From Candidatus Velthaea sp. (lineage in GTDB: Bacteria; Vulcanimicrobiota; Vulcanimicrobiia; Vulcanimicrobiales; Vulcanimicrobiaceae), in contig JBEKHC010000003.1 in NCBI GenBank assembly GCA_050012475.1, positions 32,001-96,000 of the forward strand: DNA of 64,000 bases. The letters run 5' to 3'. A program made the position numbers and the translations under genes. Each line of letters begins with the position of its first letter. Position 1 is the first letter of the stretch. Shown here piece by piece: positions 1 to 64,000 of this stretch. A model generated the notes under the pieces. It was given only the letters and a program-made list of their open reading frames with translations, had not been told where the DNA came from and did no database searches.

Positions 1-1
1 C

Positions 2-1393
2 GTCAGCCGTTTGCACGGCGAGGTAAGTCGACGGATTTTTCGAGGTCTCTTTCCGCGCTGGCCTCAGGCAGAAGTCCCGATCGGCTCTGTCACCAACGGC
101 GTGCACGCTCCGACTTGGGATTCGCAGGCTGCCGATGCACTGTGGACGGAGGCCGGTGGTCCCGATCGGTGGCGCGGCACTTTGGAGACCGTCGGCGATG
201 ATATACGGCGCGCGGCGGACGGAGCGCTATGGCAGCTTCGCGCGTCCAACCGTCTTGAATTGCTGCGTTTCGTGCGGGAGCGCCTCGCCATCGAGCTTGC
301 CGCCCGCGGCGCAGACCCGAAAAGCGCAGCGAGCGTATTCGACCCAAACACCTTGACGCTGGGTTTCGCCCGCCGATTTGCTACATACAAACGCCCAAAC
401 CTGCTCCTGCATGACCCGGAGCGGCTCGTCCGCATTTTGACCAACCCCGAACGTCCCGTTCAGCTGGTGATTGCCGGCAAGGCTCATCCGCAAGACGGCG
501 CAGGTCAAGCGATGGTAAAAGCTTGGGTTGAGTTCGTTCAGCGTCCCGATGTGCGACGTCACGCCGTCTTCCTCAGCGATTACGACTTAGTCCTGGCCGA
601 GCGGCTCGTACAGGGCGCTGATCTCTGGGTCAACACTCCTCGCCGGCCCTGGGAAGCCTGCGGCACGAGCGGCATGAAAGTGCTTGTAAACGGCGGCCTT
701 AATTTATCGGAACTCGACGGTTGGTGGGCCGAAGCATATACGCCGACAGTCGGTTGGGCACTGGGCGATGGTAAGGAACATGCCGACGAGTCGGCCTGGG
801 ATTTGGCCGAAACCGAACAGCTCTACGATATCCTCGAAAAGGAGGTCATCCCGGCGTTCTACCGCCGTGACAACAACGGCATCGCTACGGAATGGGTCGC
901 GCGAATCCGCGAAAGCATGTCACACTTGGCACCGCAGTTTTCGGCAAATCGAGCGGTCCGCGAGTACACGGAGCAGCATTATCTGCCGGCCGCCGCGGCG
1001 TTTGGTGCGCGCGCAAGCGATCGGGGCTCCTATGGCAGATTGCTGCTGGAATGGAAACAAGCCTTGGCCGACCACTGGGCGTCACTGAAATTCGGCGCAC
1101 TTCGCCTCGAGAGTTCTTCGCAGCGACACGCTGTTCAAGTTGAGGTTCGTCTGGGGGACCTGCGTGCCGACGATGTGCGCCTACAGGTCTACGCAGATCC
1201 GCTCAACGGCGAGCCGCCATTCGTAGCGGAAATGACGCCGAGCAAGGGCGTCGAACCTGCTAACGGCTGGCATCTTTACGCCGCAGATGTTCCCGCTTCG
1301 CGCCCGTTGTCGGACTACACACCTCGCATCATACCGTCGTATTCTGGAGCGAAGGTGCCGCTCGAGGATGGTCACATCCTTTGGTACCGCTAG
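2..1393 (+). CDS. glgP: Alpha-glucan (glycogen) phosphorylase, C-terminal part; 5' end outside window
   Basis: Motifs VSRLHGEVSR, VTNGVH, GFARRFATYKR, AGKAHP and the PLP-lysine motif EACGTSGMK; frame open to the window edge. Confidence 0.95.
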   Translation, partial: VSRLHGEVSRRIFRGLFPRWPQAEVPIGSVTNGVHAPTWDSQAADALWTEAGGPDRWRGTLETVGDDIRRAADGALWQLRASNRLELLRFVRERLAIELAARGADPKSAASVFDPNTLTLGFARRFATYKRPNLLLHDPERLVRILTNPERPVQLVIAGKAHPQDGAGQAMVKAWVEFVQRPDVRRHAVFLSDYDLVLAERLVQGADLWVNTPRRPWEACGTSGMKVLVNGGLNLSELDGWWAEAYTPTVGWALGDGKEHADESAWDLAETEQLYDILEKEVIPAFYRRDNNGIATEWVARIRESMSHLAPQFSANRAVREYTEQHYLPAAAAFGARASDRGSYGRLLLEWKQALADHWASLKFGALRLESSSQRHAVQVEVRLGDLRADDVRLQVYADPLNGEPPFVAEMTPSKGVEPANGWHLYAADVPASRPLSDYTPRIIPSYSGAKVPLEDGHILWYR

Positions 1394-1579
1394 GTCTGGA
1401 GTTCGTCTAGTCTGCGCGTCCCGGCCGCCGTGGTGGTAAAAATGAGCGAGGCGGTTCGAGCTCTCGGCCGCGTCCTGACGGCATCGCGAATGACGAACTG
1501 TCACGCGATCGCACTGCAGGAAAGGCCTCGTGGCGCTTGTTTCCGAGCCGATCGAACCGGCACATTCCGCCGCACGCGA

Positions 1580-1843
1580 TTACCAGGGGGCGCGATCTGC
1601 ACTTGCCGTGCTTTCGAGGCGATGCACCTCCGCTTGGAGGCGATGCACGTCTTCTTTGAGCGAGCTGATCTCGCCCTCGAGTCGATAGAAACCTTGCTTT
1701 GTACTGCTCGTCAGCACATCGATCAAACGAACGAGGTCTCCCAACGTTAACGCGACACCGGCGGATAGCGATCCGCCGCGCGCCAGCTCCTCCACGGCCG
1801 AACGCGCTGCCGCCACCTCATCCTCAAAACTCCCGTCCATCAT
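1580..1843 (-). CDS. Small hypothetical protein (87 aa) with C-terminal coiled-coil heptads
   Basis: ATGATG start preceded by AGAGG RBS; LKEDVHRLQAEVHRLES heptad repeat. Confidence 0.55.
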   Translation of the reverse strand: MMDGSFEDEVAAARSAVEELARGGSLSAGVALTLGDLVRLIDVLTSSTKQGFYRLEGEISSLKEDVHRLQAEVHRLESTASADRAPW

Positions 1844-1977
1844 TCGACCTCTTTTCGTTGAATGTGCCCTCAAGCCGCGTCCTGTGACTTGAGCTGGGTT
1901 CGCCCCGCCGGCGCTCTTTGCAACTCGGACGCTTGCTACAACCCGCTGATGACGCAACCGTCGTTCCTTTTGGTGCA

Positions 1978-3087
1978 CTAGCGCAATTGTGAGCGGTAGC
2001 GCGTCGCGCTGATTCCCATCGCGACCACGGCAAAGGCGAGGAGAGCCAGGACGTTGGGCCAGATGACGTCGAGGCCCGCACCCTTGAGCAGGATGTCGCG
2101 CACGATCGTAATGTAGTGACGCAGGGGATTGACCAACGAGATGGTCCGCCAGAACGGCGGCATGCTTTCGATCGGAGCGAACGCACCCGAAAGCATCATC
2201 AACGGCAGCGCGGTGAAGAGCGAAATGAGCACGACCTGCTGCTGGGTGGCCGCAAACGTCGAGATGAGCATCCCGATCGCGATTGCCGCAACGATATAGA
2301 GCGACGAAATTGCTAAAAACAAGATCAAGTCGCCCCGGAACGGCAGTCCGAAGATCAGGCGCGAGAGGGCGATCGAGGCCAACAGCGCAACGAGAAAAAG
2401 GATGAACAGGGGTGCGATCTTCGCCAAGAGCACCTCGAGTGACGACGCCGGCGTCATGAGCAGCTGCTCGAGCGTTCCCTCGTCTTTTTCGCGCACGCTC
2501 TGCGAGCTCGAGGCTAAGATTCCGGTAATCATCAAGATCGCGCCGAGCAACCCAGGCACGAAGAACCACGCCGTAACCAGGCCCGGATTGTAGGCGAAGG
2601 TGATCTGCGGCGCGAGCGGCGGCGGGGGTTCGCCCCGTGCGTTGTACGCTTGAACGATCAAGCTTGCATAACCGGCACCGACGTTCCCGACGAAGCTGTT
2701 CACCCCGTCGAGCACCAGTTGCACCTGGCCCGACGCGCCGCGGGCAGCGCTGCGCGCGTAGTCAGCTGGAATAACGAGCGCCGCATCGACCGTACCGCTC
2801 TGGACCGCCCGATACGCGTTCGCTGTATTGTCAGCCTCGCCGTGCGGTACGAAGACACCGTTGGCGGTGAAGGCGTCGATGAGCTCGCGGCTGGCCGGGC
2901 TCTTGGATTCGTCCGCCACGGCGAACGTGAGGTGTTTGACCAGCGGACTCATGGCGTAGCCCAAGATCGTGACCTGCACGATCGGCGGAAAGAGCAGGAT
3001 GTAGAGGACCTGCCGATTGCCCAGGATCTGGACGAACTCTTTGCGCAGGAGCACCAGCAGACGTCGCCATGAAAGCAGGCTGCTCAC
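1978..3087 (-). CDS. ABC-2 type transporter permease (YbhR-like)
   Basis: GTG start; LLRKEFVQI, YNPGL, VREKDEGTLEQLLMTP, LSGAFAPIESMP; multiple TM segments. Confidence 0.9.
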   Translation of the reverse strand: MSSLLSWRRLLVLLRKEFVQILGNRQVLYILLFPPIVQVTILGYAMSPLVKHLTFAVADESKSPASRELIDAFTANGVFVPHGEADNTANAYRAVQSGTVDAALVIPADYARSAARGASGQVQLVLDGVNSFVGNVGAGYASLIVQAYNARGEPPPPLAPQITFAYNPGLVTAWFFVPGLLGAILMITGILASSSQSVREKDEGTLEQLLMTPASSLEVLLAKIAPLFILFLVALLASIALSRLIFGLPFRGDLILFLAISSLYIVAAIAIGMLISTFAATQQQVVLISLFTALPLMMLSGAFAPIESMPPFWRTISLVNPLRHYITIVRDILLKGAGLDVIWPNVLALLAFAVVAMGISATRYRSQLR

Positions 3088-3089
3088 CG

Positions 3090-4214
3090 TCAGTCCGTCA
3101 TCTGCATGCGGCGCATCGGCAGCCACGCGCCGACCGCTAGGACCGACGCGATGAGCACCAGCGACAGCAGTTCGCTCCACACGCTCGGCCAACCGGCGCC
3201 GCGCACGAACGCATCGCGGGTGATGTTGATGTAATGGCGCGTCGGAACGATGTAGGAGAGCCATTGGAAGAACAGCGGCATCGCGAACACCGGATACATG
3301 AACCCGCTCAAAAGGACCGCCAACAATGAATTGACCGTACCGGAGGCTTGGATCGCCGACGTTACCGTGCTGGTCCCCGCACCGATGAATAAACCCAAAA
3401 GCACCTGGCAGCAGACCAGCAGCGGCGTCCCGATCAACAGCGGTAGCGGGTCGCCGGCAAAGTGCACGCCCCAGACCGCGAAGCCGATTGCCATGATCGC
3501 GAGCGCTTCGGCGAGACCGATGAGTTCGAGCGCGAGACACTTGCCGGCGATCAGTTCGGAAGCGCGCAGGCGCGACGCGTAGGCTTGAACGATCGTCCCG
3601 CGTTCCTTGTCGCGCACCATCGCGATGGCCGCGAGCAAGGTCGGATAGATCGCCAGGATCACGGCATAGACGCCGGGGACGATGAAGAGTGCTTCGTTGC
3701 CGCCCGGGTTGAACCAAATGCGCTCGTGCAGCGCAACCCTCGCCGGACCGAACGATGCAAGGGACGGCGGTGCGTACGTCGCCCCGACGAAGGCGCTCGT
3801 CGCGGTGAGAATCTGCTTGATCGTCAGCGCGTTCACGACGTCGGTCGCGTCGACGAGACTCTGGATTTGCGCCGCGCGTCCCTGCGCGATGGCGCGCTGC
3901 GTTCCCGGCGGGATCACGATCGATGCGCGCACGTTCCCGAATTGCAGGAGCGCCGTGGGCGAGCGGTCGAGCGGCTCCGGGATCGCAACGAGTTCTTGAC
4001 TGGCGTCGATGCGCGCGATGAAGTCGCGGCTGAACGGAGAACGATCGAAGTCCTGAACCGCGACCGGAATGTTCTTGATCTGCAGTCGGATTGCCAGGCC
4101 GAAGATGAGCAGCATCGCGACCGGCAGCGCAAAGGCAAGCGCAACGGTCAGGCGGTCACGGCGAAATTCGACCAACTCCTTGACACACTGAACCCACACG
4201 CGCCGCAGATTCAT
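3090..4214 (-). CDS. ABC-2 type transporter permease (YbhS-like)
   Basis: KELVEFRRDR, WFNPG, RDKERGT, LLSGFMYP; start overlaps the stop of the ATPase gene. Confidence 0.9.
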   Translation of the reverse strand: MNLRRVWVQCVKELVEFRRDRLTVALAFALPVAMLLIFGLAIRLQIKNIPVAVQDFDRSPFSRDFIARIDASQELVAIPEPLDRSPTALLQFGNVRASIVIPPGTQRAIAQGRAAQIQSLVDATDVVNALTIKQILTATSAFVGATYAPPSLASFGPARVALHERIWFNPGGNEALFIVPGVYAVILAIYPTLLAAIAMVRDKERGTIVQAYASRLRASELIAGKCLALELIGLAEALAIMAIGFAVWGVHFAGDPLPLLIGTPLLVCCQVLLGLFIGAGTSTVTSAIQASGTVNSLLAVLLSGFMYPVFAMPLFFQWLSYIVPTRHYINITRDAFVRGAGWPSVWSELLSLVLIASVLAVGAWLPMRRMQMTD

Positions 4215-6115
4215 GCAGCGGTCCCGCGCTCGATCGTCCCGATGAATGCATCCTCGAGGGAGAACGGCAGCGGACGGGTCTGCGCGACTTTGACGCCGGC
4301 CGCGCGCAGTGCCTCCGTGGCTTGCTCGAGGTCGCCTTCGTCGATCGCAATGAGATGCAGCCGCGTCCCGAAGAGTGCCACGCGCCAAGCGGCGAAACGC
4401 TGTTCCAGGGCGGCAGCGGCGCGCTCCGGTTCATCCGTGGTGAGCTCGAACAGACGACCGGGCTGCGCGGCCTTGATCGCGGTCGGCGAACCTTCCGTCA
4501 CCATGCGCCCGGCCGACATGAAGCAGAGCCGTTGGCAATGCTCGGCTTCTTCCAAGTAGTGTGTCGTGACGAGAATCGCCGTTCCGGCGCGAGAGCGCTC
4601 GTCGATCAGGCGCCAAAACTGGCGCCGCGCGAGCGGATCGACGCCCGACGTCGGTTCGTCGAGAAACAGGATCTCGGGATCGTGCATCACGGCCGCGCCG
4701 AACGCGACCCGCTGCTTCCACCCGCCGGGCAATTTCGCGGTAAGGAGCCCTTCGCGCCCGCGCAATCCCGAACTCTCGAGCACCCACGCGATGCGCGCGT
4801 CCCGCTCGCTCGACTGCAGCCCGTAGATGCCGGCATAGAAGCGCAGGTTCTCGATGATCGACAGATCGTCGTAGAGCGTGAATTTCTGACTCATATAGCC
4901 GATCCGCCGTCGGAGGGACGCGGAACGTAAATTGCCGGTTTGCCCGGCGAGCGCTATCGTGCCGGACGTCGGCGCGAGTAGGCCGCAGAGCATCTTGATG
5001 ATCGTCGTCTTGCCCGCACCGTTCGCGCCGAGGAGTCCGTAAATCTCGCCATAGCCCACCTTGAGCGTTACTCCGTCAACGGCGCGAAAGGCCCCGAACT
5101 CCTTTGTCAGGCCGTGCGCGTCGATCGCGAGCGCTCCGTCTTCGATACGCGGGGGTGCGGTCGCCGGAAACGGCAGGTACGGTGCCCCCGAGCCGAGTTC
5201 GCGTAAGCGAGCGACGAAGACGTTTTCGAGATTCGGCGCCTCATCGTCGATGGACGTTACGCTGACGGCCGCGGCCGCGAGCACCGAGCGAATCACGCGC
5301 TCGCCGTCGTGCGCGTCGTGGACGAGCGCATCGAGGCGGTCGCCGAAGGATTGGACGTCGACGATCTCCGCGTGGGCGTCTTCGAGCGTGCGTTCGGCGG
5401 CACCGATATCGCCGGCGCGAATCTCGAGACGCCGGCACTTTAGCTGCGCCTCGAGTTCGACCGGGGTTCCCAAGTCGCGGATCGTGCCGTCATAGAGCAA
5501 CGCGACGCGATGACAGCGCTCGGCTTCGTCGAGATACGGCGTAGCGACGACGATCGTGACATCGCTCGACGCAAGCCGGGTAAGGACGCTCCAGAACTCG
5601 CGCCGCGAAAGGGGATCGACACCGACGGTAGGCTCATCGAGCAGCAGGATCCGCGGTTCGCTGATGAGCGCGCAGCACAATGCGAGCTTTTGCTTCATCC
5701 CGCCGGAGAGCCGGCCCGCAAGGCGGTCGCCGATACCCGCCAGGTCCATCAACGCTAGGTAGCGCTCGCGGCGTTCGCTGAACGCGTCGGCCGCCACGTC
5801 ACGCAATCCGGCAAGATAGCGCAGATTTTCGTCGATGCTGAGGTCGTCGAACAGCGAGAATTGCTGCGTGAGATAGCCCACGTTCAAGCGGGCGGCGCGC
5901 GGCGGCTGGCCCAGGAGCGAGACGTCGCCGGAGGTTGGTTCGAGAATCCCGGCGAGCACGTTGAAGGTCGTCGTTTTACCCGCGCCGTCGGGCCCGATGA
6001 GACCGAAGATCTCGCCGTGCCGAACCTCGAAATCGATGCCGCGCACCGCTTCGATTTCACCGTAGCGCTTTGTCAAGCCGCGCACGCGCACGTCGATCGC
6101 CGGTGCCGCGATCAC
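4211..6115 (-). CDS. ABC transporter ATP-binding protein with two ATPase domains (YbhF-like)
   Basis: Two Walker A motifs (GPDGAGKTT, GANGAGKTT), signatures LSGGMKQ and LPGGWKQ, two LDEPT Walker B motifs. Confidence 0.93.
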   Translation of the reverse strand: MIAAPAIDVRVRGLTKRYGEIEAVRGIDFEVRHGEIFGLIGPDGAGKTTTFNVLAGILEPTSGDVSLLGQPPRAARLNVGYLTQQFSLFDDLSIDENLRYLAGLRDVAADAFSERRERYLALMDLAGIGDRLAGRLSGGMKQKLALCCALISEPRILLLDEPTVGVDPLSRREFWSVLTRLASSDVTIVVATPYLDEAERCHRVALLYDGTIRDLGTPVELEAQLKCRRLEIRAGDIGAAERTLEDAHAEIVDVQSFGDRLDALVHDAHDGERVIRSVLAAAAVSVTSIDDEAPNLENVFVARLRELGSGAPYLPFPATAPPRIEDGALAIDAHGLTKEFGAFRAVDGVTLKVGYGEIYGLLGANGAGKTTIIKMLCGLLAPTSGTIALAGQTGNLRSASLRRRIGYMSQKFTLYDDLSIIENLRFYAGIYGLQSSERDARIAWVLESSGLRGREGLLTAKLPGGWKQRVAFGAAVMHDPEILFLDEPTSGVDPLARRQFWRLIDERSRAGTAILVTTHYLEEAEHCQRLCFMSAGRMVTEGSPTAIKAAQPGRLFELTTDEPERAAAALEQRFAAWRVALFGTRLHLIAIDEGDLEQATEALRAAGVKVAQTRPLPFSLEDAFIGTIERGTAA

Positions 6116-7419
6116 GACGGCGCGATGTCGATTTGGGCGTCGGCAGGCATCCCCGGCTTCGCGCTGCCGCGCGGCGCACGCAGGTCGAGCTTCACGCCGA
6201 AGACTTGCTCCACGCGGTCTTGCTTGAAGTAGATGTTCTCCGGCGTGAACGACGCTTGCGCGTCGATTTCGCCGACGCGCGCGTCGAGCGGATGATTCGG
6301 GTCGGAGTCGAGGATCACGTGCGCCGATTGCCCGACGCGCACGTGACCGATGTCACCTTCGGGCACGTATCCACGTAAGTACACGTGATTCAAATCGACC
6401 ACCGAGAGCAGCGTTTGTCCCGGCGCGACCACCATGCCCGGCTCGATCGCGCGCGCGATGACGGTGCCGTCGCTCGCCGCGCGAACGTGCAGATCGTCCA
6501 GCGCGGCTTGTGCCGCCTGATGCGTTGCGCGCGCTTGACGCGCGTCGGCCCGTGCGGCGGCGATCTGCGCCTGCGCTTGACGCTGCTGCCGTTCGAGCGT
6601 GACGACTTGCGCCGCATGAATCGGTCCGTTGAACGCCGTGGTCTGCGCAAGAGCGAGTGCAGCCGTTGCCGCCGAGCCGTTCTGCACCGCGGCGGCCAGC
6701 GCTGCGCGTTGTTGTTCAACCGCGGCAGCGGCGGTGCGAGACATCGTGTCGGCTTGCTGTGCGCTTTGCAGCGAGATGTCGCCCGTCCGGCTCAACGCGT
6801 CGTAGCGCACGCGATCGGCATTCGCCAGTCCGAGACTCGCCTGAGCCTGTCGGACTGCGGCAGCTGCTTGCGCTGCTTGCGCTTGTGCGGCCGCGACGTT
6901 CGCTCGCGCCTGCGCGAGGCGTCCGTTCGTGTCCGCCATCGCCTGTTCGCCGCCGAGTGCGGTTTCGTGGATTTGGCTTGCCAAAACCGCCAACGTCGCT
7001 TGACTCTGCCGAGCCCGGTCCTCGGCCGCCGCCACGGCCGCTGCCGCGGCCGCCGTCTGGGCCCGAGCCTGCGCATCGTCGAGCCGCACCAGGACCTGGC
7101 CGGCGCGAACGAGGGCGCCTTCACGCACCGCAACCCACACGACGCGCCCGCCGACCTTCGCGCCAAGATCGCTCTGATAGCCCTCAAGCCGGCCGCTCAA
7201 CGGCAGTTGCGTCGACGGCGGAGCCGGCCACAGCGCACGCACGGCGAGGAGCACGGCACCGGCCATCACCACGAATACGACCGCCAGTACGACGAAAACG
7301 CGCCGGGACCAGCGACGCGGTTTCGCGACCGGCACCGGCTCCGCCGATTTTGGCGGCGTAAGCGCTTGCGGTGCCGCGGACGGCGTCGGCGGAGCGGTCG
7401 TATTTCCCGCAGCCATCAC
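6112..7419 (-). CDS. HlyD-family membrane fusion protein (YbhG-like)
   Basis: N-terminal TM, lipoyl half motifs, long Ala/Gln coiled coil, ASFTPENIY and GMPADA motifs. Confidence 0.9.
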   Translation of the reverse strand: MMAAGNTTAPPTPSAAPQALTPPKSAEPVPVAKPRRWSRRVFVVLAVVFVVMAGAVLLAVRALWPAPPSTQLPLSGRLEGYQSDLGAKVGGRVVWVAVREGALVRAGQVLVRLDDAQARAQTAAAAAAVAAAEDRARQSQATLAVLASQIHETALGGEQAMADTNGRLAQARANVAAAQAQAAQAAAAVRQAQASLGLANADRVRYDALSRTGDISLQSAQQADTMSRTAAAAVEQQRAALAAAVQNGSAATAALALAQTTAFNGPIHAAQVVTLERQQRQAQAQIAAARADARQARATHQAAQAALDDLHVRAASDGTVIARAIEPGMVVAPGQTLLSVVDLNHVYLRGYVPEGDIGHVRVGQSAHVILDSDPNHPLDARVGEIDAQASFTPENIYFKQDRVEQVFGVKLDLRAPRGSAKPGMPADAQIDIAPS

Positions 7420-7922
7420 CGAGCCAGGGGAAGTGCTTCTCGCGGCTTGCCCGCGTCACGCGTACCGTGCCTGGCCGCATGCTCGATATAGCCTGCGATC
7501 GAACGCAACAAATCACGCGCCGTGCCCGCAGCGATGCGAAAGCCGATTCCGGCGTCGATGAGCGCGCCGACCGATCCGAACGGCGGTTGGTAGCGGCCGG
7601 CCAAAACGAGGCTGAAACAGTCGCGGTATGGGCTGCTTTCTACGGCCAACGCGCCGGCGAATTCCGGGGACCCATGGTCCTTGGACGCCCTGGTGACGGA
7701 ATAGGCCGGATGCCGATCGCCGGTCGACTGCAGTGCATAAAAGGACGCCACGCCGCGCCGTTCAAAGGGCAGCTTCCAGGCTGCCAATACCTTGAGCGGC
7801 AAACGCAAAGCGATGTTGACCGAACCGTCGCCGGCTCGATGCGCGGCAACGAATGCCGCCAACTGGTGGGCGGCCTCGCGCTCCGGACAAAGCACGACGC
7901 GGCGCTCGCTGATATCCGTCAA
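7416..7922 (-). CDS. Hypothetical protein, possibly SRPBCC/START-like fold; paralog of 29874-30374
   Basis: Aligns along its length with 29874-30374 (PEFAGALAVE, FSLVLxGxYQxPFG, DAGxG); stop overlaps the HlyD start. Confidence 0.7.
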   Translation of the reverse strand: MTDISERRVVLCPEREAAHQLAAFVAAHRAGDGSVNIALRLPLKVLAAWKLPFERRGVASFYALQSTGDRHPAYSVTRASKDHGSPEFAGALAVESSPYRDCFSLVLAGRYQPPFGSVGALIDAGIGFRIAAGTARDLLRSIAGYIEHAARHGTRDAGKPREALPLAR

Positions 7923-7975
7923 ATGACTGCTCTTCTCACCAGCGGATCGGTTCGCCGCAGTGCGGCCTCCGAGCG

Positions 7976-8022
7976 ATCATAGCATTCGACTCGGGGTAAA
8001 CACACCGTGAAAACAATGGATC
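7976..8022 (-). promoter_or_regulatory. Island promoter copy 1: GATCCATTGTTTTCACG-N24-TATGAT
   Basis: Box 8006-8022, -10 at 7976-7981 preceded by TGn; points into the 7922 gene and the ABC exporter operon. Confidence 0.75.
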
Positions 8023-8226
8023 GTGGGGGCCCGGACTCGGCTCTGCATCCCGGCTGTTCGACCGTCCCGTGCGCCGAGCGGCTCATTGCGCGCACGTTCA
8101 AGGCTTCGAGCACGATCGTGCAATAACGGTCGACGATCGCTGGCGACCGCGCGCCGACCGCGACACCGTCGTCAGCTTCAACCAGAATGTTAGCCTGACG
8201 TCTCGTTCTGAGAAGCTCTGCAGGAT

Positions 8227-10155
8227 TTAGACCGAGATTCTGACGCCAAACTCGATCGTGCTCTCGACGGGGAGGCCGAGCGACTCGGTGAGCGGGGTAG
8301 CATTCCGCGCCATGAACGCGTAGACAAATCGCTGCCAACCCGGCATCGCGCTCCGCGCGAGGTCGCGAACGAGCCTTGGATGCGGCAAATAATACGCAGA
8401 TACGGCGTCAAGTCCGAGCGGCTTTTCTCCGCAGCAATCGATGATGTCATCGATCGAGGGCATCTGCATGTATCCGTAGCGCGCGACGATCCGCATGACG
8501 TCGCAAGCCACCTGTTCGAAGACGATCCGGTCTTCCCTGCGCACCGTGGGACGACGTTCGTGTGCGATCGTAATGATCACGATGTTGGCGTGGAGCACGT
8601 GCGTTGAAAGCCACGCGTGGTGTAAGACGAAGGGAATGCCTTCGCTATCCGTTGTGAGAAAAACCGCGGTTTCGGGACGTAGGCGCACGGCGCGACTCGA
8701 GTACTCCTCGCGTTCGTACACGTCGAGCGGTGCCGATAGCTTTGCGAACGCTGCGGCGACGCGTCGCCGTCCCGATTCCCACGTGACGAAAAGCGTGAAA
8801 ACGACGAAGGCGATCGACGCCGGCAGCCAGGCCCCATCCATAATCTTGACGATGTTGCCGGCCAAGAACGCGAGATCGACGCTGAGAAAGACCGCGCTGA
8901 GCCCGTATGCGGCGAGCGGTGGCCATTTGAAACGGGAACGCGCGACCTGACCAAAAGCGAACGATGTGGCAAGCATCGTAACGGTGACGGCGAGGCCATA
9001 CGCCGAACCCAGCCGCTCGCTGCTGCGGAAACCGAGGACGACCCCAATGCAAGCGCACGCCAGCATCGCGTTGACGGCTGGGATAAAGATTTGTCCCGCT
9101 CGTTCGGAGGACGTATGGAGCACCCGCAAACGCGGTAGATAGCCGAGTTGTACCGCTTCTTGCGTCATCGAGAAGGCGCCCGTGATGAGCGCCTGCGACG
9201 CGATGACGGTCGCGACCGTCGACAGCGCGACCATCGCAAGCGTCGTCCAACCGGGATAAAGCGCGAAAAATGACGACGACGAAAGCACGCGAGGGTCGTG
9301 CAGCGCGAGGGCTCCTTGGCCGAAGTAGTTGAGGAGCAACGCCGGGAAGCATGCCGCGTACCAAGCAAGGCGAATTGCCGAGCTGCCGAAATGCCCGAGA
9401 TCGGCGTAGAGCGCTTCGACGCCCGATACCGACAGCACGACGGCGCCCAAAACCAGAATGCTCGACGGACCGTTCCGCGCCATAAACTGGAACGCATGAC
9501 GCGGGTCGAGCGCGACAAGAACGTGCGCGTCATGGACGAGTGCGACAAGTCCGCCGGCCCCGATCGCGATGAACCAGAGCAGCATGATCGGGCCGAAGAC
9601 GCTTCCGATCTTCCCGGTGCCGCGCGCTTGCACGAAGAACAGTGCTCCCAGGATGGCAACCGTGGCCGGAACCACGACCGGGTGCAGGGCCCGCGTTGCG
9701 ACATCAAGTCCCTCGACGGCCGAGAGCACCGAGATCGCGGGGGTAATGATGCCGTCTCCGTACAGCATCGCGGCTCCGAGAAGGAGCGCAAACGCAAGCC
9801 ACGGCAGGCGCTTCGAGACGCTGCTGCGGGGGATCGGAGTCAACAGCAGCGCCAGCAGCGCGAGCGTGCCGCCTTCTCCTTCGTAGTCGGCCCGCAGCAC
9901 GAATGTCGCATACTTCACGCAAACGACGAGAATGAGCGCCCATACGATGAGCGACAGGATGCCGAGCACGTTCTCCGCGCGAGCGGCGTAACCGGGACCC
10001 GCGACAAAACATAGCCGAAACGCGTAGAGTGGACTCGTCCCGATATCGCCGAAGACGATACCCAGCGCCGCGAGCGACAGCATCGCGAGCGGCGTGACGC
10101 TTTGCCGTCGTTCGGACGACGGTATGAAGCTCGGCGCGGTCCGGATCGTTTCCAT
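8227..10155 (-). CDS. kup: KUP/HAK/KT family potassium transporter
   Basis: GIVFGDIGTSPLYA, GEGGTLAL, GDGIITPAISVLSAVEG, EALYADLGHFG. Confidence 0.95.
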   Translation of the reverse strand: METIRTAPSFIPSSERRQSVTPLAMLSLAALGIVFGDIGTSPLYAFRLCFVAGPGYAARAENVLGILSLIVWALILVVCVKYATFVLRADYEGEGGTLALLALLLTPIPRSSVSKRLPWLAFALLLGAAMLYGDGIITPAISVLSAVEGLDVATRALHPVVVPATVAILGALFFVQARGTGKIGSVFGPIMLLWFIAIGAGGLVALVHDAHVLVALDPRHAFQFMARNGPSSILVLGAVVLSVSGVEALYADLGHFGSSAIRLAWYAACFPALLLNYFGQGALALHDPRVLSSSSFFALYPGWTTLAMVALSTVATVIASQALITGAFSMTQEAVQLGYLPRLRVLHTSSERAGQIFIPAVNAMLACACIGVVLGFRSSERLGSAYGLAVTVTMLATSFAFGQVARSRFKWPPLAAYGLSAVFLSVDLAFLAGNIVKIMDGAWLPASIAFVVFTLFVTWESGRRRVAAAFAKLSAPLDVYEREEYSSRAVRLRPETAVFLTTDSEGIPFVLHHAWLSTHVLHANIVIITIAHERRPTVRREDRIVFEQVACDVMRIVARYGYMQMPSIDDIIDCCGEKPLGLDAVSAYYLPHPRLVRDLARSAMPGWQRFVYAFMARNATPLTESLGLPVESTIEFGVRISV

Positions 10156-10244
10156 TCAGCAGCTCGGCGACGCCAAAGGCGACGGCGGCTTGCGGCGAAG
10201 CCGCAAACGCGATGGATTCGTCGAGCGTAGCCGAGGCGAATCCA

Positions 10245-11978
10245 CTAACGCGGGATGATGCCCGGGATGAGATACTGCTCCACCGCGACGAGGATGCTGA
10301 GCAAGACCGTCAGCACGATGCTATGGACGAACGTCCGCGCGAACACGACGCCTTCTTTGCCTTTCAAGTCCGTGACCGAGACGCCGGTGGTAATGTTCTG
10401 CGGCGAGATCATCTTGCCCATGACGCCGCCTGATGCATTGGTGGCCGCGAAGAGGATCGGATTGAGTTGGAGCTGATTGGCCGCGACGACTTGCAAGTTA
10501 CCGAAGAGCGCATTCGCAGACGTGTCGCTGCCCGACAAAAAGCCCGCCACCCAGCCGAGGCTAACGGAAGCCAACGGGAACAGCACCCCCAGCGACGCGA
10601 CGCCTTTTCCGAGCGTGTACGCCATGCCCGAGTAGTTCATCAGGTAAGCGAGACCGATGATGAGCGCGACGGTGATCACCGCGAGCCAAACCTGTTCCAA
10701 CGTCTGCTTCACACAGCGAACGAATCCGCGCGCATCGACGCCGACCACTGCCGCGGTGACGACCGCGGCGAAGAGAATCGCCGTACCCGTTGCCAGTGGC
10801 TGGAAATCCCACACCGCGGCATAGGGCTGGCCGTAAAGCGTGATAAACACGGCGTCGTTGAGGCCCGGCCAGGGGATCTTGAGGTCGCCGATGCTGAAGA
10901 TTTTGAGATACGTCCAGACGATGACGACGCCGGAAACGAGGAGCCACGGTATCCAGCCTTGCCACTCGGCAACGTGCGGACCACCGCCTTGAACAACGGC
11001 AACCTCCACGGCAGGGGCTTTCATGGCGGCGATCTTGAGGTTGGCGACTTCGGGGCCCGGAGCGCTCACTGCGACGACTCTGGGGACCGGAACTTTTGCT
11101 GCGGGGCGCGGCTCGCCGAGATTGGCGTCCAGATCCGTGCGCATCGCGAACTTCGGATCGGGCGCCGGATGCCAGCGTCGCAGAAAAAGAACGGTGACGA
11201 TCAAGGAAGTCAGCGATGACAACACGTCGGCCAGCCGGTAGTCCGCAAAGTTGGAAACCGCGAATTGCGTGACGGCCATGCTGCCGCCGGCGACGAGCAG
11301 CACGGGCCACAGTGCGGCGAGGGACCGTCGGCCACCGAGAATCGCGATGACGTAGAACGGCACGACGAGTGCGACGATCGGCAGTTGCCGGCCGATCATT
11401 GCGCCCAGCGTGGCGTCGGGAAGGTGGGTTACCGCCGCGAGAACGGTCACGGGCACGCCGAGCGCGCCGAATGCAACCGGAGCCGTGTCCAGGATCAGCG
11501 TATAGGTCAAGGCCTCGAGCGGCGACCAGCCCACGAGAATGAGCAGCGAACTGCAGATCGCGATCGGGGTCCCGAAGCCGGCGATGCCCTCGAGCAGAGC
11601 GCCGAAGCAGAAACCGATGACGATCAGCACGACGCGCTTGTCATTGGGCAGATTGTGAAAGATCCAATCGCGAAAGGCATTGAAACGGCCGGAGATGACC
11701 GCGATATTGTAGAGCAGCAGGGCGCTGAAGACGATCCACATGACGGGCCAAAGCGCGAAGGTGACACCGTTGGCTGCGCTGCTCAGTGCGAGCTTGAACG
11801 GAAACCGCCACAACCAGACCGCGATGACGAACGCCGATATCAGCCCGACCAGCGAAGCCTGCCAGGCCGGCCGCCGCAGAACGCCCAGCATGATCAGCAC
11901 CACCACGATCGGGAGCACGGCGACGGCGAAGGAAAGGGCTAAGTTCCCCGAGATCGGCGTTAGCAATTGGTGAAACAC
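10245..11978 (-). CDS. lctP: L-lactate/glycolate permease (LctP family)
   Basis: FGALLEGIAGFGTP, DTAPVAFGALGVP, LSGSDTSANALFG, GKMISPQNI. Confidence 0.92.
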   Translation of the reverse strand: MFHQLLTPISGNLALSFAVAVLPIVVVLIMLGVLRRPAWQASLVGLISAFVIAVWLWRFPFKLALSSAANGVTFALWPVMWIVFSALLLYNIAVISGRFNAFRDWIFHNLPNDKRVVLIVIGFCFGALLEGIAGFGTPIAICSSLLILVGWSPLEALTYTLILDTAPVAFGALGVPVTVLAAVTHLPDATLGAMIGRQLPIVALVVPFYVIAILGGRRSLAALWPVLLVAGGSMAVTQFAVSNFADYRLADVLSSLTSLIVTVLFLRRWHPAPDPKFAMRTDLDANLGEPRPAAKVPVPRVVAVSAPGPEVANLKIAAMKAPAVEVAVVQGGGPHVAEWQGWIPWLLVSGVVIVWTYLKIFSIGDLKIPWPGLNDAVFITLYGQPYAAVWDFQPLATGTAILFAAVVTAAVVGVDARGFVRCVKQTLEQVWLAVITVALIIGLAYLMNYSGMAYTLGKGVASLGVLFPLASVSLGWVAGFLSGSDTSANALFGNLQVVAANQLQLNPILFAATNASGGVMGKMISPQNITTGVSVTDLKGKEGVVFARTFVHSIVLTVLLSILVAVEQYLIPGIIPR

Positions 11979-12058
11979 GAGGGGATCCTCCGTCGCGACA
12001 GCGCGAACAGGAAGCGGCGACGCGCCTCAGGCCGCAAGTTGGGCGTCGAAAATGACAT

Positions 12059-15013
12059 TCACCGTCCGAGTGTTGGAGCGGCCTGACGATCGGGTCGCGC
12101 CGATGTCGTTTCATCCACGAGATAGACGATCGACTCGAACGGGAACGCGAGGTGATCGCTGAGCACGGTCTCGCAGGTTTTTCCAAATGAATACGCGCCG
12201 TCGAAGGAGCGTCCCGAGAGCTCCGTTTTCTCGTCACGCAACGCCGAGGCAGCCCCTTCCGGGTAGCGGAAGCCGCGGTCGCCGCCGGCGCCGCAACAGC
12301 CGGCGCTCGACGGGATCCAGCTTTCTCTCGCGCAGGCCCTGCCGATCGCGTCGATCTTGTCATCGACACCGAGTTGCCGACACGCGCAGGTGGGATGCAT
12401 GAGCACCGACCCCTTCGGCGTGGTAACGTTCAAGCGGGGAAGCACATCGTCGTGGAGCCACCCGGCCATGCCGCGAATCGTGAGCTTCGCGTATTTCGCC
12501 TGATTCGCGCTGGAAAGAAGCCGCGGGCGAGCGCCCCACATCTGCGTTTCCATCTCGACCAGCAGCGTCCGTGCGCACGAACTGACGTCGCACACGATCG
12601 GCAGTCGTCCGCCGTCGCTCCACGAATACATCGCCTCAATGACCCGATTCGCCATCACTTCCTGTGCCTCGGGAAATCCCTGATGGGCGAAGAGCTGCGA
12701 GCAACACAGACCGATCGAATCTTTGGGCAAATACATCGTGATGCCGGCGCGTTCGGCGATCCGCAGAACGGTCTGCATCACGCTGTCCTTGCCGCGTGTC
12801 GACGAGCCCATGATCCGCGTGATGCACGCGGGGAAGTAGACGATATCGGGATTCGCGGGTTTCGTCGATGGTCGCGCCGGTGCCCGGCCCAGATTCCCCG
12901 ACCACTGCGGGAACCCGGGCAGAACGCCGCCCAGAGCCGCCGTGACCCACGGCATCGTGCCGCTGCCGAAGGTCTTTTGCACGGCCGCGCCGCTGTCGAG
13001 TGTCAATCGGGCCGTTTCTTCGAGCAGGAAAAAGTTTGTCGCGGCGGCGGCCATCAGTTTTCGGGCGGCCTTGGGGATGGCTTCCGCTCGATCGTAGTCG
13101 GTGAGGTACGCCGTGCTGATGCCGACCGGGCAGACCGTCTGGCACATGCCGTCGGCGATACACGTTTCGCGCCCCTCGTGCGCATACTGACGCGAGAGCG
13201 TTTGCGCGCGGTCATGCTCGCCGGCTTCTTCGAGGGAAAGCCGAACGCGGTGCGCTTGGATCCGCCCGCGCGGCGTCAGCGTCGAGTAGCGCGTGGGGCA
13301 CACCCACTCACAGTAGCCGCATTCGATGCAGCGGTCGACGACCGGATCGCCGAGCAGCGGCATGCCCTTGATATGCTCGAGATGCACGTTCGGATCGTCG
13401 TTGATCATCACGCCCGGATTCATGAGGTTTGCGGGATCGATCAGCACCTTGAGCCGCTGCATGACGCCATAGGCTTGCGGCCCCCATTCCGTCTTGATGA
13501 ACGGAGCCATCGCACGACCCGTGCCGTGCTCGGCCTTGAGCGAACCGTCAAAGGTGAGCACGAGCTCGACGACGTCGTTCATGAAGCGGCCGAAATGCGC
13601 GACGCGTGCGCCGTCCCCCATGTCGTCGGTAACCAAGAAGTGGATGTTGCCGACGCTGGCATGGCCGAAGATCGACCCCTCGTAGGCATACTTCTCGAAG
13701 AGTCGTTGCAGACCGAGGATCAGTTTGTCCAGGCTTTCGACCGCGACCGCGACGTCTTCCAAAATAACGGTCGTGCCCGGTTTGCGCGCTCCGCCGACGC
13801 TGGCGAAGATGCCGTCGCGCACCGTCCAAAGCAGCGCGCGTTCCTTCATCGATGTACTGAACGGCAGTTGGGCAAGCAGCCGCAGCAGCGCAATGGTCCG
13901 TGCGGCTTCGGCCTGCGCGGCCGCGAGCGCGGCGACGTCCGCTCCATGGTAGTCGATGAGCAGCGCCGCAGCTCCATCCGGCAACGAACCCACGATCCCG
14001 GGTACGCCGGGGCGGCCGATCACCGAACGCAAAGACGCGATGTCCATCAGCTCGATCGCCGCGGCGCCGCTTTTCACCAGCGCCGGCACAGCGGCCGCCG
14101 CATCGGCCACGTTGTGAAAGAAGAGCAGCGAGCTGGATTGCTGGACGTCGATCGGCACCGTGAAGAGCACGGCCGACGCGATATACGCTAACGTTCCTTC
14201 CGAACCGATCAACAGGTGCGCCAAGATGTCGATCGGTTCGTCGTGGTCGAGAAACGAGTTGATGGCGTAGCCCGAGACATTCTTGATTTCGTATTTGCGC
14301 GCGATACGCGCGCAAAGCGCGCCATCGGCACGCACCTCATCGCGTAGTGCTGCCAGCCCCCGGTAGATATCCGGGTCGCAGGCCGCGAAGCGCGCACGAT
14401 CCTCCGGCTTCGCAGTATCGTAGCGGTTGCCGTTCGGCAGCACGAAATCGATCGAGGCCAGCGTATTATAGGCGTTGAACTTCGTCCCGGCTTGCATCCC
14501 GCTCGAGTTGTTGGCGAGCACGCCGCCCATCATCGCGACCTGGCTCGAAGCCGGATCGGGGCCGATTTTCTTTCCCGCGGGCTTGAGCATCGCATTGAGG
14601 TGGAGCACGGTCAACCCCGGTTCAAACCACACTTTGCTCGCGTCATCGCGCAACTCGCTCGCCCGAAAGGCAAACCGCTGATCCGCAATGATCCCCGTCC
14701 CCACCGTCTGACCCGAGAGCGAACTGCCGCCGGCCCGTAACGTGATCGGCACGTTCTGCGCTCTGCCGATTCGCAGCAAGCTTTGCACGTCTGCCGCCGA
14801 CGCGACGCGCACCACTGCTTGCGGAAGATATTCAAAGTACGATCCATCACGGCCGTACACGGCGCGATAGATCTCATCGAACTTGAGCGCTTCGGCGGGA
14901 AACGCAGCCTCTAATGCCGCCCGTAATTCGACCTTGACCACGGACTCGGACAACGTCTCGCGCAGCGTCGAACCTTCGAAGGCGATTGGCGCAACAGCCA
15001 TGGTGTTCCTCAT
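12059..15013 (-). CDS. FAD-binding and Fe-S-binding oxidoreductase (D-lactate dehydrogenase Dld-II type)
   Basis: RAGGSSLSGQ, GSEGTL, GSLKAEHGTGR, CIECGYCEWVCP, CIADGMCQTVCP, CCG domains; adjacent to lactate permease. Confidence 0.88.
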   Translation of the reverse strand: MRNTMAVAPIAFEGSTLRETLSESVVKVELRAALEAAFPAEALKFDEIYRAVYGRDGSYFEYLPQAVVRVASAADVQSLLRIGRAQNVPITLRAGGSSLSGQTVGTGIIADQRFAFRASELRDDASKVWFEPGLTVLHLNAMLKPAGKKIGPDPASSQVAMMGGVLANNSSGMQAGTKFNAYNTLASIDFVLPNGNRYDTAKPEDRARFAACDPDIYRGLAALRDEVRADGALCARIARKYEIKNVSGYAINSFLDHDEPIDILAHLLIGSEGTLAYIASAVLFTVPIDVQQSSSLLFFHNVADAAAAVPALVKSGAAAIELMDIASLRSVIGRPGVPGIVGSLPDGAAALLIDYHGADVAALAAAQAEAARTIALLRLLAQLPFSTSMKERALLWTVRDGIFASVGGARKPGTTVILEDVAVAVESLDKLILGLQRLFEKYAYEGSIFGHASVGNIHFLVTDDMGDGARVAHFGRFMNDVVELVLTFDGSLKAEHGTGRAMAPFIKTEWGPQAYGVMQRLKVLIDPANLMNPGVMINDDPNVHLEHIKGMPLLGDPVVDRCIECGYCEWVCPTRYSTLTPRGRIQAHRVRLSLEEAGEHDRAQTLSRQYAHEGRETCIADGMCQTVCPVGISTAYLTDYDRAEAIPKAARKLMAAAATNFFLLEETARLTLDSGAAVQKTFGSGTMPWVTAALGGVLPGFPQWSGNLGRAPARPSTKPANPDIVYFPACITRIMGSSTRGKDSVMQTVLRIAERAGITMYLPKDSIGLCCSQLFAHQGFPEAQEVMANRVIEAMYSWSDGGRLPIVCDVSSCARTLLVEMETQMWGARPRLLSSANQAKYAKLTIRGMAGWLHDDVLPRLNVTTPKGSVLMHPTCACRQLGVDDKIDAIGRACARESWIPSSAGCCGAGGDRGFRYPEGAASALRDEKTELSGRSFDGAYSFGKTCETVLSDHLAFPFESIVYLVDETTSARPDRQAAPTLGR

Positions 15014-15243
15014 TATTGCTGCGAGTGTTCTTCGTCCCAGAAACTAGGGCTATCGAAAAAGAGGGCAGTTATTCGTCCTTCGCGGTCTTCCGCAAGGAAC
15101 GTCTGACGCAGGACACCGCAGTCGCCACGTTTCGAGCGTGCGCACCCGGCCCAGCCTGCACGCGACAAACCCGCGCATCCCTTTGCGAAGCGATCGTGTT
15201 CGCGCGTCCTTCCCAAAAAGCGGCGCGATTGAACTCATCGCCC

Positions 15244-15290
15244 AACATACACGCTTGGGAGCGGACCAGCCATAGCGAAACGGGGGATAG
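15244..15290 (-). promoter_or_regulatory. Island promoter copy 2 (variant): CTATCCCCCGTTTCGCT-N24-TATGTT
   Basis: Box 15274-15290, -10 at 15244-15249; points into the dehydrogenase-lctP-kup operon; near-inverted twin of copy 3. Confidence 0.6.
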
Positions 15291-15379
15291 CCAAAACGCG
15301 GAAGCAGCGCTTCGTTGGCGACGCCGCCCAGTCGCCCGCAAGACTGCAAGGTGGAGCGCGAGGGACGGAACCGAACGAA

Positions 15380-15426
15380 GTATCCCTCTTTTCACTATGG
15401 CTGCTGCCGACCCAGGCTAGTATGGT
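15380..15426 (+). promoter_or_regulatory. Island promoter copy 3 (variant): GTATCCCTCTTTTCACT-N24-TATGGT
   Basis: Box 15380-15396, -10 at 15421-15426; upstream of the ORF at 15474. Confidence 0.6.
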
Positions 15427-15473
15427 AGCCAGAGAACAGCGTGGCGTTCAGCCGGGAGGGACGAAGTTCGGAA

Positions 15474-15860
15474 ATGAAGCGCGTAAAGGTCCATACACGC
15501 CTGGAGATCGAGCGCGCGCTTCGGGAGCGTATGGTCCCGTGTACGGACAACCGTGAGGCCCTCGTTGAACTCGGGTTCATGCCGGCGTATCCGCACCTCG
15601 CGCACGATGTCTACTACGGCACTCTTTGGACGCGCGCAGTCGATGCGAACAACGATCCGGCCGTCCCGCCGCGCCCGAATGCGAAAATGCTCGTCGTGGA
15701 GCGAGCCGTTCACATTGCTGCAAAGCGCCGCACCCACCGCATCCGCTTACGACGCGCCGGACGTTGCCTGGCCGTCACGACGCGCAACCGCGCCTATTGC
15801 CCCTTACCTGCACGCCGCCTTGTCGGCCTCGTCGTTCGTGAGCGTGACCCCGGGCCGTGA
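15474..15860 (+). CDS. Hypothetical protein; C-terminal frame uncertain
   Basis: ATG after GGAGGG; directly downstream of promoter copy 3; N-terminal ~85 aa look protein-like, the Arg-rich tail may be out of frame. Confidence 0.45.
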   Translation: MKRVKVHTRLEIERALRERMVPCTDNREALVELGFMPAYPHLAHDVYYGTLWTRAVDANNDPAVPPRPNAKMLVVERAVHIAAKRRTHRIRLRRAGRCLAVTTRNRAYCPLPARRLVGLVVRERDPGP

Positions 15861-15870
15861 CGACGGCCTT

Positions 15871-16869
15871 TTAGGGTTCGAGCGCGAGGATGTGAATGCG
15901 GCCGAACGCGTCGCCCACGACGATCATCCGGTCATTCGCAAGGGTGCAGCACTGCGCGGACGCGGCGCAAAAGAATGTCGCGATCGTTGCGCCGCTCGCG
16001 AGTTCCCAGACTTTGACGGTTTGGTCCGCGGATGCGGAGACCACGCGCCGCCCGTCGGAGGTGAGCGCGACCGAAGAAACCGCGGCGGAGTGACCTTCGA
16101 GCGTCCGCAGCGCGCGGCCGCTTTCGAGGTCCCAGACCTTAACGGTCTGATCGGCGGAAGCGGAGACGGCGTGCCGTCCCTCCGGTGTAACCACGACGGC
16201 GTTGACGAGGCCCAGATGTCCGCGCAGCGTGCGCAGCTCGCGACCGCTTTCGAGTTCCCACACCTTGAGCGTCTCGTCATAGGAAGCGGAAACGGCACGC
16301 CAGCCGTCCGGCGTAACCGCGACGGCCCAGACCGACCGGGTGTGACCGCGAAGGGTCTGCACGATACGGCCGCTGTCGAGTTCCCACACCTTGAGCGTTT
16401 CGTCGGCCGAGGCCGAGATGGCGCGCCGGCCGTCAGGCGTGACGGCTACCGCCTTGACGACGTCGGCGTGGCCCGCAAACGTTCGCGTCTCCAGGCCGCT
16501 GTCGAGCTCCCATGCTTTGAGCGTGTAGTCCCACGATGCCGACACCGCGCTCTTTCCGTTCGGCGTTAGCGCGACGGCATCGACGGGGCGAGCATGTCCT
16601 TGGAGGGTCCGCAATTCCTGACCGCTTTCGATATCCCACAACTTGAGCGTGTGATCCCAAGAGGCGGAAACGGCGCGGCGGCCATCCGGCGTTACCGCCA
16701 CGGCATCAACCCGGCCGGCGTGACCTTGAAGAACTCGCGATCCGCGAGCATCGGCGGCGCGTCGATCGTCAGGGCCTGCATAAAACTCCGCCCCGTAGCC
16801 CGCCAGCGCCCGAAGCAAAGGAACGTTCCCCGGAATCCCCGGTGCAGCCCCGATCTCACTCATTTCCAT
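15871..16869 (-). CDS. Stand-alone WD40-repeat (beta-propeller) protein
   Basis: Six highly similar 42-aa repeats GH...AVAVTPDGRRAVSASxDxTLKVW plus a degenerate last blade; AAGGAG RBS. Confidence 0.92.
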   Translation of the reverse strand: MEMSEIGAAPGIPGNVPLLRALAGYGAEFYAGPDDRRAADARGSRVLQGHAGRVDAVAVTPDGRRAVSASWDHTLKLWDIESGQELRTLQGHARPVDAVALTPNGKSAVSASWDYTLKAWELDSGLETRTFAGHADVVKAVAVTPDGRRAISASADETLKVWELDSGRIVQTLRGHTRSVWAVAVTPDGWRAVSASYDETLKVWELESGRELRTLRGHLGLVNAVVVTPEGRHAVSASADQTVKVWDLESGRALRTLEGHSAAVSSVALTSDGRRVVSASADQTVKVWELASGATIATFFCAASAQCCTLANDRMIVVGDAFGRIHILALEP

Positions 16870-17240
16870 CGCTTCTCCTTTTTGCTGTGCGATAAACGCA
16901 ACGGCGCTGCTACGACACCTTCGCTAACATCAATGCGATCGGGGCTGCTCCGATTTAGCCCTGGACGTCGTCGCTACGCGGCTCATTTGCTGAAGCAAAC
17001 TTCGCCGCTGTGCTCCTCGCCAGGACGACTACTGTTCATGCGGCATTGTATGACAACGACAAATATATCACGATTGTACTCCAAACGTTATCCGCGCGCA
17101 GTTACTTTGATCCATCTCGGCGCGCCGGCAATCCGACGCGAGCACGAGCCGTTCTTTGGTCTACGCACGTTTCATCGTTGCGCCGCAGCGCGCGATAAGC
17201 ACACCGCTCAGAGCCCGTACCGCGATAAACCAGCTCGTAC

Positions 17241-17287
17241 ATTCCATGTTTTTCACGGTACCGCAGATGGCAAGCGTGCGCTAGAAT
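17241..17287 (+). promoter_or_regulatory. Island promoter copy 4: ATTCCATGTTTTTCACG-N24-TAGAAT
   Basis: Box 17241-17257, -10 at 17282-17287; upstream of the small hydrophilic protein at 17437. Confidence 0.75.
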
Positions 17288-17436
17288 AGGTATGCTCCGC
17301 TCAATCTCTCGGCTCGACCGATTCTTTGAAAGCGGACTTCGCTGACTCGTCGACTTCCAGCCCGCAATGGGCTCATTTCGAGCTATCAGCAGTGCCTATC
17401 GCGAAATTCACCGCGACCAACAAACAAAGGACATTC

Positions 17437-17679
17437 ATGGAAACAAAAAGCGAACTCACGAAAGTCATCGACAAGGTCACCGAGACCGCCGACAACGTCA
17501 AAGGCGCGGCGACCGAATTCGTTCATCGGGCAGCCGCGGAGGCCGAGCAGGAAAAGCGCATTCTGGCCGGAGACACCATGACGACCGATGCAAAGGCAAG
17601 CTCGATGCTCAACGAAGCAAAACAGACGGCGCAAGGCGACGTCGAAGCGATGAAGCGCACCGAGCGCAACAAGGCGTAA
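17437..17679 (+). CDS. Small hydrophilic helical protein (80 aa), LEA/general-stress-like
   Basis: AAGGA RBS; rich in A/E/K/T, no Cys or Trp; followed by a hairpin. Confidence 0.7.
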   Translation: METKSELTKVIDKVTETADNVKGAATEFVHRAAAEAEQEKRILAGDTMTTDAKASSMLNEAKQTAQGDVEAMKRTERNKA

Positions 17680-17685
17680 CTTTCC

Positions 17686-17725
17686 AGCAGTCGCAGAGGG
17701 CGCTCGAACGCTCTCTGCAACTGCT
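17686..17725. terminator. Long hairpin between convergent genes
   Basis: AGCAGTCGCAGAGGGCG-loop-CGCTCTCTGCAACTGCT imperfect inverted repeat. Confidence 0.55.
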
Positions 17726-17792
17726 CCGGCTTGGATTGACGACGGTTCACTCAGAAGTAGTTCCGGCGCGGTTCGAGATTTCGGCCGCATCG

Positions 17793-19037
17793 TTAGGCCC
17801 CGGATGACGCGGCCGAAGCTGCGGGCACGCCGTCGCCTTCCTCGTCGGACGACGCGAAGATCGTCGCAAACGTGTGGCGTGCAACCATCAGGTTCTCGTT
17901 CGCGGCGATCACGCGCACGACGACGTGCGCGCTGTCATCCGAGATGATCCCCTCGCCGGCGGCGTTGCGGATCGAATCGAGATCGATCCCGAGATTGCTC
18001 AGGTTCGCGCAGATCTCGCTCCGAATCGCGGCCGAGCCTTCACCGATCCCACCGGTGAAGACAAGGGTGTCGAGCCCGCCCAACACGGCGACGAGTGCGC
18101 CGACATGCTTCTTGGCCTGGTAGACGAAAAGTTCGACGGCTTCCGCTGCGGCGACGTCGGTCGCGCGCCGCGCCAAGAGCGTCCGCATATCCGCGCTAAT
18201 TTGCGAAACGCCGAGCAGACCGCTGTGCTCGGTCAGCACGGTGTCCAGTTCTGCGGGCGTGTAGCGTCCGGCGCGCAAGAGGTACAACAGCGCACCCGGA
18301 TCGAGATCGCCCGGTCGCGTCCCCATCATGAGCCCGCCCAGCGGGCTGAAGCCCATCGTGGTATCCACCGGCTTCCCGTTGCGCATCGCAGCCAGGCTGG
18401 CGCCGCTGCCGAGGTGCGCAACGATCATCAAACCACGCGTGCCTGCATTCCCGAGTTCGCGGACGATCGACTCGTACGACAGACCGTGGAAGCCATACCG
18501 GCGCACGCCTTCCGAGCGCAGCTCGCGCGGCAGCGGCAGACGCTGCGCTACCATCGGCATGCGATGATGGAAGGCCGTGTCGAAGCACACCACCTGCGGC
18601 GTTCCCGGTAGCGCGGTTTCGATCTCGCTGATCGCAGCGAGGGCCGCGGCCAAATGGAGCGGATCGAACGGTACGAGCGAGGCAAGACTCGTCATCAGCT
18701 CGGCGGTGACAGCCGCCGGCTCCGTATGCTGCGGTCCGCCGTACACCACGCGGTGGCCAACCCCGTCGATGGAAATACCAAGCTCGGACAGCAGCCCGAA
18801 CAGCGCAGCAATCGGCGTCGCCGCGCCCAACGGGCGCCGCGACTCGCGTGGTTGAGGACCGCGCCGGTCACGAATGCGTAACTCGGCCCCGGGCCCTCCG
18901 ATGCGCTCGATACCGCCTTCAACCACGAGCTGCTCGCACGACGCTCCCAAGTCATACACTGCGACCTTGAGTGTTGCCGAGCCGCAGTCGACGCCCAAGA
19001 TGCGGCGCCGATCTGTTTGCGCGCTTGTTCCGGTCAT
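17793..19037 (-). CDS. ackA: Acetate/propionate kinase
   Basis: GHRVV, FDTAFH, RRYGFHGLSY, HLGSGASL, TMGFSPLGGLMMGTRPG, FTGGIGE. Confidence 0.92.
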   Translation of the reverse strand: MTGTSAQTDRRRILGVDCGSATLKVAVYDLGASCEQLVVEGGIERIGGPGAELRIRDRRGPQPRESRRPLGAATPIAALFGLLSELGISIDGVGHRVVYGGPQHTEPAAVTAELMTSLASLVPFDPLHLAAALAAISEIETALPGTPQVVCFDTAFHHRMPMVAQRLPLPRELRSEGVRRYGFHGLSYESIVRELGNAGTRGLMIVAHLGSGASLAAMRNGKPVDTTMGFSPLGGLMMGTRPGDLDPGALLYLLRAGRYTPAELDTVLTEHSGLLGVSQISADMRTLLARRATDVAAAEAVELFVYQAKKHVGALVAVLGGLDTLVFTGGIGEGSAAIRSEICANLSNLGIDLDSIRNAAGEGIISDDSAHVVVRVIAANENLMVARHTFATIFASSDEEGDGVPAASAASSGA

Positions 19038-19041
19038 GCCG

Positions 19042-21381
19042 TCACCCCACGGCGAAGCGGCGGAACATCGCCAGCTTCACGGTATCGAGCAGGAACGCAA
19101 ACGCCGTTGCCGCGACGAACAGCCCGGCGATGATCGCGAGCGGCAGCGCGTGCATGAGGATGCCCCGTGCGGCAAGGATGGCGACGATACCGGCGTCGGC
19201 AACCGAGGATGCCAAAAGCCAGCGACTCGGCAGAGAACTCCAAAGATGATCTCGCTCGCGCACAACGTACAACACCGCTTGACCGCTGAAAACCAGCGTC
19301 ACTACAGCGAATGTCTGCAATGCCGGCGTGCTCAGCGAGAAGGCGACCTTTCCCATCACGAGGCAGGCGATGCAGAAAACGAGGTCGGCCGCGCCCATTG
19401 CGGTCCCGGCAAGCGTGAGATTTCGGATGTGCCAGACGCTCGGCTTCGATGACGGACGCACGTTATCGGTCGACGACGACATGGCGAGAAAATCTCCGAT
19501 AACCATCATCAACACCATGAGCGTCGGCGTGAGGATCGCGTGCCCGGTGAGGATCAGCCCGGCCGCCAAGAACAGCACCTGATTGATCTTGTGCGTGATC
19601 GACCGCAGCGTGTAGGTGAGAATCCGCTGGAACGTCGTTCGCCCCTCGGTAACCGCGGCGACGACGCCGCCCAGACCCGGTTCCGTGAGCACGATACCGG
19701 CAGCCGACTTCGCGACGTCGGTTGCCGTCGATACGGCGATCCCCATCTGGGCTTGGCGCAAGGCGGGAGCGTCGTTTGCGCCGTCGCCGCCGACGCCGAC
19801 GATATGACCATCCTTTTGCAGCGCCTTGACGAGAAAGAACTTGTCCTCCGGCAGCACGCCGGCAAAGATCGCGAACGTTTCGGCTCGCAGATCGTGCGGC
19901 AGCGGCGTCGTTGCCGACATCGCACCGGTGATGCCCACCGCACTCGCTACGAATCGTGCGGTCGCCGGCGCATCGCCCGTGACCATGACGGTCCGAACCC
20001 CGAGTGCGGCTAATTGCGCGACGAGCGCGGCCGCGTCGTCGCGCGGCGGATCGCTCAAGGCGATGAGGCCGGCGAGCGCGAGTTGGCCATGCGGTCCGGC
20101 GGCGACGGCAAGGACGCGACCGCCGCTCGCCTCGAGCTTGCCGACGAGCGCCAGCGCCGCAGCGTCGCTTTTCGCCCGGTCGGCGACGACGGAGAAGGCG
20201 CCCTTGACGACCTGCAGCACGGCGCCGCTCGCTTCGCGCACGATTGCTTCCGAACGTTTGCGTTGCGGATCGAACGGGACGAAGGAGACGAGTGCCGGCT
20301 CGTCGTTCGGGGATGCGCGCAATGCACAACTGCGAACGGCAGCGTCGACGGGATCCGCGCCGCTCACGGAACTTGCCAGAGCTGCCAGCGCGAGGACGTG
20401 CGCTTCGTCGAACGGCGCGAACGCGTGCACGGAGATGACGGCGAGTTCGTTACGCGTCAGCGTTCCGGTTTTGTCCGAGCAGAAGACGTCGATGCCTGCC
20501 GCTTCGTCGACTGCCGACAAACGCGTCGGCAAGACGCCGCGGCTGGCCAGCGATCGGGCGCCGATCGCCGCTGCGAGCGTGAACATCGACGGCAGCGCAA
20601 CCGGGATCGACGCGAGGACCGCGACGAGCACGAGCGGGATGATCTCGGTGCGCGGCATCGGTGACAGCAGCGCGTACGCCGTCAGCATCACGGTCACCGC
20701 ACCGTTGAAGATCACTAGGTTGCGGACCACGCCGAAGATGGTTTTCTGCTGCGTGCTCTCGACGGCGGCCGTCCGAATGAGCTCGGCCGTGCGGCCGAAT
20801 TTGGTGCGTTCGCCGGTCGCCGACACCAGGGCCAGCGCCGCACCGCGGCGCACCAGTGCGCCCGCGTACGCATCGAAGCCCGGTCCGGCCTCGACCGGCA
20901 GCGACTCCCCGGTGAGCATGGACTCATCGATGAGGACTGCTCCCGAGAGCAGCCGGACGTCGGCGGGGACGACGGCGCCCAGGGTGAGATTCACCACGTC
21001 GCCCGCCACCAGATCGGCAGCCGGCAAGGTGATCCACCGTCCGTCACGCTTCACGGGCGCGTTGAGCGCCAGGCGCGACTTGAGCGCATCGAGCGTGGCC
21101 TGCGAGCGCGTCTCTTGAATGACGCTCAGCGCGGCATTGAACACCAGCAGCAGCGCGATGACTGCCGCCTCCGGGTAGTCGTGCAGCCCGAGCGCAAGCA
21201 GAATCGCGGCCTCGAGCATCCAGGGTATCGGCGCCCACAACTTCTCGAGGGCACGCCGAAGCGGCTGCGGCGCTACGTCGACGATTGCGTTCGCACCACC
21301 ATGCGCGAGGCGCGTGCGCGCTTCGCCCGCCGTCAACCCGGCTGCGGGGTCGGAGGCGGATCGCTCGTCAGACGTAATCAC
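19042..21381 (-). CDS. P-type ATPase, P3A H+-exporting type (copy A, 779 aa)
   Basis: PIPWMLE, TGES, IPVALP, DKTGT, DPVD, GDGANDAPAL, TM6 Asp (GDFLAMS). Confidence 0.88.
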   Translation of the reverse strand: MITSDERSASDPAAGLTAGEARTRLAHGGANAIVDVAPQPLRRALEKLWAPIPWMLEAAILLALGLHDYPEAAVIALLLVFNAALSVIQETRSQATLDALKSRLALNAPVKRDGRWITLPAADLVAGDVVNLTLGAVVPADVRLLSGAVLIDESMLTGESLPVEAGPGFDAYAGALVRRGAALALVSATGERTKFGRTAELIRTAAVESTQQKTIFGVVRNLVIFNGAVTVMLTAYALLSPMPRTEIIPLVLVAVLASIPVALPSMFTLAAAIGARSLASRGVLPTRLSAVDEAAGIDVFCSDKTGTLTRNELAVISVHAFAPFDEAHVLALAALASSVSGADPVDAAVRSCALRASPNDEPALVSFVPFDPQRKRSEAIVREASGAVLQVVKGAFSVVADRAKSDAAALALVGKLEASGGRVLAVAAGPHGQLALAGLIALSDPPRDDAAALVAQLAALGVRTVMVTGDAPATARFVASAVGITGAMSATTPLPHDLRAETFAIFAGVLPEDKFFLVKALQKDGHIVGVGGDGANDAPALRQAQMGIAVSTATDVAKSAAGIVLTEPGLGGVVAAVTEGRTTFQRILTYTLRSITHKINQVLFLAAGLILTGHAILTPTLMVLMMVIGDFLAMSSSTDNVRPSSKPSVWHIRNLTLAGTAMGAADLVFCIACLVMGKVAFSLSTPALQTFAVVTLVFSGQAVLYVVRERDHLWSSLPSRWLLASSVADAGIVAILAARGILMHALPLAIIAGLFVAATAFAFLLDTVKLAMFRRFAVG

Positions 21382-21465
21382 GGCGATGCCGCCTCACCGG
21401 CGGAACCGGCGGCAGTCAACAAGAGCCGCGCGCAGGCGCCGATCGTCGGTTGCATGATTGTTGCG

Positions 21466-21513
21466 ACTTTAGCACCCGGCGAACGTGACCGGCAATCGTG
21501 AAAATGGCGGATC
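21466..21513 (-). promoter_or_regulatory. Island promoter copy 5: GATCCGCCATTTTCACG-N25-TAAAGT
   Basis: Box 21497-21513, -10 at 21466-21471 preceded by TGn; points into ATPase A and ackA. Confidence 0.75.
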
Positions 21514-21551
21514 GGGGCGTTCGCATCAGTGCGCCGGCAACGGCCGAACGA

Positions 21552-21598
21552 GGTCCATGTATTTCACGATACCCTCTCGACCTGCGCTGCGCTACAAT
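21552..21598 (+). promoter_or_regulatory. Island promoter copy 6: GGTCCATGTATTTCACG-N24-TACAAT
   Basis: Box 21552-21568, -10 at 21593-21598; points into the SPFH...ATPase B-xfp operon. Confidence 0.78.
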
Positions 21599-21701
21599 TG
21601 CCGTGTCGCCGATCGACGGCCCCGTCCTCCGGCTGTTTCTCTCTCGCGCCCGTCGGACAGAAGTAGCCGAATCGTCGAGCGTTTGCGCCGAAGGGTTGTC
21701 C

Positions 21702-22523
21702 ATGTTCACGCTCGCAGGTCTGTTAGGCCCGTTCGCTCTCATCATCCTCGTTTTTATTCTCGTCAATGCGTCGGTGCGCGTGTTGCGCCAGTACGAGCGT
21801 GGCGTCATGTTCACCCTCGGACGCTTCTCCAGCGTCCGCGGGCCAGGTTTGATCTTTCTGGTTCCCTACATCCAGCAGATCGTGCGCGTCGACTTGCGGA
21901 CCGTCGTGATGGAAGTCCCGAGTCAGGACCTCATCTCGCGCGACAATGTCTCGGTCAAGGTCGACGCCGTGCTCTATTTCCACGTCGTCGATCCCGAGAA
22001 AGCCGTCATCGCGGTCGAACAGTATGCCGCAGCGACGAGCATGCTGGCGCAGACGACGCTGCGCTCCGTCCTCGGGCAGCACGAACTCGACGAAATGCTC
22101 TCCAAGCGGGCTACGCTCAATACCGACATCCAGGATATCCTCGATTCGCGCACCGAGGAGTGGGGGATCGAAGTGACCGCCGTCGAGATTCGCGACGTGC
22201 AGCTGACCGACAATATGGTCAAAGCCATTGCAAAGCAAGCCGAAGCCGAGCGCGACCGGCGCGCGAAAATCATCCACGCCGACGCGGAATTCCAAGCCTC
22301 GCAAACGTTGGTGAACGCGGCCAAGATCCTAGCTTCCGTTCCGGCCGCGATGCAGCTTCGCTATCTGCAGACCCTCTCGGAAATCGGCGGTGAGAACAAC
22401 TCGACCGTGATCTTCCCGATGCCGCTCGACATCATCAAGCCATTCTTGGACATCGCGAACAAAGACGCGGCGGCGGCCGCGGCTGCGGCGGCGAACAACA
22501 ACCTGAAGCTGCCGGTGCTATGA
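21702..22523 (+). CDS. SPFH/band 7 (slipin/stomatin-like) membrane protein
   Basis: QYERGVMFTLGR, SRDNVSVKVDAV, AQTTLRSVLG, AKQAEAER, QLRYLQTL. Confidence 0.93.
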   Translation: MFTLAGLLGPFALIILVFILVNASVRVLRQYERGVMFTLGRFSSVRGPGLIFLVPYIQQIVRVDLRTVVMEVPSQDLISRDNVSVKVDAVLYFHVVDPEKAVIAVEQYAAATSMLAQTTLRSVLGQHELDEMLSKRATLNTDIQDILDSRTEEWGIEVTAVEIRDVQLTDNMVKAIAKQAEAERDRRAKIIHADAEFQASQTLVNAAKILASVPAAMQLRYLQTLSEIGGENNSTVIFPMPLDIIKPFLDIANKDAAAAAAAAANNNLKLPVL

Positions 22524-22987
22524 CGCTTGCCGGGCCGGCCCCGGGACGCGATGACTTCTTGACCCGCACGACGCTGCAACTGGACGAAGGCCTCTCGCTG
22601 CCCTCGGTCGCTGGGCTCATCAAAACGCTGCAGCGCGTCCCGGGGGTCTTGCTGGCCGAGATCGCCGCGGGCAGCGCCCGCGCGGTCGTCGCGCACGACG
22701 CCGCCGTGCCTGGCGCGTCGCTGCTGGCGGCCGCCGCACGCGCCGGCGTGCACGCGACGATCGTGGCCGACACGCGCCCGCCGGTTGCACCGGTCGAAAC
22801 GGCTGCGCCGCCCGCACTGTCGCGCGACCGACGCATCTTTGCGCTCGCAGCAGCACTGCTCTTCCTCTTGGCGCTCGGCGAGGCCGTCTTTCCCCGGCTT
22901 ACGAGCAATCACTATTTGCTGCCGGTGCTGCTCTCGTCGCTCTGGGCGTTCGTCATCGCGCGCATGTTGTTCAAGCGGCGGAAGTAG
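22520..22987 (+). CDS. HMA-fold-like domain lacking cysteines, plus two C-terminal TM helices
   Basis: LIKTLQRVPGVLLAEI...RAVVAHD...LLAAAARAG resembles an HMA domain; CxxC position reads LPSV; ATGA overlap with SPFH gene. Confidence 0.6.
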   Translation: MTLAGPAPGRDDFLTRTTLQLDEGLSLPSVAGLIKTLQRVPGVLLAEIAAGSARAVVAHDAAVPGASLLAAAARAGVHATIVADTRPPVAPVETAAPPALSRDRRIFALAAALLFLLALGEAVFPRLTSNHYLLPVLLSSLWAFVIARMLFKRRK

Positions 22988-23048
22988 CATTCGCTCACCG
23001 CCGCGCGTCCCGGCTTCTCAAACACCAGCTCTTCGCAAGGAATTGACC

Positions 23049-24128
23049 ATGCCGACCATCTCACCGGGCATCGAATTTGAAGTGACGCGTCTGGGCGCGA
23101 TCATGCGCCCGCAAGCGGGCGCGCCGCACGAAGCCTGGGGCGTCCTCAATCCGGGCGGCGTTCGTTCCGCGGACGGTACGATGCATCTCTTCCCGCGGCT
23201 GATCGCCGAAGGGAACTATTCGCGGATCGGCCACGCACGCGTTCTTTTCGACGGTGAGAACCCGGTGAACGTGGAACGGCTGGGGCTCGCCCTCGAGCCG
23301 CACGAGTCCTATGAAGTCAGCGCCGGTGGCGGCGGCGTCGAGGATCCGCGCGTCGTGTACGTGCCGCTGCTCGAACGTTATGTGATGACGTATACGGCAT
23401 TCGTCCCGTACGAGCCGCGTGTCGCCATCGCCGTTTCCGAGGATCTCCAGACCTGGCAGCGACTCGGTGTGTTGCGCTTCGCGGTGAAACCCGGTGCAGC
23501 GGATCTCAACAAATGCGGCAATAAGGACGCGGCGCTCTTTCCCGATGTCATCTCGGATCCCAAGGGCGTCCCGTCGCTGGGGATCTTGCACCGGCCGACG
23601 ACGCGAATGCACTTTCGCCGCCATCATAAGGGCACGGCGGTCACCAAGCCTCCGAGCGGCGACGAGACCCAAGAGAACATCTGCATCTCCTATATCCCAG
23701 TCGATGCGGTTCTCGCCGACATCGGAAACCTGACCGCGGTGCGGCGCCACGAACGCGTTCTCGCACCCGAGCAGCCGTGGGAAATGCAGAAAGTCGGAAC
23801 CGGCGCCCCGCCCGTCCGGCTTCCATACGGTTGGGTGCTGCCGTATCATGCGGTCTCGGCTCCCGGCGGGCGCTCGCGCTATTGCATGGGGATCGCAATT
23901 CTCGATCTGCAGCGGCCGGCGCGGGTGCTCTACCGCACGCCGCTGCCGGTCCTCGAGCCGGAAACGGACTACGAGTGCAACGGCCTCGTCGACGATGTCG
24001 TCTTTCCCTCAGCGACCGATCTGCGCGCCGACGGAGCCCTCGACGTGTACTACGGCGCAGCGGATCACGTGATCGCCGCGGCGCGCGTCACCTTGCCACG
24101 CGACTTCCCCGCTTCGGCGTCGAAATGA
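23049..24128 (+). CDS. Glycoside hydrolase/phosphorylase, GH130-like
   Basis: LNPG, VEDPRV, NKDAALFP, KVGTGAPP, VVFPS, VYYGAAD; AAGGA RBS. Confidence 0.85.
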   Translation: MPTISPGIEFEVTRLGAIMRPQAGAPHEAWGVLNPGGVRSADGTMHLFPRLIAEGNYSRIGHARVLFDGENPVNVERLGLALEPHESYEVSAGGGGVEDPRVVYVPLLERYVMTYTAFVPYEPRVAIAVSEDLQTWQRLGVLRFAVKPGAADLNKCGNKDAALFPDVISDPKGVPSLGILHRPTTRMHFRRHHKGTAVTKPPSGDETQENICISYIPVDAVLADIGNLTAVRRHERVLAPEQPWEMQKVGTGAPPVRLPYGWVLPYHAVSAPGGRSRYCMGIAILDLQRPARVLYRTPLPVLEPETDYECNGLVDDVVFPSATDLRADGALDVYYGAADHVIAAARVTLPRDFPASASK

Positions 24129-24168
24129 AAGACGGCGTGCCGTGCCTCATGCATCACGGCGCGTCACG

Positions 24169-26667
<2,499 letters not shown>

Positions 26668-26717
26668 ACCTTGGCGCGTTCCCCGCACGCACTTACTCCA
26701 GAGAAAGAACGTTTACT

Positions 26718-29306
26718 ATGCGCACAGCCAAACCACCGACGACATCCGAAAACAACGGCAATTCCGCACCGCTCGCGAAGATTGCACCCAACGGCAACCG
26801 GACAGCAACCTTCGACTTCGACGTTGCGCTGTCGACGGCGGTTGCGGCCAACGGCTCGCCCCATGCGCCGCAGCCGGTCCCCGCTGGACCGCTTGCGCCC
26901 GATCTGCTCGATAAGATCCATCGCTACTGGCGTGCCGCGAACTATCTTTGCATCGGCCAGATCTATTTGTTCGAGAACCCGCTGCTGCGCGAGCCGCTCA
27001 AAGCCGAACAGATCAAACCGCGCCTGCTCGGGCACTGGGGCACGTCACCAGGACAAAATCTGATCTACGTTCACCTCAATCGGCTCATCAAAGAGCACGA
27101 CGCGAACGTTATCTACATCTCGGGCCCCGGACACGGCGGCCCCTCGCTCAACGCGAACTCCTATCTCGAGGGCTCCTACACGGAGGTCCATCCCGAGATC
27201 ACGCTCGACGAGGACGGTCTGCGTCTCATGTTCCGCAAGTTCTCGACGCCGGGCGGCGTCCCCAGTCATTGCGGACCGCACGTTCCCAACTCGATGCACG
27301 AAGGCGGCGAACTCGGCTACTCGCTCGTCCACGCCTTCGGCGCGGCGTTCGACAACCCGGATTTGATCGTCGCGTGCGTGATCGGCGACGGCGAATCCGA
27401 AACCTGTCCGCTCGAGGGGAGCTGGAAGTCAAATAGCTTTCTCAACCCCGTGCACGACGGAGCCGTGCTGCCCATCTTGCACTTGAACGGCTATAAGATC
27501 TCCGGACCGACGGTCCAAGCCCGAACCAACGACGACGACTTGCGCGCGCTGTACGTCGGACGCGGCTACAAGCCGTATTTCGTCGAAGGTGACGAGCCGC
27601 TCGTCGTGCACCAGCTCTTCGCGGCCGCACTCGATGCTTGCTATGCCGACATTCGGACGATCCAGCGCACCGCACGCGAGCACGGCTTCGACAAGCAGCC
27701 GGCTTGGCCGATGATCGTGCTGCGCACGCCCAAAGGCTGGACCTGCCCCAAAGAAGTGGACGGCATTCCGATCGAAGGCACATTCCGCGCGCACCAAGTG
27801 CCGCTCGCCGGCGTTCGCGAGAATCCCGACCACCTCAAGATCCTCGAGTCGTGGATGAAGAGTTACAAAGCGCAGGAGCTCTTCGACGAACAGGGCAGAT
27901 TCATCGCGGAATTGGCGGCCTTGGCTCCGGCCGGCAACCGCCGCATGGGCGGCAACCCGCACGTCAACGGCGGCCGGCTGCTCAACGCGCTCGACCTGCC
28001 CGACTTTACCGATTACGCGCTCGACATTCCCGGCCCGGGCCAAGTCATCGCCGAAGCACCGCGCAAACTGGGCGACTTCTTCGCTGACATCTTCCGCCGC
28101 AACAAGACCAACTTTCTCATGTTCTGTCCCGACGAGACGAACTCGAATCGGTTGAACTCGGTGCTCGAGGCAACGAACCGTCGCTTCATGGCCCAAACCG
28201 TTTCGATCGATGACCAGCTCAGCCCCGACGGGCGCGTGCTCGAAGTGTTGAGCGAGCATTGTTGCGAGGGCTGGCTCGAGGGCTACTTGTTGACCGGACG
28301 CCATGGTTTGTGGTCGTCGTATGAAGCGTTCGCGCAGGTCGTCGACTCGATGCTGACCCAGCATGCGAAATGGCTCGAACAGTGCCGCGACTTTCCCTGG
28401 CGCAAATCGCTCGCGTCGCTCAACGTCCTGCTCACCAGCCATGCCTGGCGCAACGATCACAATGGTTTCAGCCATCAGGCTACCGGATTCGTCGACAACG
28501 CCTTAGCCCGCCGCAGCGAAACCATTCGCGTCTACTATCCGCCCGACAGCAATTGCCTGCTGAGCGTCTTCGACCATTGCCTGCGCAGCCGAAACAAAGT
28601 CAACATCGTTACCTGCGGTAAGCAGCCGCAACTGCAGTGGCTGACCATGGACGAAGCGCTCGAACATTGCTCACGCGGCGCATCGACCTGGAAATTTGCG
28701 ACCAACGACGGCGGGGCTGAGCCGGACGTCGTCCTGGCTTGCGCCGGCGACGTACCGACGATCGAGACGTGTGCGACCGCCTGGCTACTGCAGAAATACG
28801 TTCCCGGCATCAAAGTGCGCGTCGTGAACGTGGTGGACCTAAGCGCGCTCATGAGCCCGAACGACCATCCGCACGGCATGGACAACATGTCCTTCAACGA
28901 CCTCTTCACCACGAGCGCGCCGGTCATCTTCGCTTTCCATAACAACCGCTGGCTGATCCATTCGATGGTTCACGGACGCGCGAACGAGGCACGCTTCCAC
29001 GTGCGCGGCTACATGGATCGCGGGACGACGACCACCCCCTTCGATATGGTGGTGCTCAACGAGATGAGCCGCTACCATCTCGCCATCGACGCGCTCAACC
29101 AAATTCCGCGGCTGCGTTCGGAAGCATCGACCGTCATCGAAATGTTCCGCGCCAAGCTCTTCGAGCACACCGCGTATATTCAGGAACACCTCGAAGACAT
29201 GCCCGAGATCCGCAATTGGCACTGGACGGCCGATTTCAGCGAACCGGGCTCGCCGCCGCCGCTCGCCAAGGGACATCCTCGCGCCGCCTTATTCAGTGAT
29301 AGCTGA
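26718..29306 (+). CDS. xfp: Xylulose-5-phosphate/fructose-6-phosphate phosphoketolase
   Basis: [24 protein letters not shown] motif [37 protein letters not shown]. Confidence 0.96.
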
Positions 29307-29485
29307 AACGATCGTAAGCGGCGCTTCCGGGAGGAGCGCCGTCCAGGCCCTACGTTCGACATGTGCTACGGACATGCTACCTTCGAGCGGACACCCACAA
29401 GGGCACGTAGCCGCAAGCTTCCGAAGGAACGGAGCCGAGCAACGCGCGAACCGCGCTGCCCGCGAGACGCTCGGTCACGACGCTT

Positions 29486-29860
29486 TCAGCGTTCCGCGTT
29501 TACCTGACGAAGGCGGGCGTCAGCGAGCTTTACCGCGGAATCGAGACGCTCGAACTCCTCGCGCGCCCCGGCCGGACTCGTCGGTACGTTTCGATTGTCG
29601 ATCGAACAAACATTCGCCGTAATATCTTCTATGGGCGTTAGGTTTTTCATCGCTTGCCGGCGGCGCCTATTCGCATCCAGCCGGCGCATCTGTTTTTTCG
29701 AGACGAAGCTGAACTTCTTCGGTGCGGCGTAGATCACCGGCTGATCCGTCACATCGACGTGGTTTGGCGTCAGTTTCAGGCTACTTATGTGGCTGACCAT
29801 CGACTCGGCATCGTGGTCGTCATCTAGGCGCGGTGCAGTATGTACGGCGTCCGATGTCAT
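29486..29860 (-). CDS. Hypothetical protein (124 aa)
   Basis: ATG after GGAG, 13 nt downstream of the preceding stop; no recognisable motif. Confidence 0.5.
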   Translation of the reverse strand: MTSDAVHTAPRLDDDHDAESMVSHISSLKLTPNHVDVTDQPVIYAAPKKFSFVSKKQMRRLDANRRRRQAMKNLTPIEDITANVCSIDNRNVPTSPAGAREEFERLDSAVKLADARLRQVNAER

Positions 29861-29873
29861 CAGGTCATCTCCA

Positions 29874-30374
29874 TCAGCAAGAAAAGAGGTGGCGGTCTTT
29901 GCGGCCGGCAGTCGTTTCCGCCGACGCACGCTCGACGTGATCGGCGATCGACCGCAGGAAACCGCAGACGAAACCTCGAGCGACCCGCTTGCCGAGTCCC
30001 GCATCGAACACCGCCCCGGCGGCGCCGAAGGGCACCTGGTAGTGTCCAGACAGAACGAGGCTGAAACGATCGCGGAGCAACGTTCTTTCAACCGCTAACG
30101 CACCGGCGAACTCCGGAAACGCGCCGCCGTCGGCGGACGACAAAGCGATGGAATAGGTCGGGTGCGAATCGGCCGCCGACGAAAGCGAATAAAACGACGC
30201 GACCGCGCGCTGCTCCAGCGCCACTTTCCAGGCCGCGAACATCGTTATCGGCAAACGCAGCGCGATACTCAGCGAACCGTTCACGTCGCGGTGTTCGGCG
30301 ACGAACGCCGCCAGACGTTGCGCGGCTTCGTGCTGCGCGCAATGAACGACGAGCCGCTCGCAGATATCCGGCAT
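29874..30374 (-). CDS. Hypothetical protein, possibly SRPBCC/START-like; paralog of 7416-7922
   Basis: End-to-end similarity with 7416-7922; AAGGG RBS. Confidence 0.7.
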   Translation of the reverse strand: MPDICERLVVHCAQHEAAQRLAAFVAEHRDVNGSLSIALRLPITMFAAWKVALEQRAVASFYSLSSAADSHPTYSIALSSADGGAFPEFAGALAVERTLLRDRFSLVLSGHYQVPFGAAGAVFDAGLGKRVARGFVCGFLRSIADHVERASAETTAGRKDRHLFSC

Positions 30375-30498
30375 TGGAAGGCCCTTCGATCGACCGCGTG
30401 ACGGCAGCCGCAAACACGTTCGATGATGCCCGTCGGCGCGGAATGCGGCGTGATCGCCGGCGGACTCGTGCGGCAGGAGCTGATCGAACGACATGGTT

Positions 30499-30545
30499 AG
30501 GATATCATCCAGGCCGCGCCAACCGTATCGTGAAAACAGTGGATC
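30499..30545 (-). promoter_or_regulatory. Island promoter copy 7: GATCCACTGTTTTCACG-N24-TATCCT
   Basis: Box 30529-30545, -10 at 30499-30504 preceded by TGn; 16/17 identical to copy 1. Confidence 0.75.
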
Positions 30546-30585
30546 GCGGGGGCAACCGCCCTGGGGGTCTTGGTCGAGTCCGCGC

Positions 30586-31329
30586 TTAGGAGCCCCAGGC
30601 CGCGGCAGTGGGAACCGGGGTGAGGCGAGCGGCTACTGGGCGCCGACTTGCTGGAAGCGTGCGCAGCGCGAGCGCAGCGGCGTCGTCGCCGCCGCGCCGA
30701 GTCCGAAACACGCGGCGCGCGATCGCGCGGGCAGCATTGAGTTCAGGCAAGCCGTGCACGACTCGGACCGCTTCGACGAGGTCGGCTTCGCCGCGCACGG
30801 GATCCCGCTGATGCTCGGTTATCCCGTCCGTGTAGAACACCACGAGCGCATCCGCGGGAAGCGCGACCACGTAATCCGCGCCAAGATAGCTGGAGAAAAT
30901 TCCCAGCGGCAGGTCGGCTGGAGGCTGGTGCAAAAACGCGTGGCCGTCGGCAGTCAACACCAGCGGCGGCGGATGTCCGGCGTTTGCAAAAGCGAGCGTG
31001 CCGAAACGCCGGTCGAGAACGGCGACGATGGCGGTTGCGATCACGCCGTTGACGCAGGTGTAGGCAACGTCGTTGAGGACCGCCAGGACGTCCGACGGAA
31101 TGCGAATCTCGCCGATCGCTCGGAGCGCCGCCGCACGCATCACCGCCATCGCCTCGGCCACGCTTTCGCCGTGTCCCGAAACGTCGCCGATCGTCAATGC
31201 CATGACGTGTTCGGAGAGCGCGAAGGCCTCACACCAGTCTCCACCGCTTTGTGCGCCGCCTATGGGCGAATTCCAGGCCGTCAAGCTGGCATCGAAAGCG
31301 GCAATGCCGCGTTCGCCGTCAGCGATCAC
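30586..31329 (-). CDS. PP2C-family (SpoIIE/RsbU-like) Ser/Thr phosphatase without a sensor domain
   Basis: GGDW, IGDVSGHG, ANAGHPPP, FYTDGITE, DDAAAL; GTG start overlaps the stop of the REC gene. Confidence 0.88.
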   Translation of the reverse strand: MIADGERGIAAFDASLTAWNSPIGGAQSGGDWCEAFALSEHVMALTIGDVSGHGESVAEAMAVMRAAALRAIGEIRIPSDVLAVLNDVAYTCVNGVIATAIVAVLDRRFGTLAFANAGHPPPLVLTADGHAFLHQPPADLPLGIFSSYLGADYVVALPADALVVFYTDGITEHQRDPVRGEADLVEAVRVVHGLPELNAARAIARRVFRTRRGGDDAAALALRTLPASRRPVAARLTPVPTAAAWGS

Positions 31330-31718
31330 GCGGCGGCAAAACGCGGATCGGTGTAACAACCGCTATGCAGCGCACTGCGCACGCCGTGCGCCAGTGTGCG
31401 TTCGTCAGCGTCTTTCGAGAGGATACAGTTGACTCCGGCGAGGTGGCAAGCCACGCCCCAGGTGCTCTTCATGAGATCCGTATACACGGCGATCAGACAC
31501 TCGGGCAGCACGAACCGGATTTGGCGCAGCAGCTCGAGGGCATCGACCTTCGAGTGATCGACGTCGCAGATGAGCAAGTTGGGCGCCAGCCGGCCCAACT
31601 CGGTTACGTCGAGTCGAGCGATCACCGGGCCAGCGAGGACTCCTGCCATTTGCAAGGCAGAATCGAACACCGGAACCCTCGTACGGTCGATGCCGGCTAG
31701 GCAGCACACGTAAGCCAT
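31326..31718 (-). CDS. Stand-alone, Cys-rich receiver (REC) domain protein, NarL-like
   Basis: LLICD (phospho-Asp), VYT, AGVNCILSK, YTDP tail typical of NarL-type receivers; no output domain. Confidence 0.75.
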   Translation of the reverse strand: MAYVCCLAGIDRTRVPVFDSALQMAGVLAGPVIARLDVTELGRLAPNLLICDVDHSKVDALELLRQIRFVLPECLIAVYTDLMKSTWGVACHLAGVNCILSKDADERTLAHGVRSALHSGCYTDPRFAAA

Positions 31719-31994
31719 ACGGAAAACGCTTTCAGGAGTGAACGGGCGCGAAACCGAGATCGCGGAAAATACTAGAGCGCGGGGGACCAGTTATCCGGTC
31801 GCTGCGCGTCGAACGCTCGATAACTGTACCATCTCGAACGAGGCGAACACATCGTTAAAAAGGCCGATGAGAGGGCGAATCCGAGCAAACGCGCCCACCC
31901 TGCCGATAGCGCGGCCGGCTCTCCGCTTCCGCTGCATGCCTCGCTGTCGAAATCCGACCCCGCGTACCCGATCGTTTCGGGTATTCTGAGCGTT

Positions 31995-32924
31995 GTGCCG
32001 GCCTCGCAGTGGACCTTTGCGCGCGTGCAGCCCAACGGCGATCTCGACGCGCTTTTCGGTTCGCACGGCAACGGCAAGGCACGCGCCGTCCTCACCGACG
32101 AGCTCAAACGTCAACGGCTCAAGGCTCCGATTGGGCCCCGGATCGCCGCGACGCTCGGACCGTTGGACGCCTTCGCGAGCGGCATCACGCTCCTTTTCGC
32201 CGACGCCCGCTCCAATTTCGGGATCCTTACGCTGCTGCGGACCACGGAATTGGGACCGTTCACCGCCAGCGAGATCAGCATGCTGACGTTCGCCCTCGAC
32301 GCCCTGTCGGATCGCCTCTCCGCGCTGCGCCTGCAGCCGGAAGCAAAGGAAAATGGCTTTCTGCCCCATCGTGCGGAGACCCGGATGAGTCCGGAGCCGC
32401 CCGAGGGAGCGTTCTACGTCCTCGACAGCGACCTGCAGATCGTCTTGGCCTGGAGCGCGGAAGACGAACGCCGGATCGCCTTGACCGGACTGCACACGCG
32501 CATCGCCGAGCGTCTCCCCGTCGTGCTCGAACAGACCGTGCGCGAATTGACCTCGGCTTGGTCCGGCGACGCGCTCAAAGCCCGCAGCGCCGCGCGCGCG
32601 GCCTCGTTCCTCGTCGTCCGTACCCAACCGATGTCCGGTCCGGCCGGGCTCTTCATCGGGGTCCGGATCGATCGCTTCCAGCCGCCGAACTCGCTCACCG
32701 GCGCGGCTTCCCGCTTCCACATCTCACCCCGCGAAGTGCAGGTTCTCGCGCTGCTGCTCGACGGCAAGCACCTCGATCAGATCGCCGAGCAGCTGCACAT
32801 CACGTCGTCAACCGTTCAAGATCACATCAAGAGCATGCTCGACAAAACCGGCAGCGGGAACCGCAGCGAACTCATCGCGCGCGTGCTGGGCTGGGAGTCG
32901 CCGCCGCGAGCCGAACAGGCGTAG
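31995..32924 (+). CDS. LuxR-type HTH transcriptional regulator with unassigned N-terminal sensor region; start may lie upstream
   Basis: C-terminal ISPREVQVLALLLDG...IAEQLHITSSTVQDHIKSMLDKTG..NRSEL. Confidence 0.88.
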   Translation: MPASQWTFARVQPNGDLDALFGSHGNGKARAVLTDELKRQRLKAPIGPRIAATLGPLDAFASGITLLFADARSNFGILTLLRTTELGPFTASEISMLTFALDALSDRLSALRLQPEAKENGFLPHRAETRMSPEPPEGAFYVLDSDLQIVLAWSAEDERRIALTGLHTRIAERLPVVLEQTVRELTSAWSGDALKARSAARAASFLVVRTQPMSGPAGLFIGVRIDRFQPPNSLTGAASRFHISPREVQVLALLLDGKHLDQIAEQLHITSSTVQDHIKSMLDKTGSGNRSELIARVLGWESPPRAEQA

Positions 32925-32949
32925 CGTTTCGGCAACGCCGAAGCCGCCG

Positions 32950-32996
32950 GTCCCCCGGATTTCACGATACCAGTCGGCTCTCGGCTGCGCTATAGT
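32950..32996 (+). promoter_or_regulatory. Island promoter copy 8: GTCCCCCGGATTTCACG-N24-TATAGT
   Basis: Box 32950-32966 followed by ATAC, -10 at 32991-32996; points into aspT-aspD. Confidence 0.75.
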
Positions 32997-33081
32997 ACGA
33001 CGGGACTCGCAGGACGTTTGTTCTTGCGCCAGTCGCGCCTGACGTCGCCCGTCGACGACGGCGATGTCCGGGAATTCTACA

Positions 33082-34791
33082 ATGACGATCCTTCATCAGC
33101 TCCTCAAGGGCGAGCCGCTGCTCGCGCTATTTGCCACGATCGCGCTCGGCTATCTCGCCGGGAAAATCAAAATCGGCAGCTTCGTCTTGGGCGGTATTGC
33201 CGGAACGCTCCTCGTCGGTGTGATCGTCGGCCAGCTGGACGTGCAGTTGGACGGCGGCATCAAGACGATCTTTTTTGCGCTGTTCATCTACGCCGTCGGT
33301 TACCAGGGCGGCCCGCAGTTTTTCCACGCCCTCAATCGGCGTTCGCTCAACCAGCTCGCGTCGGCATTCGTCATGTGTTTGACCGGTCTGCTGTGCGTGT
33401 TGATCGCGGCTTGGATGTTCGGCCTCGATCGCGGAATGGCAGCCGGATTGGCCGCCGGCGGCTTGACCCAATCGGCGATCATCGGCACCGCCGGCGACGC
33501 GATCGCCCGCTTGGGACTGTCACCGGCTGCGATAAAAGCCATGCAGACCAACGTCGCCGTCGGTTACGCCGTGTGCTACATCTTCGGCTCGCTGGGACCG
33601 ATCCTCATGGTCACGTGGTTTTTCCCCGCGATCATGAAATGGAACATTCGCCAAGAAGCGGTGAAGTTGGCGAAGCAACTGTCCGGCGGCCGAGCCGAAC
33701 TCGACCCCGGTCAATTCAATGCCGTGCGCGACATCGACACCCGCTTCTATGAAATCGCGCCGGCCAGCAAGGCCGTCGGCCAGACGGCGCTCGCGATCGA
33801 CAAGCTGCTTTCGGACGCCGCGGTCGAGGCCATCTTCCGCAACGGCGCCGCGGTCGAATTCACCGGCAGCACGGTCGTTCAGGCGCGGGACAGCGTCGCG
33901 GTCACCGGAACGATCCGCGTCATGGAAACGGCTTCGGACTTTTTCGGTCACGAGGTGATTGCTCCGAACAATCCCACGCTCGTTCAAGAGAGCCGCGAAC
34001 TCATTTTGACCAACCGCGGGCTGAGCGGCCGGACCATCGACGACGTCCACGCGAACGTCAGCGTCGAGACGCGGCACGGCGTTTTCCTGACGGCGATCCG
34101 ACGGATGGGACGCGATCTGCCGCTGCTGGGGAACCTGAAGTTGCAAAGCGGCGACGAACTGCACTTGACGGGCAGTCCGGGCGATCTCGATCGCGTGCAA
34201 ACCAAGATCGGGTACAAAATATCGGCGTCGGCGGTCACCGACTTCGTCTTCTTCGGCATCGGCATCGTGACGGGAATGCTGCTGGGTTTGATTCAATTCA
34301 AACTTTGGGGTGTTCCGATCACCATCGGCAGCGGTGCGGGGTGCTTGCTCTCCGGCTTATTTTTCGGCTGGCTGCGCAGCGTCCATCCAAGATTCGCCGC
34401 GCTTCCGCTGGGCGCGTCGACGTTTTTGCGCGATTTCGGGTTGGCCGTTTTCGTCGGCACGGTCGGCATCGCCGCGGGACCGCCGGCCCTCGTCGCCATC
34501 CAGCACTCCGGCTTGACGCTTTTGTTTCTCGGTGTCGCCGTTACGCTGATCCCTCAAATCGTTACGTTCTTCTTCTCCTACTACGTACTGCGCATCAAAA
34601 ATCCGATCGAAGCGCTGGCCTGCGTGGCCGGCGGCCGCAGCGCGAATCCGGCGTTCGCCGCTTTACTATCGAAGACCGGAAACGCAACGCCCGTCGCCGC
34701 GTTCACGGTCACCTATGCCGTCGCGAATGTTTTTCTCACCCTCTGGGGTCCCGTGATCGTCGGTATCATCGCCAAGAACGCGACCCATTGA
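33082..34791 (+). CDS. aspT: Aspartate:alanine antiporter
   Basis: FALFIYAVGYQGGPQFF, AGGLTQSAIIGTA, TrkA-C-like middle region, YAVANVFLTLWGP; adjacent to aspD. Confidence 0.93.
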   Translation: MTILHQLLKGEPLLALFATIALGYLAGKIKIGSFVLGGIAGTLLVGVIVGQLDVQLDGGIKTIFFALFIYAVGYQGGPQFFHALNRRSLNQLASAFVMCLTGLLCVLIAAWMFGLDRGMAAGLAAGGLTQSAIIGTAGDAIARLGLSPAAIKAMQTNVAVGYAVCYIFGSLGPILMVTWFFPAIMKWNIRQEAVKLAKQLSGGRAELDPGQFNAVRDIDTRFYEIAPASKAVGQTALAIDKLLSDAAVEAIFRNGAAVEFTGSTVVQARDSVAVTGTIRVMETASDFFGHEVIAPNNPTLVQESRELILTNRGLSGRTIDDVHANVSVETRHGVFLTAIRRMGRDLPLLGNLKLQSGDELHLTGSPGDLDRVQTKIGYKISASAVTDFVFFGIGIVTGMLLGLIQFKLWGVPITIGSGAGCLLSGLFFGWLRSVHPRFAALPLGASTFLRDFGLAVFVGTVGIAAGPPALVAIQHSGLTLLFLGVAVTLIPQIVTFFFSYYVLRIKNPIEALACVAGGRSANPAFAALLSKTGNATPVAAFTVTYAVANVFLTLWGPVIVGIIAKNATH

Positions 34792-34812
34792 TCCACGCAT
34801 CGGAGCACCATC

Positions 34813-36447
34813 ATGCCTTCTACCGACTATAGCGACCTCGAAGACCTGAGCCCATTCGAGCTCAAAGACCGGCTCATCGAGATCGCCTCGTCCGACTCCG
34901 CGCGGCTGATGCTCAATGCGGGCAGAGGGAATCCCAATTTCGTCGCAACGCTGCCGCGGTGGGCGTACCTGAGCGTTGGTGAGTTCGCACTGCTGGAGTC
35001 CGAACGGTCGTATTCGCATCTGAAGGTCGGCTTGGGCGGGCTGCCCGAGCGGGCCGGACTCATGCAGCGCTTCGAGACGTACGTGGCCGCTCACCCGCGT
35101 GCAGCGGGTGTCATCTTCTTGCGCGAGGCGCTGGCCTTGATCAAGGACCGTCTCGGGCTCAACGAAGAAGACCTGCTGCTGGAGTTCGTCGCTGCGTTCC
35201 TGGGCTGCAACTACCCGACGCCGCCGCGAATGCTGCCGATCACGGAAACGATCGTCAAGGCATATCTCGCTCAGGAGCTCTTTGGGAGCGTTCGGGTCCG
35301 CTCGGATTTTTCGCTCTTCGCGACCGAAGGCGGGACGGCGGCGATGACCTATATCTTTCAAAGCTTACACGCGAACGAGCTCATCGATCCAGGCGACAAG
35401 ATCGCGATCGTCACGCCGATTTTTTCACCATATTTGGAAATCCCCGTGCTCGACGAATACAGCCTGGACGTGGTGGACATTCGGATGGATGAAAACGACG
35501 ACTGGCAGCTTCCGGATGCCGAGATCGACAAGCTCCTTGACCCGAAGATCAAAGTGCTGTGTCTGGTAAACCCGAGTAATCCCCCGTCGACCAAACTCAC
35601 CGACGCCGTATTGGACAAGATCGCGACGCTCGTCAACACCCAACGCCCCGACCTGCTCATCGTTACCGACGTCGTCTACGCGACCTTTGCCGACGACTTC
35701 GTTTCGCTGTTCGCAAAGTGCCCGTACAACACGCTGTGCGTCTACTCGTTCTCCAAGTACTTCGGGGCCACCGGATGGCGCCTTGGCGCAATCGGCCTGC
35801 ACGACCGCAACGTCTTCGACTCCGCGCTCGCAGCGCTGGCCGAGGGCCGCAAGGCATTGCTCGATACCCGCTATTCGTCGTTGACGACCCAGCCGCGGAA
35901 GCTGAGTTTCCTCGACCGTTTGGTTGCCGACAGTCGTGCGGTGGCGCTCAACCATACCGCCGGTCTGAGCCTGCCGCAACAGCTGCAGATGGCATTGTTT
36001 GCCCTGCACGGCCTGCTGGATCGCGAAGACCGCTACAAGAATGCGGCGAAGGAGCTCATCCGCGAACGGTATCAGACGCTCTACGCCAACATGGGAGTCG
36101 AAGCAGTCCGTACGCCCAGCGATGTCGACTACTATTCCTTGATCGATCTGCAGACCATCGGCGCATCTCTCTATGGCCCCCAGTTCGAGGCCTGGTTCAC
36201 CAAAAATGACCTGGGAACGAGTTACCTCTTCCGCCTCGCCAAAGAAACTGGCGTCGTGCTTCTGCCCGGGAGCGGCTTCGAGGTCGTCGACACGTCGGCG
36301 CGGATTTCGCTGGCCAATTTGACCGACAGCGAGTACGCTTCGATCGGCCGATTCACGCGCCAAGTTCTCGATGAATACTACGTTGACTTCAAGAAAACGT
36401 TGGCGGCGACGAACGGATCAGCCGCGCATGCCGGTGCCAGCCGATGA
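34813..36447 (+). CDS. aspD: Aspartate 4-decarboxylase (PLP-dependent)
   Basis: LSPFELKD, LNAGRGNPNF, TEGGTAAM, VNPSNPP, YSFSKYFGATGWRLG, ALNHTAGLS. Confidence 0.95.
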   Translation: MPSTDYSDLEDLSPFELKDRLIEIASSDSARLMLNAGRGNPNFVATLPRWAYLSVGEFALLESERSYSHLKVGLGGLPERAGLMQRFETYVAAHPRAAGVIFLREALALIKDRLGLNEEDLLLEFVAAFLGCNYPTPPRMLPITETIVKAYLAQELFGSVRVRSDFSLFATEGGTAAMTYIFQSLHANELIDPGDKIAIVTPIFSPYLEIPVLDEYSLDVVDIRMDENDDWQLPDAEIDKLLDPKIKVLCLVNPSNPPSTKLTDAVLDKIATLVNTQRPDLLIVTDVVYATFADDFVSLFAKCPYNTLCVYSFSKYFGATGWRLGAIGLHDRNVFDSALAALAEGRKALLDTRYSSLTTQPRKLSFLDRLVADSRAVALNHTAGLSLPQQLQMALFALHGLLDREDRYKNAAKELIRERYQTLYANMGVEAVRTPSDVDYYSLIDLQTIGASLYGPQFEAWFTKNDLGTSYLFRLAKETGVVLLPGSGFEVVDTSARISLANLTDSEYASIGRFTRQVLDEYYVDFKKTLAATNGSAAHAGASR

Positions 36448-36800
36448 TTGATGCACCCGCGGCACCTCCGCAGCTGATACGAACCGCCACCGGCGCGACC
36501 TTTCGACGCTTGATTCTCGAAGGCGCCGGGCCAATCGTGGTCGAGTTCATGGCGTACGGCTGCGCGCATTGCCGCGCGCTCGAGCCGGTGCTCAAGCAGG
36601 TGACCCGAATGCTCGGTTCGGCAGAGCAGGTGTTCCGAGTGAACGTCGCCGTCGACGAGGAACTGGCGAACAGCTACGAGATCGGTGCAACCCCGACGCT
36701 GCTTATGTTTTTGGACGCAAAGGAAGTGGGGCGACTCGAAGGGCCGCGCCCTGTGGTAGCCAGCCTCCTAAGTGCGGTCGTAACACCATTCTCTTCATGA
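36444..36800 (+). CDS. Thioredoxin-family protein
   Basis: VVEFMAYGCAHC (CxxC), cis-Pro motif ATPTL. Confidence 0.85.
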   Translation: MIDAPAAPPQLIRTATGATFRRLILEGAGPIVVEFMAYGCAHCRALEPVLKQVTRMLGSAEQVFRVNVAVDEELANSYEIGATPTLLMFLDAKEVGRLEGPRPVVASLLSAVVTPFSS

Positions 36801-37390
36801 ACTGCGACAGGGCCCCGAGCCACCCGACCAAACCGGTCCTGCTGTATAACGGCGAATGCGCGGTCTGCCGTCACATCGCGCAGTGGGTACTTCAATCGGC
36901 GCGCAGCGCATCGGGCGATCCGAGCATCGTCGAACGGCCGATCGGCGACGACCCGGAGGCGCTCGCGTTGCTCAACCCGGACCTCGATATCTGGGATGCA
37001 TATGCGACCGTCCATCTTCTCATGCCCGATGGATCGATAAAAACCGGCGGCGAGGCCGTGGCCGAAGTTCTGCGGCGTGTCCCCGGCGCGCGATGGTTCA
37101 GCTGGACGTTCGCGGCCGGCATTGGCGGCTTCAGACCTTTTCAGCTGCTGCTCGATGCGTGCTACGCCGCACTCGCAGCGGTTCGCCCGCTGCTGGGATG
37201 CGAGAGCTGCGGTTCGACGAACGTCTGGGTGCGATCGATCGCCCGAACAATCGCCTGGGGAAAAGCTCCGTTCGCGAAGAGCAGCGCGCCGCATCGGGTG
37301 CGACATTTCGCCGCCGCGACCGCACGCCGGTCGAGACCGGCCGAACCCAAGTGGCCCACGGCCGCGACTCCCCGAAATTCACGATGGTGA
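36797..37390 (+). CDS. DCC/DUF393-family thiol-disulfide oxidoreductase
   Basis: LLYNGECAVC, HLLMPDG..TGGEA; ATGA overlap with the thioredoxin gene. Confidence 0.78.
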   Translation: MNCDRAPSHPTKPVLLYNGECAVCRHIAQWVLQSARSASGDPSIVERPIGDDPEALALLNPDLDIWDAYATVHLLMPDGSIKTGGEAVAEVLRRVPGARWFSWTFAAGIGGFRPFQLLLDACYAALAAVRPLLGCESCGSTNVWVRSIARTIAWGKAPFAKSSAPHRVRHFAAATARRSRPAEPKWPTAATPRNSRW

Positions 37391-37413
37391 ATCACGCACC
37401 GATGCGCTAAGCT
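37367..37413 (+). promoter_or_regulatory. Island promoter copy 9: ACTCCCCGAAATTCACG-N24-TAAGCT
   Basis: Box 37367-37383, -10 at 37408-37413; points into rpoZ-SDR-ohyA. Confidence 0.68.
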
Positions 37414-37459
37414 TTTGGAGATGAGCGCGTCAACCGCCTCAAAGAATTGAACGAAATCA

Positions 37460-37678
37460 ATGAGTGACTCAGTATTCGGTGATCTCGACGGGCTTTTGGA
37501 GCACGCCGATTCGAAATTCACCCTCGTCAACGTCGTGACCAAGCGCGCCAAGCAGCTCAACAACGGGGCTCCGCCGCTGTGCGACAACGCGAACCCCAAC
37601 AAGCCCGTTTCGACGGCGTTCAACGAAGTACGGCTAGGGAAAATCAAATACAAGCGGACCCGCGAAGGGATCAAATAG
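37460..37678 (+). CDS. rpoZ: RNA polymerase omega subunit, outside its usual gene context
   Basis: LLEHADSKFTLVNVVTKRAKQL...KPVSTAFNEVRLGKI is the omega signature. Confidence 0.88.
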   Translation: MSDSVFGDLDGLLEHADSKFTLVNVVTKRAKQLNNGAPPLCDNANPNKPVSTAFNEVRLGKIKYKRTREGIK

Positions 37679-37738
37679 CTCGACCCCCCACACGCCTTAT
37701 CACTGTTGGTGGAAGGCCTCGCTACAAGAGGTTTGTGC

Positions 37739-38530
37739 ATGCAAACGACGGCTCGTACCACCGAACCCGATGTGAAATCCTCAAAGCCCTTGCTGGGGCG
37801 CGTTGCTGTCGTTACCGGCGGTTCGCGCGGTCTGGGAGCGGCTATCGCCAGGGAACTTGCCGATGCCGGCGCGACGACGATCGTCAACTACCATCACACC
37901 GCCGATCTCGCTACGCACGTCCTTGAGGAGATCGAAGCAGCCGGCGGCAAAGCGTTCGCCGAGCAGTGCAACATCGCTGACTACGACGAGGTGGAGCGCA
38001 TGTTCGCCCGTATCAAGGAAGAACGGGGCCGGCTCGACATCCTCGTTAACAACGCAGCGATCGTGCGGGACCACAGCTTCAAGAAAATGACGGCCAAAGA
38101 GTGGCGGGATGTCATCGACACCGACCTCACCGCGCTCATGTACACCTGCCACTTTGCCGTGCCAATGCTGCTCGAAAACGGCTGGGGCCGAATCATCAAT
38201 ATCTCGTCGACGACCGGTCAACTCGTGGTTACTTTTGGACAAGCGAACTATGCGGCCGCGAAGGCGGGCGTCATCGGTTTCACCAAGGCGCTTGGCGTCG
38301 AACTGGCCCGCAGCAACATCACGGTAAACGCCGTGGCGATCGGTGCGATGGCCACGGAAATGTGGGATCTGGTTCCCGACGCGATCAAAGAGTCGCTTTA
38401 CGAGAGGATCCCGATGCACCGCGCCTGCACGACGGAAGAGGCCGCGCGCGGCGTACGCTTCCTGGCCATCGAGGGCGCCTACATCACCGGTCACGCCCTG
38501 AACATGAACGGCGGCCTGTACCAGGGCTGA
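37739..38530 (+). CDS. SDR oxidoreductase, FabG/PhaB (acetoacetyl-CoA reductase)-like
   Basis: TGGSRGLG, LVNNA, FGQANYAAAK (YxxxK), NGGLY. Confidence 0.88.
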   Translation: MQTTARTTEPDVKSSKPLLGRVAVVTGGSRGLGAAIARELADAGATTIVNYHHTADLATHVLEEIEAAGGKAFAEQCNIADYDEVERMFARIKEERGRLDILVNNAAIVRDHSFKKMTAKEWRDVIDTDLTALMYTCHFAVPMLLENGWGRIINISSTTGQLVVTFGQANYAAAKAGVIGFTKALGVELARSNITVNAVAIGAMATEMWDLVPDAIKESLYERIPMHRACTTEEAARGVRFLAIEGAYITGHALNMNGGLYQG

Positions 38531-38532
38531 CC

Positions 38533-40100
38533 ATGAGCATGTATTATTTCGTTGGTTCGGGTATCGCTTCGCTGGCCGGAGCGGCGTACTTGATCCGCGA
38601 CGCTGGCGTCGCCGGGACGAACATCGTTATTTTCGAGGAATCCGCCGCCTTCGGCGGAGCACTCGACGCTCATGGCGACACGGCAACCGGCTACTATATG
38701 AGCGGCAGCCGCATGTTCGAGCACAAGTACAATTGCACGTTCGATCTCATGTCGACGATTCCGGCAGCCAGCGATCCCGCGATCTCGATAACCGAAGAAA
38801 CGAATCTCGCCGAAGCCGAAGCACGTTGGTTCAATAGGGCACGGCTCGTCGATCGCAATCAAAAGATCCTCGATGCGCACGCACTCGGTTTCGGCGAACG
38901 CGACCAGCTCGATCTCGTCGTGCTCATGGCAACGCCCGAGAAACTGCTGGATGGCAAGCGGATCACGGATTGCTTCCGCGGCGAGTTCTTCGAGACGAAC
39001 TTCTGGTTTGAATGGTGTACGCTCTTCGCTTTCCAACGCTGGCACAGCGCGATCGAGTTCAAACGTTATCTTTTGCGGTTCATGCATCACTTTCGACTAT
39101 CGACACCCAAGAGGGAGTTTACCGGACCCGTTACAATCAGTACGATTCGATCGCGGTGCCGCTCGTGAAGTGGCTGCGTGACCGCGGCGTCGAGATTCGC
39201 TTCGAGACGACGGTCAAGGACCTCGGTTTCGTCGCCGGCGGGACGCGAATCACCGTGGATTCGATCCTCTCCACCCAGTCCGATACGTGCTCGAGTATCC
39301 CCGTCGCCCAAGACGATTGCGTGTTCGTGACGAACGGATCGATGACGGCCAACAAGACGTTCGGGACGATGTCGAGCCCGGCCGCGCTCGACCGCAGCGC
39401 GAGCAGCGGCTCGTGGCAGCTCTGGCGCACGCTGGCCCAAGGGCGCCCGCTCTTCGGCAATCCAGCCGCATTCGATGCGCACATTGAAGAGTCGGTGTGG
39501 GAGTCGTTCACGGTTACCGACACCAGCCCGGCATTCTTCGATTTCATGCGCAGCTTCAGCGGCAGCGATGCCGGCAAGGGCGGGTTGCTCACGCTCAAAG
39601 ACTCGAGCTGGCTGCTCACGCTCTCGATCTTCCACCAGCCGTTCTTCGAACGGCAGCCGAAAGGCGCTTTCGTGTGGTGGGGCTATGGCCTGTATCACAA
39701 CCGGCCCGGCGACTACGTCAAGAAAACGATGGTAGAGTGTTCCGGCAGTGAGATACTGGAGGAAGTGCTGGGTCAGCTCGGACTAGCCGATCGCAAAGAT
39801 GCCTTTCTCGCGAGCTCAAACGTGATTCCGTGCATGATGCCCTATATTACGAGCCAGTTTCTGGTTCGCAAAGCCGGCGATCGCCCCGACGTCGTGCCCG
39901 CCGGCTCGACCAACCTCGCGTTCATCGGGCAGTTCTCGGAGTTACCCGAGGACGTCGTTTTCACCGTCGAGTATTCGATCCGCTCGGCGCAGCTCGCCGT
40001 CTACTCGCTGCTCAAGCTCGATCGCAAGCCGACCCCGCTCTACCACGGTTCGCACGATCCGCGCGTCTTGTTCGAGGCGTTCGCTACCATTCGCCGCTGA
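38533..40100 (+). pseudogene. ohyA: Oleate hydratase (myosin-cross-reactive antigen) with one -1 frameshift at about 39091-39093
   Basis: VGSGIASLAGA, GGALD, FFETNFW, then in the next frame RYNQYDS, VTNGSMT, MMPYITSQF, DVVFTVEYS; adding one T to the TTT run restores HHFSTIDTQEG. Confidence 0.88.
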
Positions 40101-40138
40101 CCGATCTCCGGTCTCCGCGTTCGGCGCGACGCCGCCAT

Positions 40139-40155
40139 CGTGGAACAGATGGATC
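40139..40155 (-). promoter_or_regulatory. Orphan, degenerate copy of the island box (GATCCATCTGTTCCACG) with no -10 at +24
   Basis: Matches copies 1 and 7 at most positions; lies between ohyA and the His-rich gene. Confidence 0.35.
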
Positions 40156-40233
40156 GACGGCGGATCTTGCCCCATCACCGGCGCGCAGCCGAATTTCGCC
40201 GGCCTCCGGTACCGCCCCGGCAAGGAGTTCCCC

Positions 40234-40464
40234 GTGACATCTCATCAAGCCGCCGACCACCACACCAACGCAGCGGCGCATCTGCGCACGGCCGCGGACT
40301 ACAGCGAGCGCGCCGCCGAGCAGTATTCACACGGCGCTCACGAACAAGCCGCGCACTTCGCTTTACTCGCGCACGCACACATGCAGCATGCCGGGCAATT
40401 TATGTCCGATGCCGCGAAAGTCCATGCCGAACTCCACGGCGGAAACAAACACACGCGCATTTGA
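40234..40464 (+). CDS. Small His/Ala-rich protein (76 aa), putative metal-binding helical protein
   Basis: AAGGAG RBS and GTG start; periodic His residues (HQAADHHTNAAAH...HEQAAHFALLAHAHMQH). Confidence 0.8.
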   Translation: MTSHQAADHHTNAAAHLRTAADYSERAAEQYSHGAHEQAAHFALLAHAHMQHAGQFMSDAAKVHAELHGGNKHTRI

Positions 40465-40672
40465 AGCCTGCGCGGTTCCGGCCGCAAGCAACTGCCCCCA
40501 ACGCGACATCTATTGGCGGTTATCTCAGTCAATGCGGTTTTCGTCAGCTGGAGAGATCGTGCCGCCCGTGAAAGGCGTCCGACAATACTCGCCGTCATGC
40601 GGTCGCCGAAGTGCCATGAACCGAAGTTCACACGCTCATCGGCGCCCGCGCACGAACGCCTCGACTGCCGGC

Positions 40673-41032
40673 CTACGGCATCTTCATCGCCGACGCGGCG
40701 CCTTTGACGAACCAGGCATGATCGCCCGGAACGATACAGGGTATCATGTGCATCATGTGATCGTGTTTGAACACGACGATGTGCCCGTCCGGGAACTTCA
40801 CCTGGTTCAGGCAGTGCGACATACCCTGCGCGTCCGGTGTACAATATTCGTCGGTCAGGACGAGTCCTTCGGTGGGTTTCGTCGGAACTTCGCCGGTGAA
40901 GACGTGAAGCGTCTCTAACGGAAGTCCTTGACGGTACATCGTAGCCATGTCGCCGCCGCCGTTGGCGAGAGTCGGCGTTCCCGTGTACAACACGAGAAGA
41001 GCGGCAAGGGCGAACTGTCCGATCACTTTCAC
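40673..41032 (-). CDS. Small secreted Cys/His/Met-rich protein (119 aa)
   Basis: AAGGA RBS, signal-peptide-like N-terminus, TDEYCTPDAQGMSHCLN and HDHMMHMIPC motifs. Confidence 0.7.
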   Translation of the reverse strand: MKVIGQFALAALLVLYTGTPTLANGGGDMATMYRQGLPLETLHVFTGEVPTKPTEGLVLTDEYCTPDAQGMSHCLNQVKFPDGHIVVFKHDHMMHMIPCIVPGDHAWFVKGAASAMKMP

Positions 41033-41329
41033 AGGGTCGTTCCTTTTGTGTCGAGGACACGGGAAATCAGAGTCCCCCCTTATGTTACGTGGGTTCCGCA
41101 ACCGTCAGCAGCCAACATGGTCTCATTTCAAGGTTAATTTGATGTTCGATCTGGTCGAGTACGCCGGTCAAGATCGGATGCGCCGCTGCGCCGAACGCGC
41201 TTGGCGGCCTCACGGACCGTGCCGATCCTGGCAAACGCAAAGGCGCCTCGAGGTACCCTTCTTCAAACGGCACTACGCACGCAGTTTTGGAGCGCGAGCG
41301 ATGCACGTCATGGTCGGGTCGCCGACCGT

Positions 41330-41905
41330 ACCGCCAAGGAGTCAATTGGAAAACGGTGCCTGCGCCTGCCGCGGTGGCGCCGTACAAAGCTCCGCACCTG
41401 TCCATCAGTAGGCTGGCTTCTGGGGACACGCCATCACAACCGGTTCCAGCGCCGTACGAAGTGTGCCGTAAAGTGCTCCATGCCCATCCTCTATGAGGCC
41501 GGCGGGACACCCCAGCCATCACCACTGGCGCCAGTGAACAAATGAAGTACGCTTAACGTCCAGCTCGTTTTGGCAATTGACGGCGGCGTAAGCTTGAAAA
41601 CAACCCCCGCACCCTTGTTGGCAGGGGCGCACACTGCCAACAACAGAAGTCGTGCCATACAGGGCGCCGCTTGCGTCCGCGATGAGGTTTCCATGGAGGG
41701 ATCCTCCGTCAGCAGCGCCTGTAAAAGCGTTGCGCACGTCCTCCTTCCACGCCTGACTCCACGCCGTTTGCACCAACGCGGATGAATCGACGATCGTGTT
41801 AGACGGATGCAATACAGACATGCCGCTGCGAGTACCGGCGCCGATAAAAGCAAATGCGCACATCAAGAGCGTCGGCCGGAAAGCGGCAAGGCGAGAGCAT
41901 TGCAT
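41330..41905 (-). pseudogene. Degraded beta-propeller tandem-repeat (GloVer/choice-of-anchor type) secreted protein
   Basis: Fragments FTGAADG..LIADASGALYGTT, VVFKLTPP..WTLSVLHLFTG, LIEDGHGALYGT, LLMDRCGALYGAT..GTVFQLTP spread over three frames. Confidence 0.75.
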
Positions 41906-42087
41906 TGAAGGCTCCTTCGCTAATGCGACCTCGCTCCGGCTAGATCGGTACGGCGCGGGCTTCCGTAAAACGGCGCTCGCGCAGACGGCGCCCGCGGTTT
42001 CTGGTCCGACGTCTCGGCGGCCCAAGACCGGAACAGCCGGCGAGCTGGTCATTGGGAGTCCAGGAAAAAGCGAGCGCGCGGCGGGAC

Positions 42088-43542
42088 CTACGGTGAGGCG
42101 GGCGCGGCGGTAAAGTAGAGCTGGAGCTTGACGCCGTTGCGGCCGCTTCCAGAAGTTGTGAACGGGCTCGACGACGACCAAGGGCCTCCCGAGACGTCTC
42201 CCGTGCAGGACGCGTTACTCGTCCTGCAGGTGAACCGCAAACCATTCTGGCTGCCTCTGATCGGAACCAGGTCGTTATTGGTGGTGATCCACTCGTCCCA
42301 CAGCTCATAGTCGAAATCGATGGAACCCTGGCTCGACGGCACGAAGATTAGCTGCAACCACGGCACCTTCGTCCGCGGCCGGTGATACTGCGAAGCGTCG
42401 CGGTAGTGATAGCCGCCATTCCCGGTGTTGCGTGCCGCCAGCTGGCCGTAGTATGAATCGGTTCCCGTGATTGCCGAGTTCGCATAGACGCTCAGCGTCC
42501 GCATCGCGAAGATCGTTCCGCTGGTCGGGTACGCTTTCAACAAGGGCGGCTGGCTGGCCGGCCCGGAATAGAGATTCTTACTCAAAGTTTCGTACGTCTT
42601 GAGGTTCTTGAACGCCTTAACAAAGACGGAGTCGTGCGAGCCCGTCCAGCTCGCTGTGAATTTAGCGAACGCAGCGGCGTAGCCGCTGCGTTCGCCGTTC
42701 CAATGGCCATCCAGATCGCTCTCATTCAGGGGATTCTGAATCCATTCCGATACATAGACGGACGCTTTTTGATCCTGCACCAGGTCGCTCGCATCCGAGG
42801 GCGTTGGGTTGTACGTCTTGACCCTCGTCGCGAAGCTGCTGCCGACCCAGTCGAGTACGTTATTCGTCCATTCATACGACGCTGCATAGGCATAAACGTA
42901 GGCCCGGTCGTAGTTGGGCCGCACGACGGAGTCATGGTTCAGCCCCCAGGTATAGCCGCCATGTGGGACATGGTTCGCCTGCGGAACGTTGAGGCAGTTG
43001 GCGTACCAACCCGTGTACAAACCCGAGGCCGGATTCGAGCTCTGAAACCACGTCGTGGTGTCGTACCGTCCACTCCTCTGCGCGTGTTGTTCCACCCAAT
43101 TAGAGTGGGCGTAAAAGTCTTGCACGACGTGTAACGACATGCCCAGGACGACGTAGAATTCCAACACGTCGTTGTCCGCTTCAGCTTTCTTCGCGGCCGC
43201 TTTGGTGTTTGCCGCCAAGGTCGCCCAGTAGTTCGCAACGTCGGCGCTCGAAAAGACGTCATCGAAGTGCAGCTTCTCGAGATCGCATTTCGCCGCGCCG
43301 CCGATCGTTGGCGACGACGTGTAATAGTCAGTGAGCCAATTCTCTACCTGGACGACGTCCGCCGCATTTCGGTTGAAGCCGGCCCGCGTCAGCGCGTCGA
43401 TCGTGATGCCGGCATGCGGGCCGGTGTCGAACGCGATGGCGGAACCAGCCGGCAAAACCAGCGCCGCCGCTGCACAAAGTGCCGCGAGTATGGCTCGCAG
43501 AAGAACGCGACCCGCTCGCGTAACCAATCGTTGATTTGGCAC
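42088..43542 (-). CDS. Secreted protein with Het-C/Zn-phospholipase C-like N-terminal domain and a beta-rich C-terminal domain
   Basis: AAGGAG RBS, signal peptide ending AIA-F, FDTGPH, LHFDD, LGMSLHVVQDFYAHSNWVE, LNHD. Confidence 0.72.
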   Translation of the reverse strand: MPNQRLVTRAGRVLLRAILAALCAAAALVLPAGSAIAFDTGPHAGITIDALTRAGFNRNAADVVQVENWLTDYYTSSPTIGGAAKCDLEKLHFDDVFSSADVANYWATLAANTKAAAKKAEADNDVLEFYVVLGMSLHVVQDFYAHSNWVEQHAQRSGRYDTTTWFQSSNPASGLYTGWYANCLNVPQANHVPHGGYTWGLNHDSVVRPNYDRAYVYAYAASYEWTNNVLDWVGSSFATRVKTYNPTPSDASDLVQDQKASVYVSEWIQNPLNESDLDGHWNGERSGYAAAFAKFTASWTGSHDSVFVKAFKNLKTYETLSKNLYSGPASQPPLLKAYPTSGTIFAMRTLSVYANSAITGTDSYYGQLAARNTGNGGYHYRDASQYHRPRTKVPWLQLIFVPSSQGSIDFDYELWDEWITTNNDLVPIRGSQNGLRFTCRTSNASCTGDVSGGPWSSSSPFTTSGSGRNGVKLQLYFTAAPASP

Positions 43543-43990
43543 GTCAGCTCCTTTGTGATTCGTAGCTTTTTGGGCAGCAGCCCGCCGAGATTGCAAGAAG
43601 CTCCCCGACGGGTAGGCGTCATTGGAAACCAAATGCCGCGACTTCCAAGGTCACCTCGAAGCTCCGTCGGCGACTGCTCCTTTGCCACTCCCGGCAATCT
43701 CCAGCAGATCGCTTCGCGCGTCATATCCGCGCCTCCGTCATGACAGCCAGCTGAGTCGGCGTTGCGGCCTCCGCTAGTCCAGCTTGCACGGCTTCATCGC
43801 AACAGGCTACATTTCACGCCAAGAACCAGAAGATGGCGGCCCATACGGCATCGTCACAGAGCGCAATGAATAGAAAAGCTAAGACGTATTGCGCAGAAGA
43901 GAGTCCGAGACGCGCATGAACCTTCATCGAGCGCACCATCGGGCGGCGCCAGATTCTCAAACAATTGCATAGCTACGAAGGAGATCCCTC

Positions 43991-44331
43991 ATGGCGCTTC
44001 ACCAGATTGGCAAGATGAGCCTGAAGTGTTCGATGTTCTATGTGACTGCGCGCGTCCAGTTCGCCTACCTCGACGCCAAAGGCGACAAGCAGGTCTCCGC
44101 GCAGTCCGATGAGGTACGGTTGGGAGAGGTGAAGGCGGTCGATCCTGGTGATCTGAACGTCCCGATGGCTCGACGGTGTTCATGCATGTGTTTGTGCTGC
44201 CGGGCACCGACAACGAGGCGAGTCGTGGGTTCATCTACCAGAAGGGTAGCCCGCAGGTCGCGAACTACGAAATCAAAGGCGAGACCATCGAAAACGATCT
44301 CGTTCTCATCGGCATCTCCATCGAAAAATGA
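43991..44331 (+). pseudogene. About 113-aa hypothetical beta-rich protein with a -1 frameshift at about 44161-44163
   Basis: AAGGAG RBS; adding one C to the CCC run gives a continuous VDPGDLNVPDGSTVFMHVFV...NDLVLIGISIEK*. Confidence 0.65.
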
Positions 44332-44471
44332 GTACTGGAACGTGGCAGGGATGCGGCAGCCAGTTCTTGTTCCGGCCTCGCAAAATCAGTCCATAGCTGC
44401 ACGAGAAATCGCGAAAATAGGCTACAGATAGGCGACAACGGGCCTGCCGAGGCCTGCCTATCTGAGACAGT

Positions 44472-44500
44472 AAAAAGAAAAAGCCCGTAAATACGGGCTT
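44472..44500 (-). terminator. Intrinsic terminator after tRNA-Gly
   Basis: AAGCCCGTA-TT-TACGGGCTT followed by a T-rich tract on the minus strand. Confidence 0.8.
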
Positions 44501-44506
44501 CTTTGA

Positions 44507-44580
44507 TGGAGCGGGCGGCGGGAATCGAACCCGCAACTCTTGCTTGGAAGGCAAGGGCATTACCATTATGCAACGCCCGC
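44507..44580 (-). tRNA. tRNA-Gly(TCC)
   Basis: GCGGGCG acceptor stem, anticodon loop CTTCCAA, GGTTCGATTCC T-arm, encoded CCA. Confidence 0.96.
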
Positions 44581-44738
44581 GCTCGATCGACCCACGGCTG
44601 ACGACCTCGGTTTGCTTCGTAGCCGCACCGTCACCTCCCGCCCGGACGTCAAGCCCGCCAGGGACGGGCCGCGCCACCTCCCGATAGGAGCGCGGCCCCG
44701 GGAGGCGCACCCGGGAAACCCTGCGGCGCCGCCCACGC

Positions 44739-44772
44739 AAAAACCGCCCATTCCGAAAAGAGGAAGGACGGC
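44739..44772 (-). terminator. Terminator-like hairpin between tRNA-Tyr and tRNA-Gly
   Basis: GCCGTCCTTCC-loop-GGAATGGGCGG followed by TTTTT. Confidence 0.6.
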
Positions 44773-44780
44773 TGCGCATT

Positions 44781-44868
44781 TGGTGGGCAGGGATGGATTC
44801 GAACCATCGTACCGCTCTCGCGGGCCAGGTTTACAGCCTGGTGCCTTTAACCACTCGACCACCTACCC
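44781..44868 (-). tRNA. tRNA-Tyr(GTA)
   Basis: GGGTAGG acceptor stem, anticodon loop CTGTAAA, long variable arm, GGTTCGAATCC, CCA. Confidence 0.96.
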
Positions 44869-44962
44869 AAGATGTCGACTCGCGTAGATACGTTGGCAAT
44901 CAAAGCCGCTCCTCGTTCAGCCGCGAACCCCACGCGACGCCGCGCACGTTCGGCCGGTGCGA

Positions 44963-46273
44963 TCAGAACAGCTCGATGAGCGGCGCGCCGTCGGCGCTCG
45001 ATGCCGCGACGCCGACCGTGAGCGCGGTATGATTGGAGCGCTGTTGCTCCATCACGTACCGGCCGTACATCTTGTCGAGCACGGGTTGAATCTGCGGAAT
45101 GGGCAGGGCGCCGTCGGGTTCGAGCAGATAGCGCTGCAAGGCCTCATTGTGCGCGTCCAGCGCGCGCAGGGTCTCGACCACGTGATCGATGTGCTGGCGC
45201 GTGACATCCTGAAACTGCAGGTTCGCTAACAGACCGATGACCAGTGTCTCAACGTCCTCGCCGCGCTGCTGCACGTCTTTGATCGCTTCGTCCTGCGTTT
45301 CCATCAACCGGCTGAGCTGATCGGTCAGGTGGTTGAGTTCTTCCGACAGCGCGGCTTCTAACTGGCGCTGGTTCTCGCGCGAACGCTCGAGCAGCCCGTT
45401 GAACCGGTGTTGGATGGCCACCAGCGTGGCCTTTGTGCCGGCCGCGATTCGTTTCGCGAGTTCTGACGAGCGATTGGAAAGATTGCGCACCTCGCGCGCT
45501 ACCACGCCGAACGCGCGGCCGGCCTCGCCTGCGCGCGCAGCTTCGATCGAGGCGTTGAGCGCCAAGATGTTCGTCTGCTCGGCGACATCCTTGATCTCGT
45601 CGATGAACCGGAAGAGCTGCTCGCTCTCCGCGAGCCCGCTCTGTACGTCTTCGGCCTGATGCGCGAAGTCGCGCGCAGCTTCGCTGCCGATCTGTAAAAG
45701 CTTGGAGAACGCTTCGTCTTTCGACAGCGAAACCAGCGTTCCGGAAACCGTCACCGACGTGCGGATCGCCTCGAGAATCGCTTCGACCCCGCCGTCAATG
45801 CTCTTGAGCCGTTCGACCAGCGTAAAGGCAGCGTTGCTGGTCTCCTGGTTCACGCCCAGCAGCTGCGCGCGCACGATTTCCGTGAGCGTCGCGGAAGCGC
45901 CCAACTCCGTGGCGACGGCGACGATGCGGCCGTCAGGAGCCGGCACGGGCTCGCAGAGTGCCGGCACGACCGGTTCCGCAAACACGAACGGCGCGGCCAC
46001 CGCCTCCACCGGCGGCGGCTCGATGTTCGCTTCGGCGATCGCTACCGGAGCCGCAAGCTCTTTAGGCGGCGCTTGCACCGCGTCCGCGACGTGGGACTGG
46101 CTGCCCGAGGGCGACGGCGTGCGGTGGTACACGATCGCCGCCGCAACGGTGATGGCCGCACCGAAGAACAGACTCAGCCATTGCCCGCCGAGCGTCGCCG
46201 CGGCCGTCATGATCAGGGCGACACCCCCGATGAGGATGCCGCTGCACTCCGGATCGTGGAAAAACCGCTTCAC
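44963..46273 (-). CDS. Methyl-accepting chemotaxis-like protein with two N-terminal TMs and a C-terminal ..IELF tail
   Basis: [40 protein letters not shown]. Confidence 0.88.
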
Positions 46274-46647
46274 CCCGCACCGCCGGGCAACAGCTGGCCC
46301 AGCACCGAGAGCAGTGCCGCGCCGTCAACGGGTTTGACCAGCCAGCCGCTGGCCCCGGCAGCTTTGGCTTCGGCTCGTCGTGCAGCTTGCGATTCGGTCG
46401 TGAGCATGAGCATCGGGACGAAGCGCAGCGCGGGGATCTTGCGCGCTTCGCGGATCAGGTCGATGCCGTTCATGGCGCCCATGTTCAGGTCGGTGATGAT
46501 CAGGCTCGGCTTCGCGCCCGCTTTGAGCAGATCCAATGCGCTCTCGGCGCTCTTGGCGGTCTGCGTGCCGAATTGGGCTTTTTTCAGCAGCGCTTCCATG
46601 CTCATGAGCATGGTGGCCGAGTCGTCGACGAGCATGATCGTTTTCAT
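46270..46647 (-). CDS. cheY: CheY-like response regulator
   Basis: [24 protein letters not shown]. Confidence 0.88.
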
Positions 46648-46660
46648 TACCGAGTTGTCC

Positions 46661-46912
46661 TCACGCCGAGCCGGTCTCCGCTGCGAGCATGGGCACGATC
46701 CAGCGCTCGAGGAACGGTTCGGTCGGACCTTGCGAAATGGCGGGTTTATAGGCCAGTACCGTCTGCAGCAACGCTGCATGGAGGTACGAACACCTACTCA
46801 GATTTATTTTCGGCCGTTGTGGGCGCGAGAGTAAGTCGACCAGCTCCAAAGCTTCCTCGGCGCCGCAGGCGTCGATCAACCAAATCTCGTCCTGCTCGAA
46901 CTGTAAAGGCAT
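46661..46912 (-). CDS. Small STAS-like protein of the chemosensory cluster
   Basis: INLSRCSYLHAALLQTVLA resembles the STAS-2 core; in operon position. Confidence 0.65.
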   Translation of the reverse strand: MPLQFEQDEIWLIDACGAEEALELVDLLSRPQRPKINLSRCSYLHAALLQTVLAYKPAISQGPTEPFLERWIVPMLAAETGSA

Positions 46913-46914
46913 GC

Positions 46915-49425
46915 TTACACCAGGTCCTTGACGTCGAGAATCATCAGCACGCGGCCGTCGCCGAGCAACGCCGTTCCGGCGAACCCCTTGAGCCCGGCCA
47001 GAATGCCTTCGAGCGGCTTGAGAATGATGTCCATGTGCTCGTCGAAGCGGTCCACGACCATCCCGACGAGTCCGCCGCGCATGCGCAGCACCAGCACGGC
47101 TTCGCGTTCTTGCGGCACCGTCGGTAAGCGCAGCAGCCGCCGCAAGCGCACCAGCGGAACGATGGTGTCGCGCAGCATGAACGCCTCCGCTTGCTTGACG
47201 CAGTGAATGTCCGCAGCGTCGACGCGAACGGTCTCGGCGATCAGATCGATGGGAACGCCGTAGAGCGTCCCCGCGGTTTCGATCGTCATCACGCGCATCA
47301 CGGCCATGCTCAGCGGCAGCGCCAGCCGCACCGTGGTTCCGGCATCGACTTGGGACGTCACCGCGACCGTTCCGCCGGCGTCGCGAATCGAGGTCTGCAC
47401 CACGTCCATTCCGACCCCGCGGCCGGACAAATCCGAAACGGCGTCGGTCGTCGACAGGCCGGGATGAAAGATCAAGTTTGCGGCTTCCGCAGCCGACATG
47501 CGCTCAGCGGTGTCGGCATCGATGAGCCCGCGTTCGAGCGCCTTCGCGACGACGCGCTTGGTGTCGACGCCGCGTCCGTCGTCCGAAACCTCGATGACGA
47601 CCAGATCACCTTCCTGCATTGCTTTGAGCCGGATGGTGCCGTGGGCGGACTTGCCTTTAGCGATCCGCGCGTCGGGCGGCTCGATGCCGTGGTCGGCGGC
47701 ATTGCGGATGACATGGATGAGCGGATCGCCGAGCAGTTCGATGATGTTCTTGTCGGCTTGCGTGTCCTCGCCCTCGAGCACCAGTTCGATCTGCTTGTCC
47801 AGCTTGCGCGACAGATCGCGGATGAGCCGCGGGAAACGCGCGAACACTTCGGACACGGGCAGCAGGCGCACTTCCATGATCGCTTCCTGCATCTCGTTGG
47901 CCAGCCGATCGATCACGCTGTAACGCTGGCCGATCTCGCGGCTCATCTCGCGCGAGCCGTGCACGTGTTCGGCGCGCCGGGCCAAAAAGGGGAGTGCGTT
48001 CTTCGCCACCACCAGCTCGCCGATGAGCGCCATGAGCCGGTCAACCTTGGCCTGATCGACTTTGAGCACGCGCCGGCCGTCGCGCCCATCGGGTTCACCT
48101 TTGCCGGAGGCCGGGGCGGTTGCGCCCGGTTCGGGCGGCGGGTCCTTGCGGCCGCCCGGGAAGTGCACGTCCGCGGCGTTGAAGAGCGCCCGCGCATCGC
48201 CCGCCTGCAGCGCGTCGGCGGTGGCCACGGCGAGCCGCTCCGCGGCGTCCGCGCGACCCTGCGCGGCGGCGACGTTCGCGAACGTGCGGCCGACCGAAGC
48301 GATCCGCCCCGCCAACGTCACCGCGTCGGACGCAGGCAAGGCGAGGATGCGGCGCTGTTCTTGAACCACCCGCGCCACCAAATCAGCGAGTGCGCGCCGG
48401 TCCCGATCCGTGCCGCCGACGGCCCGTCCCAAGCGGGCCAGCCAATCCGCGCGTTCCGCGGCGACGTCGATGACGGCGACGAGCCAGCGCAGCGCAGACG
48501 CCGCGCGCCGGCCCGCGTCCAGCGAATCCAGCAGCGTCAGGGCCTGCGCGCGCAGTTCGGCCAACCGGCCGTCAGCGATCAAGCCCGCGCAGCGTTCGGA
48601 AAACTGGAGCGCGGCGGGATCCTCGACCTCGAGGCCCGCGGGGACGACGAGCACCTCCGGGTCGAGCTCCGTAAACCGAACTTGATCCATCACGTAGCGA
48701 AACAGGTGCTCGAGTTCGGCTCGCGGCGCCGTGCTCAACATGCCGAAGCGCAGCCGGCACTGGTAGGGATCGAAATCGTCGAGCGCGGGTTCGGGCCCGC
48801 ACGCGCGAATCTGCAGCGCGAGCAACTCGGGAACGCCGCGGCAGGTGAGCAGCGGATCTTCACCGCGGAAATAGCATTCCGTATCCGGTTGGAAATCGAT
48901 GGCGATCACGCCGACGCGGTCCTTCAGCGCGGCGCGAAACGCCGTCATGCGGTCGGCTTCGGCTACGTTCGCGAGCCAATCGGCCGTGCCGGTCGCGACC
49001 GTGGCAGCCGGAAAGGCGGCCGGCTCAACCACGGCTCCGGCGCCGGCCTTGGCATCTTCCAACCGTGCGACCAGACCGCGGGCGCGCGTCGTCGCGTCGT
49101 CGGGCAGCCGGCCGGTTTCGCGAACCGCATCGATCCAGCTGCGCAGCAGGTCGAGCACCTCGAGCTGCAAATCGACCAGCTCGCCGCTCACGGCGACCGT
49201 GCCCTCGCGAACGGCGTCGAGCACGTCCTCGCCGGCGTGAACGAGCTTGGTCAGCGCGGGGAAGTCGAAGAGTGCGGAGGTTCCTTTCAAGGTGTGGACC
49301 GAGCGAAATAAGTCGTTGACGGCGCGTTGATCCGCCGGATTGCGCTCGAGCGCCAAGAGCGCGATTCCGGCGGCTTCGAGCAGATCGCCGGCTTCTTCCA
49401 CGAATTGATCGAGCAGCGCACTCAT
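46915..49425 (-). CDS. cheA: Chemotaxis histidine kinase
   Basis: Hpt LFRSVHTLKG, HVIRNAADHGIE, DDGRG, SGRGVGMDVV, C-terminal CheW domain. Confidence 0.95.
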   Translation of the reverse strand: MSALLDQFVEEAGDLLEAAGIALLALERNPADQRAVNDLFRSVHTLKGTSALFDFPALTKLVHAGEDVLDAVREGTVAVSGELVDLQLEVLDLLRSWIDAVRETGRLPDDATTRARGLVARLEDAKAGAGAVVEPAAFPAATVATGTADWLANVAEADRMTAFRAALKDRVGVIAIDFQPDTECYFRGEDPLLTCRGVPELLALQIRACGPEPALDDFDPYQCRLRFGMLSTAPRAELEHLFRYVMDQVRFTELDPEVLVVPAGLEVEDPAALQFSERCAGLIADGRLAELRAQALTLLDSLDAGRRAASALRWLVAVIDVAAERADWLARLGRAVGGTDRDRRALADLVARVVQEQRRILALPASDAVTLAGRIASVGRTFANVAAAQGRADAAERLAVATADALQAGDARALFNAADVHFPGGRKDPPPEPGATAPASGKGEPDGRDGRRVLKVDQAKVDRLMALIGELVVAKNALPFLARRAEHVHGSREMSREIGQRYSVIDRLANEMQEAIMEVRLLPVSEVFARFPRLIRDLSRKLDKQIELVLEGEDTQADKNIIELLGDPLIHVIRNAADHGIEPPDARIAKGKSAHGTIRLKAMQEGDLVVIEVSDDGRGVDTKRVVAKALERGLIDADTAERMSAAEAANLIFHPGLSTTDAVSDLSGRGVGMDVVQTSIRDAGGTVAVTSQVDAGTTVRLALPLSMAVMRVMTIETAGTLYGVPIDLIAETVRVDAADIHCVKQAEAFMLRDTIVPLVRLRRLLRLPTVPQEREAVLVLRMRGGLVGMVVDRFDEHMDIILKPLEGILAGLKGFAGTALLGDGRVLMILDVKDLV

Positions 49426-49829
49426 GCGGGGGCCACTCCCATCAGCAGCTGCGCCAGGGAGCGCAGCTGATCCGGGCGCACGGGCTTGACCAGATAGACG
49501 TTCGCGCCCGCTTCATAGCCGCGCTGCGCGTCACGCTCTTCGGCCTCAGTGCTGATCATGATCGCGGGGATGCTGCGCGTGCTCTCCGCGGCGCGCATCG
49601 CCCGGAGCATCGAGTAGCCGTCCATCTTGGGCATATTGATGTCGACGACGAGCAGATCGGGAAGTGCTTCCGCGGCACGCTCCAGGCCTTCCAAGCCGTT
49701 CGCCGCCTCGGTAACGTCGATGTTGGCGCTTTCGAGAATGCCGCGATAGTACAGACGCACGGTGCGCGCATCGTCGACGACGAGCACGCGGCGCTGCGCG
49801 CGATCGAGGTTGGGTGTTGATGACATCAT
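49422..49829 (-). CDS. Second CheY-like response regulator
   Basis: LVVDDA, VVDINMP, ISTE, YLVKP. Confidence 0.88.
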   Translation of the reverse strand: MMSSTPNLDRAQRRVLVVDDARTVRLYYRGILESANIDVTEAANGLEGLERAAEALPDLLVVDINMPKMDGYSMLRAMRAAESTRSIPAIMISTEAEERDAQRGYEAGANVYLVKPVRPDQLRSLAQLLMGVAPA

Positions 49830-49835
49830 TTCCGT

Positions 49836-50717
49836 TTAGTTGGCCTCTGGCGGTCGTTGGTACACGATGCAATCCCCTAAACGCCGGGGGGTGAACAGTG
49901 AAGACATGCGGCTCATGCTCTCCGAATGGCCGAGGTAGACGAATCCGCCGGGCGCCAAGCTCTCGTAGATCGATTCGACGGCTTCGCGGCGCGACAGATC
50001 GTCGAAATAGATGAGCAGGTTGCGGCAAAAGATGACATCGAGGTTGCGAAAGCGGGACATCTCGGCTTTGTTGCTGATGTTGAGTTGGAAAAGCTCGATC
50101 GATTCGCGCAATTCGGGGATGATCTGATAGAGATTGCCCGGCAGGCGCGTGAAATAGCGTGCGCGGATATCGGCGGACGCATGCTGCAGCGAGCGTTCGC
50201 CGTAGATACCGGCTCGCGCGTCGGCGAGCACGCGCGTGTCGACGTCCGATCCCGAGATCTCGATCTCGAACTCGTCCGAACGCGGCCACGCATCCAGCAT
50301 CGACATCGCGATGGAGTACGGTTCTTCACCCGTCGAACACGGCAGCGACCAGATGCGAATCGCGTTGCCTGGCCGCTTGCGCGCCGCGATCTGCGGCAGG
50401 ACGAATCGCACCAGCGAATCGAGCTGATAACTTTCGCGGAAGAAAGAGGTTTCGTTGACGGTGAGCAGATTGATGAGCTGCTGCAGCTCGGTGCCGGTTT
50501 TCTCCAAGCGCAGGAGCATGAAATATTGACGGAACGTTTCGCTGTCATTCGCTCGCGCGCGTTCGGCGATGCGCTTGTCGACAAAATAGCGCTTGGCCTC
50601 GCTAAACTGCACGCCGGTCTTCTGATAGAAGAAATCCCGGAAGCGCAGAAACTCCTCGGTCGTGATGACGAAGTCGAGCGCCGGCTCGGAAAAGTCGGTC
50701 ACGTTTCCACTGACCAT
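49836..50717 (-). CDS. cheR: Chemotaxis methyltransferase
   Basis: TVNETSFFRE, WSLPCSTGEEPYS, IFCRNLLIYF, LGHSES. Confidence 0.94.
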   Translation of the reverse strand: MVSGNVTDFSEPALDFVITTEEFLRFRDFFYQKTGVQFSEAKRYFVDKRIAERARANDSETFRQYFMLLRLEKTGTELQQLINLLTVNETSFFRESYQLDSLVRFVLPQIAARKRPGNAIRIWSLPCSTGEEPYSIAMSMLDAWPRSDEFEIEISGSDVDTRVLADARAGIYGERSLQHASADIRARYFTRLPGNLYQIIPELRESIELFQLNISNKAEMSRFRNLDVIFCRNLLIYFDDLSRREAVESIYESLAPGGFVYLGHSESMSRMSSLFTPRRLGDCIVYQRPPEAN

Positions 50718-50731
50718 GCCGGGCGCACCTT

Positions 50732-51346
50732 TCAGCCGTTCATGATTCGCGCGATTGCGTCGTTCACGGAGAATTCGAGAAACGGTTCGTTGGGAAAACG
50801 TTCGAGCAGCCGGCGCAGCGGCGCCACGGCGCTCGCATCGCCGCACTCGGCGAGGGCGTCCACGGCGCCGGCGCAGACATTGAGTTCGCGATCCTCGGCG
50901 ATGATACGCAGCAGCCACTGCGCGCTTTGCGGATGCGCGAGCGCAGCGAGAATCTCGACGCCGAAGATCCGCACGTCAACCGGACCCGAGAAGATCTCGT
51001 CAATGTGTTTGGCGACCGCATCGGGCATCGTTTTGAGGGCCTCGATCGCGCCGTTGCGCAGTCCGGGGTCCTCGCTCTCGAGCAACGGCAGGAGGCCAGC
51101 CGCCGCGTCGTTCGTTCCGATCCGGATGAGCGCGGTGAAGATCGCTTCCCGCACGCTTTCCTGCGCTTCGGCCGCCACGGCGTTTCCCAGCGCGTTCGCC
51201 GCTTGTGGATGTTGGGCCAAACCGCGCGCCGCGCTGCGGCGACGGCCGGCGTCCGGATTCGTTAGGCCGGCGAGAAGTTCTGCGACGTCCGGCTCCGCAG
51301 ACGCGGGCGCGGACGCTGCCGGGCTTTGCGGTTTTTTGAGCGGCAT
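50732..51346 (-). CDS. HEAT-repeat protein
   Basis: RRRSAARGL, VREAIFTAL, LRNGAIEAL, VRIFGVEIL helical repeats. Confidence 0.85.
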   Translation of the reverse strand: MPLKKPQSPAASAPASAEPDVAELLAGLTNPDAGRRRSAARGLAQHPQAANALGNAVAAEAQESVREAIFTALIRIGTNDAAAGLLPLLESEDPGLRNGAIEALKTMPDAVAKHIDEIFSGPVDVRIFGVEILAALAHPQSAQWLLRIIAEDRELNVCAGAVDALAECGDASAVAPLRRLLERFPNEPFLEFSVNDAIARIMNG

Positions 51347-52470
51347 CAGCTGCCGGACCGGCTGACGGAACGACGATCGGTCTCGGCGGGCAGCCAGCGG
51401 TTGAGCTTCTGGGCGATCTGATACCCGGGCAGTACTTCGTCGGCGCCGCCGCGCGCAACGAGTTCGCCCGGCATGCCGAACACCACGGCCGTGGACTCGG
51501 CCTCGGCGATCGTGCGTCCGCCGTTGCGGTGCAGTTCGGCCATCTGCTCGGCGCCGTCGTCGCCCATACCGGTAAGCATTACCCCGACCAGACTTTCGGG
51601 AGCGACGCAGGCGAACGCCGATTCCAGCAAACGTGCGACACTGGGATGCCAGAGACGAGACGCGTCGCTGGGAACCGTCGCGGCGATGAGTTCGCCGCCC
51701 CGCTTGAGCACGACGAGGTCCGCATCGCCGCGTCCGATGTAGCAACGCCCGGCGCGCAACGGGCAGCGGTCGACCACTTCGTCGACCGCGAGCCGGCACA
51801 GCGCGTCCAGCCGGCGCGCGAACGTTCCGGTGAACGTGCGCGGCATGTGCTGCGCGACCAAGACCGGCCATGGAAAGTCCTCGGCTAAATCGGGCAGGAT
51901 CTGTTCGAGAACGCGCGGTCCGCCGGTCGAGACGCCGACGAGCACGAGTCCAGCGACGTCGCTCGATACCCGCGGCGTCCGGCGCGCCGGCTTGGCAGCC
52001 GTCGCGACGCCCAAGCGCGCGTTTTCCGCGCGCAGCCGGTCGCCCAAGCCGCGGATACGCGTGACGCGCGCTCCCGCGGCTGCTCGCACCTTAGCAATGA
52101 TCTGCGCCGAGGAATTCCGCAGCGTCAGCGACACGGTGCCGTCGGGTTTGGGGATGTAGTCGATCGCACCCAGCGCGAGCGCTTCGTACGTGATCTCGGC
52201 GCCGCGTTCGGTGAGCGACGAGACCATCACTACCGGTTTGGGCCGCTCCGTCATAATGCGGGCAAGACACGTCAAGCCGTCCATTTCGGGCATATTGACG
52301 TCGAGGGTAATAACGTCGGGATCGACCTTGTGCAACAGGTCGATGGCGTCGCACCCGTCGCGCGCCACGGTTACCTCGAACTCTCCCGTTTCCGTCAAGA
52401 GCTCGCGCAGATGTTTGCGCATCAATGCGGAATCATCGACGACGAGCACCCGGATCTTCGTACGCGCCAT
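51346..52470 (-). CDS. cheB: Chemotaxis response regulator/methylesterase
   Basis: REC domain plus catalytic GVSTGGP, QHMP and GMGDDGA motifs. Confidence 0.95.
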   Translation of the reverse strand: MARTKIRVLVVDDSALMRKHLRELLTETGEFEVTVARDGCDAIDLLHKVDPDVITLDVNMPEMDGLTCLARIMTERPKPVVMVSSLTERGAEITYEALALGAIDYIPKPDGTVSLTLRNSSAQIIAKVRAAAGARVTRIRGLGDRLRAENARLGVATAAKPARRTPRVSSDVAGLVLVGVSTGGPRVLEQILPDLAEDFPWPVLVAQHMPRTFTGTFARRLDALCRLAVDEVVDRCPLRAGRCYIGRGDADLVVLKRGGELIAATVPSDASRLWHPSVARLLESAFACVAPESLVGVMLTGMGDDGAEQMAELHRNGGRTIAEAESTAVVFGMPGELVARGGADEVLPGYQIAQKLNRWLPAETDRRSVSRSGS

Positions 52471-52480
52471 GGTGTGCTGC

Positions 52481-54013
52481 CTACGCGGCAGCGGCCTCCA
52501 CGAGTTCGTTGAGTTCGCCGATGTCGAGCATCTGATCGACTTCGAGCATCAAGATCATGCGCTTTTGCTCCGCCAGGTTGACGACGCGCCGGATCAGGCG
52601 GCGTTGTTCCTCGGAGAGTTCGGGCGCGCGTCCGATGAGATTCGCCGGCACCCGCATCACTTGCGAGACGCTGTCGACGATAAATCCGGTACGCAACCCC
52701 TTGACGGCGAACACCACGATGCGCTGGCGATCGTTGCGCTCGACGGACGGCAGCCCAAAGCGACGCCGCTGGTCGAGGACGGGCAGCACCGCGCCGCGCA
52801 GGTTGACGACGCCCTCGATGAAGTCCGGCGTCTTGGGAACGCGGATCAGCTCATCGGGAACGCGCACGATCTCTTGCACGGACTCGATCGGGACCGCGTA
52901 TTCTTCTTCCATCACCCGGAAGACCACGAGCTGTTCTTCGTCGTCCGTTGCCGCACTCGCGTGTTCGGACGCCTCCGCCCTCAGCTGCTCGGTTTCATCC
53001 TCGGCGCCGGCGACGATTTGGCGGAACTCGTCGACGTCGAAGAGCCGCTGGGCCGAAAGCACCGACACCAGGCGGCTGCCGCCGGCTAACCGGCAGATCG
53101 ACGTGATGTCGCTCGCGTCGCCCGACCGCGTGAGCATTTCGGGCATCGCGTCGATGACCGAACGGCTGACGCGCAAGACTTCGCGCACGCTGTCCATGAC
53201 GATCCCGACCGAAACACCGTGGCCCAGCGTCACGACGACGATCTTGTTCGATTCGTTGAGCTCGACGTCGGGCAGATTGAACATCCGGCGCAGGCTCACC
53301 AGCGGCAGCAGCCGGTTGCGCAGGGTCATCACGCCCAAAACGTGCGCGCCGCAATTGGGGACGGTCGTCACGCTGGGCGGGATCTGCACGATTTCCGCAA
53401 CCGATTCGATCGGCAGCGCGTATTCCTGGCCGGCGACGGCGAAGCTTACCAGTTGGATTTCGGCGGCGGCTTCAGCGCCCTCGCGTTCGCCGCCCGCCGC
53501 TGCCGGTGCTGCGGCCGTGGTGTCGCTCGATTTGGCGACTTCCGTGACCGCCGCGAACTCGCGCCGGATCAGCATCCCGGCATCGAGAATCATCACCATC
53601 GACTCACCGTCGCGGTTCTTGATCACGCCGGTCAGCAAGTCGGTGGCAATGGTCGAGCGGATCGAATCGGCGGATTCGATGCGGTCGGGCTCCGCGGTGA
53701 CGACGTTCGCCATCCGGTCGACGACGACGCCGACCGGGCGTCCATCGGCATTGAGGACGACGACCCGCGTGGCATCGTCGTGCTCGACATCCGCCGCGCC
53801 CAGCATGCGGCGCAGACTCAGGATCGGCAGCACCGTTCCGCGCAGATTCCCCAGCCCCTCGAGCGACGCCGCACCGAGCGGCACGCGCACGATATCGGGG
53901 TAGCGGATGATTTCGTGGACCAGGGTGAGCGGCACGGCGAACATCTCGCCGGCGACGCCGAAACTCACGAATTGGCGAGCGGTCGACTCGAGCGACAGAT
54001 CTTGATCGGTCAT
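52481..54013 (-). CDS. cheW: Triple-domain CheW
   Basis: Three CheW repeats (QFVSF..GLGNLRG, QLVSF..GVMTLRN, QLVVF..GVVNLRG). Confidence 0.92.
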   Translation of the reverse strand: MTDQDLSLESTARQFVSFGVAGEMFAVPLTLVHEIIRYPDIVRVPLGAASLEGLGNLRGTVLPILSLRRMLGAADVEHDDATRVVVLNADGRPVGVVVDRMANVVTAEPDRIESADSIRSTIATDLLTGVIKNRDGESMVMILDAGMLIRREFAAVTEVAKSSDTTAAAPAAAGGEREGAEAAAEIQLVSFAVAGQEYALPIESVAEIVQIPPSVTTVPNCGAHVLGVMTLRNRLLPLVSLRRMFNLPDVELNESNKIVVVTLGHGVSVGIVMDSVREVLRVSRSVIDAMPEMLTRSGDASDITSICRLAGGSRLVSVLSAQRLFDVDEFRQIVAGAEDETEQLRAEASEHASAATDDEEQLVVFRVMEEEYAVPIESVQEIVRVPDELIRVPKTPDFIEGVVNLRGAVLPVLDQRRRFGLPSVERNDRQRIVVFAVKGLRTGFIVDSVSQVMRVPANLIGRAPELSEEQRRLIRRVVNLAEQKRMILMLEVDQMLDIGELNELVEAAAA

Positions 54014-54014
54014 C

Positions 54015-55937
54015 TTAGGCCGCGCCTTGCAGCTCTTCGGCCAGCGAAGCGATCTCCTCGATCGCGGAAGCGAGGTCTTCGGCGCTCTTGGACTGCTGCG
54101 TGGCGGCCGTCGCGGCTTCACCCGACGCGCGCGCGGCTTGCGTCGTCGCGGCCGCGATCTGTTCGACTGCCGCCTGCGCTTGTTTGATCGCGTCTTGAAT
54201 GATCTGCATCCCGGCGACCGTATCTTTGTTGTTCTGGAGCACGATCGCCATGTCGGAAACCGTGGTCCCCAGTTTGACCGTGATGAGCTTATTTTGTTCG
54301 GCTTGCTGCAAACCGGATTCGCCGATTTCGCGCAGGTCGAGCCGCACGATGCCGATCTGATCTTGGATCGCCTTTACGGTGTCTTTGATCCGCTCGGCGT
54401 TTTCGGCGCTGTCGCGCGCGAGGTTGCGGATGTCGGTGGAGACCACCGCGAACCCTTTGCCGAATTCTCCGGCTCGTGCCGCTTCGACCGAACCGTTCAC
54501 TGCGAGCATGTTCGTTTGGATCGACACGGTCGTAATCGAGTCGACGATCTTGTCGATGCGCCGGCTGATCTGGTCGAGCGCGACGATCTGCTCGCCCGAC
54601 TGTTTGCTCGACTCGACCGAGGCCAGCACACCGTCGACCAACGACTGAACGCCGGTTTGCGCCTCGTTGAGCAGGCTGCTCAACTCGGTGACCTTCTCCA
54701 TCGTCGCGCCGGCCCGCTCGAGATTGAACTGCGTGTTCTTCTCGATCTGGCCGATCGCCGCGGCGGACTGCTGCGCCGCAGCGCCCTGCGTTTGGGCGCC
54801 TTTGGAAATCTGTTCGATGGCCGTCATGATCTCGGCGGCAGCACGGTTGATTTCTTCGACGGCGGATGAAAGCTCTTCGGCCGCCGACGAGACATCTTCC
54901 ATGCTCTTGGAGATGTTGCTGCTGTTCTTGAGTTCGTCGGCTAACGTCGAGAGCTCTTCGGCCGCGGTTTCGCTCTGGGAAAGCGCCGTCATCTGCTGCT
55001 GAACGGTCCGCACGGCCTCTTCGCAAGCGCCGCTCTGTTCCTCAGCGGCCGCGGCGATGGCCTCGGAGCCCTTCTGCGCTTCGCGCGAAGCTAGGTCCGC
55101 TTCGCCGCACGATTTCGCGATCTCGCGGCCGCCATCCGTGACGAGCTTCATGTCGGCGACAACGCTGTCGCACTGCGCGCTGACGGTCTTGGCCCGTTCG
55201 ACTTCCGCAGCCGAACTCGCCGCTGACTTCGCGATGCCCTCGGCGATGAGCTTGACCTCGCTTTGGATCTGACCGATCATCTCTTGGATATCGCGCGCGC
55301 TTTTTTCGGAGGTTTCGGCAAGCGTGCGCACCTCGTCGGCAACGACGGCAAAGCCTTTGCCGTGCTGGCCCGCGCGCGCGGCTTCGATCGCCGCGTTGAG
55401 CGCCAGCAAGTTTGTCTGGTCCGCGATGCGAGCGACGGCCTTGACGACTTCGCTGATCGCTGCGGCTTGCTTCTCCAGCTCCTCGACCTGCAGCCCCGAC
55501 GCTTTTTGCCGCACGGCGGATTGGCCGATCTTTCCGATCGATTCCGCGATTTGGGCCCGCACGCTTACGATGAGTTCTTGCAGCACGTCGGTCTTCTGGA
55601 CCGATGCCTCAGCGGCGTCCTTGGCGCGCGAGATTTGCCCACCGATCGCAACGACCGCTTGCATCGACTCGTGCGACGCCGTCGCGGATTCCTGTGCGCC
55701 GGCCGCAATCTGATCCATCGAGCGCCGGAGTTCTTCGGAAGCAGCGCTGCCCTCGGCGATCCCGCTCGCGAGCTGCGATGTCGCGGCGGCAATACGTTCC
55801 GCCGCCTTTTGTTGCCGGGCGACGTTGCGCGCCCGCCGCTTTTCGATCTCCGCCGAGGCGTTGCGGGAATTTTGCGGTTCGGGCTGCGTCGGTTTGCTGA
55901 CCGAATTTCCGATGCGAGAGCTTTTCACCAGCGCCAT
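54015..55937 (-). CDS. Cytoplasmic chemoreceptor with two signalling domains (DosM-like)
   Basis: No TM segment; two hairpin tips [17 protein letters not shown] and [17 protein letters not shown]. Confidence 0.9.
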
Positions 55938-56141
55938 AGTCGTTGAACCCTTCCAATGTTCGCGCGCCGGCGCGACTGTAAATCGGCTCACAGCCCAAGA
56001 CGTCGGCGAGTACGATGAGTAAAAGTTAAAAAATAAGGTCGCTGTGCGGCTTAGGCATGCGTTCGCACAGCGGAGCTAATGCCGTATCTATCGGCACCCG
56101 GAACAGCAATTTCTCCAACTCCGCGTGTGGTGAGCGAAGGC

Positions 56142-56378
56142 TTAATACAGATCAGCGTCCTCTCCGAGCGACCCTGCCGACGCCTCGTCCTTGTGCTCGA
56201 AAGCACCGGTCCCGTGCAGCACTAGCGCGGTTGCGATTTCGATTGGCCGGCGACACAAGATGCACGCTTGGTGCTCGGCACGTGAAGCGGTGCGAGCGAC
56301 GCGCCGGGACATCGGCGCCGCGATGACCGGCCGCCCGATGATCAGCTTTGCGGTCCGCGCGCCCTTGCCGGTGACCAT
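56142..56378 (-). CDS. Possible small protein with CxxC...H...H motif
   Basis: CILC followed by LHGTGAFEH; no clear RBS. Confidence 0.3.
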   Translation of the reverse strand: MVTGKGARTAKLIIGRPVIAAPMSRRVARTASRAEHQACILCRRPIEIATALVLHGTGAFEHKDEASAGSLGEDADLY

Positions 56379-56663
56379 GCTGCTCAATGCGCGATAGCGC
56401 TATCTCCTACGAGCTATCTTTTTTAACAGCGTCATTCGATGCCGGCGGCGCCATTCAAATTTCAACGATCGTCGTCAATACGTCCGAATAATCTATCACT
56501 TAAGGGAGTTACTTCGCGCCTTAAGCAAGGCGGCGCAAAAGTAGCTCGTGACCCTTGGCGGCCGGCGGCATCGGTGTTCGATGGATGTTTGCTGATTGAA
56601 GGCGTTCATGTAAAGTTTTCGTCGCTGCACTCAAGTTTGCGCAGCCCGGCCGACGGGAGCAGA

Positions 56664-56692
56664 TTGACTTGCGGCGCCGCGGCCTTTACGAT
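56664..56692 (+). promoter_or_regulatory. Near-consensus sigma70/SigA promoter upstream of tRNA-Thr
   Basis: TTGACT-N17-TACGAT. Confidence 0.6.
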
Positions 56693-56980
56693 CACACTCT
56701 CCTCAAGCCTTTACGGAGTTGGACACGACGTGATCGACCTTCCAACACGAAGCGCTGCGTACCGATTCTTGTTCACTACCGCCGGCGGAGAAATTCGCGC
56801 AGTTTGCCGTTACGGCGAGGCTCGCCGAGAATAAGTCCCGACCCGACCGAGTTCGTTCGAGAGCGTCACCTTGTTCGTGACGCTCTTTTTCTTTGGCGAT
56901 CGAGGAAGCGGACGCCCCAGCCGGCGCCGGCGAAGAAGCGAATGGCGCCGGCTTCGGCGAAAACCCGCGGAGCAAGGTCG

Positions 56981-57053
56981 GCCGGCATAGCTCAGTCGGT
57001 AGAGCAACGGTTTTGTAAACCGTAGGTCCTCGGTTCGAGTCCGAGTGCCGGCT
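56981..57053 (+). tRNA. tRNA-Thr(TGT), CCA not encoded
   Basis: GCCGGCA/TGCCGGC acceptor stem, anticodon arm ACGGT-TTTGTAA-ACCGT, GGTTCGAGTCC. Confidence 0.95.
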
Positions 57054-57100
57054 TGCGCGTCCGAGTGCCGGCTTGCGCGCCCGAGTGCCGGCTTGTGCGC
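57041..57100 (+). repeat. Three tandem 20-bp repeats CCGAGTGCCGGCTTGYGCGY containing the tRNA-Thr 3' end
   Basis: Units start at 57041, 57061 and 57081. Confidence 0.92.
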
Positions 57101-57345
57101 TGCAACGGGGCAAGCCTCAAAGCTATGACCGCTGCGGGGTCCGTCCGAGTCGTCACGTCGAGTTGGCTGGACGCCTGCATTCGCGGCGGTGTGGCGGTCG
57201 TGGGCTGGCCGGCCTGCACCAGGCATCGGCAGAGCCGTGCCGCATCGTCATAGGTCTGCTGAAGGCCGCGAGGACCTCCACGACAGGATCGTCGCGCAGC
57301 TCACTCCGCGTGACGCCTGCACCGGACGCGGCGAACCAACGACAA

Positions 57346-57380
57346 ACCGAAGGCCCGCGAATCCGCCGCGGGCCTTCGGT
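57346..57380. terminator. Hairpin downstream of sigH, between the convergent sigH and tRNA-Thr
   Basis: ACCGAAGGCCCGCG-7 nt-CGCGGGCCTTCGGT perfect 14-bp stem. Confidence 0.75.
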
Positions 57381-57400
57381 AATCATCGCGCGGCCGAAGC

Positions 57401-58048
57401 CTACGGGAGTTCGATCTCCGAGAGATTCTTCTCGATCTTCCGCTTGACGCGCTGCAATGCGTTATCGATGGATTTCACGTGACGGTTGAGGTCGCGCGCC
57501 ATCTCTTGATAGCTCTTGCCTTCGAGATATGAAAGGAGCACTTGCGATTCGAGATCCGACAGATTCTCTTGGATGCGCTCCTTGATGTCTTCGGATACCT
57601 CTTGGTTGATCACCAACTCTTCGGGATCCGACGTCTTCTGCGACGGCATCACGTCGAGGAGCGTTCGTTCGCTGTCCTCATCGTAGATCGGCTTGTTGAG
57701 CGAGATGTACTGATTGAGCGGAATGTGCTTTTGGCGCGTCGCCGTCTTGATCGCGGTGATGATTTGCCGCGTGATGCACAGCTCGGCGAAGGCGCGAAAA
57801 CTCGACAGTTTATCCGCCTTGAAGTCACGAACGGCCTTGTACAGCCCGATCATCCCTTCTTGGATGATGTCCTCGCGGTCCGCACCGATAAGAAAATAGC
57901 TCTTGGCTTTGATGCGCACAAAATTCTTGTACTTGTTAAGCAAGAACTCCATCGCAAGATTGTCGCCGGATTTCGCTGCGGAAACGAGATCCTCGTCCGG
58001 GCGCTCGTGGTAGTCGAGCACATCGGCGGAGGGTTGGGAAAGCCCCAT
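57401..58048 (-). CDS. sigH: RNA polymerase sigma factor SigH
   Basis: YFLIGADREDIIQEGMIGLYKA, FAELCITRQIITAIKTATRQKHIPLN, KSIDNALQRVKRK. Confidence 0.96.
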   Translation of the reverse strand: MGLSQPSADVLDYHERPDEDLVSAAKSGDNLAMEFLLNKYKNFVRIKAKSYFLIGADREDIIQEGMIGLYKAVRDFKADKLSSFRAFAELCITRQIITAIKTATRQKHIPLNQYISLNKPIYDEDSERTLLDVMPSQKTSDPEELVINQEVSEDIKERIQENLSDLESQVLLSYLEGKSYQEMARDLNRHVKSIDNALQRVKRKIEKNLSEIELP

Positions 58049-58331
58049 GCAGTTCTGCCTCATTTTTCGGGATCCGATGTGCGCGAAGACGCGGGCCGGA
58101 GCCCGTCGGGCCGCGCACATCCGAATAAGTATAGGAGACTCCTGCAAGACCGTCAAGGACAGCAAGGGAACATCTGGGCCAAACGTCCATTCCGTTGCGC
58201 TCAGGCGGCCGGTCGACTGGTTCCGCGACCGGACGCCAAGCGGCCAAGTGTGACCCGAATCGCGCTTCTCGGACCCGGCTACCGCTCGTCCGCCAAGCGG
58301 CGGCGAGGGTGCCGGATGTCACCCAAGCACG

Positions 58332-58358
58332 AAAAAGCACCCGTGCGGCCAGGTGCTT
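58332..58358 (-). terminator. Intrinsic terminator after the small Cys-repeat gene
   Basis: AAGCACC-loop-GGTGCTT followed by TTT on the minus strand. Confidence 0.6.
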
Positions 58359-58548
58359 ACATCTTTTTCATCGACGAGCACTTCACGAATTTGCCCTTGG
58401 CATCCCGACAGTGCTTGGCCGAGGACTTCATCGGCGGACATTTCGTGAACTTGCCGCTGGCGTCGCGACACTGCTTGGCGGAGGCGATCCCGCCACTGAA
58501 GCCGCTGATGAAGACGCAGGCGATCGCGGCGGCGATAAGACGCATCAT
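58357..58548 (-). CDS. Small secreted protein with two CRDAxGKFxKC repeats
   Basis: AGGAG RBS, signal peptide, KQCRDASGKFTKC and KHCRDAKGKFVKC. Confidence 0.8.
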   Translation of the reverse strand: MMRLIAAAIACVFISGFSGGIASAKQCRDASGKFTKCPPMKSSAKHCRDAKGKFVKCSSMKKM

Positions 58549-58627
58549 GAATAGCTCCTATTTCAGAAGAACGAGTTTGGTTGCGCCCGCTTTTTTGAGC
58601 AAGGGCGGTCAGACCTGCGAGCCGAGA

Positions 58628-59164
58628 TCAAGCGCGCAGCACCGAACGCTCGCTTCCTTTTTCGTTCCCTTTCACCACCGGCAACCGTTTTATGAGCTTC
58701 AGCCGCGTGCCGAGCTCGCTGTACTTCACGTCGTCCATGACTTCGCGCATGATGAACGTGCCAAAGCCGCGCAGCGCTTCGGTGGGCGGCCCGGCATGGG
58801 CGCAGACCGTTCCATGATCGAAGCCGCCGCCGTTGTCTTTGATCTCGACGGTCAGTGCCTCGGTATTGCGGGAAACCGTCACCTCGAAGACGCCTTCCTC
58901 GCGATGTCCGTGCTCGACCGCATTGGCCAACCCCTCACCAACGGCAACCTCGATATCGTCGAGGGACTGACCGCGAAATCCGCACGCCCGCGCGAAGGCC
59001 ACGACATCGCGCCGTGCCCTCCCCACCGCTTTACTCGACTGCGGGTACGACTTGCGATACGACCGATTCAGGCGTCCTGACGTCGTCAACGCTGCTTCCT
59101 CGCTTTCGTCAAACCGGCGGAGCCGTGCGTTGAGCAAGCCGGACCGTACTGTTAAGCTATCCAA
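58628..59164 (-). CDS. RsbW/SpoIIAB-like anti-sigma factor Ser/Thr kinase (HATPase_c); start uncertain
   Basis: AVGEGLANAVEHG, IKDNGGGF, RGFGTFIM, GTRLKL. Confidence 0.85.
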   Translation of the reverse strand: MDSLTVRSGLLNARLRRFDESEEAALTTSGRLNRSYRKSYPQSSKAVGRARRDVVAFARACGFRGQSLDDIEVAVGEGLANAVEHGHREEGVFEVTVSRNTEALTVEIKDNGGGFDHGTVCAHAGPPTEALRGFGTFIMREVMDDVKYSELGTRLKLIKRLPVVKGNEKGSERSVLRA

Positions 59165-59268
59165 ATTCGCAGGAGCTAATCACCGACGACGCGTTCGTGC
59201 CCATAAGTTAGCACGACACCTGCGTTTCTCTCTCCGCTCGAGGTCGCAGCGATCCCCTGCCGTTGCGC

Positions 59269-60084
59269 TTACGGGGTGCCGCTCTGCCCCGGTACACCAT
59301 CCGGACACCGTTGACGCAGTGCCTCGTACAGCAAGACGCCGGCGGCAACCGACGCGTTGAGCGAAGCAATCCTGCCCGCCATGGGAATCGACACGAGATA
59401 ATCGCATTCGCGCTGCACCAGCGCGGAGAGACCTGCTCCCTCGGAACCGATGACGAGCGCCAGATCGCGCGCGAAATCCGCCTGCGTATACGGCACGGCT
59501 GCGGGGACGAGCGCCGCGCCGGCGATCCACACCCCGGCCTTCTTCATCACCCGGATCGACTGGGCGACGTTGGCGACGCGCGCGATTGGAAGGTACGCCG
59601 TCGCGCCGGCCGCCGCTTTGCGAACCGTGGCGTTCACGCCGGCCGCGCGCCGTTCGGGCAAGATCAGCGCGGTCGCACCCGCGCTTTCGGCGCTGCGGAT
59701 GATCGCCCCGACATTGTACGGATCGGTGACGTGATCGAGGATGACCCACAAACCGGGTTTGCCCTGCGGACGCAGCGCGAGCGCTTCATCGAGCGTAACG
59801 TAGTCGAACGGGGGACCGAAGGCCACCACGCTCTGATGCGCTTTGTAAGGAAAGGCCGCAAAGAAGCTGCGATGCTCGAACCGCACGGCGACGCCCAGTT
59901 CGCGCGCGCGTTCGAGCAGGCCGCGTAACGCCGGATCGCGTTTGCGGTCGTCGCCGATATGAATCCGCCGCAGCTGCTCGCCCGCCGTCAATGCTTCGTT
60001 AACCGCGTGGACGCCGTAGACCACGTCGTCGAGGTCCAACCGCGGACCGCGACGTTCGGGGCGCGGCGTTACTCGACCGACCAC
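59269..60084 (-). CDS. rlmB: 23S rRNA (Gm2251) 2'-O-methyltransferase
   Basis: YGVHAV, LDHVTDPYNVGAIIRSA, IGSEGAG, SLNASVAAG; follows cysS. Confidence 0.92.
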   Translation of the reverse strand: MVGRVTPRPERRGPRLDLDDVVYGVHAVNEALTAGEQLRRIHIGDDRKRDPALRGLLERARELGVAVRFEHRSFFAAFPYKAHQSVVAFGPPFDYVTLDEALALRPQGKPGLWVILDHVTDPYNVGAIIRSAESAGATALILPERRAAGVNATVRKAAAGATAYLPIARVANVAQSIRVMKKAGVWIAGAALVPAAVPYTQADFARDLALVIGSEGAGLSALVQRECDYLVSIPMAGRIASLNASVAAGVLLYEALRQRCPDGVPGQSGTP

Positions 60085-61499
60085 GTCGTCGTGCCGTCGC
60101 CCTTGTCGGTCAGCACGATGCGCTGCGCGGCGAGCGCCTTGCGCAGCCGGTCGGCGAGCGCGAAGTCGCGGCTTTTGCGCGCGGCATGACGCGCTTCGAT
60201 CACGGTATGGATCGCGGCTTCCGGCGAGTGTCCGTTGAGATGCATCGCGTCGCCCAGCGCCGCCGCGAGACGCGCGACGAACCCTTCATCGAAAATGTCG
60301 AACTGCGCTTGCGGCCGGGCCGTGAATGCGCCCGCGATCCCGAACAGCTCTTGAGCGGTGTCGAAGAAGGCGATCGCTTCGGGGCCGCGCACTCGCGGGT
60401 CCCGGGCGGCATCGAACAGCACGCCCAACGCGCCTGCGGTATTCACGTCATCGTCGAGCGCAGCGAAGAAACGCCGCTCGAATTCCGCCAACACGCCGGG
60501 GTCGCCGATGCCCTCGCCGAGTTTCCCGTACGCTTTGCGCAGGCTGTCGAGCGCTGCGGTCGCGCCGGTGATCGCGTCTTCGGTGAAATTCATCGGCTTG
60601 CGATAACCGGTCTGCAAAAACAACAGCCGAATCGCCTGCGGGTCGTGCCGTTCGAGCAACGCCGAAAGCGGCTCGAAATTGCCCAGCGACTTCGACATCT
60701 TCTTGCCGTCGAACATCAGCAGGCCGCCGTGCATCCACACGTTCGCCATCGGCGGCGCCGGCATCAGCGATTCGCTCTGGGCAATCTCGTTTTCGTGGTG
60801 CGGAAACACTAGATCGAATCCGCCGCCGTGAATATCGAACGGCTCGCCCAAGAGCGCGCGCGACATCGCGCTGCACTCGATGTGCCAGCCCGGCCGGCCG
60901 GCGCCCCACGGAGATTCCCACGACGGTTCACCCGGTTTGGCGAATTTCCAGAGCGCGAAATCGAGCGCATCGTGTTTTTGTTCGTCGACCGCGATCCGCG
61001 CGCCGGCCAAGAGTTCATCGATATTGTGATGCGAGAGCGCACCGTAGCGCGGAAACTTCTTGACCGCAAAATAGACGCCGTCACCGGTGACGTAGGCGAA
61101 GCCGCCGGCGACGAGTTCGCCGATCATGCTCACGATCGGTTCGATGTACCCGGTTGCGCGCGGCTCGACATCGGGCTCGCGCACGTTCAAGCGCCGCATC
61201 GAGGCGGTGAACGAATCGAAGTGGCGGCCGATGATCGCCGACCACGACTCGCCGGTTTCGCGCGCCCGGGCGATGCTGCGGTCGTCGATATCGGTCACGT
61301 TGCGCACGAAGGTCACGCGGTAGCCGCGGAACTCCAGATACCGCCGCAACACGTCGAAGAACAGAAACGACCGCGCGTGGCCCAGATGCGCTTCCGCGGA
61401 CGGCGTCAGGCCGCACACGTACATCCGGACGTGATCGTCGCGCAGCGGCGCGAACGGTTCGACCGTCCGCGTTCGGGTGTTATAGAGCCTGAGAGACAT
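60069..61499 (-). CDS. cysS: Cysteine--tRNA ligase
   Basis: MYVCG, HLGH, DFALWK, GRPGWHIECS, FPHHENE, KMSKS. Confidence 0.97.
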   Translation of the reverse strand: MSLRLYNTRTRTVEPFAPLRDDHVRMYVCGLTPSAEAHLGHARSFLFFDVLRRYLEFRGYRVTFVRNVTDIDDRSIARARETGESWSAIIGRHFDSFTASMRRLNVREPDVEPRATGYIEPIVSMIGELVAGGFAYVTGDGVYFAVKKFPRYGALSHHNIDELLAGARIAVDEQKHDALDFALWKFAKPGEPSWESPWGAGRPGWHIECSAMSRALLGEPFDIHGGGFDLVFPHHENEIAQSESLMPAPPMANVWMHGGLLMFDGKKMSKSLGNFEPLSALLERHDPQAIRLLFLQTGYRKPMNFTEDAITGATAALDSLRKAYGKLGEGIGDPGVLAEFERRFFAALDDDVNTAGALGVLFDAARDPRVRGPEAIAFFDTAQELFGIAGAFTARPQAQFDIFDEGFVARLAAALGDAMHLNGHSPEAAIHTVIEARHAARKSRDFALADRLRKALAAQRIVLTDKGDGTTTWSVE

Positions 61500-62157
61500 C
61501 GGCGGCTTTCTCGCGTTGGGCAAGGCGCTCTTCGAGCGCTTCGATCCGGTCGGCCAACGCCGCCAGCAGCGGTGCGTTGGGATCGGGCAAATCGACGTGC
61601 GGGCGCGGATTCGGTGGCGCCAGCGGCTTTCCGTCCTGCAGAACCACCCGGCCGGGGATGCCGACAACGGTCGAATTTGGCGGCACGTCCTTGACGACGA
61701 CGGAGTTGGCCCCGATCTTGGTATTGTCGCCGATCGTGATATCGCCCAAGATGGCGGCACCCGAGCCCACCGTCACGTTATTGCCCAGCGTCGGATGTCG
61801 CTTGGTGTGCTGGAGCGAGGTTCCGCCTAGCGTGACACCTTGATAAAGCGTGACGTTATCGCCGATGACCGCCGTGCCGCCGATGACGACGCCCGTACCG
61901 TGGTCGATGAAAAAGCTGCGGCCGATCGTGGCCCCCGGATGGATGTCGATCCCAGTGACGCGATGCACGACCTCGGCGAGCAGCCGCGGGAGGAGCGGGA
62001 CTTTGGCCTGCCACAGCGCGTGGATGAACCGATGGACCGTGATCGCGTGAAAACCCGGATACGACAGCAGCACGTCCAGCCAGCCGTCGGCCGCGGGGTC
62101 GCGTTCGACGGGGGCGCGCAGATCGGCGAGAAACGTCTCTAAACCTGAATTCGGCAC
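61480..62157 (-). CDS. cysE: Serine O-acetyltransferase
   Basis: RDPAA, YPG, TGIDIHPGA, IDHGTGVVIG, KRHPTLG. Confidence 0.95.
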   Translation of the reverse strand: MPNSGLETFLADLRAPVERDPAADGWLDVLLSYPGFHAITVHRFIHALWQAKVPLLPRLLAEVVHRVTGIDIHPGATIGRSFFIDHGTGVVIGGTAVIGDNVTLYQGVTLGGTSLQHTKRHPTLGNNVTVGSGAAILGDITIGDNTKIGANSVVVKDVPPNSTVVGIPGRVVLQDGKPLAPPNPRPHVDLPDPNAPLLAALADRIEALEERLAQREKAADVSQAL

Positions 62158-62282
62158 GGTCGGTCCGTAGGAACGCCCGGAACGCGGGCACGGTTGCGGG
62201 GGCGCTCGATCACGATAGACAAGACGCCCGTACGTTCGACCGCTGTGCGAGCCCACCCCGCGAGCCCCGGCAGGAAAAGACG

Positions 62283-63194
62283 CTATCCGCTCGCCGCCCC
62301 CTCCGTCGTCAGCGCGCCGGAAGCCCCTTGCTCGCCCCGCACCGTATCCACGGTTCGACGCGCCGCATGGTTGTCGGCTACGTTGATCATCCGCACCTCC
62401 GATTCGGCGAAGGGGACGGGGTAGCCCGCGGCCGTGAAAACGTCGACGATCGTGCGGTTCGTATCGAACCAGACCTGCCAGTAGTGGTCCGTATGGGTGT
62501 AGGGCCGGACCGCGAGCACCGGGCCTTCGGGGCTGAAGCTGAGGATCTCGATATCCGGCGGGGGTATCTTCTCGACGTTGGCGATCGCCGAGATTGCGGA
62601 CCGCAGCCGTTCGATGGCATCCCGCGGGTCGACACCGTTGGCAATGGTGGCGGTGGCTTCGACGCGGCGGAACGGCAGCGTCGTAAAGTTCTGAATCGTT
62701 CCCGAGAACACCGTATTGTTGCCGACAATGGTTTCAACGTTGTCGGGTGTGACGATCTTCGTGAAGAATAAGCCGATTTCGCTGACCGTTCCCGTTACCG
62801 CGCCGGCCGTGACGAAATCGCCGATCTTGAATGGCCGCAGCACTTGCAGAAAAACACCGGCGGCGAAGTGCGCGAGCAGCCCGCCCCAGGCGGTCCCGAT
62901 GGCCAACCCGAGACCGGCAAGCAAGGCGACGAATGACGTCGTTTGAATGCCGAAGATACCCAGCAGTGCGAGGATCAGGACGAGGGTCAAGAATCCGCTA
63001 ACGATCGTCGCAAGATATTTCGCGACGGTGACGTCGATGCGTCCGGCCCGTTCGAACATGCGTTCCATGAACTTGCTTGCGACGGAAATGAGCCAGCGGC
63101 CGATGATCCAAGCGGCGATCGCACCGATAACCTTGATGCCGAAAGCCAGACCTTGAGTTGCGAGAAAAGCCCAAATCGTTTCTAGGGTGCTCAC
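62283..63194 (-). CDS. mscS: Small-conductance mechanosensitive channel (MscS family)
   Basis: GIQTTSF..LAGLGLAIG, RPFKIGD, GTVSEIGLF. Confidence 0.9.
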   Translation of the reverse strand: MSTLETIWAFLATQGLAFGIKVIGAIAAWIIGRWLISVASKFMERMFERAGRIDVTVAKYLATIVSGFLTLVLILALLGIFGIQTTSFVALLAGLGLAIGTAWGGLLAHFAAGVFLQVLRPFKIGDFVTAGAVTGTVSEIGLFFTKIVTPDNVETIVGNNTVFSGTIQNFTTLPFRRVEATATIANGVDPRDAIERLRSAISAIANVEKIPPPDIEILSFSPEGPVLAVRPYTHTDHYWQVWFDTNRTIVDVFTAAGYPVPFAESEVRMINVADNHAARRTVDTVRGEQGASGALTTEGAASG

Positions 63195-63539
63195 ATCTAC
63201 CTCTCAAGAACGAGGATGAGCGCGCTGCTTCGCGTTGATCGAGCGCGATGCGGTCGCTCCGAATTGAATTGTTCGGGCCAAAACGCAGACGAGTCAAGAG
63301 CCAAACTGCATATAGGCTGCGCTTCGCATGCAAATAAACGCGCCACGCTCTCTCACTGTACGACACAAGCAAAAGCGAGCAGCGGCCTTCTATTCGAAGA
63401 AACACGAAGCAGCCGGTTTCCTGTTTCGTTGCTCCGCGCGGCTTTCCTCAACCGCCGCCGAGGTTTAGGCCATACTTCGGGTCACCTCGTTAACCGGCGC
63501 AGCGGATGTGATTGCCCTCCAGCAAATGCCCAGGTTCCG

Positions 63540-63973
63540 GCAAGCCGTCCTGGCTTTCGCTCGGGGTGATCTCGACCATGAAAGTGAGGTTCGACGAGGC
63601 GGGCGTGGTGATCGATGAGTTCGATCAGGTCGGTCTATTAGCGCACGCTTTCCAAACCATGGAGATGGAGATCGCCGTCAGCGTGGCCGCCTTCGACCAC
63701 GCCCGCTGCGGAATACGCGACGACGATATGCACGCACTCGCAACGACGAGCCACTCACTCAGCGAGGCTTCGACCGTCGTGTCGGACGCGGTCAAGCAAT
63801 CGGTCACATCGGTCTTCCAGATTTCACAAAGGGTCGATGTGGTCGTCGCCGGAGCGCAACCAAGCGGAGAGAATCGACGATACGGCGAGCGCCGTCAGCA
63901 ACTCAGTCGGACGGCCGAGCAGATCGCGACGGTTGCAATGCTCCAAGCCGAGTCGATCGCGCTCACCATGTAG
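63540..63973 (+). pseudogene. Possible degenerate HAMP/MCP fragment
   Basis: LAFARGDL in one frame and QVGLLAHAFQTM plus MCP-like heptads (LSRTAEQI) in another; no conserved hairpin tip. Confidence 0.3.
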
Positions 63974-64000
63974 TCTTTGCAGAAACTCGACGACGGAATC

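Follow-up and report, generated by a model that had tools for sequence, protein, structure and literature searches.

A position-fixed promoter box in Candidatus Velthaea and a GAF-PAS-LuxR-type protein as its candidate activator

In the luxR-luxI system, the regulator gene is divergent from its first target, and in the DosR regulon many copies of one motif accompany a comparably clustered set of genes. The lux box of Vibrio fischeri LuxR is described as centred at -42.5 (PMC3376562). The acid-resistance genes of Escherichia coli are described as being activated by EvgA from inverted repeats (PMC3720670), and the lxa motif of the Burkholderia cenocepacia low-oxygen locus is given as TGA-N6-TCA, with FNR/Anr-type regulators as candidates (PMC3721108). 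The locus analyzed here resembles the lxa locus, as far as that source describes it, in being a clustered regulon with one motif repeated many times and in its content of USPs, phospholipid-binding proteins, a cation ATPase, an ABC transporter, and an amino-acid decarboxylase. As in luxR-luxI, its regulator gene is divergent from the first target, and the partner is a receiver domain rather than an autoinducer synthase.

We analyzed a 64,000-nucleotide stretch of the Candidatus Velthaea sp. genome (the window; contig JBEKHC010000003.1, positions 32,001 to 96,000), in which the original prediction had placed nine copies of a 17-bp box, each pointing into an adjacent gene or operon. All nine 17-mers are present where and in the orientation predicted, with RT directly after each, and a same-strand gene lies ahead of every copy; a tenth box, aimed at a receiver-domain gene, had been overlooked (Table 1). 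The expected TAnnnT hexamer follows 24 nt downstream in eight of the nine (25 nt at 21497). The copies had been called almost all intergenic; the box at 37367 overlaps the 3' terminal codons of an open reading frame (ORF; 36569-37390) that is DCC1-like. Our scan agrees that there is no copy in the 45-64 kb region. The pattern with its gap fixed matched the window eight times, compared with 0.04 expected (100 dinucleotide shuffles, largest value 1), although it had been fitted to the same nine sites that were counted. Box 2 is the weakest copy (14.6 bits on the box matrix and, on the composite one, below the 18-bit cut-off, though it was a training site), and box 8 lies immediately 3' of the stop codon of the LuxR-type gene. 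The MCRA/oleate hydratase gene behind box 9 is split across two frames, and the ORF behind box 7 is similar by eye to an ORF at 7416-7922.

Table 1. Boxes (18-bp cores), -10 hexamers, and genes of interest in the window
Feature	Position	Strand	-10 hexamer	Context
Box 1	8004-8021	-	TATGAT 7976-7981	Before hypothetical gene, HlyD, ABC ATPase, two ABC-2 permeases
Box 2	15272-15289	-	TATGTT 15244-15249	Before FAD/Fe-S dehydrogenase, lactate permease, Kup
Box 3	15381-15398	+	TATGGT 15421-15426	Before hypothetical ORF 15531-15860
Box 4	17242-17259	+	TAGAAT 17282-17287	Before 80-aa protein 17437-17679, without Pfam family
Box 5 (25-nt gap)	21495-21512	-	TAAAGT 21466-21471	Before P-type ATPase (nearest model: proton efflux), acetate kinase
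Box 6	21553-21570	+	TACAAT 21593-21598	Before band 7, hypothetical, GH130, proton-efflux P-type ATPase, phosphoketolase
Box 7	30527-30544	-	TATCCT 30499-30504	Before hypothetical ORF 29874-30494
Box 8	32951-32968	+	TATAGT 32991-32996	Before aspartate-alanine antiporter, aspartate 4-decarboxylase, thioredoxin, DCC1-like gene
Box 9	37368-37385	+	TAAGCT 37408-37413	Before second rpoZ, SDR reductase, MCRA/oleate hydratase
Box 10 (ATCG-N10-CGAT variant)	31851-31868	-		Aimed at receiver gene; overlaps inferred LuxR-type gene start (+)
Overlapping -10 pair, one common TA	31823-31832		TACAGT (-), TACCAT (+)	Receiver gene (-), LuxR-type gene (+)
SpoIIE/PP2C-type phosphatase domain gene	30586-31359	-		Directly behind receiver gene
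Stand-alone receiver-domain protein	31326-31718	-		Divergent from regulator gene
Candidate cognate activator	31854-32924	+		GAF-like (fold residues 2-133), PAS-like (152-245), LuxR/GerE HTH (250-318)
Second RNA polymerase omega gene	37460-37678	+

For a held-out test, a matrix was made from the nine box sequences alone, with no -10 information, and its hits of at least 18 bits outside the window were examined. The predicted spacing peak was recovered: 13 of the 30 hits had the hexamer at exactly 24 nt and one at 25 nt, and every other distance occurred at most once. Genome-wide there are 27 strong sites, 18 outside the window, on contigs C1, C3, C16, C32, C78, and C160, so that an "island-wide" regulon, as first proposed, understates the distribution. 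Some of these contigs could be parts of one island, given the fragmented assembly. The box recurs in relatives across the family (Vulcanimicrobiota/Eremiobacterota) in many genera. The 33 loci of other genomes picked by the regulator protein and not by motif, 227 kb in all, contained 37 box hits, of which 22 had the 24-nt distance and five had 25 nt; the genome-wide density for comparison is 1.9 box hits per 100 kb. A one-mismatch pattern run on 401 genomes hit mostly coding sequence and was too noisy per genome to be used for counts. Box matches in the AT-rich families of the phylum resemble chance, and two such loci were excluded from the site sets. Beyond the phylum, we made a motif scan of GTDB and a plasmid search (best match 28% over 79%), and Atlas look-alikes came from Actinomycetota and Pseudomonadota. 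The sequence analysis shows the box to be a real, position-fixed element of about 27 promoters, and we consider it likely that it is bound by a dimer of the GAF-PAS-LuxR-type protein, which would recruit sigma-70-type polymerase.

The box, WTCS-N4-WTTTCA-CGAT, reads as an 18-bp dyad with imperfect symmetry and has a predicted promoter position of -52 to about -35 when the T of TAnnnT is taken as -12; the informative stretch in this numbering runs from -52 to about -34. Over 119 sites the dyad centre falls at -43.5, next to the -35 region, which supports the class II-like activator geometry originally suggested, as predicted from the -10 element. Complementarity is found at the three outermost pairs, in 55, 76, and 92% of the 119 sites, and not at the inner ones; the dyad is weak, mostly with three or four of nine pairs, which is unusual for a homodimer. 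Only nine of the 119 sites have a TTGACA-like -35. The spacer and flanks carry almost no information content, and a subset of sites has extra bases in common (ACCG after the box and TGCG before the -10). That subset might suggest that the boxes are relics of a single promoter cassette, duplicated or mobile, and form no selected regulon, a reading that is scarcely credible given the nearly information-free spacer and flanks, the diversity of the targets, and the retention of the element in many genera.

The sequence TTCACG within the box matches TTGACA at four of six positions, and one of the boxes is followed by a second rpoZ. TTCACG could be a displaced -35 element that is recognized, across a 24-nt spacer, by an alternative sigma factor or a modified holoenzyme, possibly one with the extra omega. 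We regard this as very unlikely: the motif reaches 10 bp further upstream and has dyad ends, no sigma gene recurs beside the boxes in the loci read, and the second omega shares 67 of 72 residues with the copy on contig C19 and was absent from all five relatives searched, four of which have strict boxes. Promoters of the form TTGAC-N17/18-TAnnnT are common in the genome, and the 17-18 nt spacer peak of housekeeping promoters rules out a long-spacer housekeeping sigma factor. An "unusual holoenzyme", the other option originally offered, is therefore unnecessary. A regulator dimer on the box would instead recruit the ordinary sigma-70-type RNA polymerase to promoters with a good -10 and a poor -35.

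The LuxR-type protein, which the original prediction had suggested for a DNA pull-down, is the best candidate binder, judged by upstream boxes, genome co-occurrence, and the association of recognition helix with motif. Its HTH scores above the cut-off for PF00196, and the predicted model matches the GerE fold (Z 11.0, rmsd 2.2, 63 aligned); Pfam found only GerE-type HTH families in it and no autoinducer-binding family, and no NCBIfam family reached its cut-off. A second copy (69%) is on contig C19. A box of at least 12 bits lies upstream of 36 of the 45 homologues with at least 44% identity, and 25 of these 36 boxes are in frame with the regulator start. Among the protein-chosen homologue loci, the box is upstream in 25 of 32, the other seven having no box above 12 bits; it is upstream of none of seven paralogues with less than 40% identity and of 1.7% of 3307 background genes. 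The regulator is found at E ≤ 1e-50 in 28 of 31 strict-box genomes compared with 77 of 265 other genomes, which thus have the protein and no strict box; the Fisher P value for this co-occurrence is overstated because the genomes are kin and not independent. For two of the strict-box exceptions, the regulator gene is broken at contig ends in one genome and the hit lies inside an ORF in the other. All of this evidence is association, and a regulated regulator would carry the same upstream box.

An unlinked master regulator of the CRP/FNR, OmpR, or AraC type could occupy the box, with the LuxR-type and receiver genes being simply conserved targets. The box does precede an OmpR-type regulator and kinase on contig C32, and the targets are similar to those of FNR-type regulons such as lxa, as that locus is described (PMC3721108). 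We nevertheless think this improbable. Strict boxes occur in just three of 191 genomes that lack a LuxR-type protein, and the motif differs where the recognition helix differs. As originally stated, the box is neither an FNR/FixK nor a CRP site: TGA-N6-TCA (lxa), TGTGA-N6-TCACA, and TTGAT-N4-ATCAA each match 0 of 119 sites. The CreB cre tag is TTCAC-N6-TTCAC and the Rex operator is TTGTGAA-N4-TTCACAA; these likewise match 0 of 119 sites each. Nor does an OmpR- or CRP-type gene recur as a neighbor: 24 loci chosen by box contained the regulator in 10, a CRP-like gene in two, and an OmpR-type gene in none.

Of the 51 loci in the alignment, the window among them, 44 have an STVQDH-like recognition helix, six have STAHDH, and one has STVNDH. 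Most of the seven distant paralogues have another recognition helix and another palindrome, TCCCYA-N4-TGRGGG, which occurs in five of their seven loci and in none of the other loci examined. This motif switch is confounded, as six of the seven distant paralogues lie opposite a full NarL-type regulator that could itself bind their palindrome. RcsB partners with auxiliary LuxR-type proteins, and an asymmetric site might here be recognized jointly by the GAF-PAS-LuxR protein and a NarL-type response regulator from another locus, acting as a heterodimer. The distant paralogues' neighbors are consistent with this, the genome encodes six NarL-type proteins 47-56% identical to that regulator, and the half-sites of the box are unequal, CACGAT being nearly invariant and WTCS weak. 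Against it, the autoregulatory copies of the box end symmetrically (ATCG..CGAT), and in the box-bearing loci examined the regulator and receiver genes have no NarL-type gene between them; we judge a heterodimer unlikely.

The inferred start of the regulator gene lies inside box 10 and is GTT in this genome and GTG in most homologues; the first in-frame ATG, GTG, or TTG of the ORF is at 31995, and the copy starting with GTT may be poorly translated. The shared -10 pair is a predicted bidirectional promoter. The regulator on box 10 would activate the divergent receiver gene and could repress its own, since it would there occupy about +12 to +30 of the transcript that encodes it. Feedback may also come from the receiver and the PP2C protein. 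The nearest solved relative of the receiver is the EvgA receiver (E 2e-11; next family 1e-5). Its phosphorylation residues are largely kept (D52 in 29, T/S80 in 30, and K102 in 26 of 30 sequences), its acidic pocket has only one acidic residue after strand 1 (D/E at position 11, 21 of 30), and C91, H92, and C121 are invariant in 30 of 30. It is possible, if distinctly less than probable, that the whole forms a "split response regulator": a lineage-specific acid/low-oxygen program of Eremiobacterota in which the GAF-PAS-LuxR protein occupies an operator encoding its own first residues, the EvgA-like, cysteine-rich receiver encoded on the other strand binds it in trans and, under redox or phosphate control, either brakes or co-activates it, and the system replaces FNR/FixK/DosR in an acidophile phylum, with a regulon of between one and about 27 sites depending on the genome.

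Low oxygen combined with acid or energy stress is the probable trigger, because the targets include a proton-efflux ATPase, aspartate decarboxylase and antiporter, Kup, MscS, and phosphoketolase, and further acetate kinase, Pta, PntAB, PPK2, and BON and USP proteins; co-regulation, like the trigger, is inferred from gene content. Direct oxygen sensing by the regulator is unsupported, despite fold hits to the DosS GAF and FixL PAS domains, because no His or Cys column that could supply heme or Fe-S ligands is conserved in more than 31 of 73 sequences (residues 1-250; maximum 43%). Four metatranscriptome runs contain contigs that match target genes as well as the receiver and regulator genes at 99% or better. 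Three of the contig ends, at 30479, 30480, and 30486, compare with a predicted start of 30492, and two, both at 31808, with one of 31816; as contigs only, and from a single study, they were not counted as evidence.

For a phylum that is widespread in soil and peat and has almost no cultured members, these results define an operator, predict its cognate regulator, and list the target genes for acid and fermentation survival. Since the -10 elements are ordinary, a reporter and two genes in a laboratory host would be enough to test binding and activation. The box further flags hypothetical genes as stress genes and makes metatranscriptomes readable for the response. In the literature within reach, which excluded RegPrecise, PRODORIC, and most subscription journals, we found no description of the box, the regulator, or a regulon for the phylum. 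The activation principle is already known.

In E. coli, 18-bp palindromes upstream of frc, yfdX, and safA, which we take to be EvgA sites, mostly have TC..GA ends as in the box. None of 100 distinct boxes contains the EvgA core TACA-NN-TGTA, and the box matrix gives the E. coli sites negative scores. In contrast to EvgA, the receiver and HTH here belong to two proteins, and their genes are not adjoined by an EvgS-like kinase. The lux box, as described, and the box studied here, a weaker candidate dyad, both have centers near -43 and adjoin the -35, and the regulator is LuxR-like in having a LuxR-type HTH behind a GAF-fold sensor, with TraR, QscR, SdiA, and RhlR among its fold hits. Unlike lux, this system has a weak 18-bp dyad of other sequence, an extra PAS-like domain, and a site over the regulator's own start codon, and no autoinducer synthase for quorum sensing is among the annotated neighbors in the window. 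The one-component PAS/LOV-LuxR proteins VqmA and EL222 match the PAS and LuxR-HTH part in fold, and DhaR(N) matches the GAF-PAS tandem. Identity to VqmA, EL222, and DhaR is 10-20%, and the protein described here differs from them in its three-domain GAF-PAS-HTH layout.

Rechecking of the window sequence returned the nine boxes of the original prediction, each on its expected strand and with its expected hexamer, and a tenth copy that it lacked. A fixed-gap pattern, fitted to these same nine sites, matched 8 times in the window, versus 0.04 expected. Spacing was examined independently with a matrix that used only the sequences of the nine boxes. The 24-nt peak anticipated genome-wide was present: among 30 matches of at least 18 bits outside the window, TAnnnT lay exactly 24 nt after the G of the box (CACG) in 13 and 25 nt after it in 1, and every other distance was seen at most once. 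The peak weakened with score (2/58 matches at 15–18 bits and 3/278 at 12–15 bits). The strict composite pattern matched 16 times in the genome, compared with 0 for its reversed control. A composite scan, whose list consists mostly of training sites and is thus a catalogue rather than a test, gave 33 sites of at least 18 bits, 31 of them intergenic by crude gene calls (79% of the genome is coding), and 27 of at least 22 bits, all intergenic; the 15274 copy scored under its cut-off. It placed no box in 44963–63194, in line with the absence of complete copies first noted for 45–64 kb. The regulon had been proposed to be island-wide, and nine of the sites of at least 22 bits do lie in the window, but 18 more lie elsewhere in the genome.

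Coordinates of features in the window and at related loci
Feature	Position	Strand	Observation
Tenth box	31851-31868	-
Regulator gene (GAF-PAS-LuxR)	31854-32924	+
Receiver gene	31326-31718	-	Divergent from regulator gene
Second regulator copy (L053)	G000:C19:2374-3500		69%; box on start, but both a 24-nt TAnnnT and a receiver gene absent; nearby genes include ones for an SDR resembling that at window 37739 and an 80-aa protein resembling that at window 17437
Second rpoZ	37460-37678		Behind a box; 67/72 residues identical to C19:26757-26975 copy
MCRA/oleate hydratase gene	38533-40100		Split over two frames near 39090-39168
Hypothetical ORFs	7416-7922; 29874-30494		Alike; no Pfam family; box directly ahead of each
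Back-to-back box pairs	21495-21570; 15272-15398		Ahead of divergent genes
WD40-repeat protein	15871-16869		In cluster, no box of its own
Protein of secreted appearance	42088-43632		Weak Het-C/VWA7_N similarity
Chemotaxis cluster, then sigma-70 gene (regions 2 and 4) beside SpoU methylase, cysS, serine acetyltransferase	44963-63194		Resembles core genome
Tandem box-promoter units (L023, genome G002)	9848; 9961		Near-identical, 113 nt apart

From this genome and the fetched loci we aligned 119 distinct sites; two loci rich in AT, one from outside the phylum, and seven used to check doubtful matches were excluded. With the T of TAnnnT set at -12, the consensus is WTCSnYSWWTTTCACGAT at -52 to -35, and the gap from box to hexamer is 24 nt in 107 sites and 25 nt in 12. 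The best dyad centre is -43.5; complementary pairs occur at -52/-35 in 55% of sites, at -51/-36 in 76%, and at -50/-37 in 92%, and the inner pairs are not complementary. Selection on the box only (62 sites) recovered T-12, A-11, and T-7 at 77–79% and G-14 at 69%, with little information in the spacer. A TTGACA-like -35 element is present in just 9/119 box sites, and upstream regions overall show a TTGAC-N17/18-TAnnnT peak (28 and 20, versus 0–4 at other spacings). Activator-dependent promoters under the housekeeping sigma factor show such a layout, and the box promoters match it. Back-to-back pairs comparable to those in the window occur on contigs C16, C78, and C160 of this genome and at fetched loci L031 and L036.

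The expected conservation in related genomes was borne out by the strict pattern, which was found in 37 of 401 phylum genomes and 31 of 296 family genomes; its reversed control gave 0 in the latter. A stricter pattern run over 185,579 GTDB genomes yielded 14 loci, of which 13 bear the title Vulcanimicrobiota or Eremiobacterota; the other is a Phycisphaerales match within a reading frame. The genome tallies include unpublished genomes (box-positive G273 and G361; negative G257, G372, G332, G227, G022, and G392), and one of the 14 loci may likewise derive from one; no conclusion hinges on them.

The protein encoded at 31854–32924 carries a GerE/LuxR HTH. In its structural model (73 sequences, pLDDT 82, pTM 0.71), the GAF domain had a best Z of 11.6 (rmsd 3.0, 125 aligned), the HTH matched GerE (Z 11.0), and the PAS-like middle, within the whole-protein model, matched VqmA (Z 9.9, rmsd 8.2 over residues 152–318); Foldseek matches included the PAS domains of FixL and PpsR. 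Among 8000 candidates scored, 704 were homologues, with "CsgD family regulator" as the sole name. The regulator does not look like half of a quorum-sensing pair: Pfam finds only GerE-type HTH families in it, and no autoinducer synthase is among the annotated neighbours in the window.

Five lines of association make this protein the likely binder of the box. At 24 box-chosen loci of other genomes, the regulator was present in 10 and its receiver partner in 8, a CRP-like gene in 2, and an OmpR-type gene in 0. At E<=1e-50, the regulator occurred in 28/31 strict-box family genomes versus 77/265 others (27, 2, 77, and 188 in the four cells without G273 and G361), a co-occurrence whose P value is inflated by genome relatedness. 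Among the strict-box exceptions, the regulator gene is broken at contig ends in G284 and the match lies inside an ORF in G251. We also picked 40 protein-chosen loci by hand down the ranking, from 150 matches listed. A box of at least 12 bits lay upstream on the opposite strand in 36/45 homologues with at least 44% identity (a set that counts the window and its paralogue along with 11 box-chosen rows), in 25/32 protein-chosen loci of other genomes only, in 0/7 homologues below 40% identity, and ahead of 1.7% of 3307 background genes. The 24/25-nt peak reappeared in 33 protein-chosen loci (27/37 box matches), and a second box often follows the regulator's stop codon (e.g., 32951). In an alignment of 51 loci, the window among them, the recognition helix is STVQDH or differs from it by one or two residues in 44, and is STAHDH in 6 and STVNDH in 1. 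The palindrome TCCCYA-N4-TGRGGG occurs in 5/7 distant-paralogue loci and in none of the other loci compared; the line drawn from this switch of helix and palindrome is confounded, because a complete NarL-type regulator faces the paralogue in 6/7 distant loci. This suggests that the NarL-type gene was lost from the box-bearing module. At L078 and L080–L083, where genes for a NarL-type regulator and a receiver face a GAF-PAS-LuxR gene, this palindrome is present and is possibly a second undescribed operator; some of these loci show a GGGAGT..ACTCCC repeat by eye.

A fifth line comes from the reading frame: in 25/36 loci the CAC within the box keeps frame with the regulator across 84–228 nt of variable DNA, and 23 of these 25 are stop-free between box and protein. 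Public gene calls start at the box (MKKADR in proteins P0009 and P0042); the start codon is GTG in 22/25 and GTT in 3/25, this genome among the latter. On the regulator strand, 22–27 nt ahead of the start codon, is a TA[CG]CAY hexamer whose TA also belongs to the receiver-gene -10. From this shared TA and the position of the box on the regulator start, we infer that a box-bound protein would activate the receiver gene and block the regulator's own transcript. Three loci of the 44–48% clade (L039, L040, and L076) apparently have two opposed, intergenic box-like sites and an atypical -10 (by eye).

The 130-aa product of the divergent gene consists of a receiver domain with no output, and a feedback role for it is plausible. 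Among solved structures, the EvgA receiver is closest to it (E 2e-11); D52, T80, and K102 are kept, the acidic pocket is incomplete, and C91, H92, and C121 are invariant. The alignment showed no conserved His or Cys in the regulator's own sensor domains. A PP2C-type gene follows the receiver gene here and in several relatives.

Targets in the window are an ABC-2/HlyD exporter; an FAD/Fe-S dehydrogenase, lactate permease, and Kup; a P-type ATPase and acetate kinase; band 7, GH130, a proton-efflux ATPase (TIGR01647 above cut-off), and phosphoketolase; an aspartate-alanine antiporter and aspartate 4-decarboxylase (each above cut-off); and the second rpoZ, an SDR, and MCRA. Elsewhere, genes behind boxes or in their operons encode PRC-barrel and MaoC-Pta proteins, BON, a MacAB-type exporter, a glycosyltransferase, phasin, a lactate-racemase domain, PntAB, an enolase-superfamily enzyme, PPK2, a P-type ATPase and pyruvate kinase, serine dehydratase, alanine racemase, an amino-acid permease, a PALP enzyme, and alanine dehydrogenase; an OmpR-type regulator and its kinase also belong to this group. 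An MscS gene lies within the C16 cluster, and relatives add USP-, G6PDH-, and cytochrome oxidase subunit-like proteins (judged by eye). The target set combines proton export and proton consumption with substrate-level ATP formation, and we infer that it is co-regulated. The rpoZ gene is single-copy in each of five relatives searched. At the MCRA frame break, the window and contigs from three RNA runs disagree at one base, and the break may thus be an assembly error or strain-specific. The transcript of ORF 29874-30494 could be leaderless, because the ATG at 30494 coincides with the predicted start.

We conclude that the box is a genuine promoter element, conserved among relatives, and that the GAF-PAS-LuxR protein, a candidate with good support, is probably its cognate regulator. 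As originally argued, it is neither an FNR nor a CRP site: CRP/FNR, cre, and Rex patterns match none of the 119 sites, and the core of EvgA sites occurs in none of 100 distinct boxes. For EvgA, PMC3720670 reports binding to inverted repeats at yfdX and yfdW, and PMC12839154 adds nothing further on its motif. We found no published description of the box or regulator in the open literature searched; the motif, the module of GAF-PAS-LuxR protein and stand-alone receiver, and the start-codon operator appear undescribed. The mechanism class is already known. The Burkholderia lxa locus (PMC3721108) has a similar target set. The lux box, an inverted repeat of 20 bp, has its centre at -42.5 (PMC3376562), and by analogy our box and regulator would work like a LuxR-family class II activator and its site.
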